Source: an uncultured Ruficoccus sp. (GTDB lineage: Bacteria > Verrucomicrobiota > Verrucomicrobiia > Opitutales > Cerasicoccaceae). From it: a stretch of DNA of 64,000 nt. A model generated the notes under the pieces. It was not told the DNA's origin, ran no database searches, and worked only from the letters and a program-made list of their open reading frames with translations. Below, one piece after another: positions 1 to 64,000 of this stretch. The number at the start of each line of letters is the position of its first letter. Positions within the stretch are counted from its first letter, which is position 1. The stretch is from contig OZ223518.1 in assembly GCA_965140785.1 (NCBI GenBank), positions 64,001 to 128,000 of the forward strand. The letters are read 5' to 3'. Both the position numbers and the translations under genes were made by a program.

Positions 1-235
1 GGGAGACGTGGTCGCCCTTCCACAGGATCGTGCCAATGGCCTCATGCCCGCCGACGAACGGATAGGCCGACAGCCCCCAGTCGTTGTCGAGCATGGACAG
101 GTCGCTGTGGCAGATACCGCAGTGCTCAACCGCGATCAACACATCGTCCGCGTCCAGCTCGTCCGCCTTGTACTCGAAGGGTTCGAGAGCGGCTTTGGCT
201 TTCGGGGCGGCGTAGGCTTTGATCGTTGTGCTCAT
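1..235 (-). CDS. Zn-dependent alcohol dehydrogenase (Ahr/YjgB-like), 5' part, runs off the window
   Basis: Manual translation [22 protein letters not shown]...CGICHSDL...[10 protein letters not shown] contains the Zn-ADH motifs CHSD and GHE. The ATG overlaps the TAA of the upstream gene. Not in the ORF track. Confidence 0.9.
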
Positions 236-714
236 TAAGCGTTTGAAGGTTTGAGAGTTTGAGGGTTTGAGAGTTGATGGGCGGGGCTGAGGTCGAACGC
301 TTCGTCTGGTTCGCGGAGTTCAGCGGGCTTGAATTTCATGCCCTTGATCTCTGACTTCGCCAGGTAGTTGATGAAACCGCTCAGGAGGGTTTCGGCTTCG
401 GAGGCGAGTGCATAGGCCAAGTCGAATTGCTTTTGAGAGACATAAGACACGTCCAACATGACGTAGAGCTGGCTCTTGACTTCGGCCAGCGAGCCGCGGG
501 CAATGTACAGGAACTGCAAAAACTCCCGGTTCCCACTGCGCCCAAAGCCCTCGGCGATATTAGACATGACCGAAATACTGCTGCGCCGAATTTGATCGCA
601 CAGAGCAAAGTCCCGGACGACAGCTTCGGCGGACGTGAGACCATAGACCAAGCGCGAAAGCTCGCGAGCTTTCTGCCAGGCCTGAATCTCTTCAAATGTC
701 CGGATGCTTGCCAT
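235..714 (-). CDS. Four helix bundle protein (23S rRNA intervening-sequence protein / Avd-like family)
   Basis: Family motifs [30 protein letters not shown] and [16 protein letters not shown]. The C-terminal tail is encoded by the octamer repeats. Confidence 0.9.
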
Positions 715-755
715 CAACTGAACTTTCAAACTCTCAAACAATAAACTCTCAAACT
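241..755. repeat. Inverted octamer tandem arms (GTTTGAGA)n at 241-277 and (TCTCAAAC)n at ~723-755 flanking the four-helix-bundle gene
   Basis: gtttgaag gtttgaga gtttgagg gtttgaga versus ctttcaaac tctcaaac aataaac tctcaaac. Confidence 0.85.
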
Positions 756-769
756 CCCTCAGCCTCGGC

Positions 770-1528
770 TTAAGCCGACGCGGGGGCCAACTCTTCCTTG
801 ACCCAGTCGTAGCCCTTTTCCTCGAGTTCGAGGGCGAGGGTCTTGTCGCCGCTCTTGACGATGTGGCCGTTGTACATGACGTGGACGACGTCCGGCACGA
901 TGTAGTCGAGCAGGCGCTGGTAGTGGGTGATGACGAGGAAGCCGCGATCGGGGCCGCGCATCTGGTTGACGCCCTCAGCGACGATGCGCAGGGCGTCGAT
1001 GTCGAGGCCGGAGTCGGTCTCGTCCATGATGGCGTACTCGGGCTTGAGCATCATCATCTGGAGAATTTCGCAGCGCTTCTTTTCGCCGCCGGAGAAGCCG
1101 TCATTGACCGAGCGGGAGGTGAAGGAGCGGTCCATCTTGAGCTGGTCCATGGCGGCGTAGAGCTCCTTGTAGTACTTCGTGGCGACGATGTTCTCGCCCT
1201 CGGGCAGACGGGCCTGAACGGCGGCGCGGATGAAGTTGGCGATGGTCACACCGGGGATCTCTGCCGGGTACTGAAAAGCGAGGAAGAGGCCGGCGCGGGC
1301 GATTTCGTCCGGCTCCATACCGACAATATTCGTCCCGTCGAGGAGGGCTTCGCCACCGATGATGTCGTAGTCCTCGTGGCCGGCGAGGGCCTTGGCCAGG
1401 GTGCTTTTACCGGTCCCGTTGGGGCCCATGATGGCATGGACCTCGCCCTTGGGAACGGAGAGGTTGAATTCCTTAAGGATCGGCTTGTCGCCGATACTGA
1501 CGGTCAGGTTACGGATATCCAGTGACAT
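770..1528 (-). CDS. sufC: Fe-S cluster assembly ATPase SufC
   Basis: GPNGTGKST Walker [33 protein letters not shown]. Confidence 0.95.
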
Positions 1529-1605
1529 GATGTGTAAATGGCTGATTGTTAATTGTTAAATGGCTAATTGATAAAGGGCTACTGGTTGGTCTGGGGGCCT
1601 CCGGC

Positions 1606-2052
1606 TCAGGAAGTGTGGTCGGGGCTAAGGCCCTTGGGCGCATAGCCGCTGAAACTGAGTTTAAATTTCTTCGCCTCGAAACCGGATGGGAGGACGTTCG
1701 TGATCTCACGCATGAAGTTTTCGGGCAAATCGATATCGAACACCCGTCCGGTGGCCTCGTCCAGAAAATGTGCGTGCTCGCCGTCGTTAGGGCAGAAGCG
1801 GCTGGGTTCGCGCTCGTAGTTGAGCTTTTTCACCAAGTCGCACTCGACGAGGGTCTCCAGGCAGTTATAGACGGTGGCGAGCGAAATGGAAGGCATGGCC
1901 TGCTTGGCTCGGGCGTACACCTCGTCGGCCGTCGGGTGGTCGCGCTGGGTGAGAAGGACCAGATAGACGTGCTCGCGCTGGCGGGTGGCGCGCAGGCCGT
2001 TTTGCAGCAGGGCGTCCTCCAGTTCGTGTTTGGCGTTGGTGGCTAATTTCAT
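1606..2052 (-). CDS. Fur-family transcriptional regulator (PerR/Irr-like, no CxxC)
   Basis: GLRATRQR, HPTADEVY, SLATVYNCL, HAHF. Confidence 0.9.
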   Translation of the reverse strand: MKLATNAKHELEDALLQNGLRATRQREHVYLVLLTQRDHPTADEVYARAKQAMPSISLATVYNCLETLVECDLVKKLNYEREPSRFCPNDGEHAHFLDEATGRVFDIDLPENFMREITNVLPSGFEAKKFKLSFSGYAPKGLSPDHTS

Positions 2053-2076
2053 GGATGAAAACAGGGCTTAACTAAA

Positions 2077-2178
2077 TTGGAATGATTCCAGAAATCAACC
2101 GAAATTGAGAATTATTTTCATTACAATTAGCAATATTTCTCATGGGGATTGCGTAAACAAATAATGATTATCGTTACA
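2077..2178. promoter_or_regulatory. Cluster of Fur-family operator-like palindromes upstream of fur-sufC
   Basis: TGGAATGATTCCA (2078-2090), TGAGAATTATTTTCA (2106-2120, 7-1-7 with one mismatch), AATAATGATTATCGTT (~2160-2175). Confidence 0.65.
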
Positions 2179-2237
2179 AATAGCAGGCGAACTGCCAAGT
2201 GGAGGGGGAAGGGGTGGATTTTGGGTGAAAACGACAG

Positions 2238-2267
2238 AAAAAAGCCCGGGGTGGTGGCCCGGGCTTT
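2238..2267 (-). terminator. Rho-independent terminator
   Basis: Minus strand reads AAAGCCCGGG-ccaccac-CCCGGGCTTT followed by a T tract. Confidence 0.75.
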
Positions 2268-2306
2268 GCAGTGCTGGTTGTCGAAGCGGTGTTTATGCGA
2301 GCACGA

Positions 2307-2393
2307 CTACTGCGGTATCTTGTTCTCGCAGCAGGAGAACAGGAAGGTTGCTGCCACACACACCGCTACGGTTATGAGTGCTACGCTAAACAT
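2307..2393 (-). CDS. Putative 28-aa hydrophobic small protein MFSVALITVAVCVAATFLFSCCENKIPQ
   Basis: Manual translation ATG..TAG with one hydrophobic stretch, followed by the terminator at 2238-2267. Confidence 0.45.
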   Translation of the reverse strand: MFSVALITVAVCVAATFLFSCCENKIPQ

Positions 2394-2566
2394 GATAATA
2401 ATATAGACGTGGCTCGTGGGAATTCCTGACGATATAGTCAAAAAAAGGTGTTTTTCGTCCGCAACGGGGGGTGAGCACCGGCTCCAGACGGGGACCCGAG
2501 AGCGCGACGGGGTGAAAAAATGCCGTTGCCATCGACGGGCGCATTTTTCAAACAGGCCCTGAACAT

Positions 2567-2932
2567 ATGGAAACTTTTGAAAATCCCCACCCGGGCCGTG
2601 ACTACCTGATCCAGCACATCGCCGAGGAATTCACCTCCGTGTGCCCGAAAACGGGCCACCCGGACTTCGGCACCGTGGTGTTGACCTACATCCCGGCCCA
2701 GCTCTGCGTCGAACTCAAGGCCTACAAGCTCTACCTGCACGACTTCCGCAACAAGGGGATCTTCTTCGAGGCCGTGACGAACAAGATCATGGACGACTTG
2801 TGCGAGGTGCTCCAGCCCCGCTGGCTGCGTATCGAAACGATCTGGAAGGGCCGCGGGGGCATCCGCTCCGTCGTCCGTATCGAGCAGGCCGCCGACGACT
2901 TCGACGGGCCGACGCCGCCGTACTTCGGCTAG
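2567..2932 (+). CDS. queF: NADPH-dependent 7-cyano-7-deazaguanine reductase QueF
   Basis: EFTSVCPKTGHPDF, VELKAYKLY, RGGI. Confidence 0.93.
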   Translation: METFENPHPGRDYLIQHIAEEFTSVCPKTGHPDFGTVVLTYIPAQLCVELKAYKLYLHDFRNKGIFFEAVTNKIMDDLCEVLQPRWLRIETIWKGRGGIRSVVRIEQAADDFDGPTPPYFG

Positions 2933-3007
2933 TTTACTCAGCGAGGTGCTGAGGAGAAATGCTACGGGTCTCGCTCAGGCGCAAAAGGCGGCATCACCTC
3001 CCGGGGC

Positions 3008-3637
3008 TCAGACCGGCATCGTAATGTAGTGGAGAAACTCGTTGCGGTGCAGCAGCTCGATGCAGTCGCTCAGCACAATCGCGAGCAGAAACCAGACGAC
3101 CTCACGCAGGCCGCGCTCGATGATTCTCGGGTTCACGGTGATCTCCTCCGTGCGTTCGAGATGCAGGCCGCGCGGCCAGAAGCGCGGGATGTGCGCCACG
3201 TAGGCATCGAAGCTTGGACCAAAGAGGTCCCGGAGCCGGCTTTCCTCGCTCTGGATGACGCCCCGGTAATAGGATAGAAACAGGACCGCTGCGATCGAGG
3301 CGAGGATCAGGTTTTGCGCGGCGAGGAAGAAGCCGACGACCCCGATAAAGGAAAACAGGTACAGGGGATTGCGGCAAAGAGAATACGGGCCGGTCTGGCA
3401 CAGTTCCTTGTTCTTGCGCCCGGCGATGTACACCAGGCACCAGATGCGCCCCATGGCCGCAAACACGAGCAGGGTCATGCCGAGAAATTCCATCCCCTCA
3501 TAGGGCATGGAGCGGAAGCCGGATGGCACGCTGATCAGGACGCCTGCAAACAGCGCGCAGGCCATGATGAGGGAGACGGGCTTGCGGAGCCGCTCGAAGT
3601 TTTCCAGATACCGTGCCAGGTTTCCAAAGATACTCAT
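3008..3637 (-). CDS. ICMT/PEMT-family membrane methyltransferase
   Basis: Hydrophobic helices plus GPYSLCRNPLY and EE..L..LFG..FDAY...PRFWP. Confidence 0.8.
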   Translation of the reverse strand: MSIFGNLARYLENFERLRKPVSLIMACALFAGVLISVPSGFRSMPYEGMEFLGMTLLVFAAMGRIWCLVYIAGRKNKELCQTGPYSLCRNPLYLFSFIGVVGFFLAAQNLILASIAAVLFLSYYRGVIQSEESRLRDLFGPSFDAYVAHIPRFWPRGLHLERTEEITVNPRIIERGLREVVWFLLAIVLSDCIELLHRNEFLHYITMPV

Positions 3638-3780
3638 TGGAGCTTATGACGCTTCCGGGCTTGTCCGCGTTCAAAAAATAATTTGCACCAGCGCCGCTCG
3701 CTGCCCCTGATGGTGCCCAATCTGATTGCCGTGGCCCCGTGCTGGAAGAGGTCCCTTCCAGCTTTTTTTACAGCTGCGGG

Positions 3781-3990
3781 CTATTGCCCGTTGATGGACT
3801 CTTCCATCTGCTCCTCTTCGTAGCTGTTGATCTGGCCATCTGCCGCGAAGTTGTCCACCGACTGCGACTGCGTGGCATTCAGGCTCTTGATGGAGGTGGC
3901 GTTGGCGTCTTCCTCCACGTTTTTTTCGTACTGGGCGCAGCCTGCGAGCAGAGAGAGGGGCAGGAGAATAAGGAGAGCTTTATGCAGCAT
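3781..3990 (-). CDS. Small lipoprotein
   Basis: Signal peptide with lipobox LLAGC and an acidic tail. Confidence 0.65.
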   Translation of the reverse strand: MLHKALLILLPLSLLAGCAQYEKNVEEDANATSIKSLNATQSQSVDNFAADGQINSYEEEQMEESINGQ

Positions 3991-4062
3991 GGTGGGAATC
4001 TGGTGGGTGGCGGGCTGTCTTACAAACCTAAAGCGTTGGGAGCTTGTGCTATCAGATATTGG

Positions 4063-4359
4063 TCAGGCCCGGTATCGGATGAGAAAATAGATACCGCTCA
4101 TAATTCCAATCGCTATCAACGTCCATCCGATGTACTCATCGGGAAGCACAACCGTGTAGTAGATGCCAAAGCCAAAGCACATTATAATCTGAAAAATAAG
4201 CCCCTGCTTCTTGATGGATTGAGGGTCTTTTGCGGCCCTGATCCGGAATTTTTCCAAGCTGGATCTGAAAAATATGATCGGGATGAGGCCAAGCATCAAA
4301 AAAACAAACAACGTCAGCGTCGGATGCCTACTTAATAGCTCCATGCCTTGCTCATACAA
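4063..4359 (-). CDS. Hypothetical AT-rich small membrane protein
   Basis: About three hydrophobic segments; visibly lower GC than the flanks. Confidence 0.55.
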   Translation of the reverse strand: MYEQGMELLSRHPTLTLFVFLMLGLIPIIFFRSSLEKFRIRAAKDPQSIKKQGLIFQIIMCFGFGIYYTVVLPDEYIGWTLIAIGIMSGIYFLIRYRA

Positions 4360-4455
4360 CGTTTGTCTCTACGCATACAACCGTAAAGGGTATTCTGGGT
4401 AGGCTGCGGCTGCGCGTCGGCAATTCTAGATTGACTGAAATGCGTGCTCCTCGAC

Positions 4456-4887
4456 TTAAGCCGGGGCATACGTAGCCGAGTTCTTGGAGTCTTCGTCCAC
4501 CGTCACGGCGGTGACCCAGGCGCGGCCCTGGGAGTCGGCGCGTACGAGCTGGTCGAAAATCCCATGCAGGTGCATGGCGAGGCCCTCGCAGGAGCAGCTC
4601 TCGACCAGATAGACCTTGAAGGCCGCCGGGCAGGCGGCCACGAGGCGTTCGCGCAGGGGGTCGTCGTGATTGAGGACGCAGGCGTGGTCGAGGTTTTTGT
4701 CGATCCACTTGCGCAGGTACTTGAGCTTGCCGAAATCGACCACAAAGCCGTTGGCGTCGGGCTCGCGGCAAGCGAAGGTGACGTGGAGCGTCCAGTTGTG
4801 GCCGTGCAGCAGCGCGCAGTGGCCGTCGTGGCAGTGCTGGCGGTGGGCGAAGGGAATATCGGAGTAGGTCTTGCGGCAGGTCAGCAT
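4456..4887 (-). CDS. queD: 6-carboxytetrahydropterin synthase QueD
   Basis: AHR...[25 protein letters not shown]; overlaps queC. Confidence 0.88.
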
Positions 4888-5591
4888 GACGGGAGCCTCC
4901 AGTCGTTGGCGATCAGCTCGGAAAGGGCGGGGGCGTGGTCGGCGTAGGGCGTGGGGTCCTCGACCCCGGCCAGGTGAAAAGCCTCGCGGCGCTCGATGCA
5001 GGTGCCGCAGCGGCCGCAGTGTTTTTCCCCGCCCTGATAGCAGGACCAGGTGTCGGCAAAGGGCACGTCCAGCTCGGCGCCGCGGGCGACGATGTCGGCC
5101 TTGGTCAGCTGGACATAGGGGCGGTGGACGAAGACCTCGTGCCAGTCGGCCATGCGGATGACCTTGTCGAGCGCGTCGGTGAACTCCTCGCGGCAGTCCG
5201 GATAAATCGTATGGTCCCCGGCGTGGGCGGCGTAGGCGACGCAGTCGGCCTTGGTCGAGATGGCCCAGCCGGCGGCCAGGGAGAGCAGGATCATGTTGCG
5301 GTTGGGTACGACGGTCTGCTTCATCGAGTCCTCGGCGTAGTGGCCTTCGGGCACGGCGATGGACGGGTCGGTCAGGCTGCTGCCACCGAGCAGACCGGTT
5401 ACCGAACTGAGGTCGGCCACGCGGTGCTCGATACCCAGGCGCTTACAGATGGCAGCGGCGCAGGTGATCTCCTTGTCGTGGCGCTGGCCGTAGTTGACGC
5501 TGAGGGCGGCCGCTTCGTGGCCGTTTTTCAACAGATCGTATAAGAGGACGGTCGAGTCCAGACCGCCGGAATAAACAACTATCGCTTTCAT
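4881..5591 (-). CDS. queC: 7-cyano-7-deazaguanine synthase QueC
   Basis: SGGLDS, YGQRH, VPNRN, YPDCR, WSCY...HCGRCGTC. Confidence 0.95.
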
Positions 5592-5779
5592 GATGAAATT
5601 CAGTGTGCGGGCGGCGTCATTGCCGTTTCGCCCCTGGGAATTTCTTAGCAGGGTAGGCGCAGCCTATGGCTGGTCCGGCGTGTTAATCAATACCAATCGG
5701 CCGATACCGATGATCGATCCGTCCGAAAAGGCGATGCCGATCCGGGAGTGTGTCCTTGCGGTGGGGGGGCAGGGGCCGG

Positions 5780-6091
5780 TTATTCGGCGAGCGCACCGAT
5801 CAACATTAATGCGCCCAGACAGAGGATTCCTCCGGTGGAGAAAACAATCCCGAGGATGGCGAAGACTTTCTTGCGCCCGGCGATGCAGACCCCGGCAATG
5901 CCCAGGCCGAGCCCGACCAGCATCAGAAACACGGACGCGAAAAGGAACAGCCCGACGATAACGAACTGAATGGAATCATCCCTGTAGTTGGCGCTGGCCA
6001 GGACGACCGATGCCGCCACCATCGCGACGGCCAGCAGGCCGCCGAGTACGGTGATGATGAAGGAAGCGATGCCGAGTCCGGAATGTTTCAT
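5780..6091 (-). CDS. Small integral membrane protein
   Basis: Three hydrophobic helices, starts KHSGLGIASF. Confidence 0.7.
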   Translation of the reverse strand: MKHSGLGIASFIITVLGGLLAVAMVAASVVLASANYRDDSIQFVIVGLFLFASVFLMLVGLGLGIAGVCIAGRKKVFAILGIVFSTGGILCLGALMLIGALAE

Positions 6092-6141
6092 GGGGTTGGC
6101 GGATACTCTATGTTAAGCCCAATGGGGCGAGCGGAGTCGAT

Positions 6142-6169
6142 AAAAAAGCCCGCCGGAACTCGGCGGGCT
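6142..6169 (-). terminator. Terminator downstream of trxB
   Basis: aaaaaagcccgccg gaact cggcgggct. Confidence 0.7.
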
Positions 6170-6197
6170 CGGAATAAGGGAAGAAGTGAGAGTCTGG

Positions 6198-7142
6198 CTA
6201 GACGCCGACGCCGTGAGTGTCGGCCAGGTAGCGCTCCGCCGAGATGGCGGCGCGGCAACCCATGCCGGCGGCGGTGATGGCCTGGCGGTAAACGTGGTCC
6301 GAGCAGTCCCCGGCCACATAGACGCCCTCGACCTCCGTGTGCACGCCGCTGGCGTGGTTGGAGATGATGTAGCCGTCTTCGTCGGTCTGGATTTCGCCGC
6401 CCAGGAAATGCGTGTTGGGAATGTGGCCGATGGCGATGAAGAAGCCCTTGGCCTCGATTTCGGAGACCTCACCGGTTTCGACATTCTTGACGCGCGTGGC
6501 GCGCATGTTGCCGGTTTCGTCGGCCAGGACTTCCTCGGGCACGGTGTTCCAGCGCACCTCGATCTTGTCGTGGTTGATGGCGCGGTCGGCCATGATCTTG
6601 GAAGCGCGGAACTCGTCACGGCGGTGCAGGATGGTGACCTTGCTGGCGAAGCGGGTGAGGAAGAGCGCCTCCTCGCAGGCGGAGTCGCCGCCGCCGACCA
6701 CGATCACCTCCATGCCACGGTAAAAGGCGCCGTCGCAGGTGGCGCAGGTGGTCACGCCCTTGCCGCCGTACATCTCCTGCTCACCGGGGATGCCCAGCAG
6801 GCGCGGGCGGGCGCCGGTGGCGATGATGAGCGTGCGGGTTTCGTAGGTCTTGCCGCCGGCGGCCTTGAGCACCTTGACCTCGCCCTTGAGATCGACCGAT
6901 TCGATAATGTCGTTGGTGTACCTGGTGCCGAAGCGGGCGGCCTGTTTGCGGATGTTATCGGTCAGGGTGTAGCCGTCGATTCCCTCCGGAAAGCCGGGGA
7001 AGTTCTCCACCTCGGAGGTGGTGGTCAATTGGCCGCCGGGCTGGGTGCCCTCGATCACGAGCGGCTCGAGGTTGGCGCGGGCGGCGTAAATGGCGGCGGT
7101 CAGGCCGGCGCAGCCGGTCCCGATGATGATGACATTTTCCAT
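6198..7142 (-). CDS. trxB: Thioredoxin reductase
   Basis: [28 protein letters not shown]; start placed at MENVIIIG. Confidence 0.95.
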
Positions 7143-7238
7143 GGTGCTGAATAAAGGGCGTTGGGGAAGGGTGTGGGAAGTAAAAACGACAACCCCCCGC
7201 GGAGCATAAGCTCCGCGCATGGGGGAGCCGAAAAACGG

Positions 7239-7865
7239 TTATTTGCTCAGGTACTCGGCCACGCCTTCATGGGTGGCGTTCATGGCTTCCTTGCCCTTTT
7301 CCCAGTTCATCGGGCAAACCTCGCCGACCTCCTCGAAGTGCTGGAGCGCGTCCACCATGCGGATGGCCTCGGCGATGCTGCGGCCCAGGGGCAGGTCGTT
7401 GACGATCTGGTGGCGCACGACGCCTTCCTTGTCGATGAGGAAGAGGCCGCGGTAGGCGACCAGTTCGCCGCTGGCCACGAGGTTGCCCTCTACGTCGATG
7501 TCGTAATCGCCGGTGAGCACGTCATAGGCCGAGGCGATGGTCTTGTTGGTGTCGGCCACGATCGGGTACTCGACGCCCTCGATCCCGCCCTGCTTGCGCG
7601 GGGTGTTGACCCAGGCCCAGTGGCACTGCTCGGTGTCGGTCGAGCAGCCGATGACCTGCACGTTACGCTCCTCGAACTGGCCGAGGGCGTCCTGGAAGGC
7701 GATCAGCTCGGTCGGGCACACGAAGGTGAAGTCCTTCGGGTAGAAGAACAGGATCACGTACTTGTCTCCCAAGTACTGATCGAGCGTGAAGTTTTCCACG
7801 ATCTGGCCCTTGGCACAGGCGGCGGCGTTAAAGTTCGGAGCTTTTTTTCCTACTAGAACTGACAT
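7239..7865 (-). CDS. ahpC: 2-Cys peroxiredoxin AhpC
   Basis: FYPKDFTFVCPTE and GEVCP; start MSVLVGKK. Confidence 0.93.
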   Translation of the reverse strand: MSVLVGKKAPNFNAAACAKGQIVENFTLDQYLGDKYVILFFYPKDFTFVCPTELIAFQDALGQFEERNVQVIGCSTDTEQCHWAWVNTPRKQGGIEGVEYPIVADTNKTIASAYDVLTGDYDIDVEGNLVASGELVAYRGLFLIDKEGVVRHQIVNDLPLGRSIAEAIRMVDALQHFEEVGEVCPMNWEKGKEAMNATHEGVAEYLSK

Positions 7866-8068
7866 GATAGTATAGGTTTGGTAATTTACCGGCAAGCCGG
7901 GGGCTTGCGAGGCTTTCATGGAAAGCTCCTTGCAGCAGGAGTCAAGCCGGAGACCGGAGAATGGCTATTCTAATCGGTTATGTTGACGATAGGTGTAGCC
8001 TATATTAGGTGGCGGAATGGATTTGTGGTGCCTGTCCTGCAAGGAGGCTGCTGCTCTTGGCGACCCCC

Positions 8069-8103
8069 AAAAGAACAGGCCTCCCGGTGAGGGGAGGCCT
8101 GCC
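8069..8103 (-). terminator. Terminator of the PEP-CTERM gene
   Basis: caggcctccc..gggaggcctg hairpin with adjacent A tract on the + strand. Confidence 0.6.
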
Positions 8104-8147
8104 TGAGTCACCGCGAGAGGGCGGGAACTGTATGGTTATCGCGACTT

Positions 8148-9050
8148 TTAGCCACCGAGGGAGGCACGCCGTCGACGCAGCAACAGGGTGAGGGTGAGTA
8201 CACCGGCTCCGGCCATGAGTGCCCAGGTCGCGGGCTCGGGCACGGGGATCATGGACGTGGTGCCATAGTCGAAGCTGCTCTGGTCGAGCTGAAGGGCGTA
8301 GAGCTGGGCGTGTTCGACGCCGGAGAAGGCGATGGAGAAGCTGGTAATGTCCTCGTAATCGCTCACGTCCCACTGGAAGCCGTACAGGTTGATGTAAATA
8401 TCTTCATCCTGAAGCTCACCTTCTGGACCGGTGGGCATCTCCACACTCCCGTTGTAGGCTGCCAGAATCAGGTCGCTGATGTCGGCCTCGATCGTGGTCG
8501 AGAGGGAATCGCCATAGTTGAGGGTCAGCTGCGGTCCGGCTCCGTTGTAGAAGTCGTAGGTGAAGGTCTCACCGATCTGGACCTGGAAAACGATCGTGCC
8601 CAGATCGAGCACCGGGTTGTCCTCGAACACTGTCAGCGTGCCGCCGAAGGTATTCGGGACATCCCCCATGCCGCCGAAATAGATCGAGTCCCCGGAAGGG
8701 AAGGGGGCGAAGGTCATCCCGCCCGCGCCGTTGGCGGTCTTGTTCAGGGTGGCCGCGTTCGAAGGATTAGAATTCAACTGCGAATCGATCGGGCTGGGCC
8801 AGGGGTTGTTGGCCTGGAAGAACGTCGGGTACCCGGTGTTGCCCGGGATCGTCTCGCTCTCCCCGTGGATGACCTTGGTCTTTTCCGCGGAGCTGAGGTT
8901 GTACCAGCCGTCGTATTTGGTGGTACCTCCCATTTCGACGGCGACAGGCAGCGCGTCGGTGATGCCCGTGTAAGTTTGTGCGTAGCCCGTCACCCCCGCC
9001 AGAAGCGGGAGCGAGCAGACGGCAGACAGTATACGTGTGTGTTTTTTCAT
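8148..9050 (-). CDS. PEP-CTERM sorting domain protein
   Basis: Signal peptide MKKHTRILSAVCSLPLLAG and C-terminal VPEPATWALMAGAGVLTLTLLLRRRR. Confidence 0.9.
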   Translation of the reverse strand: MKKHTRILSAVCSLPLLAGVTGYAQTYTGITDALPVAVEMGGTTKYDGWYNLSSAEKTKVIHGESETIPGNTGYPTFFQANNPWPSPIDSQLNSNPSNAATLNKTANGAGGMTFAPFPSGDSIYFGGMGDVPNTFGGTLTVFEDNPVLDLGTIVFQVQIGETFTYDFYNGAGPQLTLNYGDSLSTTIEADISDLILAAYNGSVEMPTGPEGELQDEDIYINLYGFQWDVSDYEDITSFSIAFSGVEHAQLYALQLDQSSFDYGTTSMIPVPEPATWALMAGAGVLTLTLLLRRRRASLGG

Positions 9051-9063
9051 GGTTAGATGTAAA

Positions 9064-9106
9064 TGAGATTGACTCTCAATGCAGAATGCAATGAGACTGA
9101 GTGTCA
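9064..9106. promoter_or_regulatory. Two tandem Fur-box-like 7-1-7 palindromes
   Basis: TGAGATTGACTCTCA (9064-9078) and TGAGACTGAGTGTCA (9092-9106), one mismatch each. Confidence 0.65.
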
Positions 9107-9161
9107 ATATCAATTCTTTTAAAAATATAACCACGGAAAAAAGCTAATATCAGGAAACGCT

Positions 9162-10064
9162 ATGTGCTTGAAAATAAACGAAAACAGACTCGTTAGGGGT
9201 GGCGGGTCTGCGAACACCCAGCCTGCACCCGGGGAGGCGAGGTCAAAAATAGAATCTCAATACCGTCTCAGCAGAGCGGGGCTGTCACTGATGGAGTTGT
9301 TGGTGTGTCTGGGTATCGTGACGGTGCTCTCAACCATCACCTTTGGGGTGATTCATAAGGCGAGCGATTACGCCGCCATGTCCAACGAGCTTTCAGCGGG
9401 GCGGCGGCTGATCGTCGGCTTCCACCTCTATACGCAGGACCACAACGGCCAGTTTATGCCCGGATTGGACCGGACGGTGTCGTCCATCATGTTCCGCGAT
9501 CACCGGGTCAATTTCGCCGAGGCCCCGCACCGGTATCCCTTCCGGTTGGCACCGTACCTGGACTACGAACTGGAGGGGGCGATCTTCGTCAACGGCAACA
9601 AGGAGCAAATCGTGGAGCAATACGGCTCGGCAGGATCGATCTACGACTACATTGTGAGCCTGCAACCGGCACTGGGCATGAACATGTTTTTCGTGGGCGG
9701 TGAGATCGACGGCCAGGGCAACATGATGGCCGATCAACGCACCGAAGTGGTGGCCCGCCAGTCCCAGATGGAGACCTCGCTTATCGTCTTTGCCTCGGCG
9801 GGAGCCAGTTATTCGGTCGGCAGCAATGACAACCAGCTCCTCGGCTACCATGAGGTGACGGCTCCGTACACCTGGTCCCAGATGCCCTGGAAGGAGAGTG
9901 CCAACCCGGCCGACTACGGCAAGGTCGCCGCCCGCCACGGGGGCAAAGCCGTGTGCGTCTTTCTGGATGGTAGTGTCAAGGCGATGACGATCGGGGAACT
10001 GCGGGACATGCGGCTGTGGAGCACGCAAGCGTATCGCCGGAATGATCCCGGCTACGCTCCCTGA
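9162..10064 (+). CDS. Prepilin-type N-terminal cleavage/methylation protein with H-X9-DG motif
   Basis: RAGLSLMELLVCLGIV and RHGGKAVCVFLDG; start uncertain. Confidence 0.85.
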   Translation: MCLKINENRLVRGGGSANTQPAPGEARSKIESQYRLSRAGLSLMELLVCLGIVTVLSTITFGVIHKASDYAAMSNELSAGRRLIVGFHLYTQDHNGQFMPGLDRTVSSIMFRDHRVNFAEAPHRYPFRLAPYLDYELEGAIFVNGNKEQIVEQYGSAGSIYDYIVSLQPALGMNMFFVGGEIDGQGNMMADQRTEVVARQSQMETSLIVFASAGASYSVGSNDNQLLGYHEVTAPYTWSQMPWKESANPADYGKVAARHGGKAVCVFLDGSVKAMTIGELRDMRLWSTQAYRRNDPGYAP

Positions 10065-10078
10065 GGGCGGGAGCCGGA

Positions 10079-11470
10079 CTATTGCCGCAGGCGCTTTTCC
10101 CAGTCCTGGATATTGCGCGAGAGGTAGTCGCGGATTTTTACTTCGCGCTCGATGGTTTCGTTGAAATACGGGTAGTAGCTTTGGATCGGAGTGCCGCCGG
10201 CTTTCAGCGTACGCAGGTAGCGATTGTAGGCGTGATAGGTCTCGTTTTTGATCAGCCCGTTGAGCTGCCGGGAGATAGTGACGCTGATCTGGTTGAGGGA
10301 GTCTCGCCCGATTTGGTTCACAATGGCTTTACGGCGGACCTGCTCGTTGGCGTCGGCAACGATCTGCATCAGGTCAACGTCTGTGCGCCATTCGTCGCTG
10401 TCGGTGTAGAGGAAGATGGCGACGTTCTGGCGTTGACGGGTAAAGTCGTCCAGCTCTTCACTCTGGCGGGAGAACCTGGGCAGCTCGATGCCGTACCACT
10501 TATGGGGCGAGTCCAGGCGATAGCCGAAGTAACGGATGTCGTTCTTGATGGCGGAGCGCTTGTCGTTAAAAGCCTCCTCGTCGAAGAAAGACTCGATCGG
10601 CACCTGCTCGGCGTAGCTGAGCACACCGACGACTTTTCCGTTGGCGATATGGATGATGGGGCTGCCACTGTTGCCCTCATAGACCGGGGCGTCGTGCTCG
10701 ATTTTGGTCGGGCCGATGCCGACGACGTCGCCCTCGGTCCAGACCATGGTGCCGCCGCCTTTGCTGTTGCCGGGGATGACCAGGGCGTCACCCACCTGAA
10801 CCGTGCCGCCGACGTCTGTTTCAAATTCCAGCGCCTTGTCGGCATAGTCACCGCCCTCGGCGAATCGGATGATGCACAGGTCGTGCTCCTCGGCTCCGTA
10901 GATACCGGTCAGCGTCAGCTTGTTGCCGTCGAGGGTGTGGGCTTCGAGCTCATTCAGGCCGTCGCCGTAGCTGTCGGCGGCATCGGCGCAGCCCAGCACG
11001 TGGATGTTGGTCACCAGAAAGGGGATGTCTCGGATTTTGCAGATAAAGCCAGTGCCGGAGCCGTTGTCTCCCTCGATCAGCACAAGGGCGGGCTGGTACA
11101 GGGAACGGTCGTAGCTGAGCTTACCGCCGCTGGCACCGGCCTTTTCCGCCTCGGCTTCGGCCTTTTCCTTTTCGGCGGCTCGCAGGGCGGCCTGGTAGGC
11201 CTCGGGGTAGTGGATTTTCAACCACTCCATCGAGCCAGGTTCGGGTTCTGAGGAGCCCTCCGTATCGTCGGATTTTTTGTTCTGGGGGTCGCCGCTTGTC
11301 GCGTGAGACGGAGGCACGTCGTGCCAATGCCCGCCGCCCGGGCTCAGCCAGGGAGGGGTACTGTCAGCGAGTTGCCGGGCGTCATTGGACCGGCTGAACT
11401 GGGCGTCGGCATAGTAGCCGCCCCCAATGATCAGCCCGACCAAACCGAAGGTAAGAAACAAGACTTTCAT
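10079..11470 (-). CDS. Trypsin-like serine protease, membrane-anchored or secreted
   Basis: GTGF, TNIHV (His), HDLC (Asp), GNSGSP (Ser). Confidence 0.85.
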   Translation of the reverse strand: MKVLFLTFGLVGLIIGGGYYADAQFSRSNDARQLADSTPPWLSPGGGHWHDVPPSHATSGDPQNKKSDDTEGSSEPEPGSMEWLKIHYPEAYQAALRAAEKEKAEAEAEKAGASGGKLSYDRSLYQPALVLIEGDNGSGTGFICKIRDIPFLVTNIHVLGCADAADSYGDGLNELEAHTLDGNKLTLTGIYGAEEHDLCIIRFAEGGDYADKALEFETDVGGTVQVGDALVIPGNSKGGGTMVWTEGDVVGIGPTKIEHDAPVYEGNSGSPIIHIANGKVVGVLSYAEQVPIESFFDEEAFNDKRSAIKNDIRYFGYRLDSPHKWYGIELPRFSRQSEELDDFTRQRQNVAIFLYTDSDEWRTDVDLMQIVADANEQVRRKAIVNQIGRDSLNQISVTISRQLNGLIKNETYHAYNRYLRTLKAGGTPIQSYYPYFNETIEREVKIRDYLSRNIQDWEKRLRQ

Positions 11471-11632
11471 GGCGGAAAAAGTTCGTTACTAACGAAGTGT
11501 AGGGGAGCGGCCTTTGGGCGTAAAGTGTATTTACGGAAAATGCCCTATGTTAGCCAGAGATATACATTGCGTGGACTTGCGGGCCCGATTCAAAGCTTGG
11601 AATGCGGACGAGGCCGTCCAATGCTCGATCCC

Positions 11633-12430
11633 ATGGAACTGATCGACAGCCATTGCCACCTGCAACGCTTTTACCAACAGGGAGAACTCGACGCTGTCCT
11701 CGCTCGTGCGGCTGAGGCCGGGGTGGGACGGCTGATCACGATCGGAACCAGCCAGGAGGATTGGCCCCTGTACCGGCAACTGGCCGACGAGCAACCGGAA
11801 CGCATCTTCTGGGCGGCCGGGCTTCACCCTTCAGACGTGGCCGAGGACTGGGAGCAGCAGGTGGAGATGCTCCCGCAATATTGGCAAAGCGGCCCGCCGC
11901 CGGTCGCGGTAGGCGAAATCGGGCTGGACCGATTCCGTCTGCCCAAAGACGCAGCCGAGGCCGCCACGGTCATGGTGCGGCAGGACAAGGCGTTCCGGCG
12001 GCAGTTGGAGTTGGCGGCGGAGCTGAACATGCCCGTGGTCGTGCATTCGCGCCAGGCCTTCGAGGCATGCGTGGCTGTGATCGACGAGGTGAAGTTCCCC
12101 TGGGAGCGTGTGGTCTTTCACTGCTTTGTGGACGGACCCGCGCAAATGCGGTTGCTCAACCGGCACGGGGGGCGCGGCTCTTTCACTGGTATCGTGACTT
12201 ATAAAAGCGCGCCCGAAGTGCGCGAAGCCTGTCGCGAGCAGGGATTGGAGCGCCTGATGGTGGAGACGGACGCTCCCTACCTGGCCCCGGTGCCCCACCG
12301 GGGCAAGCCCTGCGAACCGGTCATGGTACGCGATACGGCGACGCTCATTGCCCAGGAGCTGAGGGTGGAACTGGAAGAGCTGGCCGCCACCACCACGGCC
12401 AACGCGCGCGCTTTCTTTAATCTTCCGTAG
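11633..12430 (+). CDS. tatD: TatD family hydrolase/DNase
   Basis: IDSHCHL, GLHP, GEIGLD, VHSR, FHCF, ETDAPYLAP. Confidence 0.93.
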   Translation: MELIDSHCHLQRFYQQGELDAVLARAAEAGVGRLITIGTSQEDWPLYRQLADEQPERIFWAAGLHPSDVAEDWEQQVEMLPQYWQSGPPPVAVGEIGLDRFRLPKDAAEAATVMVRQDKAFRRQLELAAELNMPVVVHSRQAFEACVAVIDEVKFPWERVVFHCFVDGPAQMRLLNRHGGRGSFTGIVTYKSAPEVREACREQGLERLMVETDAPYLAPVPHRGKPCEPVMVRDTATLIAQELRVELEELAATTTANARAFFNLP

Positions 12431-13067
12431 GCTGCGCCGGTGAATCCGGGGCGGCCTCGTCGGAGGTCTTTTTGAGTACGCCGCGCATGGTGACCAGAGC
12501 GCGGTTATTGCCGACCGCAACTTCCTCGTAGCCCTCGATGATCAGGGTGGAGCCCTCCGGGCCTTCGTCAAAAGTGTCGGTGACTTTGCGCGAAAGCGGA
12601 TCGGTGTCGTCCCCCGGCATCCAACTGATGCGCTTGCCGTCCTCGTTGACCTTGGCCACATAAAAATGCTCGTTACCGTCCTGTTCGGCGATGGAATAAA
12701 TTCGCCCGTTCTCGATGTAGGTCAGCGAACTGGAGGTTGAGAGCGTGCCCTGGGCGGCGAGCACGGCCTGCCCCTTCAGCACGTGATTGCCGTCGATGTC
12801 CGCCCACCAGTACTGCTGCTCGATCTCGATGGTCTGGATAACACGATTCAGGCTGCGGATCTCGAAGTTGCCGACCCAGCGGCCGACGTAGTGCTTGAGT
12901 ACGTCGTTGAGCCTGGCCTCGTCGTCGGGCACGGGCTTGGAGGAGTCGGGATGGGTAACGCTCAGGGGGGCGCTGTCGGCAAGGGCATCGTTGGTCTGGG
13001 CATACAGCGGGCTGACGACAAGCAGCGCGACCGAAAGCGTGGAAACAAAGCGGGTGAGCATACTCAC
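12417..13067 (-). CDS. Secreted hypothetical protein
   Basis: Signal peptide followed by a beta-rich body; GC-typical codon usage. Confidence 0.7.
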   Translation of the reverse strand: MSMLTRFVSTLSVALLVVSPLYAQTNDALADSAPLSVTHPDSSKPVPDDEARLNDVLKHYVGRWVGNFEIRSLNRVIQTIEIEQQYWWADIDGNHVLKGQAVLAAQGTLSTSSSLTYIENGRIYSIAEQDGNEHFYVAKVNEDGKRISWMPGDDTDPLSRKVTDTFDEGPEGSTLIIEGYEEVAVGNNRALVTMRGVLKKTSDEAAPDSPAQPTED

Positions 13068-13124
13068 AAAATGGGCGAAACTTTGCCGTTGGCAAGCGCG
13101 GGCGGGAAAAGAGATACTTTACCT

Positions 13125-13490
13125 ATGGCCGATGAGGATACCACGCTGGGACAGCTCAAGGGGCGTGTGCAGGCATTCGCACGGGAGCGCGACTGGGAGC
13201 AGTTCCACTCGCCCAAGAACCTGAGCATGGCGCTGGCCGCCGAGGCTGCCGAGCTGATGGAGCACTACCTGTGGGTGGACGCGCCCGGCTCTCAGGCCCG
13301 CAGCGCCGAGCCGGACCGGCGGGCCCGGATCGAGGAGGAACTGGCCGATGTTGTCATCTATGCGCTGGAGTTCGCCAATGTCACCGGCCTGGACCTGAGC
13401 GAGGCCATTCGCCGCAAGATGGCTCGCAACGCTGAAAAGTACCCCGTCGAAAAAGCCCGTGGCCGCGCCGACAAGTACGACGAACTTTAG
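13125..13490 (+). CDS. MazG-like nucleotide pyrophosphohydrolase (dCTPase type)
   Basis: ERDWEQFHSPKNL, EAAEL, EELADV, NAEKYP. Confidence 0.9.
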   Translation: MADEDTTLGQLKGRVQAFARERDWEQFHSPKNLSMALAAEAAELMEHYLWVDAPGSQARSAEPDRRARIEEELADVVIYALEFANVTGLDLSEAIRRKMARNAEKYPVEKARGRADKYDEL

Positions 13491-13496
13491 ACCGCG

Positions 13497-13589
13497 TTAC
13501 AGCACGAACGTTACGCACAGCCCCAGGCCGAGCAGGAGGATGAGGACGCTCAGGGCGGTGGCTTCGCGACGGGTCAGGTTGAGCAGCAT
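13497..13589 (-). CDS. Putative 30-aa membrane peptide MLLNLTRREATALSVLILLLGLGLCVTFVL
   Basis: Manual translation; strong GC third-position bias; single TM helix. Confidence 0.55.
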   Translation of the reverse strand: MLLNLTRREATALSVLILLLGLGLCVTFVL

Positions 13590-13753
13590 GGCAGGAGAAG
13601 GTTGCGGCTCTTATCCTTACTCAATTCAAATGATAAAACAAGCGCATCCGCGTTTCGTCCTTTGCGCAGACCGTCTCGTGTTCTCTTCGTGCTTTCCGCC
13701 TTTCCTGTTAAACCTATTTTCTAGTGGGGGCGCCCCTTGCGGAGAAATCGCGC

Positions 13754-14995
13754 TCAGACAAAATTGAGCGGCGGAAAGGCGCGGTTGATAACTTTGCCGG
13801 GGTTGGCCTGCATCCACTTCTTGAGCACGGTGGCGTACACCTGTCGGAAGTCGGTGGAGAACTTCAGGTCCTTATTTTTCTCGACGTTGAGGTTCGGGGC
13901 CTGTCCGACGAGTGTGTCGCGCACCCCTGCGCCCATGACGAAGAGCGGCGCGGCGGTGCCATGGTCGGTGCCGCCACTGGCGTTCTCGTTCGGACGGCGC
14001 CCGAACTCGGAGAAGGTCATGGTCAGGACCTGGTCCTGTAGGCCGTGCCGCTCCAGGTCGAACTGAAACGCGGCCAGCGCGCTGGACAGTTCGCCCAGCA
14101 ACTGGCTGTGCTTGTTGGCCTGGTTGGAGTGGGTGTCGTAGCCGCTCTGGCGCACGAAGTAAACGCGCGTCTCCAGCCCGGCTGCAATGAGCGCGGCGAC
14201 CCGCTTGAGCGATTGGGCGAGGGCGTTCCCCTGGTAATCGGCCATGGGCTTGTACTTGCCCAGAACCTGGTTGACGCGGCGCTCGGTCACGATGGCGTCC
14301 ATCAGTGTGTGCTGAAGGTAGCCGGCATTGCCCTCGCTCCCGGCGGTTTCGACGACGCCCTCAAGCAGGTTGATCTCGGTGTCGGCGGATTTGCCGATAC
14401 CACCCCGGGCGGGCATGCCGAAAATGTTGTGCGGGGTATCGGACTGGCAGGACTGGGGCATCTCGTCGCCGATATGGATCGCGTTGGGATCGGGCGAGTC
14501 GGGCCGACCCGCGCACTCGGCATCGAAGTAGCGGCCGATCCAGCCAGTGGTGGCGGTCCGGTTGCTGTCTACGGCGGTTTCCCAGATTTCAGTCGAGCGG
14601 AAGTGACTGCGGTTGGGATTGGGGTAGCCCACGTTCTGGACGATGGAGAGCTGGCCGTTTTTCCACAGCTCGCTCATTTCTCCCATGGCCGGATGCAGGC
14701 CGGTCAGCCCGTTCAGCCGGATGACCTCCTTGGCGGTGAGTCCGATTTTCGGGCGCAGCTTATAGTAGTTGTCATCGGCAAAGGGGATGACCGTGTTGAG
14801 GCCGTCGTTGCCGCCGGCGAGCTGCACCAGGACTAGGATGGTGCGGTCGCGCTCGGCCCCGGGCACCTGGGCGGCGGTGGCACGGGTTATGAAGGCCGGG
14901 ACGAGGCCGCTGAAGGCCAGGAGCCCGAGCCCTCCGGCTGAACTACGCAGGAATTCTCGGCGGGTCAGGGGGAAGCGCGGGAGGGGCTCGTTCAT
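13754..14995 (-). CDS. DUF1501 family protein (Tat signal)
   Basis: TRREFL, LAGGNDGLN, NRSHFRS, GYDTH, FSEFGRR, GTDHG. Confidence 0.9.
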   Translation of the reverse strand: MNEPLPRFPLTRREFLRSSAGGLGLLAFSGLVPAFITRATAAQVPGAERDRTILVLVQLAGGNDGLNTVIPFADDNYYKLRPKIGLTAKEVIRLNGLTGLHPAMGEMSELWKNGQLSIVQNVGYPNPNRSHFRSTEIWETAVDSNRTATTGWIGRYFDAECAGRPDSPDPNAIHIGDEMPQSCQSDTPHNIFGMPARGGIGKSADTEINLLEGVVETAGSEGNAGYLQHTLMDAIVTERRVNQVLGKYKPMADYQGNALAQSLKRVAALIAAGLETRVYFVRQSGYDTHSNQANKHSQLLGELSSALAAFQFDLERHGLQDQVLTMTFSEFGRRPNENASGGTDHGTAAPLFVMGAGVRDTLVGQAPNLNVEKNKDLKFSTDFRQVYATVLKKWMQANPGKVINRAFPPLNFV

Positions 14996-15034
14996 GGCTG
15001 GCTGGGGGGCGGAAACTATTTTGTTTAAAAAAGC

Positions 15035-16525
15035 TCAACAGAGTTGGTACTGCGGGGTCTGGAGGATGGTTTGAATGACTTCCCGGGTGCTCCTGTATTT
15101 ACCGCCTTCAGCCCGGGCGATGTGGGCTTCGAGTTGCTGGCGAAAAGCTTCACTGGGCATCTCGGTCAGGAAGAGGCGGCAGAGGTGGTTGACGACGTAT
15201 TCCGGCGGTTGGCCGTAGAGGTATTTCAGGTCGGACGAGGAAATATTGAAATCGGTGTGGCCGGCTGCGCGGGCAGCTTTGAGATCACGCAGCTCGTCGG
15301 CGTTGAGCTTGTCCTCATTGATTCCCCAGAAGAGGGTCCGTGTCAACTGCCGCCGGGCTTCCAGCGTGGTGGCGTTGATCCAGTGCCGACCGCCGACCCA
15401 GCCGCGGACGTTGGGCGGGTTGTAAAACTCCTGCCCCATGGACCGGAGCCGACTCAGGGTCCGGCTGGGCAATGGGGGGATGTCCAGCTTCGCATCTTGG
15501 AATACGCCGACGTAGAACTGGACGGGGCTCTTGATGAGATTCATACGGTACTCGGGCGCGTAGAAGATCCGGCTGCGGAAAAATGTCTGCAACAGGGTGC
15601 TCATGTCGAAGTTGTGCATGCGCCAGACCCGGCCGAGCTCACGTATGAACGGCTCGGGCAGAGGCTGCTCCGAGAGATAGAAGTGCACCATCTCGCGCGG
15701 GACAAAGGTCTGGGCTGCCGGTTGCTGATAGACCAGGTCAATCACGTCATCGCCGTTGAAGCGCCCGGTCTTGTCGAAAACGGTTTTCATACCGTCGTCA
15801 TGATGCTTCCCCGAGAACCGGAATCCGTCCTTGCCGACGCGGTAGCCGGTGAAGGCGCGGGCCGCCTCCTTGATATCCTTTTCGCTGTAGTTGCCCTCTC
15901 CGAGAGTGAACAGCTCGAACAGCTCGCGGGCAAAATTCTCGTTCGGGGCCGATTTGGTATTCCGGTCGAGATTGAGGTATTTGATCATGGCGGGCGAGCG
16001 GCTGACCGCCTTGGCCAGATCCCGGTACGAGCCGAATCCCTTCATCCGCAGCAGGTCCTGATGGTCAAAGAGTAAATCGGTCTGCGGGACGCTTTGTCGC
16101 CCGACGACGAAGATATTCTGGAGAAAAAGCACGTACTTCTCCTGGGGCGAAGTAGCGGGCTGACGGGCGAACTGGAGCCAGCGGATACCGTAGTCCTGGT
16201 AGGCCTCGCCGCGCAGCTTCCGCTGCTCGCGCCGGATCTCCCGTTTCTTTTCCGGGTCCTTCGTCTCGCGGACCATGGCCTCCATCTGCGAGCTTTCCTC
16301 TGTATACTCGAGGACTTCCTGAGGCTCGGGCATGGGGGTGGGGGTGCTGAACCAGGCCTCCAGTGTGGCGTCGAGTCCTCGGCTGCGAGTGTTCTCTACT
16401 TCCTCCGGCGTGGACGAAAAACCCGCTCGGCGCAGCAAATGCCGCGTCTCTTTTTCGCCCCACTGATCCGGGGGCACTGCCTGCCAGGCCTGGCGCGGCG
16501 TGAGGTTTTTTATGCTCGTCGTCAC
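15035..16525 (-). CDS. DUF1800 family protein
   Basis: HLLRRAGF, PNENFARELFELFTLG, PPNVRGW; paired with DUF1501. Confidence 0.9.
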   Translation of the reverse strand: MTTSIKNLTPRQAWQAVPPDQWGEKETRHLLRRAGFSSTPEEVENTRSRGLDATLEAWFSTPTPMPEPQEVLEYTEESSQMEAMVRETKDPEKKREIRREQRKLRGEAYQDYGIRWLQFARQPATSPQEKYVLFLQNIFVVGRQSVPQTDLLFDHQDLLRMKGFGSYRDLAKAVSRSPAMIKYLNLDRNTKSAPNENFARELFELFTLGEGNYSEKDIKEAARAFTGYRVGKDGFRFSGKHHDDGMKTVFDKTGRFNGDDVIDLVYQQPAAQTFVPREMVHFYLSEQPLPEPFIRELGRVWRMHNFDMSTLLQTFFRSRIFYAPEYRMNLIKSPVQFYVGVFQDAKLDIPPLPSRTLSRLRSMGQEFYNPPNVRGWVGGRHWINATTLEARRQLTRTLFWGINEDKLNADELRDLKAARAAGHTDFNISSSDLKYLYGQPPEYVVNHLCRLFLTEMPSEAFRQQLEAHIARAEGGKYRSTREVIQTILQTPQYQLC

Positions 16526-16623
16526 CGCTGATTAGTGTTAACCTCCACGATCAGTTAAAGTTCCGAACAATCTTAATTTAGTTGTATTCAAAAATACCTT
16601 AAACGCAAAACGTAAATAACCCT

Positions 16624-17196
16624 ATGCGCAACTTGGCTCGTTCTTCTTTTCTCTTTTTTTCCGCCGCTTTGGTCGGACTTTTCGCCTTCAGTGGTTGTGA
16701 CACCACCAACACCTCCGAAAACGCCCAGCTGATTTCTTCCATGAAGACCTTCCACATGGGAGAGGTCCGCGGTGCTATCAGTGGCTTTTCCTCCCGCGAT
16801 CAGCAGGATGTGGTCGTCTTGACCCAGGAGATGGTCGCCCGTCGACTGGAGTCGCTCGGCTACCGCGAGGTGCAGACCTCGGACCCCGCCGACATGACCG
16901 TCATCCCGGGATGGAGCTTCTATCAGGAGCGTAACCCGGCCCTGCAAAATTCCGAGCCAGTCTCCTACGAGCAGGCGCTTTACCAGTCGGGTAATCTGAG
17001 CATGGCCCGCCTCGGCGTCGAGGTTCTCGGCGGCAGCGGTCAGGTGCTCTGGAGCTCGATGGCGAGTTGGGGCATCCAGGCTTCGGTCAATACGACGCAG
17101 GACTTTTCGCACGCGGCTGAGCAGGCGCTTATCGGTTTTCCCGAAGCCCAGCCCGATGCCGCGGTCAAGGCTCCGGCCACACCCAGCGATTCCTGA
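16624..17196 (+). CDS. Lipoprotein (DUF4136-like)
   Basis: Lipobox FSGC; L..LGY and Q.LW pattern. Confidence 0.65.
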   Translation: MRNLARSSFLFFSAALVGLFAFSGCDTTNTSENAQLISSMKTFHMGEVRGAISGFSSRDQQDVVVLTQEMVARRLESLGYREVQTSDPADMTVIPGWSFYQERNPALQNSEPVSYEQALYQSGNLSMARLGVEVLGGSGQVLWSSMASWGIQASVNTTQDFSHAAEQALIGFPEAQPDAAVKAPATPSDS

Positions 17197-17276
17197 ATCG
17201 GGGGCTAAACGGGTACCGCTTTATTCATAAGCAGAGGACGCGGATCAGCCTCAACGGCACTCGTTAATTTTTCACT

Positions 17277-17312
17277 ATCCTCCGTCCGTTTGCGGGCGGG
17301 GGATTCTTTTTT
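17277..17312 (+). terminator. Rho-independent terminator
   Basis: atcctccgtccg tttg cgggcgggggat followed by a T tract. Confidence 0.6.
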
Positions 17313-17348
17313 ACGCTGGAGGGAAGCTCGACTCAACCAGCCTCTGGC

Positions 17349-18482
17349 CTACACCTCGCGCGAAGTGCGGTAGAGGCGTGGCACCCGCTTGGTGATCGAG
17401 CAGAAAGCCTCCCAGGGCACACAGTCGGCCCAGTGGCTGAACTCCTGCACGCCGATTTCCTCCTCTGCCTGATGGCCGATGATCGTCACGGTATCGCCGG
17501 CGGTGGCCTCGGGGTTGTCGGTCAGATCCACGATGGTCTGGTCCATGGTCACCCGGCCCAGGACCGGGCAGCGTCTGCCCCGGATGAGGACCTGGGCGCG
17601 GTTGCTGGCCGTGGTCGGGATGCCGTCGCCGTAGCCAGCGGTGATCACCCCCAGCCGGGAGTCACGCTGTAGGCGGCAGGTCTGCCCGTAGCTGATACCA
17701 GTCCCGGCGGGCAAGTGTTTGGTGATGCCGATGCGGGTATGAAAACTCAGGACGGGCTCGGGCTTGAGCTCGGCCAGGAAGGAATCGGGGTAGGGCAGGC
17801 AGCCGAACTGTAGCAGCCCCACGCGCACGGCGTTGAAGGGTGAGTCCTGGCTGAGCGTTTCCAGCCCTGCGCTATTGTCGGCGTGGATGAGCAGCGCAGC
17901 CGGGTCGAGGTCGGGCAGCGCTTCGAGTACGCGCAGGAAGCGGTTGCGCTGCTCCTGGGTGAAGGCCGGATCGGTGTCGGCGCTGGAAAAGTGGGTGAAG
18001 ATGCCCGCCAATTTCAGGTGCGGAGTGGCCATGATCTGCCGGTAGAGCCCCGCGGCGTTCTCGTGCCAAATGCCCAGCCGCCCCATGCCGGTGTCGATCT
18101 TGAGGTGAACGGGCAGGACCCCCTTGGCACGCTCCGCGGCGGTGGCCAGCCGCTCCACTTCCTCGGGGGTGGAGACGGTAGCGGTCAGGTCGTACTCGGC
18201 CAGATAGCGCTCCTCTTCCGGCAGGACGGGGCCGAGGACCAGGATCGGCCAGCCCCGGCCGATTTCGCGCAGCTCGGCCGCCTCGTAAACATTGGCCACG
18301 GCGAACATGCTCGCGCCGCTCTGCATCAAGCGGGTAACCATGCGCGGCATGCCATGGCCGTAGGCGTCGGCCTTGACCACGGCCACGTACTGCATGTGCG
18401 GCGGCAGTGCCGCCCGAATCCGCCCCAGGTTCCGCTCCAGCGCGCCCAGATCAATTTCCGCCCAGCAACGATATTTCTTCAT
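17349..18482 (-). CDS. alr: Alanine racemase
   Basis: [35 protein letters not shown]. Confidence 0.95.
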
Positions 18483-18599
18483 CGATCTCACAGCAAAGCA
18501 CGCCGATCCCGCCCGTGCAATGAAGCAAATCGTCCGGCCTGCTTTTCTGGAGGGGGCGGCAGCCACAATGCACAAAATTCTTAGTGCAGGCTCGGAAGA

Positions 18600-19247
18600 C
18601 TATTTATGCCGCGCGGGGGTCCAGGTGCGGTACGATGGTTCGTTGACCAGGTAGAGGCCGGGGGCCTCGGCAGGCCGGAGGAGGCCGGGGGTGGTCAGGA
18701 GTTCCGGATGCTCGCGCAGGTCGTTCGTGATGGGCTCGGCGTGCGCGGGCGGGGTGTGCCAGGACTTACGCTGGCGCAGGTGGTAGATCGGGCCGGTCAA
18801 GGTTTCCAGCGCCTCCGGTTCGACTTCGGTGATCTTGCTGTCGGGGTGGGTGAGGAGGTTCCAGCGCGTTTGCCGGGCCTCCGCGATGACGTGGAAGGGC
18901 GTGTCGTTTTTCTGCTTAGCCGCGACCAGCGCGGCGGAAAGCTCCAGGCTGCGGCAGGTCAGCACCTCGGCCTGCTCCCAGGCCGGCAGCGCCAGCCACG
19001 AGCGAATGGCCATGGCGGCCAGGCGAATGCCCAGCACCGAGCCGGGGCCCTCGCAGTGGATGAAGCCCTGCACCGCTTCCAGTTTCCGTCCGCTATCGCG
19101 CAGACAACCTTCCACGAGCGAAAAAATACTCTCCAGCGCCGGGCTTTGCTCCGTGCGGTAGGCCAGCCACTGTCCGCCCCGCCAGAGACCGGCTTGGGCA
19201 CTCACCGAACTGGCATCTAGAAAAAGGTATAGGCGGTCGTTATCCAC
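18600..19247 (-). CDS. tsaB: TsaB-like tRNA threonylcarbamoyladenosine biosynthesis protein
   Basis: LFLDASS and GPGSVLGIR (divergent GPGSFTGLR). Confidence 0.65.
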   Translation of the reverse strand: MDNDRLYLFLDASSVSAQAGLWRGGQWLAYRTEQSPALESIFSLVEGCLRDSGRKLEAVQGFIHCEGPGSVLGIRLAAMAIRSWLALPAWEQAEVLTCRSLELSAALVAAKQKNDTPFHVIAEARQTRWNLLTHPDSKITEVEPEALETLTGPIYHLRQRKSWHTPPAHAEPITNDLREHPELLTTPGLLRPAEAPGLYLVNEPSYRTWTPARHK

Positions 19248-19257
19248 TTCTTTTATG

Positions 19258-19405
19258 ATTCGTAAATTCGGGGATTTATTAATTCGAAAATTAAATCAAT
19301 CGAAAGTGAAAAAATGACGCGGGCTCGAAGACAGCGCAATCGACAATCGGCCCCAGCGCCCCCAAAAAAATCTACGAATTTATGAATCTATAAATCTACG
19401 AATTT
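19258..19405. repeat. Inverted octamer tandem arms, empty
   Basis: attcgtaa attcgggg atttatta attcgaaa versus aatctacg aatttatg aatctata aatctacg. Confidence 0.7.
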
Positions 19406-19407
19406 TA

Positions 19408-19722
19408 TTACCGCCGTTTCTGCCAGGGCTGAGCCATGAGCTTTTCGATATCGGCGGTGGCGAGCATTTTCCACAGGGAAAAGATGCGCGAGTTGGAGAG
19501 GTCTTCCATTTCCCTCTCGGGGACGGGGCGGATATTGTTCTCCAGCGTGACGTAGCCGCCCGGAAAGACCGAGATGGTCCAACCGGTTTCGAGATGGGTC
19601 AGCCACACATCCGGGTTGGAGCCGTCGTCTTCCTCCTCACTCGCAGCCAGGAGGAGCTCCTTCAGCTTTTCGTCGGAAGGATTGATCTCGGTGATGCCCT
19701 CGCGATTAGTCGTGTGGTACAT
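19408..19722 (-). CDS. Hypothetical protein
   Basis: Clean ORF with normal codon usage. Confidence 0.7.
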   Translation of the reverse strand: MYHTTNREGITEINPSDEKLKELLLAASEEEDDGSNPDVWLTHLETGWTISVFPGGYVTLENNIRPVPEREMEDLSNSRIFSLWKMLATADIEKLMAQPWQKRR

Positions 19723-19782
19723 GGCATTAAGCTGGCTCAGAAAGGGCAATGGTTCCGCAATTGAGCCGGAGGATCATTCAAA

Positions 19783-20277
19783 TTATTGGCGCACCTCAGA
19801 AAGTGCTTTTTCGGTTACTTTGGCAGTTTCTTCGATAAGCCGGTCCCTCTTCTTGGACCAATTGGTGAGGTCTGCATCTCTAAGGGATTGAATCCGTTGT
19901 TTAATGGAAGAGTCGTCAGGAAATGCGGACAATAGTAGAAGCAATCGATGATAGATAATCTCCACTTCAAAGGTAAGGTTTTGTTCTTTCTCGTCTAGCG
20001 GGAAGGACCTCCTGCTGTCATACGCACACTGGCGGGTATGGATGTTGTGGTAAATTTTTACGCAAAAAACAGATACCTCTTGTCGAAGGTTCTCCACCCA
20101 GGCGGTGTTTTGATCACTGATTCTGTCCGCACGATTCATCTCCTTTGCGACAAGGAGCGTCTTTTTTTGATACCAGGCTCCGACGAGAACAGCCGTCAAT
20201 GCAACGAACGCCGAAACTGATGCCGCAATCGCGGAGATTGCCTCGCTTACGTATTCAATGCTCATAGGCTCATTCAA
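19783..20277 (-). CDS. Hypothetical low-GC protein with N-terminal TM helix
   Basis: ORF starts 3 bp after the rpoN stop; AT-richer than the flanks. Confidence 0.6.
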   Translation of the reverse strand: MNEPMSIEYVSEAISAIAASVSAFVALTAVLVGAWYQKKTLLVAKEMNRADRISDQNTAWVENLRQEVSVFCVKIYHNIHTRQCAYDSRRSFPLDEKEQNLTFEVEIIYHRLLLLLSAFPDDSSIKQRIQSLRDADLTNWSKKRDRLIEETAKVTEKALSEVRQ

Positions 20278-20280
20278 TTC

Positions 20281-21735
20281 TCAGCGGTAGCGACGGCGTA
20301 GGTTGGTGGGCAGGATACCAAGCTCCTCGCGGTACTTGGCCACGGTGCGGCGGGCGATCTTGATGTCCTTTTCGCCCAAAATGCCGACAATGCCCTGGTC
20401 GCTGTAGGGCTTGGCCGGGTCCTCGTCCTCAATGATGTGGGCGATGAGGTCCTTGATGCTCTTGTTGGAAAACGATTCGCCGTCCTGGCCCTGGTAGCCG
20501 GGCGTGAAAAAGTATTTGAATTCGAATACACCGTGCGGGGTGTCGATGAACTTGTTGGCGATGGCGCGGGAGACGGTTGTCTCGTGCACGCCGACCAGCT
20601 CGGCCACCTGATTCATGGTGAGGGGGCGGAGCTTGGAGACGCCTTTTTCGAAAAAATCGCGCTGGAGCTGGAGAATCTCGCGCGTGATGCGCTCGATCGT
20701 CTGCTGGCGCTGCTCGATGGAGTTGATGAGGAACTTGCCGGAGCGGATCTTTTCGCGCAGGTACTCGCGGTCCTTGCCGTTGACGATGCCGCGGGCGATC
20801 ATCTCCTTGTAGGCGTGGGAAATGCGCAGGCGTGGGATGTAGTCGTTGTTCAGGTGGATGATCCACTCGTCCCCGTCCTTCTCCACGCGCACATCGGGCA
20901 CGATGACGCGGTTGGAGTCATCGCCGAATTTCCGCCCCGGCGCCGGGTCGAGCATGGCGATGTCCTCCATCGCCGCCTGCACGTCATCCACGGGGGTGGA
21001 GGCCTTGCGGGCGATCTCGGGGATACGCCGGCGCAGGAGCAGGTCGTAGTGGTCGCGGATGATGCGGGCTGGGAGGGACTTGGTGCGGCCCTGGAGGTTG
21101 AGCTGGGTCAGCAGGCAGTCCTGCAAATCCTTGGCCCCGATCCCGGCCGGATCGAAGGTTTTTAAAATCTCGGCCGCGCTCTGCACGCTCGAGAGCGGCA
21201 GGTTGGCCATGAGGGCGAGGTCGGAAAGACTGGCGGTGAGGAAGCCGCGGTCGTCGAGGCTGCCCACAAGGTAGTCCATGGCGGCGCGCTCGAGCTCGTC
21301 GAGTTCGGAGAGGTCGGCCTGGCGCAGGAGGTGCTCCTGCAGGGAGGTCTCCGAGGTCAGTGAATCGAAAAAGTGCTGGCGCTTCTCGTCGTCGTCGCGG
21401 GTGTAGGAACCGGCGGCGTTTTCCTGGGCGAAGTACTCGCGGAACTCCTCGTTGAGGTTGCTGAGGACGGAGTAGTCGTCGTCGCCCATTTTGAGCTCAC
21501 GCGGGTTGTCGTCGTCCTCGGAGCTGGAGTTGTCTCCGTCGCTGGACTGCTGTTCGAGGCTGACCCCGTCCATGGGGAGCTCCTCCAGTGTCGGGTTGGC
21601 CTGCAGTTCCTCCAAAATGGTATTGCGCAGCTCCAGGGCGGGCGCCTGGAGAATCTTAAGCGACTGGCGCAGCTGGGGCGCTAGCACCAGCGACTGCGTC
21701 TGCTTCTGAACCTGCTGAAACCCTTGGTTGGCCAT
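20281..21735 (-). CDS. rpoN: RNA polymerase sigma-54 factor
   Basis: PQLRQSLKILQ, HETTVSRA, RpoN box ARRTVAKYRE. Confidence 0.97.
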   Translation of the reverse strand: MANQGFQQVQKQTQSLVLAPQLRQSLKILQAPALELRNTILEELQANPTLEELPMDGVSLEQQSSDGDNSSSEDDDNPRELKMGDDDYSVLSNLNEEFREYFAQENAAGSYTRDDDEKRQHFFDSLTSETSLQEHLLRQADLSELDELERAAMDYLVGSLDDRGFLTASLSDLALMANLPLSSVQSAAEILKTFDPAGIGAKDLQDCLLTQLNLQGRTKSLPARIIRDHYDLLLRRRIPEIARKASTPVDDVQAAMEDIAMLDPAPGRKFGDDSNRVIVPDVRVEKDGDEWIIHLNNDYIPRLRISHAYKEMIARGIVNGKDREYLREKIRSGKFLINSIEQRQQTIERITREILQLQRDFFEKGVSKLRPLTMNQVAELVGVHETTVSRAIANKFIDTPHGVFEFKYFFTPGYQGQDGESFSNKSIKDLIAHIIEDEDPAKPYSDQGIVGILGEKDIKIARRTVAKYREELGILPTNLRRRYR

Positions 21736-21797
21736 CTATGTGTGTCGTGATCATTGGCGTGGGGTTTTCGCCAGGTGAAAGTGTGTGCGCCTTGCCT

Positions 21798-22772
21798 TTA
21801 GCGCCGCCCGGTGAACCAGCGGGTGCTGGCCGAGCCTCCTTCCTCACTGTAGAGGTCTTTGAGGTACACGGACAGTTTTTCGTTGGTGGGGCCGTAGCCG
21901 TCGCTGTAGAGGTAAACCTCGAGCGCGGTCAGCATCTCGGCGGCGGTCTGGTAGCGCTCCTCGCGGGGGCGGGCGAGGCAGCGGTGTAAAATGTCGTTGA
22001 GCTTCTCGTCGATGCCCTCGCGCATGCGCGTGAAGTCGGGCAGGTCCAGGTACTGAATCTTGTGCCGGGTCTGCTCCGGCAGCTCCCCCTCGAAAATGTT
22101 ATAGCCCAGCAGCAGTTCCGAGAGGACGATGCCGCAGGGGAAGATGTCCGCCCGCTCGTCGGTGATCTCCTTGCGGGCCTGCTCGGGGGAGAGGTACTCG
22201 TCCTTGCCCGCGATGACCTCGCCCTCCTCGTTGTACATGAGGTCCAGGGCCTTGGCGATGCCGAAGTCGGTCAGCTTCACGTCGCCCTCGTAGGCGAGCA
22301 TGATGTTTTTCGGGCCCACGTCGCGGTGGACGATGCCCAGCGGGCGGCCGTACATGTCGCGTTTGCTGTGGGCGTAGGCCAGCCCGCGGCAGATGCGCGA
22401 GACGATGAACACCGCCAGCTCGACCGGAATGAGCTGGTTGGTCTCCATGTGCCGATTGATGAACTCCTCGGTGTTGATGCCGTTGACGTACTCCATGACC
22501 ATGAAGTACTGCCCGTCGATGGAGCCGAGGTGGTAGGTCTGGACAATGTTGGTATGGATGAGGTCGGCCACCAGCCGGGCCTCCCCGATGAAATTATCCC
22601 GAAACTCGTCGATGGCGGAAAACTCCTCCCGGATCACCTTGATCGCGACCACCTTGCGGAACTCGTCGATCCCGAGCTGGCGCGCCTCATAGACCATACC
22701 CATGCCCCCCTCCGCGATTTTGCGGACGAGTTCGTATTCCATGTTGTCTACGAGTCGTTTATGAGCTACCAC
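21798..22772 (-). CDS. Soluble Hanks-type Ser/Thr protein kinase
   Basis: [31 protein letters not shown]. Confidence 0.92.
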
Positions 22773-22888
22773 AATCTCCCTAGTTTAGACGGTGATTTCG
22801 CACGCGCAAGCGGTTTTTTACCAAGTGAGCACGAAACCTGCTTCCCGCTGGTTGACAGGCTCGGAGATTCACCTATACACTTATTACC

Positions 22889-23206
22889 ATGATTAAACTG
22901 ACCGATAGCGCGGCGGAACGAATTTCCTCTCTCCAGTCCAAACTCGACGACAACACCAAGATCCTGCGGATATTCGTCGAGCCGGGCGGCTGCTCCGGCT
23001 TTGAGTACGGGATGTCCTTCGACGCGGAGAAGGAGGGCGACACAAAAATGGAGAGCAACGGTGTCAACTTCCTCGTGGACGCCGCGAGCCTCCAGTACCT
23101 TGACGGCTGCGTCATCAACTTTGACGACGGCCTCACTGGCAAGGGCTTCGATATTCATAACCCGAACGCCACCAGCACCTGCGGCTGCGGCAAAAGCTTC
23201 AGCTAG
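22889..23206 (+). CDS. erpA: A-type Fe-S carrier (ErpA/IscA/HesB family)
   Basis: GGCSGFEY and NPNATSTCGCGKSF. Confidence 0.9.
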   Translation: MIKLTDSAAERISSLQSKLDDNTKILRIFVEPGGCSGFEYGMSFDAEKEGDTKMESNGVNFLVDAASLQYLDGCVINFDDGLTGKGFDIHNPNATSTCGCGKSFS

Positions 23207-23275
23207 GCAGGACGCAGTCCTGCACCTGTGATGCTTACGCATCACGGAGGGGCTTGCCCCTTTATTGCCCCCGGG

Positions 23276-23662
23276 TTAACCCGGGAGGATTTCGACTTCG
23301 TAGCCGTCGGGGTCGGTGATGAAGGCCATCTTGGAGTCGTTGTCGGGGGTGAATTTTTCCTTCCAGTCATCGGGCCAGATTTCGATCCCGGCGTCTTCGA
23401 GCTTCTGGCAGTGAGCCACGACATCGTCCACGCGGATGCAGGTGTGCACGAGGTCCTCGGGGAATTCGACCTTGTAGTCGGGCGAGTAGGTCAGCTCCAG
23501 CTTGTGGGAGCTGCCGGGGATTTGCAGGTGGGCAAGCTGGTTGCCGGAGGGGGACTTGTCAGTGCGCTTGAGCACTTCGAAGCCGCAGGTCAGGCAGTAC
23601 CAGTCGATGGATTTCTGAAGATCGCTGACGCGGATGCGGGTATGGTCAAAGGTAATGGGCAT
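23276..23662 (-). CDS. VOC family protein (glyoxalase I-like)
   Basis: HTRIRVSDL, LELTY, FITDPDGYEVE. Confidence 0.88.
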   Translation of the reverse strand: MPITFDHTRIRVSDLQKSIDWYCLTCGFEVLKRTDKSPSGNQLAHLQIPGSSHKLELTYSPDYKVEFPEDLVHTCIRVDDVVAHCQKLEDAGIEIWPDDWKEKFTPDNDSKMAFITDPDGYEVEILPG

Positions 23663-23861
23663 GGCTTTCGCAGTTTGGGAGTTCAGAGTTTGAAGGTTTG
23701 AAAGTTAAGGGTATGCGAGTCGGGCGTCGCGTCTAGTCAGAAGGGCAATTTCTCCGGGAGATCGCGGCTGTTCGTTCTTATGTCTGTTTGATTGCGGGTT
23801 GAGCAGCTTCGTTGTGGACAGGAGCGGTCGCCCACATGTCCCGGGGTAGCGGCCTTTCTGG

Positions 23862-24125
23862 CCGCGTAGGGGCGCAGCCCCTCCATGTCCAGTGCGGTCA
23901 CGCACCCGCGTAGGGGCGCAGCCCCTTCATGTCCAGTGCGGTCACGCACCCGCGTAGGGGCGGAGCCCCTCTATGTCCAGTGCGGTCACGCACCCGCGTA
24001 GGGGCGGAGTCCCTCCATGTCGAGTGCGGTCACGCACCCGCGTAGGGGCGGAGTCCCTCCATGTCCAGTGCGGTCACGCACCCGCGTAGGGGCGGAGCCC
24101 CTCTATGTCCAGTGCGGTCACGCAC
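23862..24125. repeat. Tandem array, 6 x 44 bp, of REP-like units
   Basis: Unit ccgcgtaggggcg(c/g)ag(c/t)ccct..atgtccagtgcggtcacgcac starts at 23862, 23906, 23950, 23994, 24038 and 24082; no unique spacers. Confidence 0.95.
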
Positions 24126-24813
24126 TGGCCTGGTGGATGGCGACGATGCCGCCGGTCATCGGGACGGCCTTGACCTCGGCGAAGCCCACCCCGCGCAACT
24201 GCTCGGCGAAGACCGCGCGGGCGGGAAATTTTTCAATCGAGTCGCCTAAATATTCGTAGGCGTCGCGGTTGCCGGTGGCGAGTCGGGCCACGAGCGGGAG
24301 GATGCCTTTTAAATACGCGTAGTAAAAGGGCTTCATCCACCACGAGGGCTGGGAGAACTCCAGGATGAAAGCGGCGCCGCCGGGGCGCAGGACGCGGAGC
24401 ATCTCGCGCATGCCGCGTTCGCGGTCCTCGAAGTTGCGCAGGCCGAAGGAGATCGTGACCGCGTCCACGGAGGCGTCGTCGAGCGGGAGGTTCATGCAAT
24501 CGCCGAAGGCGAAACGGAGGTTCTCCATGTCCGGGCGCTGCTGCTTTTTTTCCTCAGCCTGGTCGAGCATGGGCTGGCAGAAGTCCAGCCCGGTGATGGC
24601 GACGCGTGGGCCGAGCGTTTCGCGCAGGGTAAAGGCGACGTCACCGCTGCCGGTGGCCAGGTCCACCACGTCGCAGGGCTGGCGGGCCTCGACCATGGCG
24701 GCCAGGCGGCGGCGCCAGCGAAAGTCCTGCCCGAAGCTGAGCAGGTGGTTGGCGGTGTCGTAGCGACCGGCGATTCCGGCGAACATGCGGCTGATGGCGG
24801 CTCCTTCTGGCAT
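24118..24813 (-). CDS. ubiE: UbiE/MenG methyltransferase
   Basis: [45 protein letters not shown]. Confidence 0.93.
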
Positions 24814-24851
24814 AGCGTGTCTTGAATCCAGTAATTGCGATCTGTACCTTT

Positions 24852-25325
24852 TCAGACCAAGGCCTCGATGCCTTCCCAATCTGGACCTTGCAGCTCAATA
24901 ACTGCACTGTCCTCATCAAAATCAAAAAGAAGTCTATTTTCAAGATCCTGAGTAGCCACACTAAAGATTCCTTCTCCAATTATCTCTGGTGAAAATCCCA
25001 AATCAATACTTGTAACACTCTGCAGCCCTAAGGCTCCACATGCTGCTGTCAGCTCGGTCCCTATGAACACAGGTTTTGGGTTAGCTATCTTCAGATCTTC
25101 AATAAACCGAGTAAAACCTTTGGACTGGATGTCTGTTAGTTTCACTTCAAAAGACGATTTTCCAATACCACTAAATTTCTTAATTTTTGAGTGTAAAACA
25201 TTTGTTTGATCAACCGAAAGTAACTCACCTTGGCTAACAACTCTTCCAGCAATTTCAGAAAGTTGCTCAAGATGCCGCGGCATTTGAGTCTTATAGGCTA
25301 ATTTTTTGGCAAGTTCTTTGTTCAT
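24852..25325 (-). CDS. Hypothetical AT-rich protein
   Basis: 157-aa ORF in a markedly low-GC patch. Confidence 0.65.
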
Positions 25326-25433
25326 CTATAATTGCTCAGTAGCTTATAAATCTCAGTCGTCATCATCAACCGAAGGAAAATACGGCGTTCGGGGCGGACG
25401 GCTTGAATCCCGTATGGCGGTCCCCGGTAGTGG

Positions 25434-25928
25434 TCAGTCCTTGTCTTCGGCTTTTTGGGCGTTCTGGGCCATCATTTTTTTCAATCCAGCGGGCAGGTCC
25501 TCCTGTTTGCGCGACAGGTAGGGGCGGATGGGGACCTTGTAGGTAAAGGCGCCCTCGTAGCGGTCGTTGCCGTAATCGACCAGCACGTAGAGGTAGGGCA
25601 GAAAGGATTCCTCGATCTCGAAGCTGGTGTAGTAAATGCCCTCAGGCCATTCCTGATGCCACATGCGGGCGGTCAGCTCGGCGTCGTCGCTGCGGGGTTT
25701 CTGGATGAGGATGCGGAAGCCCTCGAAGCTTTTGCGGCGGCTCTTTTCCTCGGTATCGACACCGACCAGATAGACCTGAGCACCGTGGCGCATCTTGAGT
25801 GGGTCGATGCCCAGCCGGATGCCGGCATCCACCGCCTGGTCCGGATTGAGGAGGAGTTCCTCCCGCTCGGCGGCGGAGGCGAGATGAAGGCAGAAAAGTC
25901 CGAGCAGGGTAAGAACAACAACGCGCAT
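25434..25928 (-). CDS. Secreted hypothetical protein
   Basis: Signal peptide ending ASA. Confidence 0.7.
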   Translation of the reverse strand: MRVVVLTLLGLFCLHLASAAEREELLLNPDQAVDAGIRLGIDPLKMRHGAQVYLVGVDTEEKSRRKSFEGFRILIQKPRSDDAELTARMWHQEWPEGIYYTSFEIEESFLPYLYVLVDYGNDRYEGAFTYKVPIRPYLSRKQEDLPAGLKKMMAQNAQKAEDKD

Positions 25929-26057
25929 GGTGAAGAAAAACTATCATCTGCGGCCCGCCTGCCAACTCCGTTTTTATCGGCTGTGGGAGCTGATTGACAG
26001 TCACGGATTGTCTGAAACGGGGAAACGGTATTGTCATGAGCGGGGCACGCCTCATGC

Positions 26058-27488
26058 TTGGGGGCCAGTGTGAACAGCTTACATCAGGTTCTCATCTCTA
26101 TAAACGGCGTCCTTTGGGGATGGCTGCTGATCTATCTGCTGCTGGGGGTGGGGGCGTACTTCACCGTGCGCACCCGGTTCGTGCAGGTGCGGCTGCTCAA
26201 ACGCTCCTGTCAGGAGATCTTCAGCGGGATGAGGGCCGGGGACACCGGGGGGATTTCGCCGTTTCAGGCTTTCGCTACCGGGCTGGCCAGCCGGGTCGGC
26301 ACGGGCAACATCGTCGGCGTGGCCATCGCGCTTTCGCTGGGCGGGCCGGGGGCGATTTTCTGGATGTGGATGACGGCGCTTGTCGGGATGGCCAGCTCGC
26401 TGGTCGAGTGCTCGCTGGCCCAGCTTTTCAAGGTCAAGCACGGCGACAATACCTTTCGGGGCGGACCCGCCTACTATATCCAGATCGGGCTGGGGCAGCG
26501 CTGGCTGGGGATTGTTTTCGCCTGCACGCTGATTCTTTCTTTCGGTTTTGTCTTCAACGCCGTGCAGAGCAACTCCATCGCGGATGTCATGGAGGACAAA
26601 TACGGTTTCAAGAACTGGGTGCTGGGGCTCATCCTGGTGGGGTTGAGCGGCCCGGTTATCTTCGGGGGCGTGCGCAGCGTGGCCAAACTGGCCGGAATCA
26701 TCGTCCCCATCATGGCCTTTCTCTACCTGCTGGCCACGCTCTATGTTATCGTGGTTAACGTGACGGCGCTGCCGGGCGTACTGATGACGATCGTGCGTAG
26801 CGCCTTTGGGCTGGAGCAGGCGGCGGGGGGCTTCCTGGGCTTCGCCATCTCTCAGGCTATGATGCACGGTATCAAGCGCGGGCTCTTTTCCAATGAGGCC
26901 GGGATGGGCTCGGCCCCGAACGCGGCCGCCACCGCCACCACGCCGCACCCGATCTCTCAGGGGCTGCTGCAAATGCTCGGCACGGCCATCGACACCATGA
27001 TCGTGTGCACCGCTACCGCGGCCATGATTCTGCTCTCCGGGGTATACGAGCCTTCCGGGGGTACAGAAGGCGTGCGGCTTACGCTGGCCGCGCTGGAGAG
27101 CCAGTTCGGGGCGCTCGGTGGGCATTTTCTGGCCTGGGCGATTTTCTTTTTCGCGTACTCCTCGCTCATCGGCAACTACGCCTACGCCGAGGGCAATGTG
27201 GAGTTCATTAAGCGCAGCCCGGTGATGATCATCATCTTCCGCGTGCTGGTGCTGGGGATGGTATTCTTCGGCGCGGTGGGCGAGGTGCCGGTAATCTGGA
27301 GCCTGGCCGACTTCAGCCAGGCGCTGATGGCGATTATCAACCTCGTGGCCATCGTCCTGCTCTCCGGCGTCGCCATGAAGCTGCTCAAGGACTACGAGGA
27401 GCAATACGCCGCCGGTAACAAGGCCCCGAGCTTCAAGCCGGAGAGCATCCCCGAGGTCGAGGACAAGGTCCACGAAGAGGCGTGGTAG
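26058..27488 (+). CDS. Alanine/glycine:cation symporter (AGCS family)
   Basis: RVGTGNIVGVA, GGPGAIFWMW, GGPAYY, RGLFSNEAGMGSAP. Confidence 0.93.
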   Translation: MGASVNSLHQVLISINGVLWGWLLIYLLLGVGAYFTVRTRFVQVRLLKRSCQEIFSGMRAGDTGGISPFQAFATGLASRVGTGNIVGVAIALSLGGPGAIFWMWMTALVGMASSLVECSLAQLFKVKHGDNTFRGGPAYYIQIGLGQRWLGIVFACTLILSFGFVFNAVQSNSIADVMEDKYGFKNWVLGLILVGLSGPVIFGGVRSVAKLAGIIVPIMAFLYLLATLYVIVVNVTALPGVLMTIVRSAFGLEQAAGGFLGFAISQAMMHGIKRGLFSNEAGMGSAPNAAATATTPHPISQGLLQMLGTAIDTMIVCTATAAMILLSGVYEPSGGTEGVRLTLAALESQFGALGGHFLAWAIFFFAYSSLIGNYAYAEGNVEFIKRSPVMIIIFRVLVLGMVFFGAVGEVPVIWSLADFSQALMAIINLVAIVLLSGVAMKLLKDYEEQYAAGNKAPSFKPESIPEVEDKVHEEAW

Positions 27489-27523
27489 GCCGGAGACGCT
27501 TCGCTATTCTGCTTTATATCTGA

Positions 27524-27605
27524 CACGGACGCATAGAGAAGGTAAAGAGGGGATAAAACTTATAGCTCCAAGCACCCCTCTGTGTTCTCTGTGCCCTCTG
27601 TGGTT
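27524..27605. repeat. 9-mer tandem arm (ctctgtg..)3 with a degenerate inverted partner
   Basis: ctctgtgtt ctctgtgcc ctctgtggtt; reverse complement of the arm at 44315-44344. Confidence 0.7.
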
Positions 27606-27624
27606 ATAACATTTTGCAAAAGCT

Positions 27625-29223
27625 TTAGTCAGACGAACTCTGCGCGTCCTTGAAGCTGGCCACGACCCACTGGGAGAGTTCCTTGTCGGGGTCTTTGGCG
27701 GCGGCCTCGGTGATGGTGAACTCGGTCTTCTCGGTGTTGCGGCTGATGATCTGGAGGCCGTGCTGGAAGTCCTTGAACTTCTCCTCGCACACGGCGCGGA
27801 TAGTTTTGTCGGCCTCGGTGGCGTGGGCGATGATAACCTCGGCGGCGGCGTCCTCAAAGCTGAGGGTAAAGCCGTGGGCGTTGCGGAAGGCCTCGGTGAA
27901 GCGCGCCAGGTCGGCCTTCCAGACATCGTCCTGAAGGTGGTGGTTTTCCACGATCAGTTCCTTGAGTGCCTTGTCGGGCTCGGTCAGGGTGTCGGTGGTG
28001 ACTTCGAAGGTTTTGATCGCGGTCGAGGGCAGCTCGAACTTGTAGTTGCGGAAGAGCCGCTCCAGGACGGTCATGAGGCCGCGCGCACCGGTCTTCTCGG
28101 CGTGGGCCTGGCGGGCGATTTCCTGGATGGCCTCGGTCGTGATGTTGAAGGAGATGTCGTAGCCGTTGAAGTCGCTGCGGTACTGGTTGAGCAGCGAGCC
28201 CTCGGAGGAGGTCAGGATCTGGGCCAAATCCTCGGACTGGAGGGACTCGCAGGCCACGCGCACCGGGATGCGCCCGATGAACTCCGGCTCGAAGCCGTAT
28301 TTGATGAAGTCGGCCGAGGAGGATCGCTTCAAGTACGCGTAGGGGTCCTCGTCAGTGTCGTCGTGGCTGGCGGCGAAGCCGATGGAGGCGGTCTCGACGC
28401 GCTTCTTGACCGATTCGGCCAGCTTGTCGAAAGCGCCGCTGACGATGAAAAGGATGTGGCGGGTGCTGATCGTCTTGGGCTGCTCCTTCTTGTCGCCGCG
28501 CTGCATGGACATCATGGCCTGCATCTGGCCCATGATGTCGTTGGGGGCGAAAAGATTGACCTCGGTGTCCTCCATCAGCTTGAGGAGGTTGATCTGCACG
28601 CCGCGCCCGGAGACATCCTTGCCGCCGGTTTCGCCGGCGCTGGCGATCTTGTCAATCTCGTCGATATAAATGATGCCGTACTGGGCCAGCTCGACGTTGT
28701 TGTTGGCGGCCTTGACCAGGTCGCGGACGAGGTCCTCCACGTCGTAGCCGACGTAGCCGGTCTCGGAGAATTTGGTCGCGTCGGCCTTGATATACGGCAC
28801 GCCGATGAGCCGGGCGATGTTGCGCATGAGGTAGGTCTTACCCACGCCGGTGGGGCCGAGCAGGAGGATGTTCTGCTTGCTGTACTCGCGCTCGCGCGTC
28901 TTCGGGTTCTCCAGGCACTGACGCACGTGGTTGTAGTGGTCACAGATGGCGACGGAGAGGACTTTTTTCGCCTCGGACTGCTTGATGACGTAGCGGTTGA
29001 GGTGGTCGCGGATTTCCCGCGGTTTGAAGCTGAAGTCGCGGATGCGGCGCAGGACTTCCTCGTCTTTTTCTTTTTCCTCGGGGGGCGGAGCCTCGACGTG
29101 TTGGGGGCCGGGCTGCTGCGCGCCCATGTTGGCCATATTCGCCATGCCGGGGTTTTTCCGGAGCATGTCCTGAATTTGCTTCTGAAGTTCTTCCAGCGGG
29201 TTTTTGTCGTCTTTATCGCTCAT
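27625..29223 (-). CDS. ClpX-like AAA+ ATPase lacking the N-terminal C4 zinc finger
   Basis: [38 protein letters not shown] loop, TGARGL. Confidence 0.88.
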
Positions 29224-29466
29224 GAAAGGGAATGGGAGGGTGGTTAAAGTGGGCGGTGGCGGCACGAAAGCCCGTGAAAAAGGCAGCTGCCGGCCAGGGC
29301 TGTACAGGGGTAAGTTCGGACAGGCGCGGTGTCAAAATGTAACGTCGATTTGAAAAATTGCGGCAACTAAATTGGGTTTGACATGACAGAGAGCCCGGAG
29401 GAATATCCATTCCCCATCGCATAAATATCGTTGCACCAGAGCTAAATACCTTAAAGACTACATCTT

Positions 29467-29808
29467 ATGGCCGGGAACCTTACCAAGCGGGACATCGTAC
29501 TTGCCATCTATGACAAGACAAACTTTCCGCAAAAAGAAGTCCGGGAAACGGTTCAGCTGACCCTCGACTGTATTGCTGATGCGTTGGCCGAAGGGCGTAA
29601 CGTGGAACTGCGCAATTTTGGCGTATTCGAGGTCCAGGTGCGCAAGAGCCGGATCGGACGCAACCCCAACCGACCGGAGACGGACGTGGTTATCCCCACA
29701 CGCGCGGTGATCAAGTTCAAAGCCGGTAAGGAGCTCAAGGCGGCTCTCAAGGACATCGACCTTGAGAAACTGCAGGAGCCCAAGAGCCCAGGCGGGGACG
29801 GCCTCTGA
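29467..29808 (+). CDS. HU/IHF family DNA-binding protein
   Basis: LRNFGVFEV, RIGRNP, KFKAGKELK. Confidence 0.93.
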   Translation: MAGNLTKRDIVLAIYDKTNFPQKEVRETVQLTLDCIADALAEGRNVELRNFGVFEVQVRKSRIGRNPNRPETDVVIPTRAVIKFKAGKELKAALKDIDLEKLQEPKSPGGDGL

Positions 29809-29877
29809 GGGCCGACGCGGGATTTGGCCCGTGGCCCCCGGCTCGTTCCGGAGGGCCGGCGACATTGCTTTCTGGGT

Positions 29878-29904
29878 GGCAACGGAGCGTTGCCGCCTTT
29901 TTTT
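29878..29904 (+). terminator. Terminator between convergent genes
   Basis: ggcaacg gag cgttgcc followed by a T tract. Confidence 0.6.
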
Positions 29905-30520
29905 ATACCTCGGTCTGAGGTGAGGGCGGTTGCTCCAGCAGGTCCTCGATGGGCTGGCCGTCCACAATGAGCGCTTCCAGGGCGGCGGTGCCGTCGAGGA
30001 TTTTTACCCGGGCGTAATTGTCGTCGGACCAGTTGTCGCCGTTGCGCCGGTTTTCGCGGATGGCTTCGCGGTAGCGGCGTTCGGCCTCGGGGGCGGCCTC
30101 TTCGTTCATAAAATACCGGTCGAAGGGCAGGTCAAGCCGGGCGACTTTGTGATCGTAGATCCGGCACGGCAGCCGGAGGTACGGGCCGGCAGCGGGTTTT
30201 TCGGTGGAAATCGCCTTCACCGTGGCGAAGCCGTCGGCGTCTGGCTCGAACTGTACGTAGAGCGGCTGGCGGCTTCGGGTGGGCTGGTGATTGAAGGCGT
30301 CTCCCTCGACGGGCAGCGGAGTCGGCAGTCGGCTGAGCTCGAAGTTCAGCCACACATAGCGCCCGCGAAAGGGATCGTACGGATCGCGGATGCCGGTGCG
30401 GAATTTCAGGGAGACGCCGTGCGTGAGCGCCGCCTCGTGGCGGGCGATCATGCCCGCCGGGACCGCCAGTTGAGCGGCGGCCACGGCGAGCAGCAGGATG
30501 AGCGGGAGGAACTTTTTCAT
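29903..30520 (-). CDS. GDYXXLXY domain-containing membrane-anchored protein
   Basis: DPYDPFRGRYVWLNF, DRYFMNE; follows the DUF2157 gene. Confidence 0.8.
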   Translation of the reverse strand: MKKFLPLILLLAVAAAQLAVPAGMIARHEAALTHGVSLKFRTGIRDPYDPFRGRYVWLNFELSRLPTPLPVEGDAFNHQPTRSRQPLYVQFEPDADGFATVKAISTEKPAAGPYLRLPCRIYDHKVARLDLPFDRYFMNEEAAPEAERRYREAIRENRRNGDNWSDDNYARVKILDGTAALEALIVDGQPIEDLLEQPPSPQTEV

Positions 30521-31830
30521 GAGGCAGAGTGGGGTTGGTTTTTAAAGAGACGGGCACTGATGATGTTGACCGCGATGAAGAGGCCGCCCACCAGAATGAA
30601 GCCGGTCCCCTTGGCCACGAGGCCGAAGGAGCTGTCAAAGAACCGGAACACCGCCAACGCCCCCAGCAGGAGCAGCCCAAGGTTGAGCACGAGCAGTCGC
30701 TGCCGTCGCACGCCTTCGGCGATGGTCAGGGCGCCCACGGCCAGTGTGTACAGGGTGAGAGCGATCTCCGGCCCCTGGGCTCGGGCGCCAAAGGGGGCGC
30801 TGAGTGCTGGGAGGAGAGCGTACAGGGTCAGCACGGCCAGGGGTAGTGCTCCGATTCCCAGCAGCCAGTAGTGCTTTTTCGCTACGCACCGGAGGACGCC
30901 GGCCAGCCAGGCGAGGCTCGCCACCGCGAGCACCGCGCAGCGGAGGCTATCGGTGGGCAGCGCTTCCTGGGCCCAGTGGCTGTCGAAGGAAAAAATGAGC
31001 ATATAGACGGCCAGCAAGAGAGCGCCTACCAGCGCGAAGGGGCGTTCGGCCAGCCGGGCGTCTTTGCGCTGGTCGAGCAGGAACCCGGCGGCGAAATACG
31101 TGGTGAAAAGCAGTGGCCAGCCGGCATGGACTGTGTTGTCGGTCCAGAACCACAGCGCCAGCGGGGCGGAGAGAGCCAGCGCCCACTTATTCATCCCGGA
31201 CTGGACAGGGTGGTCCGGGTGGTGGCGAATCCAGAAATAATAGGGCAAGAGCGCGGCGAAGAGCGCCGGGATCCAGGTAAGGGCGGGCAGGTGGTTGTCC
31301 ATCGCATAGCCGCCCCAGCACAGCAGCCCGATCTGGCACAGCCAGAAGCCCAGCCCCGACCGCAGCAGGTAAACCGCCGGCAGGGCCAGCGCGAACCACG
31401 TCAGCATGAACTGCGCGAAGTCGCCCCCGATCTGGTAGGTCTGGGCGATCAGTCCGATTGCCGCCCCGATGGCCAGAATGAGCCCGCCGCAGACGCTTTC
31501 TCGCACGGCGGCGGAGTCTTTCCAGCGCCACAGGGTCAGCGCAGCCAGCGTCTGCATCACGACCAGTGGAAGCAGGGCCAGGGCCGCGCGGACGGGGCGG
31601 TCGAGGTTGTCCCAGTTGTAGGCGAACAGCGAGATCACCCCGGCGCCGATCAGGCACGCGCCGAAGGCGGATACGAGGATGACGCCGAGCTGGCGAGCCC
31701 GGCTGGGCGAGCTTGCGTAGCGGGCGCGAAGTTTATCGGCGGCGCCGGGCGTGAGAAGGCCCTCTTGTTCCCAGGCGGGGAGCTCCTGATCCAGCCAGCG
31801 TAGAGTGTGTGAGTGGGGGATGATAGGCAT
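30517..31830 (-). CDS. DUF2157 membrane protein
   Basis: W...GLLT...L..RY, GVISLFAYNW, IAQTYQI; many TM helices. Confidence 0.85.
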   Translation of the reverse strand: MPIIPHSHTLRWLDQELPAWEQEGLLTPGAADKLRARYASSPSRARQLGVILVSAFGACLIGAGVISLFAYNWDNLDRPVRAALALLPLVVMQTLAALTLWRWKDSAAVRESVCGGLILAIGAAIGLIAQTYQIGGDFAQFMLTWFALALPAVYLLRSGLGFWLCQIGLLCWGGYAMDNHLPALTWIPALFAALLPYYFWIRHHPDHPVQSGMNKWALALSAPLALWFWTDNTVHAGWPLLFTTYFAAGFLLDQRKDARLAERPFALVGALLLAVYMLIFSFDSHWAQEALPTDSLRCAVLAVASLAWLAGVLRCVAKKHYWLLGIGALPLAVLTLYALLPALSAPFGARAQGPEIALTLYTLAVGALTIAEGVRRQRLLVLNLGLLLLGALAVFRFFDSSFGLVAKGTGFILVGGLFIAVNIISARLFKNQPHSAS

Positions 31831-32075
31831 CGGGGGTGCGGACTTTAGATTCACATCCTTCTTATAGAAAGCGTCGTGCCAATGTTATGCGGATTGTTTT
31901 TAGTGTGTTGATTGTGAGTGGCTTGTGTTTTTTTTGGTATAGAGATGAGCTTCTTGGACGTTTTTGATCAGACATAAAATGTCTGATAGATGGCTTTATT
32001 TGAACAGAATGAATGCTTTTACTGGTGATTTTATTTCACTTGACGGAATATGCAGATGGTGGAATGTATAGAGGC

Positions 32076-32441
32076 ATGGGAGTTATTCAGGTCTATAAAT
32101 GCCTTTGCGATGAGCAGCGGCTGCGGATCCTCAACTTACTGCGGGAGGGGCCGCTCTGCGTATGCCACCTGATGGAGATTCTGAAGGCCGACCAGGTGAA
32201 GATTTCCAAGCAACTGCGCTACATGAAACAGCTGGGCATGGTGGATGCCGAGCGCAAGGCGCAGTGGATGGTTTACCGGCTGGCCGACGGGGGAAACCCG
32301 CTGCTCGAAGAAAACCTCAAATGCCTGCAGGACTGCGCGGGCGAGTCGCTCGCCTTTTCCGAGGACCTGAAAAAGCGCGGGCAGATTGTTTCCCGGGCCC
32401 GCCGTGAACATGACGCCTGCGCGAGCGCGCTGAAGGCTTAA
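32076..32441 (+). CDS. arsR: ArsR/SmtB family regulator
   Basis: RLRILNLL, CVCHL, ISKQL, WMVYRL. Confidence 0.88.
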   Translation: MGVIQVYKCLCDEQRLRILNLLREGPLCVCHLMEILKADQVKISKQLRYMKQLGMVDAERKAQWMVYRLADGGNPLLEENLKCLQDCAGESLAFSEDLKKRGQIVSRARREHDACASALKA

Positions 32442-32460
32442 CTTTTACTTGTAACGAAAA

Positions 32461-32637
32461 ATGAATACACCTCAGACCGAAAAGAAAAACTGCTGCGAAC
32501 CCGAGAAAAAGCCGGGGCTGTTTAAACGTCTGGTCGAAAAGCTCGACCGGAGCATGAAAGCCAAGGCTGATGAAAAGGCCGCTTCGGGCTGTTGCTGTGG
32601 TGACGGCTCGGACGACAAGGGCGGCAAATGTTGCTGA
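32461..32637 (+). CDS. 58-aa Cys-rich small protein
   Basis: [58 protein letters not shown]; overlaps the permease start; below the ORF-track cutoff. Confidence 0.8.
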
Positions 32638-33581
32638 GCCTGATCGACCGGCTGGTTTACGGGTGGATGGGCTTCGGCGCGGACTCGCGCCTGGGCGGGG
32701 CTATCCATTTCTTTCTCTACGACACGCTAAAAATCTTCCTGCTGCTGGCGGTGATGATTTTTATCATCGGGGTCATCCGCTCGTACCTGCCGCAGGAGCG
32801 CCTGAAGCGCTGGATGAGCGGCGGCGGCCTTGGGGGCAACTTCGTGGCGGCGCTTTTCGGGGCGGTGACGCCGTTTTGCTCGTGCTCGTCGATCCCGATC
32901 TTTATCAGTCTGTTGCGGGCGGGGGTACCGCTGGGGGTGACGTTTTCTTTTCTCATCACCTCGCCCATTATCAACGAGTACCTCGTCATCCTGATGGCGG
33001 GCGAGTTTGGCGTGCCGATCACGGCGGCCTATGTGGCCAGCGGACTGGCCATCGGTACGGTGGCCGGGGCGATTATCGGACGGCTGCGGCTCGACGACCA
33101 GCTCGAGCGCGACATCACGGGTGCGGCCGAGGCCGGGCGGACGGAGAGCTTTGAGAACTTCGGGGCGCGGCTGCGCTACGGTTGGCACGAGGCGGCGGGC
33201 GTCATCCGCCAGATCTGGCTCTGGGTCCTGGTCGGGGTGGCGATTGGGGCCTTCATTCACAACTACGTGCCGCAGGAGGTGATCCAGCGCGCTCTCTCGG
33301 CGACGGGGATTTTCTCCGTGCCCCTGGCGACGCTGCTCGGGGTGCCGATGTATGGCAGCTGCGCGGCCATTGTACCGGTGGCGGTAGTCTTGTTCGAGAA
33401 AGGCATCCCACTGGGCACGGCGCTGGCCTTTATGATGGCGATGGCGGCCCTGAGCCTGCCGGAGGCGATCATGTTGCGCCGGGTGATGCGCCTGCCGCTG
33501 ATCGCGGCCTTTTTTGCCATTACCACGGCGGCCATCATCCTGACCGGCTACCTGCTCAACGCCCTGGCGGCTTATCTTTAA
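32628..33581 (+). CDS. ArsP/DUF318 family permease
   Basis: [35 protein letters not shown]. Confidence 0.9.
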
Positions 33582-33626
33582 CCGCTATGGCACTTCCTTC
33601 CCGCTTTTCCAGTTAATCCCTTTTAT

Positions 33627-33834
33627 CTAGTGTATCGTTAGCTATGTTCTTGCTATAAAGATTGGGGACTCTGCGCCCCCAACCCCGCAGCAGGCAAAGC
33701 CTGCACTTTCGATGCTGCCGCATCGCGTCTGTGATTGCTGCTCTCAGCGACGCTGAGAGCAGCAATCACAGAGGAACATCGAAACTGACTTGCACCCAAA
33801 ACTTTTGCCAAGAACTAGGCTAACATAACACTCG
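33627..33834. mobile_element. MITE-like element with imperfect TIRs and an internal 22-bp perfect palindrome
   Basis: TIRs 33629-33652 and 33809-33832 (18/24 match); palindrome at 33728-33772. Confidence 0.6.
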
Positions 33835-33840
33835 TTTATC

Positions 33841-34299
33841 ATGGAACCGATCCTCCCCCTCATCAGCTCGGGCACGGAAGGCCCGCTCGGACTCAAACAC
33901 CTGCCGCGGCTGTGGCTGAAGACGCTCCTGAGCGCCCACGGACGCCTGCCCGCCGGGTACAAAGACATCCGGCCCGGCTTCGACTTCATGGTGCTGGAGG
34001 GGCTGGGGGTGGACCCCGACGAGGCCCGCGACTACATTTTTAGGGAAAAGCCCGGCTACCTGGCCTTTGAGGGGTGGATACGCGCCCGGCCCGGGGCGGA
34101 CACGAGCCCGGAGAACATCGCCCGGATTAACCGGCTGGTGGTGGAGCGCCAGAAGTCCCCTGCCTCCCGCGCCCAGCTGCTGGCTGAAAACGGCCTGCCC
34201 TCCGACAGCCCGATCGGCGACTCCATTATGCTCAACAATCTCGACGATTGGCGGAGCCTGTACGCAAGCCTGTCAGGCGGCGGTTTTCAAGGGGATTAA
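33841..34299 (+). CDS. DUF5069-like protein
   Basis: PLISSGTEGPLGLKHLPRLWLK, GFD..VL..LG, NNLDDW. Confidence 0.7.
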   Translation: MEPILPLISSGTEGPLGLKHLPRLWLKTLLSAHGRLPAGYKDIRPGFDFMVLEGLGVDPDEARDYIFREKPGYLAFEGWIRARPGADTSPENIARINRLVVERQKSPASRAQLLAENGLPSDSPIGDSIMLNNLDDWRSLYASLSGGGFQGD

Positions 34300-34535
34300 C
34301 CGCAAAGGCGCAAAGACGCAAAGGTGAGAGAACGAGGGCTACGACTCAACTTAAGGCGTTCTAGCCACGGATGAGCACGAATGAAACGCGGAATATCGTT
34401 TTCCGAATGAAATCAGCCGTGTTTATCCGTGAAATCTGTGGTTAAAAAAACTCTGCCCGGATGCGCGCGAGCACCGCACCTGACCCAATGCTCCGCTATG
34501 TGCTTTCTTTTCGCTCTTCCCGGTCTTCCTGTTAA
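34298..34535. repeat. Cluster of three short-period repeat families
   Basis: cgcaaagg cgcaaaga cgcaaagg; ccacggatgagcacgaat versus atccgtgaaatctgtggtt; ctcttcccggtcttcctgttaaa. Confidence 0.7.
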
Positions 34536-34660
34536 ATATTCTTTCCGACCGCGGGGTCCGATATGCCGGGCGAGCAGCCCGGCATTGCCAGCAGTGGCAG
34601 AACCTGTTCTTTTTACTCAAAAGTTGGGAGAAAAAGTTTGTTATTTTGTGATATATTACT

Positions 34661-35851
34661 ATGTCTGAGAAGAAACAGGTTCGGACAGTGGATATTCAGG
34701 GAGAATACGGGACCGTGACGGTGTCGGAGCGGGTGCTGCAAAAAATCTGGCAGCGCGGGGATTTTCGGCAGGAGCGGATGCGCACGGTGGAGGGGCAGAG
34801 CCTGGCCATCCGCCGGCGGGGGCGCTGGAACGACTTTGAGGGGCCGGATTTCCGGGAGGCGGAGCTGATGCTCGACGGGCGCGTGCTGACCGGGGACGTG
34901 GAGGTGCATTTTTACCCGCAGGACTGGTTCCTGCATGGCCATGACCGTGACCCGCATTTTGACCGGGTGGCTTTGCACGTGTGCCTGTTTCCGGCGCTGC
35001 GATCAGGCAAGCCGGCGGTGACGGCGGGCGGACACTGGCCGCCGACGCTGGTCCTGCTGGACCGCCTGGAGCAGGACCTGGAGAGTTACGCCTCGGACGA
35101 GGCCCTTCTGGCGCTGGAGCAGACCGAGCAACTGGCCGCGCTGGAGGTGGTCATGCAGGAGAGCCTGGAAAATCGGCTGACGGACCTTCGTGAGCGGGCG
35201 GGACGGCGCTGGCGGCAGAAAGCGGCCTTCGCTCGGCGGCGGCTGGGCGAAATGGAGTGGGAGCAAGCCTGCCACCAGACCGCGCTGGAAGTGCTCGGCT
35301 ACCGCCGCAACCGCGCCCCGATGGCGGAATTGGGGGAGCGGTATCCGTTGGCCCAGATGCGCGGTACGCCGGCGGTGGCCCTTTATGAAGAAATGGCCGG
35401 ACAGTGGGCATTGAGCGGGCTGCGTCCGCCCAACCACCCCCGCCGCCGTCTGGAGCAGTACCTGAGCCTGCTGGAGAAGCGGCCCGACTGGCCGCGGCGG
35501 CTGATTGCGTGGGGGCTGGAGAAAAACTTGCGGGTGGAGGCGGAGGCGCCGGGCGCGCAGGAACGCCGTCGGGGGCTGAGCGCGGCCCGTAAGGCGCTCG
35601 GGGCGGACGTGTTGGCCGGGACGGTGGGCGGCAGCCGCTTCGACACGCTGGTGGTGGACGCGCTGTTGCCGTTGCTGGCGGTCAAGACCGGGGCGGAGCT
35701 GTTCGGGGCGTGGTTTCACTGGTGGGCGGGAGACATGCCCGACACGCTGACGCGCTTCCTCAGGCAGGCGGAAATCACCGGCCCGGCGCGTCCGGCGGCC
35801 AACGGCTGGTCCCAAGGGGGCTGGCAGTTGCTTTTGGAAAGCGGCTTGTAA
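34661..35851 (+). CDS. DUF2851 family protein
   Basis: E..LQKIW, GRWNDFEGPDF, GDVEVH, WFLHGH..DPHFDRVALHV. Confidence 0.85.
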   Translation: MSEKKQVRTVDIQGEYGTVTVSERVLQKIWQRGDFRQERMRTVEGQSLAIRRRGRWNDFEGPDFREAELMLDGRVLTGDVEVHFYPQDWFLHGHDRDPHFDRVALHVCLFPALRSGKPAVTAGGHWPPTLVLLDRLEQDLESYASDEALLALEQTEQLAALEVVMQESLENRLTDLRERAGRRWRQKAAFARRRLGEMEWEQACHQTALEVLGYRRNRAPMAELGERYPLAQMRGTPAVALYEEMAGQWALSGLRPPNHPRRRLEQYLSLLEKRPDWPRRLIAWGLEKNLRVEAEAPGAQERRRGLSAARKALGADVLAGTVGGSRFDTLVVDALLPLLAVKTGAELFGAWFHWWAGDMPDTLTRFLRQAEITGPARPAANGWSQGGWQLLLESGL

Positions 35852-35884
35852 TCGCGGGGTTTTGGGGAAACATTACCCTTACCC

Positions 35885-38800
35885 ATGAAACTGCTTAAAT
35901 GGTTCCTTATTCTCTTTGCCGTCGGCCTCCTCATCGTGGTGGCAGGCGTTCTTTACGTTCTCAACAGCCCGGGCCTGCAAAAGTCGATCGTCCAGGGGGC
36001 GCTCGAAAAAAAGGTCGCGGTGCCCGAATTCGAGTATTTCAAGGCCGGGCTGAGCGAGGTGCAGATCAAGTCGCTGGCCATCGAAAAGGACGGCATGGTC
36101 GTCGGGCTGGACTCGCTTACGCTCAAGTATTCGTTCTGGGACTACGTCTTCGGCAAGGAAGTGCGGGTGGAGAATCTCGACGTGGAGGGCGTGGTGATCA
36201 ATCTGCGCGGCCCGTCGGTGCCGATGGGACCGGGGCCGGTCATCCCGCAGAAAAGCAGTCCGAGCGAGGTTTCGCCGGGAACGGTGGCCCAGAAGCAAAA
36301 AGAGGCCCAGGCCAAAGAAAAAGAGGCCCAGGCCAAAGAAAAAGAGGACGAGCACGAGACGCCGGAGATGGAGCCCTTCGAGGGGATCTTTGCGCACGGG
36401 GTGCTGCCGTTTAAGCTGTATGTGGGCGAGGTTAACGTGAAGGCGCAGGTCCTGCTGCCCGACCAGCGCGAGGTCAACGCCACGATCAGCGGCGGGGGCA
36501 TCGAGCCCGGCGCCAGCGGCGAGATGACCTTTACCGTGACTTTCGACGACGAGATGCCGCAGGCGCAGCTCCAGCGCGCGCAGGTGGACGGGAAACTGAC
36601 CCTGACGCAGAACGAAGAGGCCGCCATCACCCGCATCCTGCTCAAGGTAGATGTCGAGGGCGACAGCTCGGCGGTGGAAAACGCGCCCAAGCTGACCCTG
36701 ACCGCCGATCTGGCCCAGCAGGCGGACAAGACCGAGACCTATCTGGTGACGATGGCCGAGGCCGACCAACCCGACGCGAAGCTGGTCAACCTCGACGCGA
36801 CTTTTGATCCGGGCAAGGACCACCTTAAAGGGACACTCGTCCTGACCGCGACCGACGCGCAGGTGGCCGCGGTGGCTCCGCAGGACAAGCTCCCGGCCTT
36901 CGACCTGGACGGTGACGTGGACTTCGATGTGATTACGACCAGCGGTGAGGGCACCGTGGTGGCCAAGCTCAAGCTCGTGCTCGACCAGCTCACGCGGGTG
37001 CGCGAGGAGCTTTCCGGGCTCGGCCAGGTCACCCTGACGGCCAATCTGGAGACCGACAGCGCCGACGAGGTTATCACCCTCAAACGGGCCGACGCGGGGC
37101 TGGCCAGTGCCAACCAGGGCCAACTTCTGGTGCTCGAGATGCTGAAGCAGTTTTCTTTCAAGTGCGGCGAGGACGCCGACATGCCCGCACTGACCGGCGA
37201 TCTCGTCCGTCTGAGCCTCAACGCCCTGCCGCTGTCCCTGGTGGACCCGTGGCTGCCGGGGATCAAGCTCAGCGGCCAACCGGTTTCTGCCCAGGTGCTG
37301 GTCAGCGGCGAGTCCGGGGGCGTTTACCGGATCACCCTGCCCAAAGGCCTGAATCTTTCCGACCTCTCGGTGGTCAAGGACGGCGAGCCCATGCTCGACG
37401 CGCTCAGCATCGCCGCCCAGCCGACGATCGTTTACCGCTCCGACGAGGTGACGGTCGATCTTCCCGGTCTGAAGCTCTCGCAGCGCGGGGTGCCGCTGGC
37501 CCAGGGGCAGGCGCACATCGTGGCCGACCCTTCCGGCAAGGAGCCCGAGGCCACGGTCAAGGCCGAGCTTTCCGGCGATCTGGCGCAGGTGCTCAAGCAG
37601 CCGGCGCTGGCACGTTTTAACAATGTCGCCGCCGGGTCGTTCCAGGCCTCGGCCGACGTGGACTACGAGGACGGCGAGGGCGAGTTCACCCTCAAGGCGG
37701 CGCTGAGCAACCTGCTCGTGCGTCAGCCGATGAAGCAGGTCAGCCAGATGACGCTGGAGGCGACCGGCACGCTGTCCAAGCCGAATACCCTGGAGGTGTC
37801 GGCCCCGCTGGTGATCAAGACCTCCGAGGGCAACTCGGACCTCTCGCTCAAGGCGAAGCTGACCAAGCCCGCCGACGTGCAGCAGTTTGACGTCACGGTG
37901 ACTGGCGATCAGCTCGACCTCGACGGGGTGCAGTTGCTGGCGGCGGCTTTTAAAAATCCCTCGGCCACGCCTCCCGCGCCTGCGCAGACGGGCGCTCCTT
38001 CGACCCGGCCAGCACCGGCAGGCTCGCCCTCCAGACCGGCTCCGACGACCGGGCCGCGTCCGGCTCCCGCAGGCCCGCAGGCCGACACGGTGCCGTTCTG
38101 GAACGGTTTCGCCGGGCAGGCATCGGCGAAAATTGGAAAAATCTACATGAAGCAGTACCGGCTCGACGACTCGACCTTCAAGCTCGTGTTGACGCAGGAC
38201 AAGCTGACCGTCGATCCGCTTGCGGCCACCTTCGCGGGCGCGCCGCTGAAGGCCGACACTGTTATCACCTTCACGCCCGGGGCGAGCCCGTACGACATGA
38301 AGAGCACGCTGAAGTTCTCGCAGTTCGACGTGGGCAAGTTCCTTGTGCAGGAAAAGCCGGGTACGGCTCCGCCGCTGAGCGGGATGTTCGATGTCAGCGG
38401 GACGGCCACCGGCACCGGCCCGACGATGGACGCGCTCATGCAGAAGATTCAGGGCAAGTTCAATCTGGAGGGCAAGAACGGCAGCCTGCGTGTGCTCGCC
38501 GCTGCCGGGCAGGAGGGCTTGGGGAATCTGGCCGGGGTCGGCCTGGGCCTCGCCTCGATGTTCCAGAAGAACCAGCGCACCGGCGTGCAGACCGCCCAGC
38601 GCCTGATCCAGACCTTACAGGAGATCCAGTACGACCGCTTCGCCATCGTGGCCGACCGGGGCCAGAACCTCGATATCAACCTGAGCGAGCTGGCTATGAG
38701 CGGCCCGGAGATTCGCATGAACGGCACCGGCAAGGTCACCTACGCGGCGGGTACCCCGCTGCCGGAGCAGGCCCTCTCCGGGCAGGTGCAGCTCTCCGCT

Positions 38801-39124
38801 AAGGGCGATGCGGCCCGCCTCTTCTCCGACCTGCGGATGCTCTCCTCCAGCACGCCCGACGCGGACGGCTTTTACCCGGCCTTGTCCTTCCCGCTCAAGG
38901 GCACCCTGTCCAAGCCGGACTTCTCCGAGCTCTTGCAGAAGCTCATGAGCGCCGCAGTGGCGACCTATGAGCAGAGCGACGAGGGGCGGATGCAAAAGAC
39001 CGACGGGCAGGGCACCGGCGAGAGCACGGACGGGCAGAGCGATTCCCAGCAGGGCAACAACTCCACCAATAATGCCCAGGACGCCGTTCGCGGCTTGCTC
39101 AATAACCTCCTGAATGGTAACTAG
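35885..39124 (+). CDS. AsmA-like large membrane-anchored protein
   Basis: N-terminal TM helix, long beta-rich body, C-terminal FPLKGTLSKP. Confidence 0.75.
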   Translation: MKLLKWFLILFAVGLLIVVAGVLYVLNSPGLQKSIVQGALEKKVAVPEFEYFKAGLSEVQIKSLAIEKDGMVVGLDSLTLKYSFWDYVFGKEVRVENLDVEGVVINLRGPSVPMGPGPVIPQKSSPSEVSPGTVAQKQKEAQAKEKEAQAKEKEDEHETPEMEPFEGIFAHGVLPFKLYVGEVNVKAQVLLPDQREVNATISGGGIEPGASGEMTFTVTFDDEMPQAQLQRAQVDGKLTLTQNEEAAITRILLKVDVEGDSSAVENAPKLTLTADLAQQADKTETYLVTMAEADQPDAKLVNLDATFDPGKDHLKGTLVLTATDAQVAAVAPQDKLPAFDLDGDVDFDVITTSGEGTVVAKLKLVLDQLTRVREELSGLGQVTLTANLETDSADEVITLKRADAGLASANQGQLLVLEMLKQFSFKCGEDADMPALTGDLVRLSLNALPLSLVDPWLPGIKLSGQPVSAQVLVSGESGGVYRITLPKGLNLSDLSVVKDGEPMLDALSIAAQPTIVYRSDEVTVDLPGLKLSQRGVPLAQGQAHIVADPSGKEPEATVKAELSGDLAQVLKQPALARFNNVAAGSFQASADVDYEDGEGEFTLKAALSNLLVRQPMKQVSQMTLEATGTLSKPNTLEVSAPLVIKTSEGNSDLSLKAKLTKPADVQQFDVTVTGDQLDLDGVQLLAAAFKNPSATPPAPAQTGAPSTRPAPAGSPSRPAPTTGPRPAPAGPQADTVPFWNGFAGQASAKIGKIYMKQYRLDDSTFKLVLTQDKLTVDPLAATFAGAPLKADTVITFTPGASPYDMKSTLKFSQFDVGKFLVQEKPGTAPPLSGMFDVSGTATGTGPTMDALMQKIQGKFNLEGKNGSLRVLAAAGQEGLGNLAGVGLGLASMFQKNQRTGVQTAQRLIQTLQEIQYDRFAIVADRGQNLDINLSELAMSGPEIRMNGTGKVTYAAGTPLPEQALSGQVQLSAKGDAARLFSDLRMLSSSTPDADGFYPALSFPLKGTLSKPDFSELLQKLMSAAVATYEQSDEGRMQKTDGQGTGESTDGQSDSQQGNNSTNNAQDAVRGLLNNLLNGN

Positions 39125-39136
39125 GGAGGCTTTTCC

Positions 39137-40438
39137 ATGGCCAGTCCCAGTTCACAGATGGAACCGCGGATGTCTGTCACTCAGGCATCGGCGCCGTTCC
39201 ATATCATGACGAAGCCCATGGGGCCGCTGTGCAACCTGGACTGCCAATACTGCTTCTATCTTGAAAAAGAGGGGCTGTTCCCCAGTAACGAGCGGTTCAA
39301 GATGCCGCCCGAGCTGCTGGAGGCCTACATCCGCGACTACATCGCGGCCCAGCCGGGCCAGACGGTGTCCTTCGCCTGGCAGGGCGGGGAGCCGACGCTG
39401 GCCGGGGTGGGCTTCTTCCGCAAAGTGGTCGAGCTGCAAAAAAAGTACGCCGCCGGTCGCCAGATCGAGAACGCCCTTCAGACCAACGGCACCCTGCTCA
39501 ATGACGAGTGGTGCGAGTTCCTGGCCGGGGAGGGCTTTCTGGTCGGGATCAGCATCGACGGGCCCGAGCGCCTGCACGACGCCGGGCGCGTGGACAAGCA
39601 GGGCCGCTCCAGCTACCGCCAGGTCATCCGCGGGATCGAAATGGCCCGCAAGCACAAGGTCGAGTTCAACACCCTGACCGTGGTCAGCAGCTCCAACGTG
39701 GGCGAACCGCTGGAGGTGTACAAGTTTCTGCGCAACATCGGCTCGACCTACATCCAGTTCATCCCGCTGGTCGAGCGTGCCGCCGACGAGGCCTCGGCCG
39801 AGCTTGGGCTCAGCCTGGGTATGCCGCCGGACTTCGACAACCCTCCGCCCGGCCCGGCCAAGCCGATCGTGACGAAGTGGACGGTCGATTCGCGCGGATG
39901 GGGCGAGTTCCTGTGCAAGATTTTTGACCGCTGGGTCACCCGCGACGTGGGCCGCACCTTCGTGCAGCAGTTCGATGTCTCGCTGGGCAAGTGGCTGGGC
40001 ATGCCGGGCGGCACCTGCGTGCTGGCCGAGACCTGTGGCAAGGCCTTTGCCCTGGAGCACAACGGCGACCTGTACGCCTGCGACCACTACGTCTATCCGC
40101 GCTATAAGCTGGGCAACATCCTCAACGCCTCCATCGCCGAGATGGCCGACAGTGCCGAGGCGCTCAAGTTCGGCAACGATAAGCGCGACAAGCTGCCGCA
40201 GTATTGCCGGGAGTGTGAGGTACGCTTCGCCTGCAACGGCGACTGCCCCAAGCACCGCTTTGCCTGGACACCGGACGGGGAGTTCGGCCTCAGCCACCTG
40301 TGCGCCGGCTACAAGCTCTTCTTCAACCACATCGACCCGGTGATGAAGGTCATGGCCGACCTCTACCGCCAGCGCCGCCCGGTCTCGGACATCATGCAGG
40401 TGGTGAAGAAACAGCCCGGTTTGTTGAAGAAGATTTAA
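39137..40438 (+). CDS. Anaerobic sulfatase maturase (radical SAM/SPASM)
   Basis: CNLDCQYCFY, WQGGEPTL, YACDHYVYP, C..C.....C.GDCPKHR. Confidence 0.93.
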   Translation: MASPSSQMEPRMSVTQASAPFHIMTKPMGPLCNLDCQYCFYLEKEGLFPSNERFKMPPELLEAYIRDYIAAQPGQTVSFAWQGGEPTLAGVGFFRKVVELQKKYAAGRQIENALQTNGTLLNDEWCEFLAGEGFLVGISIDGPERLHDAGRVDKQGRSSYRQVIRGIEMARKHKVEFNTLTVVSSSNVGEPLEVYKFLRNIGSTYIQFIPLVERAADEASAELGLSLGMPPDFDNPPPGPAKPIVTKWTVDSRGWGEFLCKIFDRWVTRDVGRTFVQQFDVSLGKWLGMPGGTCVLAETCGKAFALEHNGDLYACDHYVYPRYKLGNILNASIAEMADSAEALKFGNDKRDKLPQYCRECEVRFACNGDCPKHRFAWTPDGEFGLSHLCAGYKLFFNHIDPVMKVMADLYRQRRPVSDIMQVVKKQPGLLKKI

Positions 40439-40454
40439 GGGCTTAAAAAGGGAT

Positions 40455-40765
40455 TTAACAGGCAGGCCGGGAAGAGGCGGGAACTGCCCTTGGGCGTGTT
40501 GTCAAAATCCCCCTTCCGTGTGCCTGAGAGTTGTCATCCTGAGCAGCCTTGCTGAGAAGCCAAAACAATCTCTGCCTATAGACTCATTCTTTTTTAGAAG
40601 TGGTATTACTCAGGATGACAACAGAGAGAGAACGATGGCGGATAATGCTGTTGCGCATCATCGTTAAACCACGTCGTAACCGGCTGGGGCTTCTCTATAT
40701 CCGCCGCCAGACTCCAACGTTGCGGTTTGAGCCTTCCTTCCGCTCTTCCCGGCCTTCCTGTTATA
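40455..40765. repeat. Inverted arms enclosing a nested 13-bp inverted repeat
   Basis: taacaggcaggccgggaagaggcggg versus ccgctcttcccggccttcctgtta; inner ttgtcatcctgag (40531-40543) and ctcaggatgacaa (40609-40621). Confidence 0.8.
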
Positions 40766-40775
40766 AGGCTTAGAC

Positions 40776-41411
40776 TTAATTCTGCGAGGGACCGTGCGAG
40801 ATGTTGGTGTTGCTCTTGACGGTGGGGGGGCTTTTGTCCTCGTCTTTCTGGAGCACGGGCTGGCCGCTGACGGTGCCCGTCTTGAGCATCATAAAGCCGT
40901 CGTTTTGCAGTTCCTGGTAGCGGTTTTTCCAGTTCTCCAGCGTGTCGGCATGCGCCTTGCCGTAGGGCAGGTTGGCGATGGCATGGCACAGGTCCGAACA
41001 GTAGCCCAGGGACTGGAGCTGGGAGTAAACCATGATCACGCGCAGGTCCGCATCGGTCTCGAAGAGCAGTTCGCCGGTCGTTTCGGAGGAGGCTTGGGCG
41101 CGGGCCTTGACCTCTGCCGGAGGCAGGGAAAGGTTTTTCAGGTTCGTGACAGAGCCGTCCTGCTTCCAGGCTTCGAGCTGCGTGGTGACGGCTTTGTTGA
41201 AGGCGGCGATCTCCTTGACCCAGTCCGCAATTTCCTTCCCCGGTGTCTTGATCCACAGGAGCTTGTCCACATCCTGCTCCTGGCTGCTCACGTTGTAGAG
41301 AAGCGCGAAGCCCTCGGGCTGTTGGCCGGGCAAGGTGGTCGGCTGCTTTTTCTCGCAGCAACCGGAAAGGATGAAAAGGCTGGTGAGCAATAAGATCGAG
41401 GCGGATTTCAT
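40776..41411 (-). CDS. Lipoprotein, helical, function unknown
   Basis: Lipobox ILSGC. Confidence 0.7.
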   Translation of the reverse strand: MKSASILLLTSLFILSGCCEKKQPTTLPGQQPEGFALLYNVSSQEQDVDKLLWIKTPGKEIADWVKEIAAFNKAVTTQLEAWKQDGSVTNLKNLSLPPAEVKARAQASSETTGELLFETDADLRVIMVYSQLQSLGYCSDLCHAIANLPYGKAHADTLENWKNRYQELQNDGFMMLKTGTVSGQPVLQKDEDKSPPTVKSNTNISHGPSQN

Positions 41412-41471
41412 ATCAGGAATGCTAACCGGGGTTTGCACGATGACCAGAAATAAGTTTATTCCTAATCGCCC

Positions 41472-42494
41472 ATGTCCGAGTCATCCAAGTCCTGTTGCGC
41501 CCCCTCGGCCGCATCCGCTCCTGAATTACCCAACGTCAGCCTCCCGCTGGGTGATGGCTGTCGCACCGGGCAGGTCCCCGGTGCCGGGACCGCGGTCGAA
41601 ACCATTCGTGAGGCCCGTGACGGCTCCACCGAGGGGATGATAAAGCTGCCGGGCGGCACCTTCTGGATGGGCAACGAGGATGCGGACGCCTGGCCCGAGG
41701 ACGGCGAAGGGCCCGTGCGTGAGGTGACGGTCAGTCCCTTCTGGCTCGACATCACCGCCGTGACCAACGCGCAGTTCGCGGCCTTCGTCGAGGCCACCGG
41801 TTACAAGACCGAGTCGGAGCAGTACGGCTGGTCGTACGTTTTTGCCGGGCAACTACCGGCCTCGCGCCAGCGCAAGCTCAAGGCGCAGACCGTGCAGGGG
41901 CTCCAGTGGTGGGTGGCGGTCGAGGGTGCCTGCTGGCGCAAGCCCGAGGGTTCGGGCTCGAATATAAAAAAACGGCTCGACCACCCGGTCGTTCATGTCT
42001 CCTGGAACGACGCCACCGCCTATTGCCAGTGGGCGGGGAAGCGCCTCCCCACCGAGGCCGAGTGGGAGTACGCCGCCCGCGGCGGGCTCGACCGCAAGAA
42101 GTACTGCTGGGGCGACGATCTGACCCCGGACGGCAAGCACCGTTGCAACATCTGGCAGGGCACTTTCCCGGACAAAAACACCGCCGATGACGGCTACGCC
42201 TGGACCGCTCCGGCCAAGTCCTTTCGTGCCAACGGCTACGGCTTTTACAACATGGCGGGCAACATCTGGGAGTGGGTGGGGGACTGGTTCGACCCGCACT
42301 GGCACGCCCCCGCCCGGCCCGACACCCGAGAAAATCCCCGCGGCCCCCTCTCCGGCACGAACAAAGTCATGCGCGGCGGCTCCTTCCTCTGCCACGAGAG
42401 CTACTGCAACCGCTACCGCGTCGGCGCCCGCACCTCCAACGGCCCCGACACCGGCACCACCAACTGCGGCTTTCGCTGCGCGCGGGACGTGTAG
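41472..42494 (+). CDS. Formylglycine-generating enzyme (FGE/SUMF1)
   Basis: HPVVHVSWNDA, RLPTEAEWEYAARGG, RGGSFLCHESYCNRYR with both catalytic Cys. Confidence 0.92.
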   Translation: MSESSKSCCAPSAASAPELPNVSLPLGDGCRTGQVPGAGTAVETIREARDGSTEGMIKLPGGTFWMGNEDADAWPEDGEGPVREVTVSPFWLDITAVTNAQFAAFVEATGYKTESEQYGWSYVFAGQLPASRQRKLKAQTVQGLQWWVAVEGACWRKPEGSGSNIKKRLDHPVVHVSWNDATAYCQWAGKRLPTEAEWEYAARGGLDRKKYCWGDDLTPDGKHRCNIWQGTFPDKNTADDGYAWTAPAKSFRANGYGFYNMAGNIWEWVGDWFDPHWHAPARPDTRENPRGPLSGTNKVMRGGSFLCHESYCNRYRVGARTSNGPDTGTTNCGFRCARDV

Positions 42495-42543
42495 TGGGGG
42501 AGTGGATACGTTTTTTTCTGGGCTTGTGCCGCCCAGACCCGCC

Positions 42544-42609
42544 CCGGGTTGCACCCGGTGGCACTGAGGGGAAAAAATTCTCCTACGCGGCCAGAAAGGC
42601 CGCTAGCCC
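42544..42609 (-). repeat. REP-like three-hairpin element (copy downstream of FGE)
   Basis: Reverse complement reads tagcggcctttctggccgcgtagg...cccctc..tgcca.cgggtgcaacccg, matching 23847 and 51753. Confidence 0.75.
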
Positions 42610-42818
42610 TGATCGCTGATGGCCAAGTATCAAAACTGGGTCGCCATCTTGGGGAGACGTCGCCGCATGTGCTCGGCGTGAAAACTGGTGGGGCGAATCC
42701 TGTGTCAGGAGAGACGACAAAGTCGGTCCAACGTTTGGGCGTAGCCCGGACGTTGGACCGGGGGTGCAGGCTTTGCTTGCCGCAGGGTTTGGGGGCGCGG
42801 AGCCCCCAAGAACCAAAA

Positions 42819-44296
42819 TTACCCCAGCACCTTGGCGAGCATCTCCTGGATTTTACGGGGGTCGGCTTTGCCCTGGGTGGCTTTCATGATGGGGCCGATG
42901 AGGGAGTTGATGGCTTTCTTGTTGCCTTCTTTGTATTGCGAGATGGCCTTCTCGTGTTTGGGATCGGCGGCAACTTCGCGCACGATGCCTTCGAGTTCGT
43001 CGTCGTTGTCTTCGGTTTGCAGGCCCTTTTCCTCGACGATGGCGGCGGGCATTTTGCCGGAGGCGTACATCTCGCTAAAGACATCCTTACCGATCTGTTT
43101 GGTGATGACGCCGTCCCTCGATCAATAGGGTAAGCTCGGCGATATGGGCGGGGCGTGAGCTTGCACTCGCCCAGCGGGCAGGCGCCCCTCCTCGTCGCCA
43201 CCGGAGAGCTCGCGCAGCAGGTCGTTGGCGATGAGGTTGGCCACGGCCTTGGGGGCGACTTTGCCGCCGGTGTCTTCGAGGGCTTCCTCGAAAAAGTCGG
43301 CCAGCTCCTTGTCCGGGCACAGCACGGAGGTGAGCGTGTAGGGCAGGTCCATCTGGTCCATGAAGCGCCGTTGCCGGTCAAAGGGCAGTTCGGGCAATTC
43401 TTTGGCGAGAAGCATCGAGCTGCTTCTGCGCCGATGGTGACGGGCATGAGGTCGGGCTCGGGGAAATAGCGGTAGTCGTGGGACTCCTCCTTGTCACGCA
43501 TCTTGGTCGTGACCTGTGCGTGCTCGGGTCCCAGCGGCGCGTTTGCTGGTAAATGGTTTCGCCGGAAGTGACGGCGTGGATCTGGCGCTTAATCTCGTAG
43601 GCGACAGCGTTGCGTACGCCCGAGATGGTGTTCATGTTCTTGAGTTCGACTTTGACACCGAGTTCTTCCTGGCCCTTGGGACGGACGGAAATGTTGGCGT
43701 CGCAGCGCATCTGGCCCTTTTCCATGTCGCAGTCGGAGAGTCCGGCGGCGAGGATGTTGTTGCGCAGTGCGGTGAGGAAGGCGAAGACCTCGTCGGCGTT
43801 GTGCATGTCGGGCTCGGTCACGATCTCGCAAAGCGGGCGCACCGGCGCGGTTGTAGTCCACGAGGCTGTCGTTGGCGAAGTGGGTGAGCTTGCCCACGTC
43901 CTCCTCCAGGTGAATGCGCGTCAGCTCGACCATGCGGTGGTCGCCCATGACATTACGCGAAGCCCCGAGCATCTCGATCTCGACCTCACCGCCTTCGCAG
44001 ATGGGCTGGTCATACTGGGAGAGCTGGTAATTCTTCGGGCTGTCCGGATAGAAGTAGTTTTTGCGGTCCCACTTACAGCGCTCGGCGATCTTGCACTTGC
44101 ACAGCAGGCCGAGCAGGACGGTCTTGCGGACGGCTTCCTTGTTCATGACCGGGAGCACGCCGGGCAGGGCGAGCACGACGGGGTCGGTCAGGGTGTTCGG
44201 CTCGGCCCCGTAGTGGTACGGCGCGCGGGTGAACATTTTTGATTTCGTTTTGAGCTGGACGTGGACTTCCAGCCCGATGTCTGCGGTGAATTCCAT
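42819..44296 (-). CDS. gatB: Asp/Glu-tRNA amidotransferase subunit B, split by several indels
   Basis: [42 protein letters not shown] and GKADP occur in different frames. Confidence 0.93.
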
Positions 44297-44314
44297 GATG
44301 TAGAAAAGTGGTTA

Positions 44315-44344
44315 AACCACAGAGGGCACAGAGTGCACAGAGGG
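44315..44344. repeat. Solo 9-mer tandem arm (cacagag..)3 upstream of the gatB start
   Basis: aaccacagagggcacagagtgcacagaggg. Confidence 0.8.
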
Positions 44345-44345
44345 T

Positions 44346-44618
44346 TTATGAGGTGTGGCTGTTGTGATTCTCGTTATTATCTCTTCCAAAAGGGTTGGGT
44401 AGGTAATCATATATGTGTGCAGCCTCTACTAAGTGTGGCGTTGCGTGGTAAAGGATTGATGAAACAATTTCAGTGGCCTCTTGATTTGAATATGACTTGG
44501 GGTTGCTATATAGGAGGTAAAGCTTTTCTAGATCATCAATCCAATCGGTCATGTGGAAAAAAAAAGTCCGACTTTTTCTGATGTGTTGGTGTTTCTTTTG
44601 CTCCTCGATACACTTCAC
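44346..44618 (-). CDS. Hypothetical AT-rich ORF (possibly a fragment)
   Basis: Low-GC ORF between gatA and gatB. Confidence 0.35.
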   Translation of the reverse strand: MKCIEEQKKHQHIRKSRTFFFHMTDWIDDLEKLYLLYSNPKSYSNQEATEIVSSILYHATPHLVEAAHIYDYLPNPFGRDNNENHNSHTS

Positions 44619-44657
44619 CTAGCAGATTGAGAATGTCGTCTTTGTTATCCTGTAATT

Positions 44658-45017
44658 TCATCTGATTATTTTGCCATTAAACCTGTTTGTTTGTTTGTTT
44701 GTTCTTTCTTCAGTGTTTGTGTTCATCCATTTCGGAGGCTTGAACTCAACTTTACCCTTATTTCTCTTGATAACTTTAGTGAGCCGTGTGCCACAAAAAG
44801 GGCAATATTGAATAGCCTGACTCCCTCTAAGAGTTAGATTATAGCTAGGCACTTTCAACTCTCCTTTGTCTATCGCGTTTTCTGTGCCAACGTCCACTGC
44901 TCGAAATTCTACAATAAAATAAGCACGACCAGCGTCGATCTCCTCTCCACGAATGGAAAAGCCACGTTGATCGGGCATATCATGCCATTGTTTAAACCGT
45001 TCGCAACAAGCCTTCAT
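44658..45017 (-). CDS. Hypothetical AT-rich protein with CC and CPFCG (zinc-ribbon-like)
   Basis: MKACCERF...IQYCPFCGTRL. Confidence 0.6.
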   Translation of the reverse strand: MKACCERFKQWHDMPDQRGFSIRGEEIDAGRAYFIVEFRAVDVGTENAIDKGELKVPSYNLTLRGSQAIQYCPFCGTRLTKVIKRNKGKVEFKPPKWMNTNTEERTNKQTNRFNGKIIR

Positions 45018-45151
45018 GCGATTTAACTGTCTTCAGGTTTATTCTTTTAACTTCGCCGCCCGAAGAGGACTGATACGAATTGCGTCATTAACGAATCCTC
45101 CAACGCAGTCTATATGCCCAGTCGCAGTGCCTTAAGTTTTCATGTTTAAAT

Positions 45152-46628
45152 TTATGACAACTCCGCGACCGCGTCCTTCCACTCGTGGGCCTGTTCGTAG
45201 CGGTGGGCGACGGCGAGCAGCTCGTCTTCGGCGAAGGGCTTGCCGATCAGTTGGAGGCCGATGGGTAAGTTTAGCGGAGGTGAAGCCGCACGGGCACGGA
45301 GATGCCCGGCAGGCCGGCGAGGTTAACATTGATGGTGTAGATGTCGTTGAGGTACATCGACAGCGGGTCTTCCTTGGCCCCGAGCTTTAAAGGACGGGGT
45401 GGGAGTGGTCGGCGTGAGGATCGTGTCCCACCGATTTAAAGACGCTGCATGAACTCTTCGCGGATGAGGGTGCGGACCTTCTGGGCGCGCAGGTAGTAGG
45501 CGTCGTAGTAGCCGCTGGAGAGCACGTAGGTGCCGAGAATAATGCGGCGCTTGACCTCCTCGCCGAAGCCCTCGGCGCGGCTCTTGTAGTACAGGTCGAT
45601 GGCGTCAGCTTGGCATCCTTGGAGCGGTGGGTGTAGCGGATGCCGTCGTAGCGGGCGAGGTTCGAGGACGCCTCGGCCGTGGCCAGGATGTAATAGGTCG
45701 GGATGGCGTACTCGGTCATGGGCAGGGAAACTTCCTGCACGGTGTGGCCGTCCTTTTCGTAAAAGGCGATGGCGGCCTCGACGGCGGCCTTGATCTCGGG
45801 GTCGAGCCCCTCGGCGAAGCACTCCTTGGGGACGCCGATGGTCCATGGGCCTTCCTTTTCGGCGAGGGCGGTGCGGTAGTCGGGGATCTCGGCCTTGTAA
45901 GAGGTGGAGTCGCGGCGGTCGTGCCCGGCGATGGCCTGGAGCAGGAGCGCGGCGTCCTCGACCGTGCGGGCCAAAGGGCCCGATCTGGTCCAGTGAGGAG
46001 GCAAAGGCGGCCAGCCCGTAGCGCGAGACGAGACCGTAGGTCGGTTTCAAGCCGACCACACCGCAGAAGGCCGCCGGTTGGCGGATGGAGCCGCCGGTGT
46101 CGGAGCCGATGGACAGCGGGGATTCCAGGGCGGCTACCGCAGGCGGCGCTGCCGCCGGAGCTGCCGCCGGGCACGCAGTCGGTGTTCCACGGGTTACGGC
46201 TGGTCTGAAAGGCGGAGTTCTCCGTAGAGGAGCCCATGGCAAAACTCGTCCATGTTGAGCCGCCCCCAGAGGACCGCGCCCTGGGCTTTCAGCAAGCTCG
46301 GTCACGTGCGCGTCGTAGGGCGAGACAAAGTTCTCCAGCATGCGGCTGGAGCAGGTCAACGGCTGGTCCCTTGACCGCGAGGATGTCCTTGAGGGCGACG
46401 GGAATGCCGTCCAGGCGGGCCGTGGCATTCCTTGGCCTTGCGTCGCTCGTCACTGGCCTTGGCCTGGGCGAGGGTCCACTCGGCATCCCGCGAGTTGAAG
46501 GCCTTGACGCGGTCTTCCACCGCCTCGGTGCGGTCGATAAAAGCCTGTGCGACCTCGACGGCGGAGACGGCCTTGCTGGCGAGAGCGGCAGATAGCTCGG
46601 CGGCGGTCTTTTGAATTAAGTCACTCAT
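45152..46628 (-). CDS. gatA: Asp/Glu-tRNA amidotransferase subunit A, split by several indels
   Basis: [50 protein letters not shown] and LPIGLQLIG occur across frames. Confidence 0.93.
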
Positions 46629-46820
46629 GGAATCGGCAAATTTTAATAGTTAATCCCAAAGACGCAACGGGCAACCGGACTGCGAACGCGCCGGGCGTGG
46701 ACGGCTGAGCCGAAGAGGCGTCATGGGTTGTTTCTATAAAAGGGTGGAAAAGGTTTTGGGCTGAGTTTGTGGAGGTGACGCGTAGTCTATTGTTTTGAAG
46801 CGAGGTCCTGACGCGTCCAG

Positions 46821-46882
46821 GGGTAGCCGCCTTCCTGGCGGCGTAGGGGCGCAGCCCCTCAATCGGAGTGAACCGAGTTCAC
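46821..46882. repeat. REP-like three-hairpin element at the gatC stop
   Basis: gtag-ccgccttcctggcggc-gtaggggcgcagcccctc-aatcgga-gtgaaccgagttcac. Confidence 0.8.
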
Positions 46883-47172
46883 GCGTCCTCGACGACTTTG
46901 GGGACGACGATCTGGTTATCGCGCTGGGCGGGGGCGTTGCGGAGGGCCTGCTCGGCGGACAGGGCGGGGCCGGGCTCGTCGTCGTCGAGGACGTTCTCCA
47001 GGGCGAAGGCGTGGGCCATGGGCTCGACGCCGGAGACGTCCACCTGGTTGAGTTTATCCGCATGGGCGAGGATGTTCTCCAACTGCGTGGTGAAGGTCTG
47101 TTTCTCCTCCTCGGTGAGTTCGATCCGCGCCAGGCGCGCGACGTAGTCGATGTCTATCTTTTCAGACGGCAT
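46879..47172 (-). CDS. gatC: Asp/Glu-tRNA amidotransferase subunit C
   Basis: YVARLARIEL, GVEPM, ALRNAP, VVPKV. Confidence 0.93.
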   Translation of the reverse strand: MPSEKIDIDYVARLARIELTEEEKQTFTTQLENILAHADKLNQVDVSGVEPMAHAFALENVLDDDEPGPALSAEQALRNAPAQRDNQIVVPKVVEDA

Positions 47173-47308
47173 CCGGTCTTTCTAACACCCCTCGCCCAGA
47201 GGTCACGGAGATTTTTCGGGGGTTTTTTCGGGAAAAAGGATGGCCGGGCGGGAGCGCCGATGTCCTGATGCGCGATCGGGGAGGTATCGGGGGATAACCG
47301 CCCCCCCG

Positions 47309-48574
47309 TCAATGGTGCGCCATGTACAGGATCCAACCGGCGGCCATGAGCATGCTGGCCACGGTGACGGGAATGCCCGCGCGGGCGAATTCGCCGAAGG
47401 AAATCTTGATCCCGCAGGCGGCGGCCTGCTCGACCACAATGATCCCGGCCAGGCTGCCGAAGATGATGAGGTTGCTGGAGAAACCGGTGCCCAGGGCGAG
47501 GGCGGCCCCGAGCGCGTCGGCGCCCGGACCTGGGTGGAGGTAAGGCACCAGGAGCATGACGGTCGGGTTGTTGCCGACGATGTTGCTGAGGGTCCCGCCG
47601 ACCAGAAAGAGCGAGAAGGGGTGGTTGAGATTGACGCCGGCCGCCTTCATCCGCTCCAGCAGGTCCTGGGGGACGCCGGTGTTCGAGAAGGCGGCATTGA
47701 CTACGAACAGCCCCATGATGAGCAGCAGGAGGTTGCCGTCCACGTGCTTGAGCATGTCCTTGGACGAGGTGCGGCGGCTGATCAGCAGCATGCCCGCCGC
47801 GGCCAGTGCGATCAGTTCCCGCGGCCACGGGCTGGCGATGAACGCCGCGACAACGCCGACGGCCACGAGCCCGCCCTTAAGGGTCTCCCAGCGGTCAAAG
47901 AGCGGCGTGTCCGGCGAGGGGCTGGCGGGAATGTCCGATTCGGCGGACTTGGGCACGGCCCAGCGCCCCCGGTACATGTAGGCCAGGATGCTCCAGACCA
48001 GCGGCAGCGAAAGCAGCGCGGGCAGGGCGGCGACCTTGAGAAAGCCGTTGAAGGATAACCCGAGCCCCTGCGCGGCGATCATGTTCTGCGGGCTGCCAAT
48101 CAGGGTCCCGGCTGAGCCGGCGTTGGCCGCGAAACAGAACGCGAGCAGAAAGGGCACGGGATTGAGCCCGCGGGCCAGCGTCAAGGAGACCAGCAGCGGG
48201 GTCATGGCGACCACGACCACGTCGTTCGTCAGCAAAGAGGAGAGCAAGCCGCCGACGGCGACCAGGACGGCCAGCAGCACGGGCGGGCTCACAGGCAGGG
48301 CAGCCACGCGCTTGGCCGTCCAGGCGTAAAAGCCCGACACGGCGAAGGAGGCCGAGACGACCATGAGCCCGAAGAGCAGGCCGACGGTGCGGTAGTCGAT
48401 GGCGTCCCAGGCGGCCTTGGAGGTGATGCTCCCGATGACCATCATGGCCAGCGCCCCGACGATGGCGGCACCGGTGCGGTCCACCTTGAAGCCCGGCAGC
48501 GTCCCGAAGCCCATCGCCACATACACAAGCAGGAAGACGAGCAGGGTCAGGTCCGTCGTGCTGTTGTAGTGCAT
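47309..48574 (-). CDS. ArsB/NhaD/SLC13 (IT superfamily) permease
   Basis: DRTGAAIVG, LLTND, TLIGSPQNM, SNIVGNNP. Confidence 0.85.
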   Translation of the reverse strand: MHYNSTTDLTLLVFLLVYVAMGFGTLPGFKVDRTGAAIVGALAMMVIGSITSKAAWDAIDYRTVGLLFGLMVVSASFAVSGFYAWTAKRVAALPVSPPVLLAVLVAVGGLLSSLLTNDVVVVAMTPLLVSLTLARGLNPVPFLLAFCFAANAGSAGTLIGSPQNMIAAQGLGLSFNGFLKVAALPALLSLPLVWSILAYMYRGRWAVPKSAESDIPASPSPDTPLFDRWETLKGGLVAVGVVAAFIASPWPRELIALAAAGMLLISRRTSSKDMLKHVDGNLLLLIMGLFVVNAAFSNTGVPQDLLERMKAAGVNLNHPFSLFLVGGTLSNIVGNNPTVMLLVPYLHPGPGADALGAALALGTGFSSNLIIFGSLAGIIVVEQAAACGIKISFGEFARAGIPVTVASMLMAAGWILYMAHH

Positions 48575-48807
48575 GGGGAAGGGGAAGTTGATGAGGGCAG
48601 ACACAGCCCAATGGGATGCTGTAAATACTTTTATCGCCCCATGAGCGAAGGTCACGGAAAATTTTTTTGTTAGTTGCGTCGTGTTCCGGCTATTTTTGAG
48701 TGAGGCAACGGAGAGCAATGAACCATGATGTGCATGGGACTTGTGGCGTATTCAACAGCCAATACATTTAAAATATTTAATATTTATTTATGTTTCAATA
48801 AATCTTT

Positions 48808-50835
48808 ATGCAGTTTGTGGGGGAAATCTCCCCTTGTCAGAGGTTGATCCAGATGCTAGGATGTTATGCTGTGGAGATTCATGAAAAAATACGGAAATCC
48901 GCACGCTTAATTGACAAGCCCACGTTCTTCGGAGCACTGGGGCTGCTGCTGGCTGCGACGCTGCCGCTGGCGTTCTGGCCGACACAGGGCGAGCGCTGGG
49001 TCGCCGTCGCCCGGGCCTTCATGGTCGATGAGGTCGGGTTTGGCTATCTGGTCCTGGGCCTGGGAGCTTTTCTGTTCATGCTGTTCATTGTTTTCAGCAA
49101 GATCGGGCAGATCAAGCTGGGGGACCCGGATGAGGAGCCGGAGTTTGCCACCGGCTCGTGGGCGGCGATGCTGTTTTGCGGGGGGATCGGCGCGAGTATT
49201 CTTTACTGGGGAATCATCGAATGGGCTTACTACTTTACCAATCCTCCCTTTGGCGCGGAGCCGGGGAGCGAGGAGGCGGTCAGTTGGGCCACGGCCTACG
49301 GGATGTTTCACTGGGGGCCAATCGCCTGGGCGATATATCTGATCCCGGCGTTGCCGATCGCGTATTTTTATTATGTGCGTGACCGTCCGGTGCTGAAAGT
49401 CTCGGCGGCCGTCGCACCGGTCATCGGTGACAAGTGGGCCGAAGGCTGGCCCGGGAAAGTGATCGATATTCTTTTCATTTTCGGCCTGCTCGGCGGGGCG
49501 GCGACGACGCTCGGGCTGGCCGCCCCGATGATCTCGCAGGGGATGCACGAGTTGTTCGGGCTGCCGATGTCCAATTTCATGCAGATCATGTCACTGCTGG
49601 GCTGTACGGTGGTCTTTGCCATCTCCTCCTATGTGGGACTGGAGAAAGGGCTGAAGCTGCTCAGTAACATCAATCTGTGGCTGGCGGTGGCGCTGCTGGC
49701 CTTTGTGCTGATTGTCGGGCCGACGATGTTCATGCTGGAGACGGGGCTCTCCTCGCTGGGGCGGATGATGAACAACTTTTTCACCATGGCCACCTACACC
49801 GAGTCCTTCGGGGGCCTGGCCGGGTTCAGCAAGTCGCACTTCCCGCAGGACTGGACGATCTTCTACTGGGCGTGGTGGCTGGTGTTTGCTCCGAGCATGG
49901 GGCTTTTCATCGCCCGCATCTCTCGCGGGCGCACCATTCGCGAGATGGTGGTCGGCTCGATCTGCTTCGGCTCGGCGGGGTGCTTCCTGTTTTTCATCGT
50001 GCTGGGTAACTACGGTCTGCACCTGCAACTGAGCGGGGAGTTGGACATTGTGGCGATTCTTCAAAACGAGAACGCCTTTACCGCGATCTTCGCGGTGCTC
50101 GATACTTTGCCGTTCAAATGGGTGGTCGTGCTGGCTTTTACCGTGCTGGCGGTGCTCTTTACCGCGACGAGCTTCGACTCTATCTCGTATATCCTGGCCT
50201 CGGTCGTGCAGAAAAACGTCTCGGACGAGCCGATGGCGTGGAACCGGCTGTTCTGGGCCTTCGCGCTGACCTTCATGCCGACGGTGCTGCTCCTGCTCGG
50301 CGGTCTGGAAACGCTCCAGACCGCGGCCATTGTGGGCGGGCTCCCGTTGCTGGCCATTACCGTCATGCTCTCGATCTCGACCCTGCGTGTGGCGCGGCTG
50401 GACCTGATGCTGCACCCGGACTACACCGAACCGGTTATCAACATCGAGAATATCCCCGAGGTCGATCCTTGGTCCCCCGCCGGACGCGCGCTGAAGGACT
50501 TCGAGAGCAAAAAAGCAGAGCTCCAGCAGGCGATCAAGGACGAGTACGAGTGCAAGAACGCGCTGCGCACCTTCAAGGAGCACCTGCGGCAGCACAACGC
50601 TTTCCGTGCCTTCCACCTGCGGGGGAACCAGACTCTGGACGTGATCCGGCTGGAGCGTCTCCAAGAGTTGGAGAAGGCCGCCAATGACGCCGCCGATCGC
50701 CGCACTCAGGCCGTGCGCGCCACCCAGCAGGCACGCGCAAGCTTCGACCGCGCCGTGGTCGAAAAAGAAGAGGCTAAACAGAAAAAGCATGACACCGACG
50801 ACGGCGACACGAAGAATAGCACGCCTTCCGTTTGA
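48808..50835 (+). CDS. BCCT family transporter with long C-terminal extension
   Basis: SWAAMLFCGGIG, FHWG, WTIFYWAWW, FIARISRGRTIRE; start uncertain. Confidence 0.92.
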   Translation: MQFVGEISPCQRLIQMLGCYAVEIHEKIRKSARLIDKPTFFGALGLLLAATLPLAFWPTQGERWVAVARAFMVDEVGFGYLVLGLGAFLFMLFIVFSKIGQIKLGDPDEEPEFATGSWAAMLFCGGIGASILYWGIIEWAYYFTNPPFGAEPGSEEAVSWATAYGMFHWGPIAWAIYLIPALPIAYFYYVRDRPVLKVSAAVAPVIGDKWAEGWPGKVIDILFIFGLLGGAATTLGLAAPMISQGMHELFGLPMSNFMQIMSLLGCTVVFAISSYVGLEKGLKLLSNINLWLAVALLAFVLIVGPTMFMLETGLSSLGRMMNNFFTMATYTESFGGLAGFSKSHFPQDWTIFYWAWWLVFAPSMGLFIARISRGRTIREMVVGSICFGSAGCFLFFIVLGNYGLHLQLSGELDIVAILQNENAFTAIFAVLDTLPFKWVVVLAFTVLAVLFTATSFDSISYILASVVQKNVSDEPMAWNRLFWAFALTFMPTVLLLLGGLETLQTAAIVGGLPLLAITVMLSISTLRVARLDLMLHPDYTEPVINIENIPEVDPWSPAGRALKDFESKKAELQQAIKDEYECKNALRTFKEHLRQHNAFRAFHLRGNQTLDVIRLERLQELEKAANDAADRRTQAVRATQQARASFDRAVVEKEEAKQKKHDTDDGDTKNSTPSV

Positions 50836-50838
50836 GCC

Positions 50839-51609
50839 ATGATCAACCTCAGGAGCCTTCCGCAGTTTTTTGCTTTACTGGCGACTATTCCCTGCTGCCT
50901 GCTGGCCGAATCGCCCGCGCCGAAGAGCCGGGCCGAGATGCTGGGGATCGCCCACCTGCCGAAGGTGGAGGTCTCAGTGGCCATCTACGAGGTCAAAGGC
51001 GAGCCGGTCGACACGCTGGAGCCGTTCGATCTGGAGGCTTTGCAAGAACTGGTGAAGGAGAGCTGGGCGCTGGCGAGCGTGGAAGCAAAGAAGCTGGATA
51101 AGGGGCACGGTGTTTTTTATTCGACCAAGGATGTGCTGAAAGGGGGGGCGTGGGTGCTTTCGGCCCCAACGGTCTTGGTGGTGGCGAGCAAACGCGAGGG
51201 GTGGCGTGCGGCAACGATGAGTGCGATGCAGGAGCTTTACGCCGACAGCCAGGGAACCGTATCCGATCCGGAAACCTACACCGGCGAGGAGGAACTGCGC
51301 AAATTATTGAACGGGGTCGAGACAACCCTGCAGGTCTGGCAGGATGCGCCCACCGGCGACCTGGTGGTCGAGGTCCACGCGACCGTTTCGACCTTTGAAG
51401 GCTTCCTGGATATCCAGGTGGCGGAGCCGGACGGCAGCAGCACGCCCGTTAAAATCCCGCTCGTTGACACCACGAATTGCGATGGCGTTGTTACGTTGAA
51501 AGATGGCGAGACGAAAGTCTTCACCTGGCGCGAAAACATGACCGAGCAGGGCAAGTCCCTGATCGTTGCTACCGTGACTGCAACGATCAAGGGAAAGCGC
51601 GGCGACTAG
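50839..51609 (+). CDS. Secreted protein with weak secretin-C-terminal-like motifs
   Basis: Signal peptide; LSAPTVLV, FEGF, VTLKDGET. Confidence 0.5.
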   Translation: MINLRSLPQFFALLATIPCCLLAESPAPKSRAEMLGIAHLPKVEVSVAIYEVKGEPVDTLEPFDLEALQELVKESWALASVEAKKLDKGHGVFYSTKDVLKGGAWVLSAPTVLVVASKREGWRAATMSAMQELYADSQGTVSDPETYTGEEELRKLLNGVETTLQVWQDAPTGDLVVEVHATVSTFEGFLDIQVAEPDGSSTPVKIPLVDTTNCDGVVTLKDGETKVFTWRENMTEQGKSLIVATVTATIKGKRGD

Positions 51610-51747
51610 ATCCTGCACCTGTGATGCTCTCACATCACTCATGCCCCCGCCAACGCGGCGGCATAGGCAACCGTGCTCGACTCCGACTCAAACGAACTTC
51701 GCCTGCGACACAGAGGTACAGGCGCAAAGCTTAGCGACTGGGACAGG

Positions 51748-51808
51748 GGAGAGGCCTTTCTGGCTCCGTAGGGGCGAAGCCCCTCCTTGCCAGCGGGTGC
51801 AACCCGCA
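51748..51808. repeat. REP-like three-hairpin element at the pheT stop
   Basis: ggcctttctggctccgtaggggcgaagcccctccttgccagcgggtgcaacccgc. Confidence 0.8.
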
Positions 51809-54229
51809 CTAGCTGCGCAGGGTGTAGCCCATGTCCTTCATGGCGGCCTGGATGGCGTCGAAGGCGGTGGCGACTTCCTTGTCCTTGAGGGTGCGGTCAG
51901 GGGCGCGGAAGCTGATGGCGAAGGCCAGGCTCTTCTTGCCCTCGGGCAGGCCCTGCCCGGCGTAGAGGTCGAAGGCCTCGACACCCTCGCAGGCGAACTC
52001 CTTGCCCACGGCCTTGCTGGCGGCCTTGAGCAGGTCGCGCCGGACGGTCTCGGCGGTGGTGGCGGCATCGACGACGAGCGCGAGGTCCTTGGTCGAGGGC
52101 GGGAAGCTGCTGAAGGGGCTCAGGCGAACGGCCTTGCCGGTTTTTTTTGCCAAAAACTCGGGCAGGAGAATCAGCTCGCCGGCCAGGACGAGGGTGTCGA
52201 TGTCCCAGTCCTTGGTGGCGTCCACACTGACCAGCCCGGCGAAGGCCTTGTAGCCGTTTTTCTTCCAGCAGGCGGCACGGGCGGCGTGGCCGCTCTGCCA
52301 GAAGGGCTCGTCCTCGAAAAGTTTATAGTCGAGCTTCTGGGGCTTGATCCCGGCCAGGGTGGCTAGCTCGGCGAGGAGCTTTTTGGCGGTAAAGAAGTCC
52401 GGCGCTTCGCGTTCGCGCCAGCGGCGGTGTCCGTCGTCCACGGCGATGACAAAGCCCACACTGGCCAGCTCCCAGAGCTTGCCCCCGACGGCGCGGAAGA
52501 CGCGCCCGGTCTCGCAGAGGCGGGCCGGGTGGTTGCCGTTGTTGGCGTTCAGGCGCAGGGCGTCGAGCAGGCCGGGAATGAGCGAGGCTCGCAGGTGGCT
52601 CTGCTCGGCTGTGAGCGGGTTGTCGAGCTGGAGGGCGTCGGCGCGTTCGGGGCCAAACCACTTGGCCAGGCGGGTGCCGTCGGTCAAGGTGTAGTGCGAG
52701 CACTCGGCGAAATTCTCCCCGGCGAGCTTCTGGACGGCGTGGCGGTTGAAGAGGGCCAGCGGGTCGTCCTCGCGGGTGAGGCCGGTGGCCTTGACACGGG
52801 CCTCGGGGATCTTCGGGGTGCCGTGCAGGCGGATGAACTCCTCCACCAGGTCGATCGGGCGGTCCACCTCGGGCCGGAACGACGGCACGAGCACGCTCCA
52901 CTGGTAGGAACCCCGGTCCACGCGGAAGCCCAGGCGGGTGAAGGTCTCGGCGATGGCCTCGTCCTCCACGCCGAAGCCGCAGACGCGGCGCACGTAGTCG
53001 GGGTTGATGTTGATGGTGCGGTCGCCACGGGGCGCCTTGCCCACGGTGATGCATTTGCCGGCGACTTCGCCTCCGGCCACTTGCAGGATGAGGTCGATGG
53101 CGCGGCGGGCGGCGAAGTCCACCCCGACCGGATCGACATCGCGGCTGAAGCGGTGCGAGCTATCGGAAAAGAGGTTGAGCGCGCGTGAGGTGGCGCGGAT
53201 GGAGCCGGGGCGGAAGTACGCGCTCTCCAGCACAATGTCCACCGTGGCGGAATCCACCTCGGCATCGAGGCTGCCCATGACCCCGGCCACGACGAGCGGG
53301 CGCTCGGCGTCGGCGATGACCATCATGGACGGCGTCAGCTTGCGCTTGTGCTCGTCGAGGGTGACGATCTGCTCGCCCTCGGCGGCCTGGCGGACGACGA
53401 GTTTGCCGCCCTTGATCTTTTGCGCGTCAAAGGCGTGCAGGGGCTGGCCGGTCTCCATCAGGACGTAGTTGGTCACGTCCACCACGTTGTTGATCGGGCG
53501 CAGGCCGACGGCTTCCAGTGCTTCCTTGAGCCAGTCGGGGGAGGGGGCGATTTTTACGCCCTTGATACTGGTGGCGGTGTAAAGGGGGCAGTCGGGCGTC
53601 TCGACCTCGACGGCGCTGATCAGGCCCTCGCCGTCGCCGGGGTGCTGCTTGACCTTGGGCAGGCGCAGCTCCTGGCCGAAGATGGCGGCGAGCTCGCGGG
53701 CCACGCCGATGTGGCTGAGGCAGTCGCCGCGGTTGGCGGTCAGCTCCAGCTCGATCACGGTATCCCCGCCGGGGAAAACGTCGTTGATCGGCGTGCCGAT
53801 TTCGGGGCGCTGCTCCAGAATGAGCAGGCCAGAGTGGTCCTCGCCCATGCCCAGCTCCTTGGCCGAGCACATCATGCCGTGCGATTCGACGCCGCGCAGC
53901 TTGCTTTTCTTGATCTTGAAATCGCCGGGCAGGACGCAGCCGGGCAGGGCCACGGGCACGCGGTCGCCGACTTTGTAGTTGGTTGCGCCGCAGACGATCT
54001 GGCGCGGCTCGCCGTCGTCCACCTTGACCTGACAGACGCCGAGGCGGTCGGCATCCGGGTGCTGCTCGCGGGAGAGAATCTCGCCCACGACAAGGTTTTC
54101 AAAGGTGGGCATGGCGGTGGACTCCACGTCTTCGACCTCAAGCCCGACCATGGGGAGGGCTTCGGTCAGTTCGTCCGCGCTCACGTCGAGATCGACGTAG
54201 TTCTTGAGCCAGTTGAGGGAAATTTTCAT
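51809..54229 (-). CDS. pheT: Phenylalanyl-tRNA synthetase beta subunit
   Basis: MKISLNWL, HPDADRL, IVCGATN, NRGDCLS, INNVVDVTNY, FDLYAG. Confidence 0.97.
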   Translation of the reverse strand: MKISLNWLKNYVDLDVSADELTEALPMVGLEVEDVESTAMPTFENLVVGEILSREQHPDADRLGVCQVKVDDGEPRQIVCGATNYKVGDRVPVALPGCVLPGDFKIKKSKLRGVESHGMMCSAKELGMGEDHSGLLILEQRPEIGTPINDVFPGGDTVIELELTANRGDCLSHIGVARELAAIFGQELRLPKVKQHPGDGEGLISAVEVETPDCPLYTATSIKGVKIAPSPDWLKEALEAVGLRPINNVVDVTNYVLMETGQPLHAFDAQKIKGGKLVVRQAAEGEQIVTLDEHKRKLTPSMMVIADAERPLVVAGVMGSLDAEVDSATVDIVLESAYFRPGSIRATSRALNLFSDSSHRFSRDVDPVGVDFAARRAIDLILQVAGGEVAGKCITVGKAPRGDRTININPDYVRRVCGFGVEDEAIAETFTRLGFRVDRGSYQWSVLVPSFRPEVDRPIDLVEEFIRLHGTPKIPEARVKATGLTREDDPLALFNRHAVQKLAGENFAECSHYTLTDGTRLAKWFGPERADALQLDNPLTAEQSHLRASLIPGLLDALRLNANNGNHPARLCETGRVFRAVGGKLWELASVGFVIAVDDGHRRWREREAPDFFTAKKLLAELATLAGIKPQKLDYKLFEDEPFWQSGHAARAACWKKNGYKAFAGLVSVDATKDWDIDTLVLAGELILLPEFLAKKTGKAVRLSPFSSFPPSTKDLALVVDAATTAETVRRDLLKAASKAVGKEFACEGVEAFDLYAGQGLPEGKKSLAFAISFRAPDRTLKDKEVATAFDAIQAAMKDMGYTLRS

Positions 54230-54253
54230 CGGGAAATTTTTAATATTTTAATG

Positions 54254-54377
54254 GGTCACGAAGGACACAAAGAAGGCACGAAGAGCACGAAGTGGAGTGC
54301 CGGATCTATAGAGGTAAGTCCTATCCTTAATTAAAAATCTTTGTGTGCTTCGTGTCTCCTTCGTGATCTTTGTGACC
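54254..54377. repeat. Inverted ~9-mer tandem arms between pheS and pheT, empty
   Basis: ggtcacgaaggacacaaagaaggcacgaagagcacgaag versus ctttgtgtgcttcgtgtctccttcgtgatctttgtgacc. Confidence 0.85.
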
Positions 54378-54395
54378 TTCTTTATATCCTATAAG

Positions 54396-55436
54396 TCACG
54401 CGAACTGCTGGAGGAAGCGCAGGTCGTTCTGGTAAAAGTAGCGGATGTCGTCGATGCCGTGGACGATCATCGCGATGCGTTCGATGCCCATGCCGAAGGC
54501 GTAGCCGGTCCACTGCTCGGGGTCGTAGCCGACGGCCTTGAAGACGTTCGGGTCCACCATGCCACAGCCGCCCAGCTCGATCCACTGGTTGGAGAGTTTT
54601 CCTAAGTTGGGGGTCTTCATATCGAGTTCGAAGGAGGGCTCGGTGAAGGGGAAGAAGCTCGGGCGCAGGCGCACCTCCGAACCCTTGCCGAAGATCTCTG
54701 CCACGAAATAGTCGAGAATGGCCTTGAGGTCCACGATGGTGACGTTCTTGTCCACATAGAGCCCTTCCATCTGGTGGAAGTTCGCGCTGTGGGTGGCGTC
54801 GGTAGTGTCGCGGCGGAAGACACGGCCCGGCGAAATGATGCGCAGGGGCGGCTCCTCCTTCATCATGGTGCGAATCTGCACGGTGGAGGTGTGGGAGCGC
54901 AGCAGGTAGCGTTCGGAGCCGTGCTTGGAGACGTTGTCCACCTCGGCGGCCTCGGGCAGGAAGAGCGTGTCCTGGGCGTCGCGGGCGGGGTGGTCCTCGG
55001 GGGTGTTTAGCGCGTCAAAGCAGTACCACTCAGTTTCGACCTCAGGCCCCTCGGCCACGGTGAAGCCGACCTTGCGGAAGGCCTGCTCCATGCGGCGGCG
55101 CGTCTGGGTGAGCGGGTGCAGGCTGCCGGTGGCGGTGTCGGGGCAGGGGAGTGTCGGGTCGATGGGCGGGCCGAGCTTTTCGGCGGTTTCAGCGGCCTCG
55201 ATGCGCGCCAGTGCGTCGGTATAGAGGGCCTCAATCTGCTGTTTGGTGGCGTTGAGGAGCTTGCCCATGGCGGGCTTGTCTTCCTTAGGCACGTCTTTCA
55301 TGCCCTTCATGGCGGCGGTCAGCTTGCCGTTGGGGCCGGAGATGGTGGCCTTGAAACTCTCGAACGCGGCGCGCTTATCCAGCGCAGGCACGGCGCTCTC
55401 GACTTCGGTCACGATGGCTGCGAGTTGCTTTTGCAT
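54396..55436 (-). CDS. pheS: Phenylalanyl-tRNA synthetase alpha subunit
   Basis: HPARDAQDT, LRSHTS, FHQMEG, FPFTEPS, GYAFGMGIER. Confidence 0.97.
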   Translation of the reverse strand: MQKQLAAIVTEVESAVPALDKRAAFESFKATISGPNGKLTAAMKGMKDVPKEDKPAMGKLLNATKQQIEALYTDALARIEAAETAEKLGPPIDPTLPCPDTATGSLHPLTQTRRRMEQAFRKVGFTVAEGPEVETEWYCFDALNTPEDHPARDAQDTLFLPEAAEVDNVSKHGSERYLLRSHTSTVQIRTMMKEEPPLRIISPGRVFRRDTTDATHSANFHQMEGLYVDKNVTIVDLKAILDYFVAEIFGKGSEVRLRPSFFPFTEPSFELDMKTPNLGKLSNQWIELGGCGMVDPNVFKAVGYDPEQWTGYAFGMGIERIAMIVHGIDDIRYFYQNDLRFLQQFA

Positions 55437-55443
55437 GGGAAAG

Positions 55444-55602
55444 AAATGGTTTAATAGTTAAATGGTTGAATGGCTATTGGGGAAAATGGCGGAAGAGGTA
55501 ATTGCCGCGCTGGCATATAGGTGCGGGTTCATGGGGCTGGTTTTTCCGCCAGCCGCCGCGCTTGCTTACTAACCATTTAGCCATTCAGCCATTTGACCAT
55601 TT
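55444..55602. repeat. Inverted octamer tandem arms between rplT and pheS, empty
   Basis: aaatggtt taatagtt aaatggtt gaatggct versus aaccattt agccattc agccattt gaccattt. Confidence 0.85.
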
Positions 55603-55611
55603 TCAACCAAC

Positions 55612-55640
55612 AAAAAAGGCGGCCATGGTGAGGCCGCCTT
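55612..55640 (-). terminator. Terminator after rplT
   Basis: Minus strand reads aaggcggcc tcaccat ggccgcctt tttt. Confidence 0.75.
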
Positions 55641-55676
55641 CGGTAAATTTCAAGTGCGAGTTGCTGGGGACGCTTT

Positions 55677-56036
55677 TTAGGCGTTGACCGCGCCCTTGGC
55701 CTTTTCGACCAGAGCGGCGAAGGCGGCTTCGTCATGGATGGCGAGCTCGCTCAGGGCCTTGCGGTCCAGCTCGATACCGGCGGCTTTGATACCGGCCATA
55801 AATCGGCTGTAGGCAATGCCGTTCATGCGGCAGGCGGCATTGATGCGGATGATCCACAGCTGGCGGAACTCCGTCTTTTTCTTGCGGCGGTCACGGTAGG
55901 CGTAAACGCCGGCGTGCATGTTGGCGTCCTTGGCGTAGCGGAAGAGCCGGGACTTGTTACCGAAATAGCCCTTGGTGGACTTGAGGACGCGCTTGCGGCG
56001 TTCGCGCGAAGCGGGTGCGTTGGTTGCTCTAGGCAT
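55677..56036 (-). CDS. rplT: 50S ribosomal protein L20
   Basis: KGYFG, AYRDRRKKK, FRQLWIIRINAA, DRKALSELA. Confidence 0.97.
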   Translation of the reverse strand: MPRATNAPASRERRKRVLKSTKGYFGNKSRLFRYAKDANMHAGVYAYRDRRKKKTEFRQLWIIRINAACRMNGIAYSRFMAGIKAAGIELDRKALSELAIHDEAAFAALVEKAKGAVNA

Positions 56037-56120
56037 GTTGTATAACTTTCTGGATGTTTGGGAGCGGCAGGGTCGCCTGGTGGTTGTTCACCCTGTCCGG
56101 CTCAGTTATCAGTCAATCAC

Positions 56121-56321
56121 TTAGATGTTGTGATGCGGAAGGCCGACGCGGAGCTGCTTGACGTAGCCGGACGGGACGAGCTGGTCCTGACGGGCGGCAC
56201 GCTTTTGCTTGGAGCTCTTGTTGCGCAGGAGGTGGCGGTGGTTGGGCTTGCGACGCATAACCTTCCCGGTGCCGGTCACCTTGAAGCGCTTGGCCATTGC
56301 TTTGCGGGTTTTCTGACTCAT
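56121..56321 (-). CDS. rpmI: 50S ribosomal protein L35
   Basis: [30 protein letters not shown]. Confidence 0.95.
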
Positions 56322-56530
56322 GATCTTGGGAAAAGCGGAGAAAACAAAGAGTTTTCGGGCTCTTGGCAAGGAGAAATGTATAAAAGTGGTCTGCCGGAAA
56401 GGATGTCCGGCTTGACCGCTCGGCTACCCCGGACGGGCGAAGCTTGCATTCCCGCACTTGATTCCGGCGCGGAATTTGCTATGTTAGTTGTGTGTCTTAA
56501 ATGACGCGAAAGGAGATTACAGATTCATAA

Positions 56531-56950
56531 ATGAGCGAAAATAAAGACTTTGGCGATGTAGTGGAGTTGATCCTGAAGGAGGACAGCCGCTTCGACAAGG
56601 GAGCGTATTACTTTGTCCGGCAGGGTCTCGACCACACCCTGCGCAACATGGACAACGACCAGGAGTCGGCACCCCGGCATGTCACCGGGCAGGAGCTGCT
56701 GGAGGGCATCCGCGACTTCGCGCACAACCAGTACGGGCCCATGGCCTACAGCCTGCTCGACCACTGGGGCATCCGCAAGTGCGACGACTTCGGCGAGATC
56801 GTTTTTAACCTCGTCGAGTACGGCGTGCTGGGCAAGACCGACAGCGACAAGAAGGAGGACTTCACCGGCGGCTACGACTTCCGCGAGGCCTTCCTCAAGC
56901 CCTACCTGCCCAAAAACTCCAAGGGCGAGCTCCATCCTGAGCAGAGCTGA
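56531..56950 (+). CDS. Minf_1886-type (PVC-specific) conserved protein
   Basis: D.RF...AY.FV..GL, HVTGQELLEG, WGI....DFGEIVFNLV. Confidence 0.8.
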   Translation: MSENKDFGDVVELILKEDSRFDKGAYYFVRQGLDHTLRNMDNDQESAPRHVTGQELLEGIRDFAHNQYGPMAYSLLDHWGIRKCDDFGEIVFNLVEYGVLGKTDSDKKEDFTGGYDFREAFLKPYLPKNSKGELHPEQS

Positions 56951-57016
56951 GGGGCGGGAGAGATTGAGCTGGGCGCGCAAAGCTCAGGGCCCGTTCGGGC
57001 TGGATGCCGGTCGCGC

Positions 57017-57112
57017 AAACCCATTCTGGGTTGGAAATACCCCCGCTAAATCGTGTTTGCCCCGAGTAGAGGAGCAACCCGGGGCTAGACTGTATAACCC
57101 CGTTGGGGTTAG
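57017..57112. repeat. Degenerate REP-like palindromes
   Basis: aaccc attct gggtt, caacccggggct, aacccc gtt ggggtt. Confidence 0.4.
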
Positions 57113-57308
57113 GCCGGTTTATATATCTAGTGTGGGCTCTGCGCTTCCAAGCTGCGAGCATCCAGAGCCATTTAAGAAAAATTATAGCCCCGAAAAGGCA
57201 CGAAGATTCACAAAAAAGTTTTGAAATGATCGGTGCCTTTCAGCGTTCAGTGATTTTATCCGTGTGCATCCGCGTTTCATCCGCGGCTACAATAAAAATT
57301 GAAACGCT

Positions 57309-57477
57309 CTAGGCAGTGTCTTCAAACCTCCGAAAACTTTCGTATTCTAATGCCTTTTTCGCCCAAAACACGTTTCCTCAGCTCGACAAATCTTGATTTG
57401 CCTCGCCTCGAAAGCCGTATTTTTGGCTGAAAAATTCAAGGCGACTCCTCGTTTCGAGGTTTGAAGACACTGCCTAG
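57309..57477. mobile_element. MITE-like element with perfect 22-bp terminal inverted repeats including CTAG ends
   Basis: ctaggcagtgtcttcaaacctc (57309-57330) and gaggtttgaagacactgcctag (57456-57477). Confidence 0.8.
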
Positions 57478-57557
57478 CCCCAACGGATTGGCCTTGGAAC
57501 AAAACCCGAGGGCGCGGGACGTAAGGTTCTGGCGCTGAGCGCGACACAAACACTCTT

Positions 57558-58238
57558 ATGCGAAAACTCATCTGGCCCCTGATTATTCTGGTTGTGGCGG
57601 CGTGGCTGGCCTACGGCTACACCTCCAAGGGCGGTGCCTGCTGGACCTTGAGCTGTCCGTTGAGCACAGACTCGAAGGCCGCCCCGGCGGCTGCTGCCCC
57701 TGTTTCCCCGGACGTGCAAGCTGCCCGCGCCAGCAAGGCCACGGCGGCTCCCGCGACCTCTTCATCTTCAACTGAAATTTCGACCATGAGCGACAAATCC
57801 ACTTTACGCGAGAAACTGACCCCCACTCAATACGCCGTGGCCTGCGAGGGCGGCACCGAGCCGCCGTTCCGCAATGCCTATTGGGATAACCACGAACCAG
57901 GCCTCTATGTCGATGTGATCTCGGGCAAGCCGCTGTTCGCCTCGACCGCGAAGTTCGACTCGGGGACGGGCTGGCCGAGCTTCACCGAGCCGGTGGACGA
58001 GGCCGAGGTCGTCGAGGTGCGTGACACCTCGCACGGCATGGTCCGCACCGAGGTCCGCTCGAAGAGCGGCGACGCGCACTTGGGGCACGTTTTCCCGGAT
58101 GGACCGGGCGAGAGCGGCCTGCGCTACTGCATCAACAGTGCCTCCCTGCGCTTCATCCCGGTGGCCGATCTGGAAAAGGAAGGCTACGGCGAGTACCGGA
58201 AGCTTTTTGAAGGGCAGAGTCAGCCGGACGCGGAGTAG
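57558..58238 (+). CDS. msrB: Peptide methionine sulfoxide reductase MsrB with N-terminal signal/TM extension
   Basis: [33 protein letters not shown]. Confidence 0.93.
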
Positions 58239-58431
58239 GGGAGTTGACTGCTCGCGATTGGGGCACGTTTTGTGACGGTTGGGTCACGTCCATGTGTCAG
58301 GCATAACAAATTGGCACTCAATCCGTTCTTGAGAGTGGGAACTTTTTTGAAGTGATATTTACTTAGTGAAAAGAGGGACGATAAAAAGTCCTCCCAACTT
58401 CCAGTCTCCTGTTAGTTAGGTTACCACTGTG

Positions 58432-58463
58432 ACCGCCGGGTGTAAGCAGCCCGGCGGTTTTTG
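58432..58463 (+). terminator. Terminator-like hairpin
   Basis: accgccggg tgtaagcag cccggcggt tttt. Confidence 0.65.
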
Positions 58464-58540
58464 TTTGATTGACGGTGTTTGTGTGCTGAAGGATGCCGTC
58501 TGCCGGATAAAGGCCGCCACCACGTCCACTTTCTTTATTT

Positions 58541-61113
58541 ATGAACCACTCCGCCCGCACGCTTTCCTCCGATCAGGCGCTTCTGAACGATCTGTTTCAC
58601 GAACCGGTGCACCGGCGTACGTTGTCCAACGGCTTGACCGTGGTCTCGCGGGAGGACTTCTCGGCAGAGCTGGTCTCGGTGCAGCTCTGGGTCAAGACCG
58701 GGAGCATCCACGAGGGCGACTGGACCGGGGCGGGGCTTTCGCACTTTCTGGAGCATATGCTGTTCAAGGGCACGCCGACGCGCGGGCCGCTGGATATCAG
58801 CCGTGAGGTGCACGCGCTCGGTGGCGGGATCAACGCCTACACCTCCTACGACCGCACCGTTTACTACATCGACGCGCCCTCCGAGCAGGCCGAACCGGCC
58901 CTGGACATCCTGGCCGACATGGGGCTGCGCGCCATCATCCCCGAGGCGGAGTTTACCTCCGAGCGCGACGTCATCCTGCGCGAGATCGACATGGGCCTCG
59001 ACGATCCCGACCGCGAGCTTTTTCACGCCTTTTCCCGCACCGCCTTCCGGCAGCACCCGTACCGCTTTCCGGTCATCGGGCTGCGTCCGCTCTTCGAGCA
59101 GACCACCCGGGAGGACCTTTACCGCTATTACAAGAGCCGCTACCAGCCCGGCAACATGGTGCTGGTGGTGGTCGGCGCGCTCGAAACCGCCCAGGTGGAC
59201 GCGCTGGTGGACAAATACTTCGGACAGGCACTGCCGGGTCTGAGTCCGACTCCCCTGGTGGCCGCCGAGCCGCCCCAGCTCGCCCTGCGCACCGAACGCC
59301 TCACTGGCGACTACAACATCGTGCGCGGGATGGCCGGCTATAAGATCCCCGGCCTGGCCGATCCGGTCGCCCCGGCGCTGGACATGCTGGCCTTTCTCAT
59401 GGGTAACGGCAAAAGCTCGCTCCTGTGGCAGAAGCTGCGGGAACAGAAGCGCCTCGTGCAGCACATTGACGCCAGCTGCTGGAATCCCGGGGGGCAAGGG
59501 CTGCTGTGGATTTCGCACCTGTGCGAACCGGGACAGCGGGAGGCGGTGGAGGCCGAGATCCGGCGTGTGCTGGCCAAGGACCTGCCGAAAGTCATCACGG
59601 CGGAAAACCTGGCCAAGGCCGTGCGCCAGGCCCTTGTGGGTGAGGTGAACGGCCGCAAAACCATGTCCGGCCAGGCTTCGCGGCTGGGCGTCGCCGAGAC
59701 CGTGGTGGGCGAGCTGGACTACCCGCGCCTGTACTTCACGCGCCTGTCGGCGCTGCGCCCGGATGACCTGCAGGCAGCGGCCCGGCGTTTCCTGGTCGAG
59801 TCGGGCCTGACCGAAGTCACCCTGGAGCCCAAGGCCGTTGCTGAAGGCACGGGTAAGAAAAGCGTCTCCGTGCGGCAACTGCCGGACTTTTCCGAGACGG
59901 CGCTGCCCAACGGTGCGCGCCTGCTGGTCCAGGCCGACCCGAGTTTTCCCAAGGTTCACCTGCGCCTGGCCCTGCTGGGCGGGCCGGGGCTGGACCCGGC
60001 AGCGGCTCCCGGCGCTTGCGGCGTGCTGGCCTCGCTGTTGACCCGTGACACCGAACGCCGCAGCGCGGCAACCATCGCCGCCGAGGTGGATCGCGTGGGC
60101 GGCAGTTTTGGCGAATTTATCGGCAACAACACCTTCGGCCTCTCGGCGGAAGTGCTTCCGGCGGATTTCCCGCTGGCGGTCTCGTGGCTGGCCGACGCGC
60201 TGCTGGCTCTGCGCCCGACGGGCGGCTCCTTCGAGGTCGAGCGGGAGGGGCAGCTCTCTTCGCTGCTGGAGGATGAGGACGAAATCCTCGACTACGGGCG
60301 CCGTCGGTTGCGCCGCCGGTTTTTCGGGGAGCATCCCTTTGCCAACGATTACCTGGGCACCCGCGAGGGGCTGGAGAACCTGACGCTGGCCCAGGTCGAG
60401 GCGCAGCGCGAGCAACTCATTCGCGGCCCCAATGTCGTGCTGGCCGTTTCTGGCGCGGTGGACGAGGCCGAGGTCAAGGCTGTTCTGGAACCCATACTGG
60501 CGGAGCTCAGCGCCGAGCCAGCTCCCACGGTGGCCGACCTGCCGGAAGTCCCCGTCGAGAGCGGTGAATTCGTCGAGCACTTGCCCCGCGAGCAGGCGGT
60601 TGTGCTGGAGGCCTATCCCGACGCCGGGTGTGCGCCACGCGGACTTTCACACCGGTGAAGTGGTGGACGAACTGCTTAGCGGCATGTCGAGCCGGCTGTT
60701 TGAAACGGTCCGGGAAAAGGCCGGGCTGGCCTACTATGTCAGCGCCAGCCGCACGCCGGGCCTGGACGGCGGGCTGTTCAGCCTATACGCCGGGACGCAT
60801 CCCGGCGCGGTTGAGGCCGTGCTGGCCGAGTACGACAAGGAGATCACCCGCCTGCGCTCTGGCGGCGTGTCTGAAGAGGAACTGGCCGCCTGCCGTACCC
60901 GTCTGAAGGTGCAGAAGCGCCAAGGTCTGCAAACCATTGGCGCCCGCGCCATGCAGGCCGCTCTTAACGCCCTCTACGGCCAGCCGGTGAACAGTTGGCG
61001 CGATTACGCCGATCGGATCGACGCCGTCACGACCGAGGCGGTTTACCGTCTTTGCGCAGCGTTACTTCGACCCGTCCCGTCGCCTGCGTCTGGTGGTCAG
61101 GCCTGAGAAATAA
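58541..61113 (+). CDS. M16 (pitrilysin-family) zinc protease, apparent frameshifts near 60630 and 61045
   Basis: GLSHFLEHMLFKGT (HxxEH), NAYTS; continuation SSRLFETVREKAGLAYYV is in another frame. Confidence 0.9.
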
Positions 61114-61273
61114 GGGCGCTTACATGGGATATTTCACGGGCGGATTGTTATGGGCTTAAACTATTATTTTATAATAGAAATTTTCCACTTTTTTGCGTAA
61201 ACTGGGCTTTCCCGCTCGACCATTCAGGGGTAAAATGCCTAGCGTGTGACTCCGTAAAATACGGGGAGAAACG

Positions 61274-64000
61274 ATGTTGCGCGCAGCAGGCAAACAGGCG
61301 GTTCACCGGCAGGGACTGCCTGCCGCAGGCCGCGGTTTCGCCCTCGTCCTCGCTGTTGTTCTGATGGGGCTGGTCCTGCTCCTGACGGTGTCACTCTCTG
61401 CCTTGAGCCGGGTCGAACTGGCGGCGCTCTCCCCGCAGCGAAGCTCCCTCCTTGCTCGAGAAAATGCGACGTCTGGGGCTCATGCAGGCGATCGGCGAGC
61501 TTCAGCGGCAGGCTGGGCCCGACCGCCGGGTAACGGCGCGTGCCGAGATTCTTGGTAGCGGCGCGGCGGCGGAAAATCTTTTCTGGACTGGCGTCTGGGA
61601 CAGCACGCAGCCCGGCCAGGAACCGGTCTGGCTGGTTTCAGGTGCGGCTCCGAATCCGACGGCTGCGGCCCGCGACTCGGTCGTGCTGGTGCCGGGAAAT
61701 CCCTCCGTTGGTGCACCGCCGGTGCGAGTGGAAAAAGTCTACTTCGACCGGGGCGACGGCGCCCGTAACGCTTTCGCCTGGTGGGTGGGGGATGAGGGCG
61801 TGAAGGCCTCGCTCGCCGCCGGGCGCGAACGCCCCACCGGCCTGGACGAGTTGGAGGAAATCGCCCTGGCCAACCAGACGCCCGCCGGGCTCGACCTGAG
61901 CGGCCTGCTCACGAACGGGCGGGTTATGGATGCGGTGCTGGAGGCCGACCTGAAGAAGCTGGCCAGCCGCCAAGCCCTGCCGCTGCTCAGAAATGCCGAC
62001 GGCCCGGCGGTGACGAAGCAGCGCGCGCAGGCGGGCTTTCACGACTACACGCCGTGCGCCTATGCGGTACTGGAAAACCCGGCCACCGGCGGCCTCAAGC
62101 ACAACCTCTCGGACGACGGTTACCTCGACGGTTTCGTCAACGACGCGCTCCAGCAATTCCTCACCCCCGTCACCGACGAGCAGCCCCAGGCCGACCTCTC
62201 CGAGCAAGACCCCGAAGACGGCGAGCCCGTCCACGCCCTTTACCCCATCCCGACCGAGGTGGTGCTTGTATATGGGATTGTTTCACGCCTGGAGAGATGG
62301 GATCATCCGCATCCGTTATCATGTGGAGGTCGAGTTCTGGAATCCGTACTCAGTGCCGATTTATTTTTCCGGCGAATCCGATGAGGAAACCGGCCTGAAG
62401 AACCGTGCTATCGTGGTTTACTTCGAGAATATGCCGGAGATCGAAGTCGAGGATCGAAGCAGTGGCAGGCCGCCGGACCTGGAGGATGACTTGGATAATT
62501 TCATGTCCTACGAAAAGGGTGACAACCGCCGCTATCTCAACGGATGGATGGACATCAGCCCGCTGGAGCAGGAGCGTGGTGCGCCGGTGCTTATGCCCGG
62601 CGAGGTTTACCGTGTGCTTGCTCCGGACCCGCTTCAGCAGCCCCGTGGCGTGGCCCGGAATTTTTGTTTCCGCAAAGAGCCCATGCAGGGCAGTACAGAC
62701 GGCATCCGTTGGTCGGCCGGAGAGCCGCGTGATGCCCGCCCGGACTACAATGACCGCATCAGGGTCAAAGTGAAGCATCCACGCAAAGGGGTGAAGATAG
62801 GCTTTGTGGCTTTTTCGGGTTCGCAAACCGACTATCGGGAGGAGGAACCCTTTTTTGAAATCCGTAATCTTGACTACGATAATTTTGATTACGAGCAGGT
62901 CTTTCGCAGTAAGCACAGGCCGCGGGTGGACTCCTACCAGCAGGCTGAGTTCGAGCAGACGCTGGAGGACGGTATCCTGCCTTTTTCCAATCCCTATTGG
63001 AATATGGATTACTATAACATCGGCCTCTACACCATCGCCTACCACTACAAGCTGACGGGGGATGCGGAGGAGCTGGCCGAGTTGCTGGGGTCGCTCGATC
63101 CGCGTAATCCGGTGCTCGATGCCGACGAGAGTTTTACGGATAAGGCGGGCGAAAAGCACAAGGTGGCCGATTACCTGGAGGTGAAGAATTTTCATCGGAC
63201 CGATCCGGAGGAGGACTTGGACGCGTTCGACCCGGACGATCTTTTTCACGATCCGGAGGGGCGTATTCATGTGGGCGAGAAGGGGCCTCCGCGGCAAGTG
63301 GTTATGTTTGACCTGCCGCTGAGCGAGCCGGTCTCGGTCGGGGTCTTGCGCTTCGCGCAGATCTCCGGCCTGTCGGCGCTGGCTATTGGCAATCCGCAGG
63401 GCGGGAGTTTTAACGGTGTTTTCGATCACTACTTCATGAGCCCACTGGCCGCCGCCTCGACCGGCTCGGCCCGCCGTCTGCTCAACCCCTGGGTGGAACC
63501 GCTTGACCGTCGGCAGTGGCAGCGCGAACTGGCCACCACCGGGACACCCCGGCAGGACGATGCCGCCCGCCTGAGCCAGGTCGGCGCGTTCAACCTCAAC
63601 TCGACCTCGGTCGAGGCCTGGCAGGCGGTGCTGGGGGCTTCACGCTTCACCCCCGCCGCGCCTGCCGAGGGCGCGTGGAATCTGGCCGGGGACTCGAGCT
63701 CGACGCCGCCGGTGTTTTAACCGGCTACCCTTTTACGGGGCCTGGATCGACAAGCCGGTTGGCGGGCGGGAGGATGCCTTTAACATCGAAAAAGCCTACA
63801 ATCGCGCCGGGCGGTCGCTCTCGGCGGAGGCGGGCGAGGCGCAGTTGTATTACCTCAGCCAGGGGCTGGTGGAAAAAATCAAACAGCACGGCCCTTTCAA
63901 GACGGTGGCGGACTTCGCTAACGCGGGTATCCTCCAGCAAGCGATCGACGAGGTCGGCGTGACGCGCGGGGTTAGCCTGCCTCCGATCAACGCCGACGTG
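61274..64000 (+). CDS. Large PilX-like / Verrucomicrobia pilus-cassette protein, several frameshifts, runs off the window
   Basis: RGFALVLAVVLM, AIGELQRQAGPDRRVTA, WTGVW, WWVGDEGVKA and GAFNLNSTSVEAW occur across frames. Confidence 0.7.

Follow-up and report, generated by a model that had tools for sequence, protein, structure and literature searches.

On the minus strand of the window, by which we mean the whole 64,000-nucleotide stretch of DNA that was analyzed, a gene for a four-helix-bundle (4HB) protein is enclosed by complementary arms made of short tandem words, and arms and gene together fill the spacer between sufC and an alcohol dehydrogenase (ADH) gene from stop codon to start codon (Table 1). 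We favor, with moderate confidence, the interpretation that the unit at 241-754 represents a copy of a DNA cassette that is insertable, carries a single gene, and is of the type known from rRNA intervening sequences (IVSs), and that this unit is co-transcribed with its host operon.

Table 1. Features of the sufC-ADH junction and its surroundings (positions in the window)
Feature	Position	Strand	Details
fur, further upstream host gene	1606-2052	minus	
sufC (ABC_tran), upstream host gene	770-1528	minus	same strand as cassette; stop codon 772-770
5′ arm	721-754	minus	four degenerate 8-nt units, GTTTGAGA / GTTTATTG / GTTTGAGA / GTTTGAAA, plus terminal GTT
Cargo gene, 159-aa four-helix-bundle protein, PF05635 / TIGR02436	235-714	minus	ATG 714-712
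3′ arm	241-275	minus	AAC plus (TCTCAAAC / CCTCAAAC / TCTCAAAC / CTTCAAAC), complementary to 5′ arm
TAATG, cassette-gene stop overlapping ADH start	233-237	minus	stop TAA 237-235; ADH ATG 235-233
ADH, zinc-type alcohol dehydrogenase (ADH_N), downstream host gene	2-235	minus	runs past window end

The full 5′ arm (GTTTGAGAGTTTATTGTTTGAGAGTTTGAAAGTT, 34 nt, (GTTTGARR)n) begins 15 nt after the sufC stop codon and ends 6 nt before the ATG of the cassette gene. The full 3′ arm (AACTCTCAAACCCTCAAACTCTCAAACCTTCAAAC, 35 nt, (YYTCAAAC)n) is followed by gct and then by TAATG, with 5 nt between the arm and the ADH start codon. A repeat search recovers eight arm pairings between 235-278 and 721-756, including one of 19 nt at 89% and one of 12 nt at 100%. 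In the predicted fold of the minus-strand RNA from 225 to 775, the arms are paired in the minimum-energy and centroid structures alike, and the energy of -199.9 kcal/mol compares with -177.4 ± 6.9 kcal/mol for shuffled sequences (z = -3.25), none of 100 being as stable. The pairings and the fold confirm the proposal of a first-pass annotation, which had suggested the folding check, that complementary arms enclose the entire open reading frame (ORF), and the stem-plus-ORF layout of rRNA IVSs to which it had pointed is present here between protein genes.

That annotation was also correct in noting that the 3′ arm is translated and that the stop codon overlaps the ADH start; the last 12 residues of the protein are encoded by the arm. 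In the orthologues of two related genomes, G002 and G003, the stop codon stands directly before the 3′ arm, and the arm lies inside the ORF in this genome because that stop codon has been lost. Judging from these sequences, the translated arm is a local stop-codon loss and no feature of the element, and the protein tail that it partly encodes is predicted to be disordered. On the minus strand from 2052 to 235, no promoter-like site and no plausible terminator were found, the sole terminator-like match being weak and within a gene (465-448). Thus, fur, sufC, the cassette, and ADH plausibly form one transcription unit. A metatranscriptome contig (X5, from an RNA library) matches 370-565 with one difference, and we do not take it as proof of transcription in this organism.

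The cargo protein matches the profiles PF05635 (111.2 bits, cut-off 33.8, E = 3.6e-32) and TIGR02436 (107.1 bits, cut-off 24, E = 5e-31). Its structure model (pLDDT 86.7) has helices at residues 11-27, 36-57, 62-88, and 94-120, followed by a low-confidence tail at residues 121-159. Crystal entries of the PF05635 family comprise five chains, and Foldseek with the model retrieves XCC0516 (2gsc, TM 0.89-0.93) and BT_0352 (2rld, TM 0.80-0.87); 2gsc is also found by phmmer (E = 6e-14). The next fold retrieved is Avd of diversity-generating retroelements (DGRs), with which the protein shares the four-helix-bundle fold (4dwl, TM 0.86 normalized to Avd, rmsd 1.8 over 108 columns). The fold search, together with the accessible portions of two papers, bears out the statement of the first-pass annotation that the family is tied to rRNA IVSs, to RNase III (PMC4990558), and to Avd (PMC10053308). 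However, sequence identity to Avd is 12%, and no reverse transcriptase (RT) gene or template/variable repeat pair lies beside the cassette gene, whose neighbors are fur, sufC, and ADH. Codon comparisons with orthologues show the protein to be kept by purifying selection (dN/dS of 0.09-0.14 at dS of 0.6-1.15). Phage records contain no relatives of the cargo protein at E = 1e-5.

Arms of this kind recur with the gene family. The second PF05635 gene of the genome, whose neighbors we take to be cysD- and cysN-like genes, has different cognate arms of its own (GTGCTTAGT x2 versus ACTAAGNAC x2, 16 nt at 94%). The cognate arm score exceeds that of all 600 shuffles in 21 of 30 loci of relatives. With wider search windows, and with a threshold set at the 99th percentile of the local alignment scores of 3000 non-cognate pairs, cognate arms are above threshold for 20 of the 30 copies found in relatives and for 54 of the 77 taken from many phyla, the remaining 10 and 23 loci falling below it. 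Local alignment scores replaced RNA duplex energies (110 x 130-nt windows) because the latter do not separate cognate pairs from non-cognate pairs (means of -51 and -41, with heavy overlap). The check on whether paralogues carry arms of their own, also suggested by the first pass, is therefore positive in this genome, in its relatives, and in loci from many phyla.

The arms are also conserved and co-vary with the protein. Among the three genomes that share the cassette (this genome, G002, and G003), 33 of 37 aligned columns of the 5′ arm show no change, versus 87 of 134 four-fold sites (p = 0.004). Where two loci have like arms (55 of 1431 locus pairs), the protein similarity is 0.529, compared to 0.392 for the others, a difference reached in none of 2000 permutations. 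These alignments show that arms and protein travel together across phyla. The first-pass annotation had suggested that the protein may bind or mobilize the arms of its own cassette.

A second gene family, PDDEXK_3 (GxxExxY) with a nuclease fold, rides in hairpins of the same kind, as the flanking sequences show. All five PDDEXK_3 genes of this genome lie between cognate tandem-word arms, with scores of 44-59 against a shuffle maximum of at most 27. For four of them, the arm words recur elsewhere in 5-21 gene-less arrays (controls 0-2), and for the fifth in three (control 1). Among 41 relatives, PF05635 and PDDEXK_3 occur together in 22, one without the other in 3 and 5, and neither in 11 (Fisher p = 4e-4). 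Genome size and kinship confound this co-occurrence, and most of the 11 genomes lacking both families are of 0.8-2.6 Mb.

In this genome, most arrays of the word family to which the arms at the sufC-ADH junction belong carry no gene, which might suggest that a gene was inserted by chance into a pre-existing REP-like hairpin and that gene and arms are unrelated. We consider such a coincidence extremely improbable, given that non-cognate pairs would yield cognate-like arms at 1% of family members rather than at the proportions given above, that every PDDEXK_3 gene of the genome is flanked likewise, and that arms and protein co-vary.

The gene-less arrays themselves are numerous. This genome holds 54 arrays of NNTCAAAC units at 40 loci, with both arms present at 12 loci and the G-rich arm first in all 12; another 38 arrays share 10-mers with the arm in the window, and arrays sit directly before start codons. 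The arm-word census was redone with 10-mers (at least 4 hits per 80 nt) because a 9-mer census, in which reversed words are as frequent as true words, was too noisy. A census of GTTTGAGA gives 38 true-word arrays and 36 for the reversed-word control, which is uninformative, since reversal of this word yields the same unit in rotated form; a pattern control (97 versus 53) suffers likewise. Joints from 275 to 721 and from 276 to 718 in contigs of X1 and X2 were considered as traces of excision and rejected, with only 20-36 nt on their shorter side; the simplest explanation is that they represent further gene-less hairpins of this word family.

Dispersal differs among genomes and among cassettes. 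Arm-like BLAST matches number 37 in each of G002 and G003, but only 4 and 3 in G001 and G004, where all of them are host-gene flanks. The words of the second 4HB cassette of this genome recur in one other array, and the arms of a cassette in another genome (L038 in G035) are hardly dispersed, with two short extra matches (14 of 23 candidates scored). Two array families of this genome, TCATTGG and CCATTYAR, have no gene-bearing copy in the 91%-complete assembly. The sister genome G001, which has two PDDEXK_3 genes, lacks a 4HB gene yet carries 4 arrays in 800 kb, versus a mean of 12.3 when this genome is resampled; values as low as in G001 come up in 2% of the resampling trials for arrays and in 8.6% for hairpins. 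This is suggestive, from one genome, of fewer arrays where the 4HB gene is absent.

The sufC-ADH junction is occupied differently among related genomes. G001 has a 27-nt spacer without arms, which constitutes a clean empty site, in G004 the place is taken by a ~115-nt hairpin with other arms and no gene, and G002 and G003 have the same cassette as this genome. In a member of another genus (G012), the closest protein (54% identity) is encoded directly after sufC with GGTTCGTAA-type arms. At a second junction, six genomes carry 4HB cassettes of three arm types and two protein subfamilies, and this genome carries a gene-less hairpin. Comparison of these junctions shows that arms and gene are inherited, lost, and exchanged as one unit. 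Among the hallmarks of insertion sequences and MITEs, inverted ends are present; no target-site duplication is seen beside the arms relative to the G001 empty site, where the flanks have diverged, and no transposase or recombinase family was found in the cassette cargo.

Another possibility is that the arms are host regulatory sites, whose words would bind a global regulator, namely the autoregulated 4HB protein, with the gene-less pairs as its regulon. Similar sequences have been interpreted in this manner in Geobacter metallireducens, where "predicted global regulator binding sites" of classes 1-3 number 24, 21, and 8 pairs, with one pair located between proB and proA (Aklujkar et al. 2009, PMC2700814). 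Like the arms described here, the sites in the available text of that paper consist of 3-5 tandem words of 7-9 nt, in opposite-strand pairs at variable distance and in several classes per genome, and the pairs lie at gene junctions, including those inside operons (PMC2700814). Unlike the cassettes, they are presented in that text as regulator sites without a gene, and it draws no connection to PF05635 or PDDEXK_3 genes (PMC2700814). The conservation of the arm words relative to four-fold sites, the co-variation of arms and protein, the arrays directly before start codons, and the purifying selection on the protein are likewise consistent with a regulator. However, the sites are gained and lost between sister genomes at housekeeping junctions, including one with a clean empty site, and unrelated words occupy the same junction in related genomes. 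In addition, a gene family with a nuclease fold is enclosed in like fashion, and the same cassettes with the same words occur in many phyla, which fits transfer better than it fits a regulon. We therefore regard the regulatory explanation as unlikely, though worth keeping in mind.

Cassettes are co-oriented with their neighbors. The upstream neighbor is on the same strand at 44 loci and on the opposite strand at 2, and the downstream neighbor at 36 and 7, respectively. The median gap is 3 nt between stop codon and 5′ arm and 7 nt between 3′ arm and the following start codon. Of 74 cassettes, 67 have the G-rich arm in first place, and so do all 13 gene-less pairs of this genome. Mismatches between arms, when read in the sense RNA, are G:U in 86 cases and A:C in 89 (p = 0.88), and because there is no bias toward G:U, selection on an RNA stem rather than on a DNA repeat is not indicated.

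Arms that abut stop and start codons, the co-orientation of cassettes and neighbors, the predicted stem (with the z-score given above), the RNase III gene in the genome, and the precedent of rRNA IVSs in the portions available of PMC4990558 are also what would be expected if the host had selected the hairpin for operon punctuation at the RNA level, as an RNase III site or mRNA stabilizer, with the gene as a passenger tolerated in the loop. This explanation appears improbable, since mismatches are without G:U bias, G001 lacks any element at the same junction, the loops hold two specific gene families rather than random passengers, and the passenger is under strong purifying selection. A purely RNA-based reading is further countered by the membership of the arms in a DNA repeat family dispersed through the genome. 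Thus, of the intervening-sequence reading of the first-pass annotation, the layout and the cognate arms of paralogues hold, whereas its purely RNA-level form is at odds with the dispersed DNA repeats, the empty site, and the missing G:U bias.

The order of the arms invites a further speculation, in which an Avd-like protein acts with an RT supplied in trans, and G-rich words arise by templated slipping synthesis at the 3′ ends on both sides of a break. After its own family, the closest fold to the cargo protein is indeed DGR Avd (4dwl and 8ube, including Avd in complex with RT; TM 0.82-0.86), the G-first order is nearly universal in cassettes and complete in the gene-less pairs of this genome, and the genome has one RT gene. 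However, a link to a neighboring RT was rejected, as the sole RVT_1 match of the genome lies on another contig (C39), with no arrays beside it. Moreover, PDDEXK_3 cassettes have the same arms without an Avd-like protein, and the G-first rule has simpler possible causes, such as start-codon avoidance or Rho loading sites. We judge a retroelement-like origin of the arms to be very unlikely.

The cassette reading that we favor can be compared to several known systems. ORF-bearing IVSs of 23S rRNA have been described from Coxiella burnetii (helix 45), Leptospira, Xanthomonas, and Brucella (Warrier et al. 2016, PMC4990558). As far as the accessible text of that paper extends, the similarities include the cargo family (S23p = PF05635 in both), terminal complementary sequences that form an ORF-enclosing stem of ~28-30 bp, tandem words of seven or eight nucleotides directly before the start codon, and placement inside a longer transcript (here a probable one) in a host with an RNase III gene (PMC4990558). 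In Coxiella, RNase III cuts in mid-stem, at heptamer repeats that precede the same gene family (PMC4990558), whereas cutting by RNase III is what we infer for the present element. Other differences are that the cassette lies between sufC and an ADH gene rather than in an rRNA helix, that its arms belong to a dispersed family of gene-less hairpins, and that its protein is under purifying selection, unlike the Coxiella ORF, which the portion seen of that paper describes as decaying and probably not translated (PMC4990558). An Rfam search of 1-2400 gave no family match except a weak leader hit elsewhere, and no description of such a cassette outside rRNA was found in the literature.

In REPIN/RAYT systems, a gene is flanked by inverted, palindrome-forming repeats that are also scattered without the gene in intergenic regions. 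The cassettes resemble them in that inverted repeats frame a gene and also occur, gene-less, at scattered places in the same genome, but they encode a four-helix bundle or a PD-(D/E)XK fold instead of a Y1 (IS200/IS605-like) transposase, and the tandem words of 7-9 nt that make up their arms vary among the cassettes of a single genome. We rejected a connection with Y1 transposases, as both Y1_Tnp genes of this genome are located elsewhere and have other, unrelated inverted ends and no arrays. Short tandemly repeated (STRR) heptamers are found between genes of heterocystous cyanobacteria. A plasmid copy of the cargo gene family in Nostoc PCC 7120 is followed by five CCTCTGC-type heptamers on its 3′ side; unlike the present cassette, it has no matching 5′ arm in the stretch examined, which ends in the apparent 3′ end of another gene. 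No statement tying STRR to the PF05635 family was found in the literature.

How might such a cassette reside within an operon? In the mechanism we propose, a four-helix-bundle gene framed by inverted arms of degenerate 7-9-nt tandem words would be transcribed as part of the fur-sufC-ADH message. The arms would pair into a stem of ~30 bp, which host RNase III (the genome has one rnc-type gene) may cut as it does in rRNA. Cutting would separate the cassette RNA from the host messages, and insertion may be tolerated because the cassette RNA is freed in this way. Gene-less hairpins would be derived from, or spread by, gene-bearing copies, in a relationship resembling that of REPINs to RAYTs.

We also put forward, tentatively and as the less probable side of the question, a broader proposal that a single widespread class of mobile cassettes with hairpin arms carries PF05635 and PDDEXK_3 genes as its two cargos, and that the classic rRNA IVSs would be a special case of this class, the one that landed in rRNA. 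Each protein would recognize its own arm words and spread or maintain gene-less hairpins, and the class might account for many intergenic tandem repeats, including STRR and the Geobacter sites. If so, the polarity in which the G-rich arm comes first would reflect the way in which arms are made or tolerated, and because each cassette would pair a protein with its own word, nucleic-acid binding specificity would be measurable.

The function and origin of the S23p ORF and of rRNA IVSs were, according to the available text of the 2016 Coxiella paper, a puzzle dating back more than 25 years (PMC4990558). PF05635 and PDDEXK_3 are large orphan families, and tandem heptamers between genes have either been taken for regulator sites or gone without explanation. 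If all are cassettes of one kind, then three loose ends would become a single testable system. For genome annotation, cassettes alter spacer lengths and place stems before start codons, and in the present case the cassette ORF extends into the start of the next gene. If the proposal is correct, these elements would be very small mobile or semi-mobile units that live inside operons without breaking them, insulated from the host message by an RNA stem.

On the minus strand of the window, a gene of the PF05635 four-helix-bundle (4HB) family separates sufC from an alcohol dehydrogenase (ADH) gene and is enclosed by complementary arms built of tandem 7-9-nt words. The first-pass annotation had proposed that these arms can pair around the whole ORF, and a repeat search found eight pairings between the 5′ and 3′ arm stretches. 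In the predicted fold of the 551-nt transcript, the arms pair in the minimum-energy and centroid structures alike (z -3.25; none of 100 shuffles equal). The 3′ arm had also been described as translated, with a stop codon overlapping the ADH start, and the minus strand does read TAATG at 237-233, where the TAA of the 159-aa ORF overlaps the ADH ATG. Because the arm coordinates, the overlap, the pairings, and the fold agree, this observation was right in every detail. The orthologues in G002 and G003, two other genomes of this genus, stop at a TAA directly ahead of the 3′ arm. In the window this codon is gone and the frame continues through the arm to the ADH start. Judging from these sequences, translation of the window's 3′ arm is an accident. 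An AlphaFold model of the ORF (pLDDT 86.7) predicts four helices up to residue 120, followed by a low-confidence tail.

Features of the window cassette and its surroundings, and PDDEXK_3 loci of the source genome (G000)
Feature	Position	Strand	Remarks
fur	1606-2052	minus	
sufC	770-1528	minus	
5′ arm, GTTTGAGAGTTTATTGTTTGAGAGTTTGAAAGTT	754-721	minus	15 nt past sufC stop; 6 nt ahead of the ORF's ATG
159-aa ORF	714-235	minus	PF05635 E 3.6e-32, TIGR02436 E 5e-31 (profile searches)
3′ arm, AACTCTCAAACCCTCAAACTCTCAAACCTTCAAAC	275-241	minus	terminal part of ORF; 5 nt ahead of ADH ATG
Zinc-type ADH, start portion	from 235	minus	
PDDEXK_3 locus, contig C34	G000:C34:83723-84263 (L194:788-1180)	minus	
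PDDEXK_3 locus, contig C3	C3:997-1338		
PDDEXK_3 locus, contig C25	C25:201567-201911		
PDDEXK_3 locus, contig C10	C10:105508-105849		
PDDEXK_3 locus, contig C39	C39:231616-231965		

Between fur and ADH, no promoter-like site was found on the minus strand of the window, and the one terminator-like match there is weak and in-gene (465-448). A strong terminator-like hairpin precedes fur (2267-2241, minus strand). Upstream of fur, within 2238-2377 (minus strand), there is a sub-threshold match to Leu_leader (RF00512; 27.9 bits, the gathering score being 50; E 0.005).

The source genome carries one further PF05635 gene, whose neighbours we take, from reading the sequence, to resemble cysD and cysN. 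That a paralogue might bring cognate arms of its own was borne out: this gene has different ones, two copies of GTGCTTAGT versus two of ACTAAGNAC, matching over 16 nt at 94%. The family is present in 25 of 41 genomes searched from the same order, and complementary runs of 7-9-nt words, the word differing per locus, were seen by eye in nearly all of the 31 relatives' loci fetched. To score the arms, each upstream flank was locally aligned with its downstream flank in reverse complement. At 21 of 30 relatives' loci, the score of the cognate pair was higher than that of any of 600 shuffles, one locus cut by a contig end having been dropped. Scanning species genomes across the bacteria added 80 PF05635 loci in many phyla. 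With wider windows, and with four of the 111 loci set aside because their flanks were too short, 54 of 77 wide-scan loci and 20 of 30 relatives' loci scored above the 99th percentile of 3000 non-cognate pairs. The period is 7 in 46, 8 in 10, and 9 in 4 of 62 clearly periodic arms.

For the 74 loci with arms passing the threshold, neighbours were identified solely by their open reading frames. The upstream one shares the strand of the cassette gene in 44 cases and is opposite in 2, ambiguous in 8, and not found in 20; the corresponding downstream counts are 36, 7, 13, and 18. The 5′ arm begins a median of 3 nt past the upstream stop, and the next start lies a median of 7 nt beyond the 3′ arm.

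Gene and arms are both under constraint. Between the three same-genus 4HB orthologues, dN/dS is 0.09-0.14 at dS 0.6-1.15, and the protein is therefore in use, whereas the ORF of the Coxiella 23S rRNA intervening sequence (IVS) is reported to be decaying in the relevant passages of PMC4990558. Across the same three genomes, 33 of 37 columns of the 5′ arm (p 0.004) and 30 of 35 of the 3′ arm (p 0.02) are invariant, compared with 87 of 134 four-fold sites of the 4HB gene and sufC. Thus, the words themselves are kept, not merely the ability to pair. Among the 54 armed wide-scan loci, protein similarity is higher (0.529 vs 0.392; reached by none of 2000 permutations) in the 55 of 1431 locus pairs whose 5′ arms are alike. 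A GTGCTGA-armed set, drawn from Chloroflexota, Planctomycetota, Gemmatimonadota, and other phyla, is among these pairs. Arms and gene thus move together.

Arm words are also dispersed through the source genome. Runs of at least two NNTCAAAC units form 54 arrays at 40 loci. Both arms are present at 12 of these loci, one of them doubly and one being the cassette, and GTTTGARR comes first and YYTCAAAC second in 13 of 13 arm pairs. Many of the arrays stop a few bases short of a start codon, and 38 other arrays have 10-mers in common with the window's arm. BLAST with the locus gave 37 matches in each of G002 and G003, for the most part scattered and of arm size, and host-gene flanks only in the related genomes G001 and G004. 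Joints observed in DNA contigs are most simply explained by other hairpins of this word family. The family's longest array (G000:C18:108002-108283) comprises 12 perfect GTTTGAGA units, separated by ~160 nt from 3 complementary units, the last of which stops 6 nt short of a start codon, and at G000:C29:4681-5479 a ~160-codon gene lies between two complete gene-less GTTTGARR hairpins (4681-4833 and 5322-5479). A short solo array of this family in the window, GTTTGAAGGTTTGAAAGTT (23687-23706), adjoins an apparent minus-strand start codon.

Other word families of period 7-9 in this genome are TCATTGG, GCTTAGT, CGCAAAGR, CCATTYAR, CACAGAGNG, and GCCACAAAA, and some enclose a second kind of cargo. 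The CGCAAAGR-armed hairpin on C34 holds a 130-aa gene matching PF13366 PDDEXK_3 (E 2e-41) and TIGR04256 GxxExxY (E 1e-42). Cognate tandem-word arms (CGCAAAGR, CGCGGATGAAA, GGAAGGAC..., GSCACAAAA, and CAGAGGCA) flank all five PDDEXK_3 genes of the genome, with scores of 44-59 versus a shuffle maximum of at most 27; the C39 copy is interrupted by a TGA codon. For four of these genes, 5-21 gene-less arrays with the same words occur elsewhere (reversed-word controls, 0-2), and for the fifth there are 3 (control, 1). A gene-bearing copy is thus known for five of the seven word families seen. None was found for TCATTGG and CCATTYAR in the 91%-complete assembly.

In 41 relatives, 22 have both gene families, 3 only PF05635, 5 only PF13366, and 11 neither (Fisher p 4e-4, confounded by kinship and genome size). 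G001 has two PDDEXK_3 genes and no 4HB gene. In 800 kb sampled from it there are 4 arrays, 1 of which has a partner, versus means of 12.3 and 4.7 in equal G000 resamples, which were as low in 2% and 8.6% of trials, respectively. The window itself contains a solo array of the C34 family, GGGGATTAACC(GCAAAGRC)3 (34300-34324), followed by C3-family words (CCACGGATGA.../...CCGTGAAATCTGTGGTTAA; 34350-34440) in a gene-less mosaic of arm fragments, as well as a short solo C3-family array, ATCCGTGTGCATCCGCGTTTCATCCGCGG (57260-57290), and a CCATTYAR hairpin pair of period 8 (55459-55593).

Comparison of junctions reveals comings and goings. At the sufC-ADH junction, the window's cassette also occurs in G002 and G003. 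In G004 the junction contains a gene-less hairpin of ~115 nt made of other words, and in G001, a 98%-complete genome of the same genus that lacks PF05635 genes, it is an arm-free spacer of 27 nt. In G012, of another genus, the gene directly following sufC encodes the closest of all proteins sampled (54% identity), including the unusual C-terminal extension, and is armed with GGTTCGTAA-type words. At a second junction, between a gene ending ...LTGL and one starting MIK..., six genomes of three genera have 4HB cassettes (L039, L040, L041, L043, L053, and L060) that fall into three arm types and two highly divergent protein subfamilies; in G000 (C26:35037-35227), the site is taken by a gene-less hairpin built from a fourth word family. 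This junction, occupied in seven genomes, is a hot spot for these elements. A solo array of period 9 in the window, GGTTAAACCACAGAGGGCACAGAGTGCACAGAGGG (44300-44344), has no partner within 900 nt and belongs to the family of the hairpin at G000:C26:35040-35225.

Background given in the first-pass annotation holds up. The Coxiella 23S rRNA IVS, as treated in parts of PMC4990558, ties the family (S23p) to such sequences: it has a 28-bp terminal stem cut mid-stem by RNase III, and three to four tandem heptamers directly ahead of the S23p start codon. By analogy, RNase III processing of the cassette RNA would be a reasonable step. Fold relatedness to Avd of diversity-generating retroelements, stated in a passage of PMC10053308, was reproduced by a fold search with the predicted model of the window protein, which ranked 2gsc and 2rld first and then 4dwl (TM 0.86). 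For Geobacter metallireducens, a section of PMC2700814 catalogues pairs of tandem octamers, nonamers, and heptamers that enclose no gene and treats them as putative sites of global regulators, and an excerpt of PMC3424549 gives PDDEXK_3 function as unknown. In open-licence PMC and bioRxiv full text, a search that possibly missed subscription journals, we found no account of PF05635 or PDDEXK_3 genes between tandem-word arms outside rRNA, nor any tying them to gene-less intergenic repeats. Relatives occur on 29 plasmid records, mostly cyanobacterial, and in no phage record at E 1e-5. On Nostoc sp. PCC 7120 plasmid alpha (L201, NC_003276.1:3400-4517), five CCTCTGC-type heptamers follow an annotated four-helix-bundle gene; no matching array lies upstream, where another gene's 3′ end abuts.

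The first-read arm is G-rich (G>C) at 67 of the 74 armed loci (opposite, 2; ties, 5). An inverted repeat reads the same from either strand, so this polarity belongs to the hairpin and does not depend on gene direction. Start triplets are rarer in the second arm (1.8 vs 5.8 per 100 nt). The rule may have to do with how the next gene is translated, with keeping nascent RNA clear of a free C-rich tract, or with how the arms are made. If selection acted on the stem in the sense RNA, mismatches should lean to G:U, and no such lean was seen in 2648 aligned pairs from the 74 loci (86 G:U vs 89 A:C, p 0.88). The rRNA-IVS-like reading proposed earlier is partly supported: the stem-plus-ORF layout is present in an operon spacer, and a purely RNA reading is disfavoured. 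Our preferred reading of the window element is a DNA cassette of the rRNA-IVS type, with one gene and hairpin arms, residing in an operon spacer.

Follow-up and report, generated by a model that had tools for sequence, protein, structure and literature searches.

Inverted arrays of short tandem words as probable termini of small, apparently selfish gene cassettes at operon junctions of a Ruficoccus genome

REPINs are dispersed intergenic hairpin repeats that form family-specific populations, each tied to a single-copy, mostly vertically inherited RAYT gene flanked by the same repeats. A second kind of element, the intervening sequence (IVS) of 23S rRNA, is described for Coxiella burnetii with Leptospira cited, carries an ORF for an S23p or four-helix-bundle protein, sits in helix 25 or 45 and is regarded as selfish, its mobility being unknown in the portion of the study drawn on here (PMC4990558). 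Intergenic heptamers constitute a third: GGGAATC/GGGGAYT in Xanthomonas and Nostoc, with 70-75 inverted pairs in Xanthomonas (PMC4692102), and TAACTGA in Beggiatoaceae, Cyanobacteria and Bacteroidetes (PMC4679880), both papers, in the sections used, interpreting them as quadruplex-forming or as sites for translational regulators. In the literature that we searched, the system reported below is described in parts only.

The window analysed here is the whole 64,000-nt stretch of contig OZ223518.1 from an uncultured Ruficoccus sp. (genome G000), which was compared with four congeners (G001-G004). Inverted arrays of 7-11-nt words are present at the intergenic sites listed in Table 1, none of them within coding DNA, and their GC content of 0.437, as against 0.61 for the window, bears out the AT-richness ascribed to the arms in the original prediction. 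About 58 such hairpins, in around 12 recurring word families, are found across the whole genome. The arms are paired far more often than in controls: a search for reverse-complement partners with a score of 36 or more, no further than 2 kb from a TRF array, gave 63, versus 7 and 21 in the reversed and complemented controls, and merged inverted repeats number 134 (119 of them outside crude gene calls) versus 5 mirror-repeat controls. Purines predominate in the 5' arm of 36 out of 38 periodic hairpins of this genome versus 46 of 80 non-periodic ones, and in 55 of 57 arms collected across phyla. Short-period tandem units with one purine-rich strand might simply be immobile simple-sequence or non-B-DNA repeats (G-quadruplex, H-DNA, slippage) unlinked to genes, as proposed for the GGGAATC heptamers, and the Xanthomonas and Nostoc heptamers are likewise stop- and start-proximal and found in inverted pairs in the part of PMC4692102 used. 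We nevertheless consider this very improbable: on direct reading most word families lack G-tracts of three (GTTTGAG, CACGAAG, AATGGTTA), the association with genes is near-total, and the arms of a pair present their word variants in matching order (e.g. C47:4391) and are therefore copies rather than independent products of slippage.

Table 1. Word arms, hairpins and enclosed genes of the window
Position	Feature	Words or strand	Details
235..714	Cargo gene, four-helix-bundle / 23S rRNA IVS-protein family	- strand	Pfam domain 379-693
241..277	Arm of filled cassette	GTTTGARR, 5'-type on +	TRF period 8, 4.4 copies
721..756	Partner arm of same cassette	CTCAAAC	TRF period 8, 4.6 copies
1533..1575	Solo arm	AATGG/CCATT family, sense strand	7 nt upstream of sufC ATG
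13660..13712	Composite solo 3'-type arm	CGGATGAAACG/CGCAAAG-like and TAACAGGAAGG-family	~42 nt from DUF1501 gene stop
19257..19405	Empty hairpin	GATTCGTAAAT family	Upstream of tsaB-like gene; 24-nt arms, 83% complementary
23673..23706	Solo arm	GTTTGA, sense strand	10 nt upstream of VOC/glyoxalase gene start
27524..27605	Empty hairpin, degenerate 5' arm	CACAGAG family	Between convergent alanine symporter and ClpX-like genes
~33592-33623	Further arm		Absent from original prediction
34289..34324	Solo 5'-type arm	GGGGATTAACC end and CGCAAAG	Absent from original prediction
34363..34444	Empty hairpin	CACGGAT/CACGAAT family	
34505..34535	Solo 3'-type arm	TAACAGGAAGG family	Absent from original prediction; kept in G003
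40456-40476 / 40743-40763	Arm pair	TAACAGGAAGG family	21 nt each, 95% complementary, 266 nt between
44310..44344	Surviving start-proximal arm of gatA-gatB cassette	CACAGAG and GGTTTAAC end	13 nt upstream of gatB ATG
44345..45150	Replaced cargo, AT-richer insert of ~800 nt	- strand	ORFs 44346-44618, 44658-45017
54254..54377	Empty hairpin	CACGAAG family	Between pheS and pheT
55444..55602	Empty hairpin	AATGG family	Between rplT terminator-like hairpin and pheS
57250..57290	Solo 3'-type arm	CGGATGAAACG family	

The gene enclosed by the first pair of arms matches PF05635 (E 6e-32) and TIGR02436 (E 4e-31), with 2gsc_A as the nearest solved chain to its product, in agreement with its earlier recognition as a filled pair around a four-helix-bundle gene. 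A gap of 5 nt separates the arm at 241-277 from the start codon of ADH (233-235); in G000 the four-helix-bundle frame runs through this arm and ends at a TAA overlapping the ADH ATG, and in G002 and G003 it terminates ahead of the arm. Throughout G000, both PF05635 genes and all five PF13366 GxxExxY nuclease-like genes lie between inverted word arms (7/7), and seven of the nine filled pairs found carry a gene of one of these two families. The association extends well beyond this genome. Across 22 genomes of the order, a score of 30 or more was reached by 18 of 30 four-helix-bundle loci (0/30 controls). Among GxxExxY genes, 27 of 28 in the genus reached 32 or more (controls at most 21), as did 52 of 76 loci drawn from many phyla, one archaeon included (3/76 controls). 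The arrays had been assigned to unrelated sequence families. This did not survive: each word family of the window is found again elsewhere in the genome, most have in common a core of the C-R-C-R-R-A-G type, which recurs in other phyla, and in different genera and phyla alike the word type tracks the subfamily of the cargo protein. A filled member is present in each of eight G000 word families. Three-word GTTTGAG arrays number 53 in G000, 46 in G002 and 33 in G003, with none in G001 or G004, and their presence matches that of a GTTTGAG-armed four-helix-bundle gene, a co-occurrence that could reflect shared ancestry among these five related genomes.

The reading that we favour, with a probability of roughly 0.6, is that the arrays are the inverted arms at the ends of very small gene cassettes that look selfish, and of relatives that lack a gene. 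In a complete cassette, 3-5 purine-rich words would make up the 5' arm, followed by a gene of 110-160 codons that lacks a promoter and then by the reverse-complement arm, the cargo being a GxxExxY PD-(D/E)XK nuclease-like or four-helix-bundle '23S IVS' protein, or sometimes another small ORF, and the words being specific to the protein subfamily. Cassettes would lie in the short gaps that separate co-transcribed genes and point the same way as the operon, the cargo therefore presumably being expressed by read-through. Gene-less pairs, which have arms but no interior in common, might be non-autonomous or decayed relatives, and solo arms half-decayed remnants. We infer that the cassettes move as selfish units, perhaps helped by the protein that they encode, a candidate binder of the words, and that junction replacement can proceed via recombination in conserved flanking genes.

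Dispersed, family-specific hairpin populations between genes, each accompanied by a single-copy, mostly vertically inherited gene with the same repeats on its flanks and missing where that gene is missing, are shared with REPIN-RAYT systems, but the gene associated with the present elements does not encode a Y1 transposase, their arms consist of tandem words instead of REP palindromes, and their loops vary between copies. MITEs are likewise small, non-coding, intergenic and multi-copy with terminal inverted repeats, whereas the present elements have no target-site duplication, conserved interior or transposase-bearing parent. With the 23S IVS, as presented in the portion of PMC4990558 used, the likeness lies in a unit of ~430-520 nt, terminal inverted repeats of ~28-35 nt whose stem encloses an ORF of the PF05635 family, insertion within a highly transcribed unit, and the view of the element as selfish. 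The differences are a spacer between protein-coding genes as host instead of a 23S rRNA helix, arms made of tandem 7-11-nt words, GxxExxY as a second cargo family with the same design, a large gene-less population, and RNase III cleavage, which is known there and conjectural here.

As an alternative, the hairpins might be mobilised in trans by a classical transposase or by a RAYT (Y1 transposase) encoded elsewhere; they would then be ordinary MITEs or REPIN-like repeats, with the small genes as passengers. The terminal inverted repeats and the dispersed intergenic families would fit, as would the near-identical copies in some families (CGCGAAGT, five copies, loop and flanks included) and the two PF01797 ORFs and other MITE-like families of the genome. 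We hold it to be quite unlikely, since target-site duplications are absent (3/57 at k = 2 versus 5 in a shifted control), the main families have no conserved interiors, full-length versions carry only GxxExxY, four-helix-bundle or unknown small genes and never a transposase, and no catalogued word hairpin lies within 1.5 kb of either PF01797 ORF. A Pfam scan of the 65 ORFs of the window likewise recovered no transposase family, as had been noted from the letters alone, and our searches revealed no mobility enzyme or mechanism and no link to a classical transposase. Comparison of 40 gene-less loops with one another gave no match at E <= 1e-4, and tblastn searches of the loops for cargo-gene remnants returned only three marginal matches (E 0.018-0.037), so that descent of the gene-less copies from filled ones receives no support from the loops.

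At orthologous junctions the congeners range from clean through empty to filled, in some cases with different cargo, and the state varies at every junction examined. The sufC-ADH junction is filled in G000, G002 and G003, has a clean 28-nt spacer in G001, and in G004 holds an empty hairpin of another word family; rplT-pheS and pheS-pheT show two different families, or are clean, or are filled by a small membrane ORF. The arm at 44315-44344, taken for a solo arm in the original prediction, belongs to a gatA-gatB cassette that is complete with a GxxExxY gene in G002 and G004; G000 and G001 carry other cargo there and G003 an empty hairpin from a different word family, and the two ORFs of the G000 insert match no known family. 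The remaining solo arms stood as such; those ahead of sufC and the VOC gene are kept in G003, the former being missing from G001, G002 and G004 and the latter from G001. The site upstream of the tsaB-like gene has the same word family in G002 and is clean in G001. At the site L068/L069/L074 the flanks are shared, the words differ and the GxxExxY proteins are merely 57-61% identical, versus 83-94% for orthologues at other sites. Arms of orthologous empties are ~84-90% identical with loops unalignable by eye; identity at the third codon positions of pheS is 79%. High-identity cassettes lie mostly at orthologous positions across congeners, and recent transposition is therefore not directly visible. 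Such variation, together with arm pairing and cargo enrichment, supports the suggestion of an insertion or cargo-exchange system. Cargo swapped at fixed sites, small ORFs that lack promoters and often have no known function, and a site architecture conserved rather than its sequence would also suit integron-like cassettes whose hairpins are attC-type, structure-recognised recombination sites, and some element ends resemble the GTTRRRY consensus. This is extremely improbable: no integron integrase was recovered, none of 12 tyrosine-recombinase-like matches to TIGR02249 being above the cut-off, the elements are scattered singly instead of arrayed, and each gene has two inverted arms, not one attC.

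Returning to the apparently selfish cassettes, cargo is co-oriented with co-directional flanks in 28/28 cases, representing ~16 independent sites. Among 40 classified elements 30 lie between co-directional genes, 7 between convergent and 3 between divergent ones, the last a depletion against 355 of 1764 spacers genome-wide. Between co-directional genes, the 3' arm lies a median of 12 nt from the next start codon (at most 25 nt in 20/29), in line with the start proximity first proposed; it is not specific to starts, as the 5' arm lies a median of 9 nt from the preceding stop (at most 25 nt in 19/29). In the sections of PMC4692102 and PMC4679880 used, the heptamers similarly form 2-6 tandem 7-nt units, with about four preferred, are intergenic and depleted between divergent genes, and have the G-rich strand after stop codons and the C-rich strand ahead of start codons; unlike here, no link to enclosed genes is drawn there, and 'four helix' and 'S23' have no occurrence in that part of PMC4679880.

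When the five empty pairs of the window were folded, the arms paired end to end at all of them, in accord with their original description. The predicted stems are strong at four sites, with z of -5.4 (pheS-pheT), -3.7 (rplT-pheS), -4.7 (34363-34444) and, at 27524-27605, -4.2 on the + and -2.6 on the - strand; at 19257-19405 the energy is unexceptional versus shuffles (z -0.7; 46/200 equally good). A tentative suggestion, which we regard as possible yet doubtful, is that the arms pair in the transcript, loop the insert out and, in the manner of 23S IVS stems, bring the stop-start gap back to ~20 nt, perhaps with RNase III cleavage. A rival reading would make the hairpins host-serving RNA elements evolved in place (RNase III sites, mRNA stabilisers, translational coupling) that the small genes use as landing pads. 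Consistent with it are the prevalence between co-directional genes, the abutted stop and start codons, the stems, arms conserved where loops are not, a unique loop in each copy, gene-less copies far commoner than filled ones, and the cutting of the 23S IVS stem by RNase III in the portion of PMC4990558 used. However, landing pads do not predict words that follow the cargo subfamily, a conserved host function sits poorly with housekeeping junctions that are clean in one congener and have unrelated word families in others, and seven elements lie between convergent genes. The G.U bias expected on the sense strand is also absent: comparing G.U and A.C mismatches for RNA-level selection gave 44 sense versus 35 antisense (p = 0.37), and sense and antisense folding energies showed no consistent bias. 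We therefore judge a host-serving origin to be unlikely.

The pair at 40456-40763 had been described as enclosing other repeats, and direct reading indeed finds a further 13-nt inverted repeat in its interior; arms of this family also lie on either side of a GxxExxY gene at G000:C25:201567-201911. The GGTCATT family of G000 is the same heptamer as the cyanobacterial STRR2 unit TTGGTCA. G001 is generally poor in word elements.

Tandem Repeats Finder, an inverted-repeat finder and structure prediction together recover the short inverted arrays that had been claimed at operon junctions of the window (see table), which comes from the genome of an uncultured Ruficoccus sp. (G000; 50 contigs, 4.36 Mb, GC 59%). 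Here a word denotes a 7-11 nt unit, an arm a tandem array of words, and a pair two inverted arms that enclose a gene (filled) or none (empty); a clean spacer has no element and a solo arm stands singly. The Pfam-named genes at these junctions are ADH, sufC, fur, tsaB-like, rpoN, VOC, gatB/gatA, pheT, pheS, rplT and rpmI. The sites listed in the original prediction do hold arrays, but three arms had been missed (34289-34324, 34505-34535 and ~33592-33623). As it had further stated, the arms are AT-rich, with a GC content of 0.437 against 0.61 for the window, and Pfam detects no transposase family among the 65 window ORFs. At all five empty-pair sites that were folded the arms are predicted to pair end to end. 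Arrays of at least three words all lie outside genes, the sole overlap being with an over-extended frame of a four-helix-bundle (4HB) gene; arms can thus mislead ORF callers during annotation, this frame running through one of them.

Short-period arrays, inverted pairs and predicted folds in the window
Feature	Position	Property	Method
Filled-pair arrays	241-275 and 721-756	period 8	Tandem Repeats Finder
Short-period array	19368-19403		Tandem Repeats Finder
Short-period array	23687-23706		Tandem Repeats Finder
Short-period array	27576-27602		Tandem Repeats Finder
Short-period array	34301-34324		Tandem Repeats Finder
Short-period array	34366-34384		Tandem Repeats Finder
Short-period array	44318-44344		Tandem Repeats Finder
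Short-period array	54272-54292		Tandem Repeats Finder
Short-period array	55573-55593		Tandem Repeats Finder
Inverted pair	19257/19365		inverted-repeat finder
Inverted pair	40456/40743		inverted-repeat finder
Inverted pair	54256/54338		inverted-repeat finder
Inverted pair	55453/55578		inverted-repeat finder
Predicted fold	54250-54380	z -5.4	folding
Predicted fold	55453-55602	z -3.7	folding
Predicted fold	34360-34446	z -4.7	folding
Predicted fold	27520-27606	z -4.2 and -2.6, one value per strand	folding
Predicted fold	19256-19405	z -0.7, the exception among the sites folded; AT-rich	folding

Scanning the genome for arrays with an inverted partner, as had been proposed, revealed pairing far in excess of the controls: 63 of the 861 merged Tandem Repeats Finder arrays have a reverse-complement partner within 2 kb (score at least 36), as against 7 with reversed and 21 with complemented controls. 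Likewise, a seed-and-extend scan (loops of up to 300 nt) returned 134 merged inverted repeats and just 5 mirror repeats, with 119 of the 134 falling outside crude gene calls that cover only 73% of the genome. The two catalogues combined give 58 word-armed hairpins in G000. A regex catalogue (at least three words) over-called solo arms because their partner arms are degenerate, and its counts are not used. Contig C20 and contig C39 beyond ~277 kb were left out of the counts; both are extremely AT-rich, in contrast to the 59% GC of the genome, carry AT-only tandem arrays, and may be foreign or mis-binned.

The words had been taken to form unrelated families; they instead recur across the genome and are mutually related, comprising GTTTGARR, CACGAAGRR, CACRGAGRR, CGCAAAGR, AATGGYTA and GGTCATT, and further CACGGATGA, CACAAAAAGG, CGCGAAGTCA, TAACAGGAAGG, CGGATGAAACG, GTGCTTAG and GATTCGTAAAT. 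Of 38 periodic hairpins 36 have a purine-rich 5' arm, as against 46 of 80 non-periodic ones; since copies of one family are not independent, the figure by family is ~11 of 12. One GTTTGAGA array (C18:108002-108101) reaches 12.5 perfect copies, with a partner arm of 4 words 150 nt away, which shows that arms are able to grow by slippage. At C34:159251-159462 a CGCGAAGT-family hairpin lies inside a larger inverted repeat with CGGATGAACG-type end words, one element being nested in another.

These arrays form the inverted arms of small cassettes that lack a promoter and whose core genes code for GxxExxY (PF13366, PDDEXK_3, nuclease-like) or 4HB (PF05635/TIGR02436, S23p) proteins. All seven such genes of G000 (two PF05635 and five PF13366, one of the latter frameshifted) lie between inverted word arms, including the window 4HB gene (PF05635, E 6e-32; TIGR02436, E 4e-31). 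Two more filled pairs in G000 hold small ORFs without a family match (C14:33683-34081 and C25:205167-205487), and in Pfam and NCBIfam scans five non-family cargo ORFs matched no family over its cut-off. At C29:4680-5480 a trmL-like tRNA methyltransferase gene (TIGR00185, E 9e-47, under the equivalog cut-off) sits between two separate empty GTTTGAG hairpins; thus a host gene can also appear filled.

The association of these genes with arms extends well beyond G000. Across 22 genomes of the order, arms score at least 30 at 18 of 30 4HB loci versus none of 30 controls, and several lower-scoring 4HB loci have visibly periodic arms. Within the genus (five genomes), arms reach a score of 32 or more at 27 of 28 GxxExxY genes, and no control exceeds 21. 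An alignment of GxxExxY against species-representative genomes yielded 80 loci from Bacteroidota, Acidobacteriota, Chloroflexota, Planctomycetota, Cyanobacteria, several proteobacterial classes, Ignavibacteriota, Omnitrophota, Margulisiibacteriota and one Methanosarcinales archaeon. Arms score at least 32 in 52 of the 76 loci having both flanks versus 3 of 76 controls, a result that applies to GxxExxY only, the 4HB alignment having had no conserved stretch. The words at these loci are variants of C-R-C-R-R-A-G spaced 8-11 nt apart, often with an outer TTAACC, and where arms score at least 30 the 5' side is purine-rich in 55 of 57.

The word sequence tracks the cargo subfamily: within the genus, GxxExxY proteins that are 83-94% identical share words and more distant subfamilies differ in them, while two 4HB loci of 49% identity in differing contexts (L018 and L020) both have GAATGAY words. 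In G003, one of four congeners studied, two GxxExxY cassettes of one subfamily (L078 and L070; 78% identical, ~1.1 kb apart) occur in tandem at C12:220068-221865, and the orthologous site of G000 has a single frameshifted copy (C39:231616-231965).

The cassettes occupy tight operon spacers in sense orientation. The 58 elements lie between co-directional genes in 30 cases, convergent ones in 7 and divergent ones in 3 (18 unclear), as compared with 1076, 333 and 355 spacers of 20-400 nt genome-wide. The predicted proximity to start codons is present, but stop codons are just as near: with co-directional flanks (29 cases) the 5' arm follows the stop codon by a median of 9 nt and the 3' arm precedes the first in-frame start by a median of 12 nt. 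The element takes up practically the entire spacer, and the residual ~20 nt outside it matches the clean spacer (28 nt) of the congener G001. Cargo is co-oriented with co-directional flanks in 28 of 28 cases (~16 independent sites), and is apparently expressed through operon read-through.

We considered MITEs, with which these elements share terminal inverted repeats, and rejected them on finding no conserved interior in 40 loops and no target-site duplication in 57 elements (direct repeats of k=2 in 3 of 57, control 5; of k=3 in 2, control 2); in some families the ends are a palindromic TTAA, which may equally well be part of an extended inverted repeat. Integron cassettes were rejected as well, as none of 12 TIGR02249 matches exceeds the cut-off and the elements are dispersed singly rather than arrayed. 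Folding energies of the sense and antisense strands differ in no consistent direction and G.U-compatible mismatches number 44 in sense and 35 in antisense (p = 0.37), so neither test supports selection on the sense RNA.

Comparison with the congeners shows gain, loss and exchange of these elements among closely related genomes. In protein identity, G004 stands furthest from G000; the other three, G001, G002 and G003, are all similarly close to it. The sufC-ADH junction is filled by the 4HB gene with GTTTGAG arms in G000, G002 and G003, is a clean 28-nt spacer in G001, and holds an empty pair of the GATTTGTAAAT family in G004. Between rplT and pheS, G000 and G003 have empty AATGG pairs, G001 is clean, and the empty pairs of G002 and G004 are respectively of CACAGAG-type and CACAGAG/CACGGAG words. 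These latter two states recur between pheS and pheT, where G000 and G003 have empty CACGAAG pairs and G001 a CACAGAG arm and, after it, a small two-helix membrane ORF. The gatA-gatB junction has a full GxxExxY cassette in G002 (469 nt) and G004 (465 nt), an empty AATGG pair in G003, and in G001 a 171-aa ORF of no known family, where only the terminal GTTTAACC is retained. G000 retains the start-proximal arm alongside an ~800-nt insert with two ORFs of no known family; the array at 44315-44344, originally regarded as a solo arm, is this start-proximal arm. The same kind of variation is seen upstream of tsaB, downstream of a radical-SAM gene and upstream of a DUF2851 gene, and G003, but not G001, also has the solo arms that precede sufC and VOC. 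The alignment of orthologous junctions that had been called for thus uncovered filled/empty polymorphism among the five genomes and, with cargo enclosed by arms and junction states varying among congeners, the earlier reading as an insertion or cargo-exchange system is essentially supported.

Three loci with homologous flanks (L068, L069 and L074) have GxxExxY proteins that are just 57-61% identical and words that differ, indicating whole-cassette replacement at a fixed site. Otherwise, cassettes of high identity mostly occupy orthologous positions, so that inheritance is mainly vertical and turnover episodic. The arms mark hot spots for the entry of small foreign genes into operons, and the genus provides an unusually clean natural experiment, in which given housekeeping junctions vary between clean, empty, filled and differently filled states across five close relatives; function and mobility are therefore directly testable. 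At 42884-46428 of the window gatA and gatB look broken, possibly through a frameshift, pseudogene formation or assembly error: the gatB ORF (43589-44296) matches the 494-aa congener frames over residues 1-155 only, at 98-99% identity, and Pfam places GatB_N pieces in two ORFs along with a partial Amidase match.

The gene-less elements co-occur with cognate genes. Three-word GTTTGAG arrays number 53 in G000, 46 in G002, 33 in G003 and zero in G001 and G004, and are thus present exactly where the GTTTGAG-armed 4HB gene is present; the reversed-pattern control for these counts is not independent, as a periodic pattern still fits the same arrays when reversed. G001 is poor in elements generally (3 CACRGAG arrays versus 6-39 in the others; 2 GxxExxY genes versus 5-7). 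The pheS-flanking hairpins of G004 have the same words as the arms of its GxxExxY gene L072, eight G000 word families each include a filled member, and masters of the CACGGATGA and CGCGAAG families, orphaned in G000, were found in sister genomes. This co-occurrence of gene and repeat population, seen here in five related genomes, is like that of the REPIN-RAYT system. However, the latter needs a Y1 (IS200-like) transposase gene flanked by the repeats, whereas the arm-flanked genes here are PF05635 and PF13366; identity with REPIN-RAYT was rejected, as the PF01797 ORFs at C10:480168 and C43:224747 have no catalogued word hairpin within 1.5 kb.

The proposal that empty pairs are decayed filled cassettes gains no support, as no cargo remnant was found in the loops at the nucleotide or protein level: 40 loops compared with cargo genes gave a single 14-nt chance match, and tblastn of cargo proteins against gene-less loops only 3 marginal matches. 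No two of the 40 loops of 25 nt or more match each other at E <= 1e-4; loops are shared, exceptionally, by five almost identical CGCGAAGT copies and by a pair of CACAAAA copies. In MAFFT alignments of orthologous empty pairs, assessed by eye, arms are ~84-90% identical and loops unalignable, as compared with 79% identity at pheS third codon positions; automated arm/loop/arm splitting (random 50-mer baseline 0.56) was discarded for wrong registers and the inclusion of neighbouring terminators. This points either to constraint or homogenisation of the arms or to loops that turn over more rapidly than point mutation would permit.

Among described elements, the ORF-bearing intervening sequence (IVS) of 23S rRNA comes closest; it has its design and protein family in common with the cassettes: an inverted-repeat stem surrounds the insert (arms 241-277 and 721-756 in the window), and the S23p/PF05635 ORF that an IVS optionally has in its loop corresponds to the window 4HB gene. 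The IVS differs in its host site, helix 25 or 45 of 23S rRNA, and in having neither word-built arms nor a gene-less population; no Rfam family, rRNA included, reaches the gathering score in the window, whose elements are flanked by protein genes (sufC and ADH, pheS and pheT, and similar). Published intergenic heptamers resemble the arms in number of units and in strand polarity with respect to start and stop codons. Like them, the arms are intergenic, lie less than 50 nt from a stop (G-rich sense) or start (C-rich sense) codon, and are depleted between divergent ORFs. The G-quadruplex reading of heptamers (Rehm et al.), which calls for at least four G-tracts of at least three G, was rejected for the arms because most words have no GGG tract, in a survey covering GTTTGARR, CACGAAGRR, AATGGYTA and CGCAAAGR.

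Xanthomonas heptamers form 70-75 inverted pairs (PMC4692102), and start codons closely follow TAACTGA repeats (PMC4679880); in their available portions neither account draws a link to enclosed genes. PDDEXK_3 is listed with function unknown and many transfers (PMC3424549). The nearest solved relative of the window 4HB protein, PDB 2gsc (XCC0516), was deposited as five chains and comes from Xanthomonas campestris, the species for which inverted arrays of the GGGAATC heptamer have been published (PMC4692102). No description of the cassette as such was found in the literature searched, subscription journals lying outside its coverage. We class the finding as IVS-like, putatively selfish cassettes that lie outside rRNA, have arms made of words and are accompanied by a population of gene-less elements.

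We tentatively propose, at a probability of roughly 0.3, that cassette proteins (GxxExxY or pentameric 4HB) each recognise their own words and propagate or maintain the genome-wide gene-less hairpins, in a RAYT-REPIN-like partnership of two non-transposase families across many phyla. Small genes would then be exchanged in the bay between the arms, and arm pairing in the transcript would loop the insert out, such that coupled operon genes stay coupled. The cassettes are probably selfish, and the cassette protein may bind its own tandem words, for which multi-site transposon ends bound by protein are an analogue; junction replacement may run via recombination in the conserved flanking genes. The looping-out is itself a somewhat doubtful step, by which paired arms might restore a stop-to-start distance of ~20 nt and which, if right, would explain the tolerance of insertions in coupled housekeeping operons. 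It has a parallel in the 23S IVS, in the Coxiella stem that is cut by RNase III (PMC4990558). If the reading holds, intergenic repeats of 7-11 nt, ORF-bearing 23S IVSs and two very large small-protein families, GxxExxY and 4HB, would come under one mechanism and one selfish-cassette design in many phyla.

Separate from the word arms are non-periodic repeat families, two of them represented in the window. One is a MITE-like element of 169 nt (57309-57477) whose 22-nt terminal inverted repeats (CTAGGCAGTGTCTTCAAACCTC) match perfectly; elsewhere in the genome there are several further copies, their ends identical or nearly so and again 125 nt apart. The other is a hairpin at 33728-33772, perfect over 22 nt around a 1-nt loop, from a family of ~20 short hairpins starting TC-N-GCG-A/T-TT that may be terminators or REP-like. 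A further class distinct from the word arms comprises six tandem copies of a 44-nt unit at 23862-24125 (95% matching, TRF score 472), and related single units ('ggccagaaaggccgctacccc'-like) are found at ~51760-51800 and in congener flanks.
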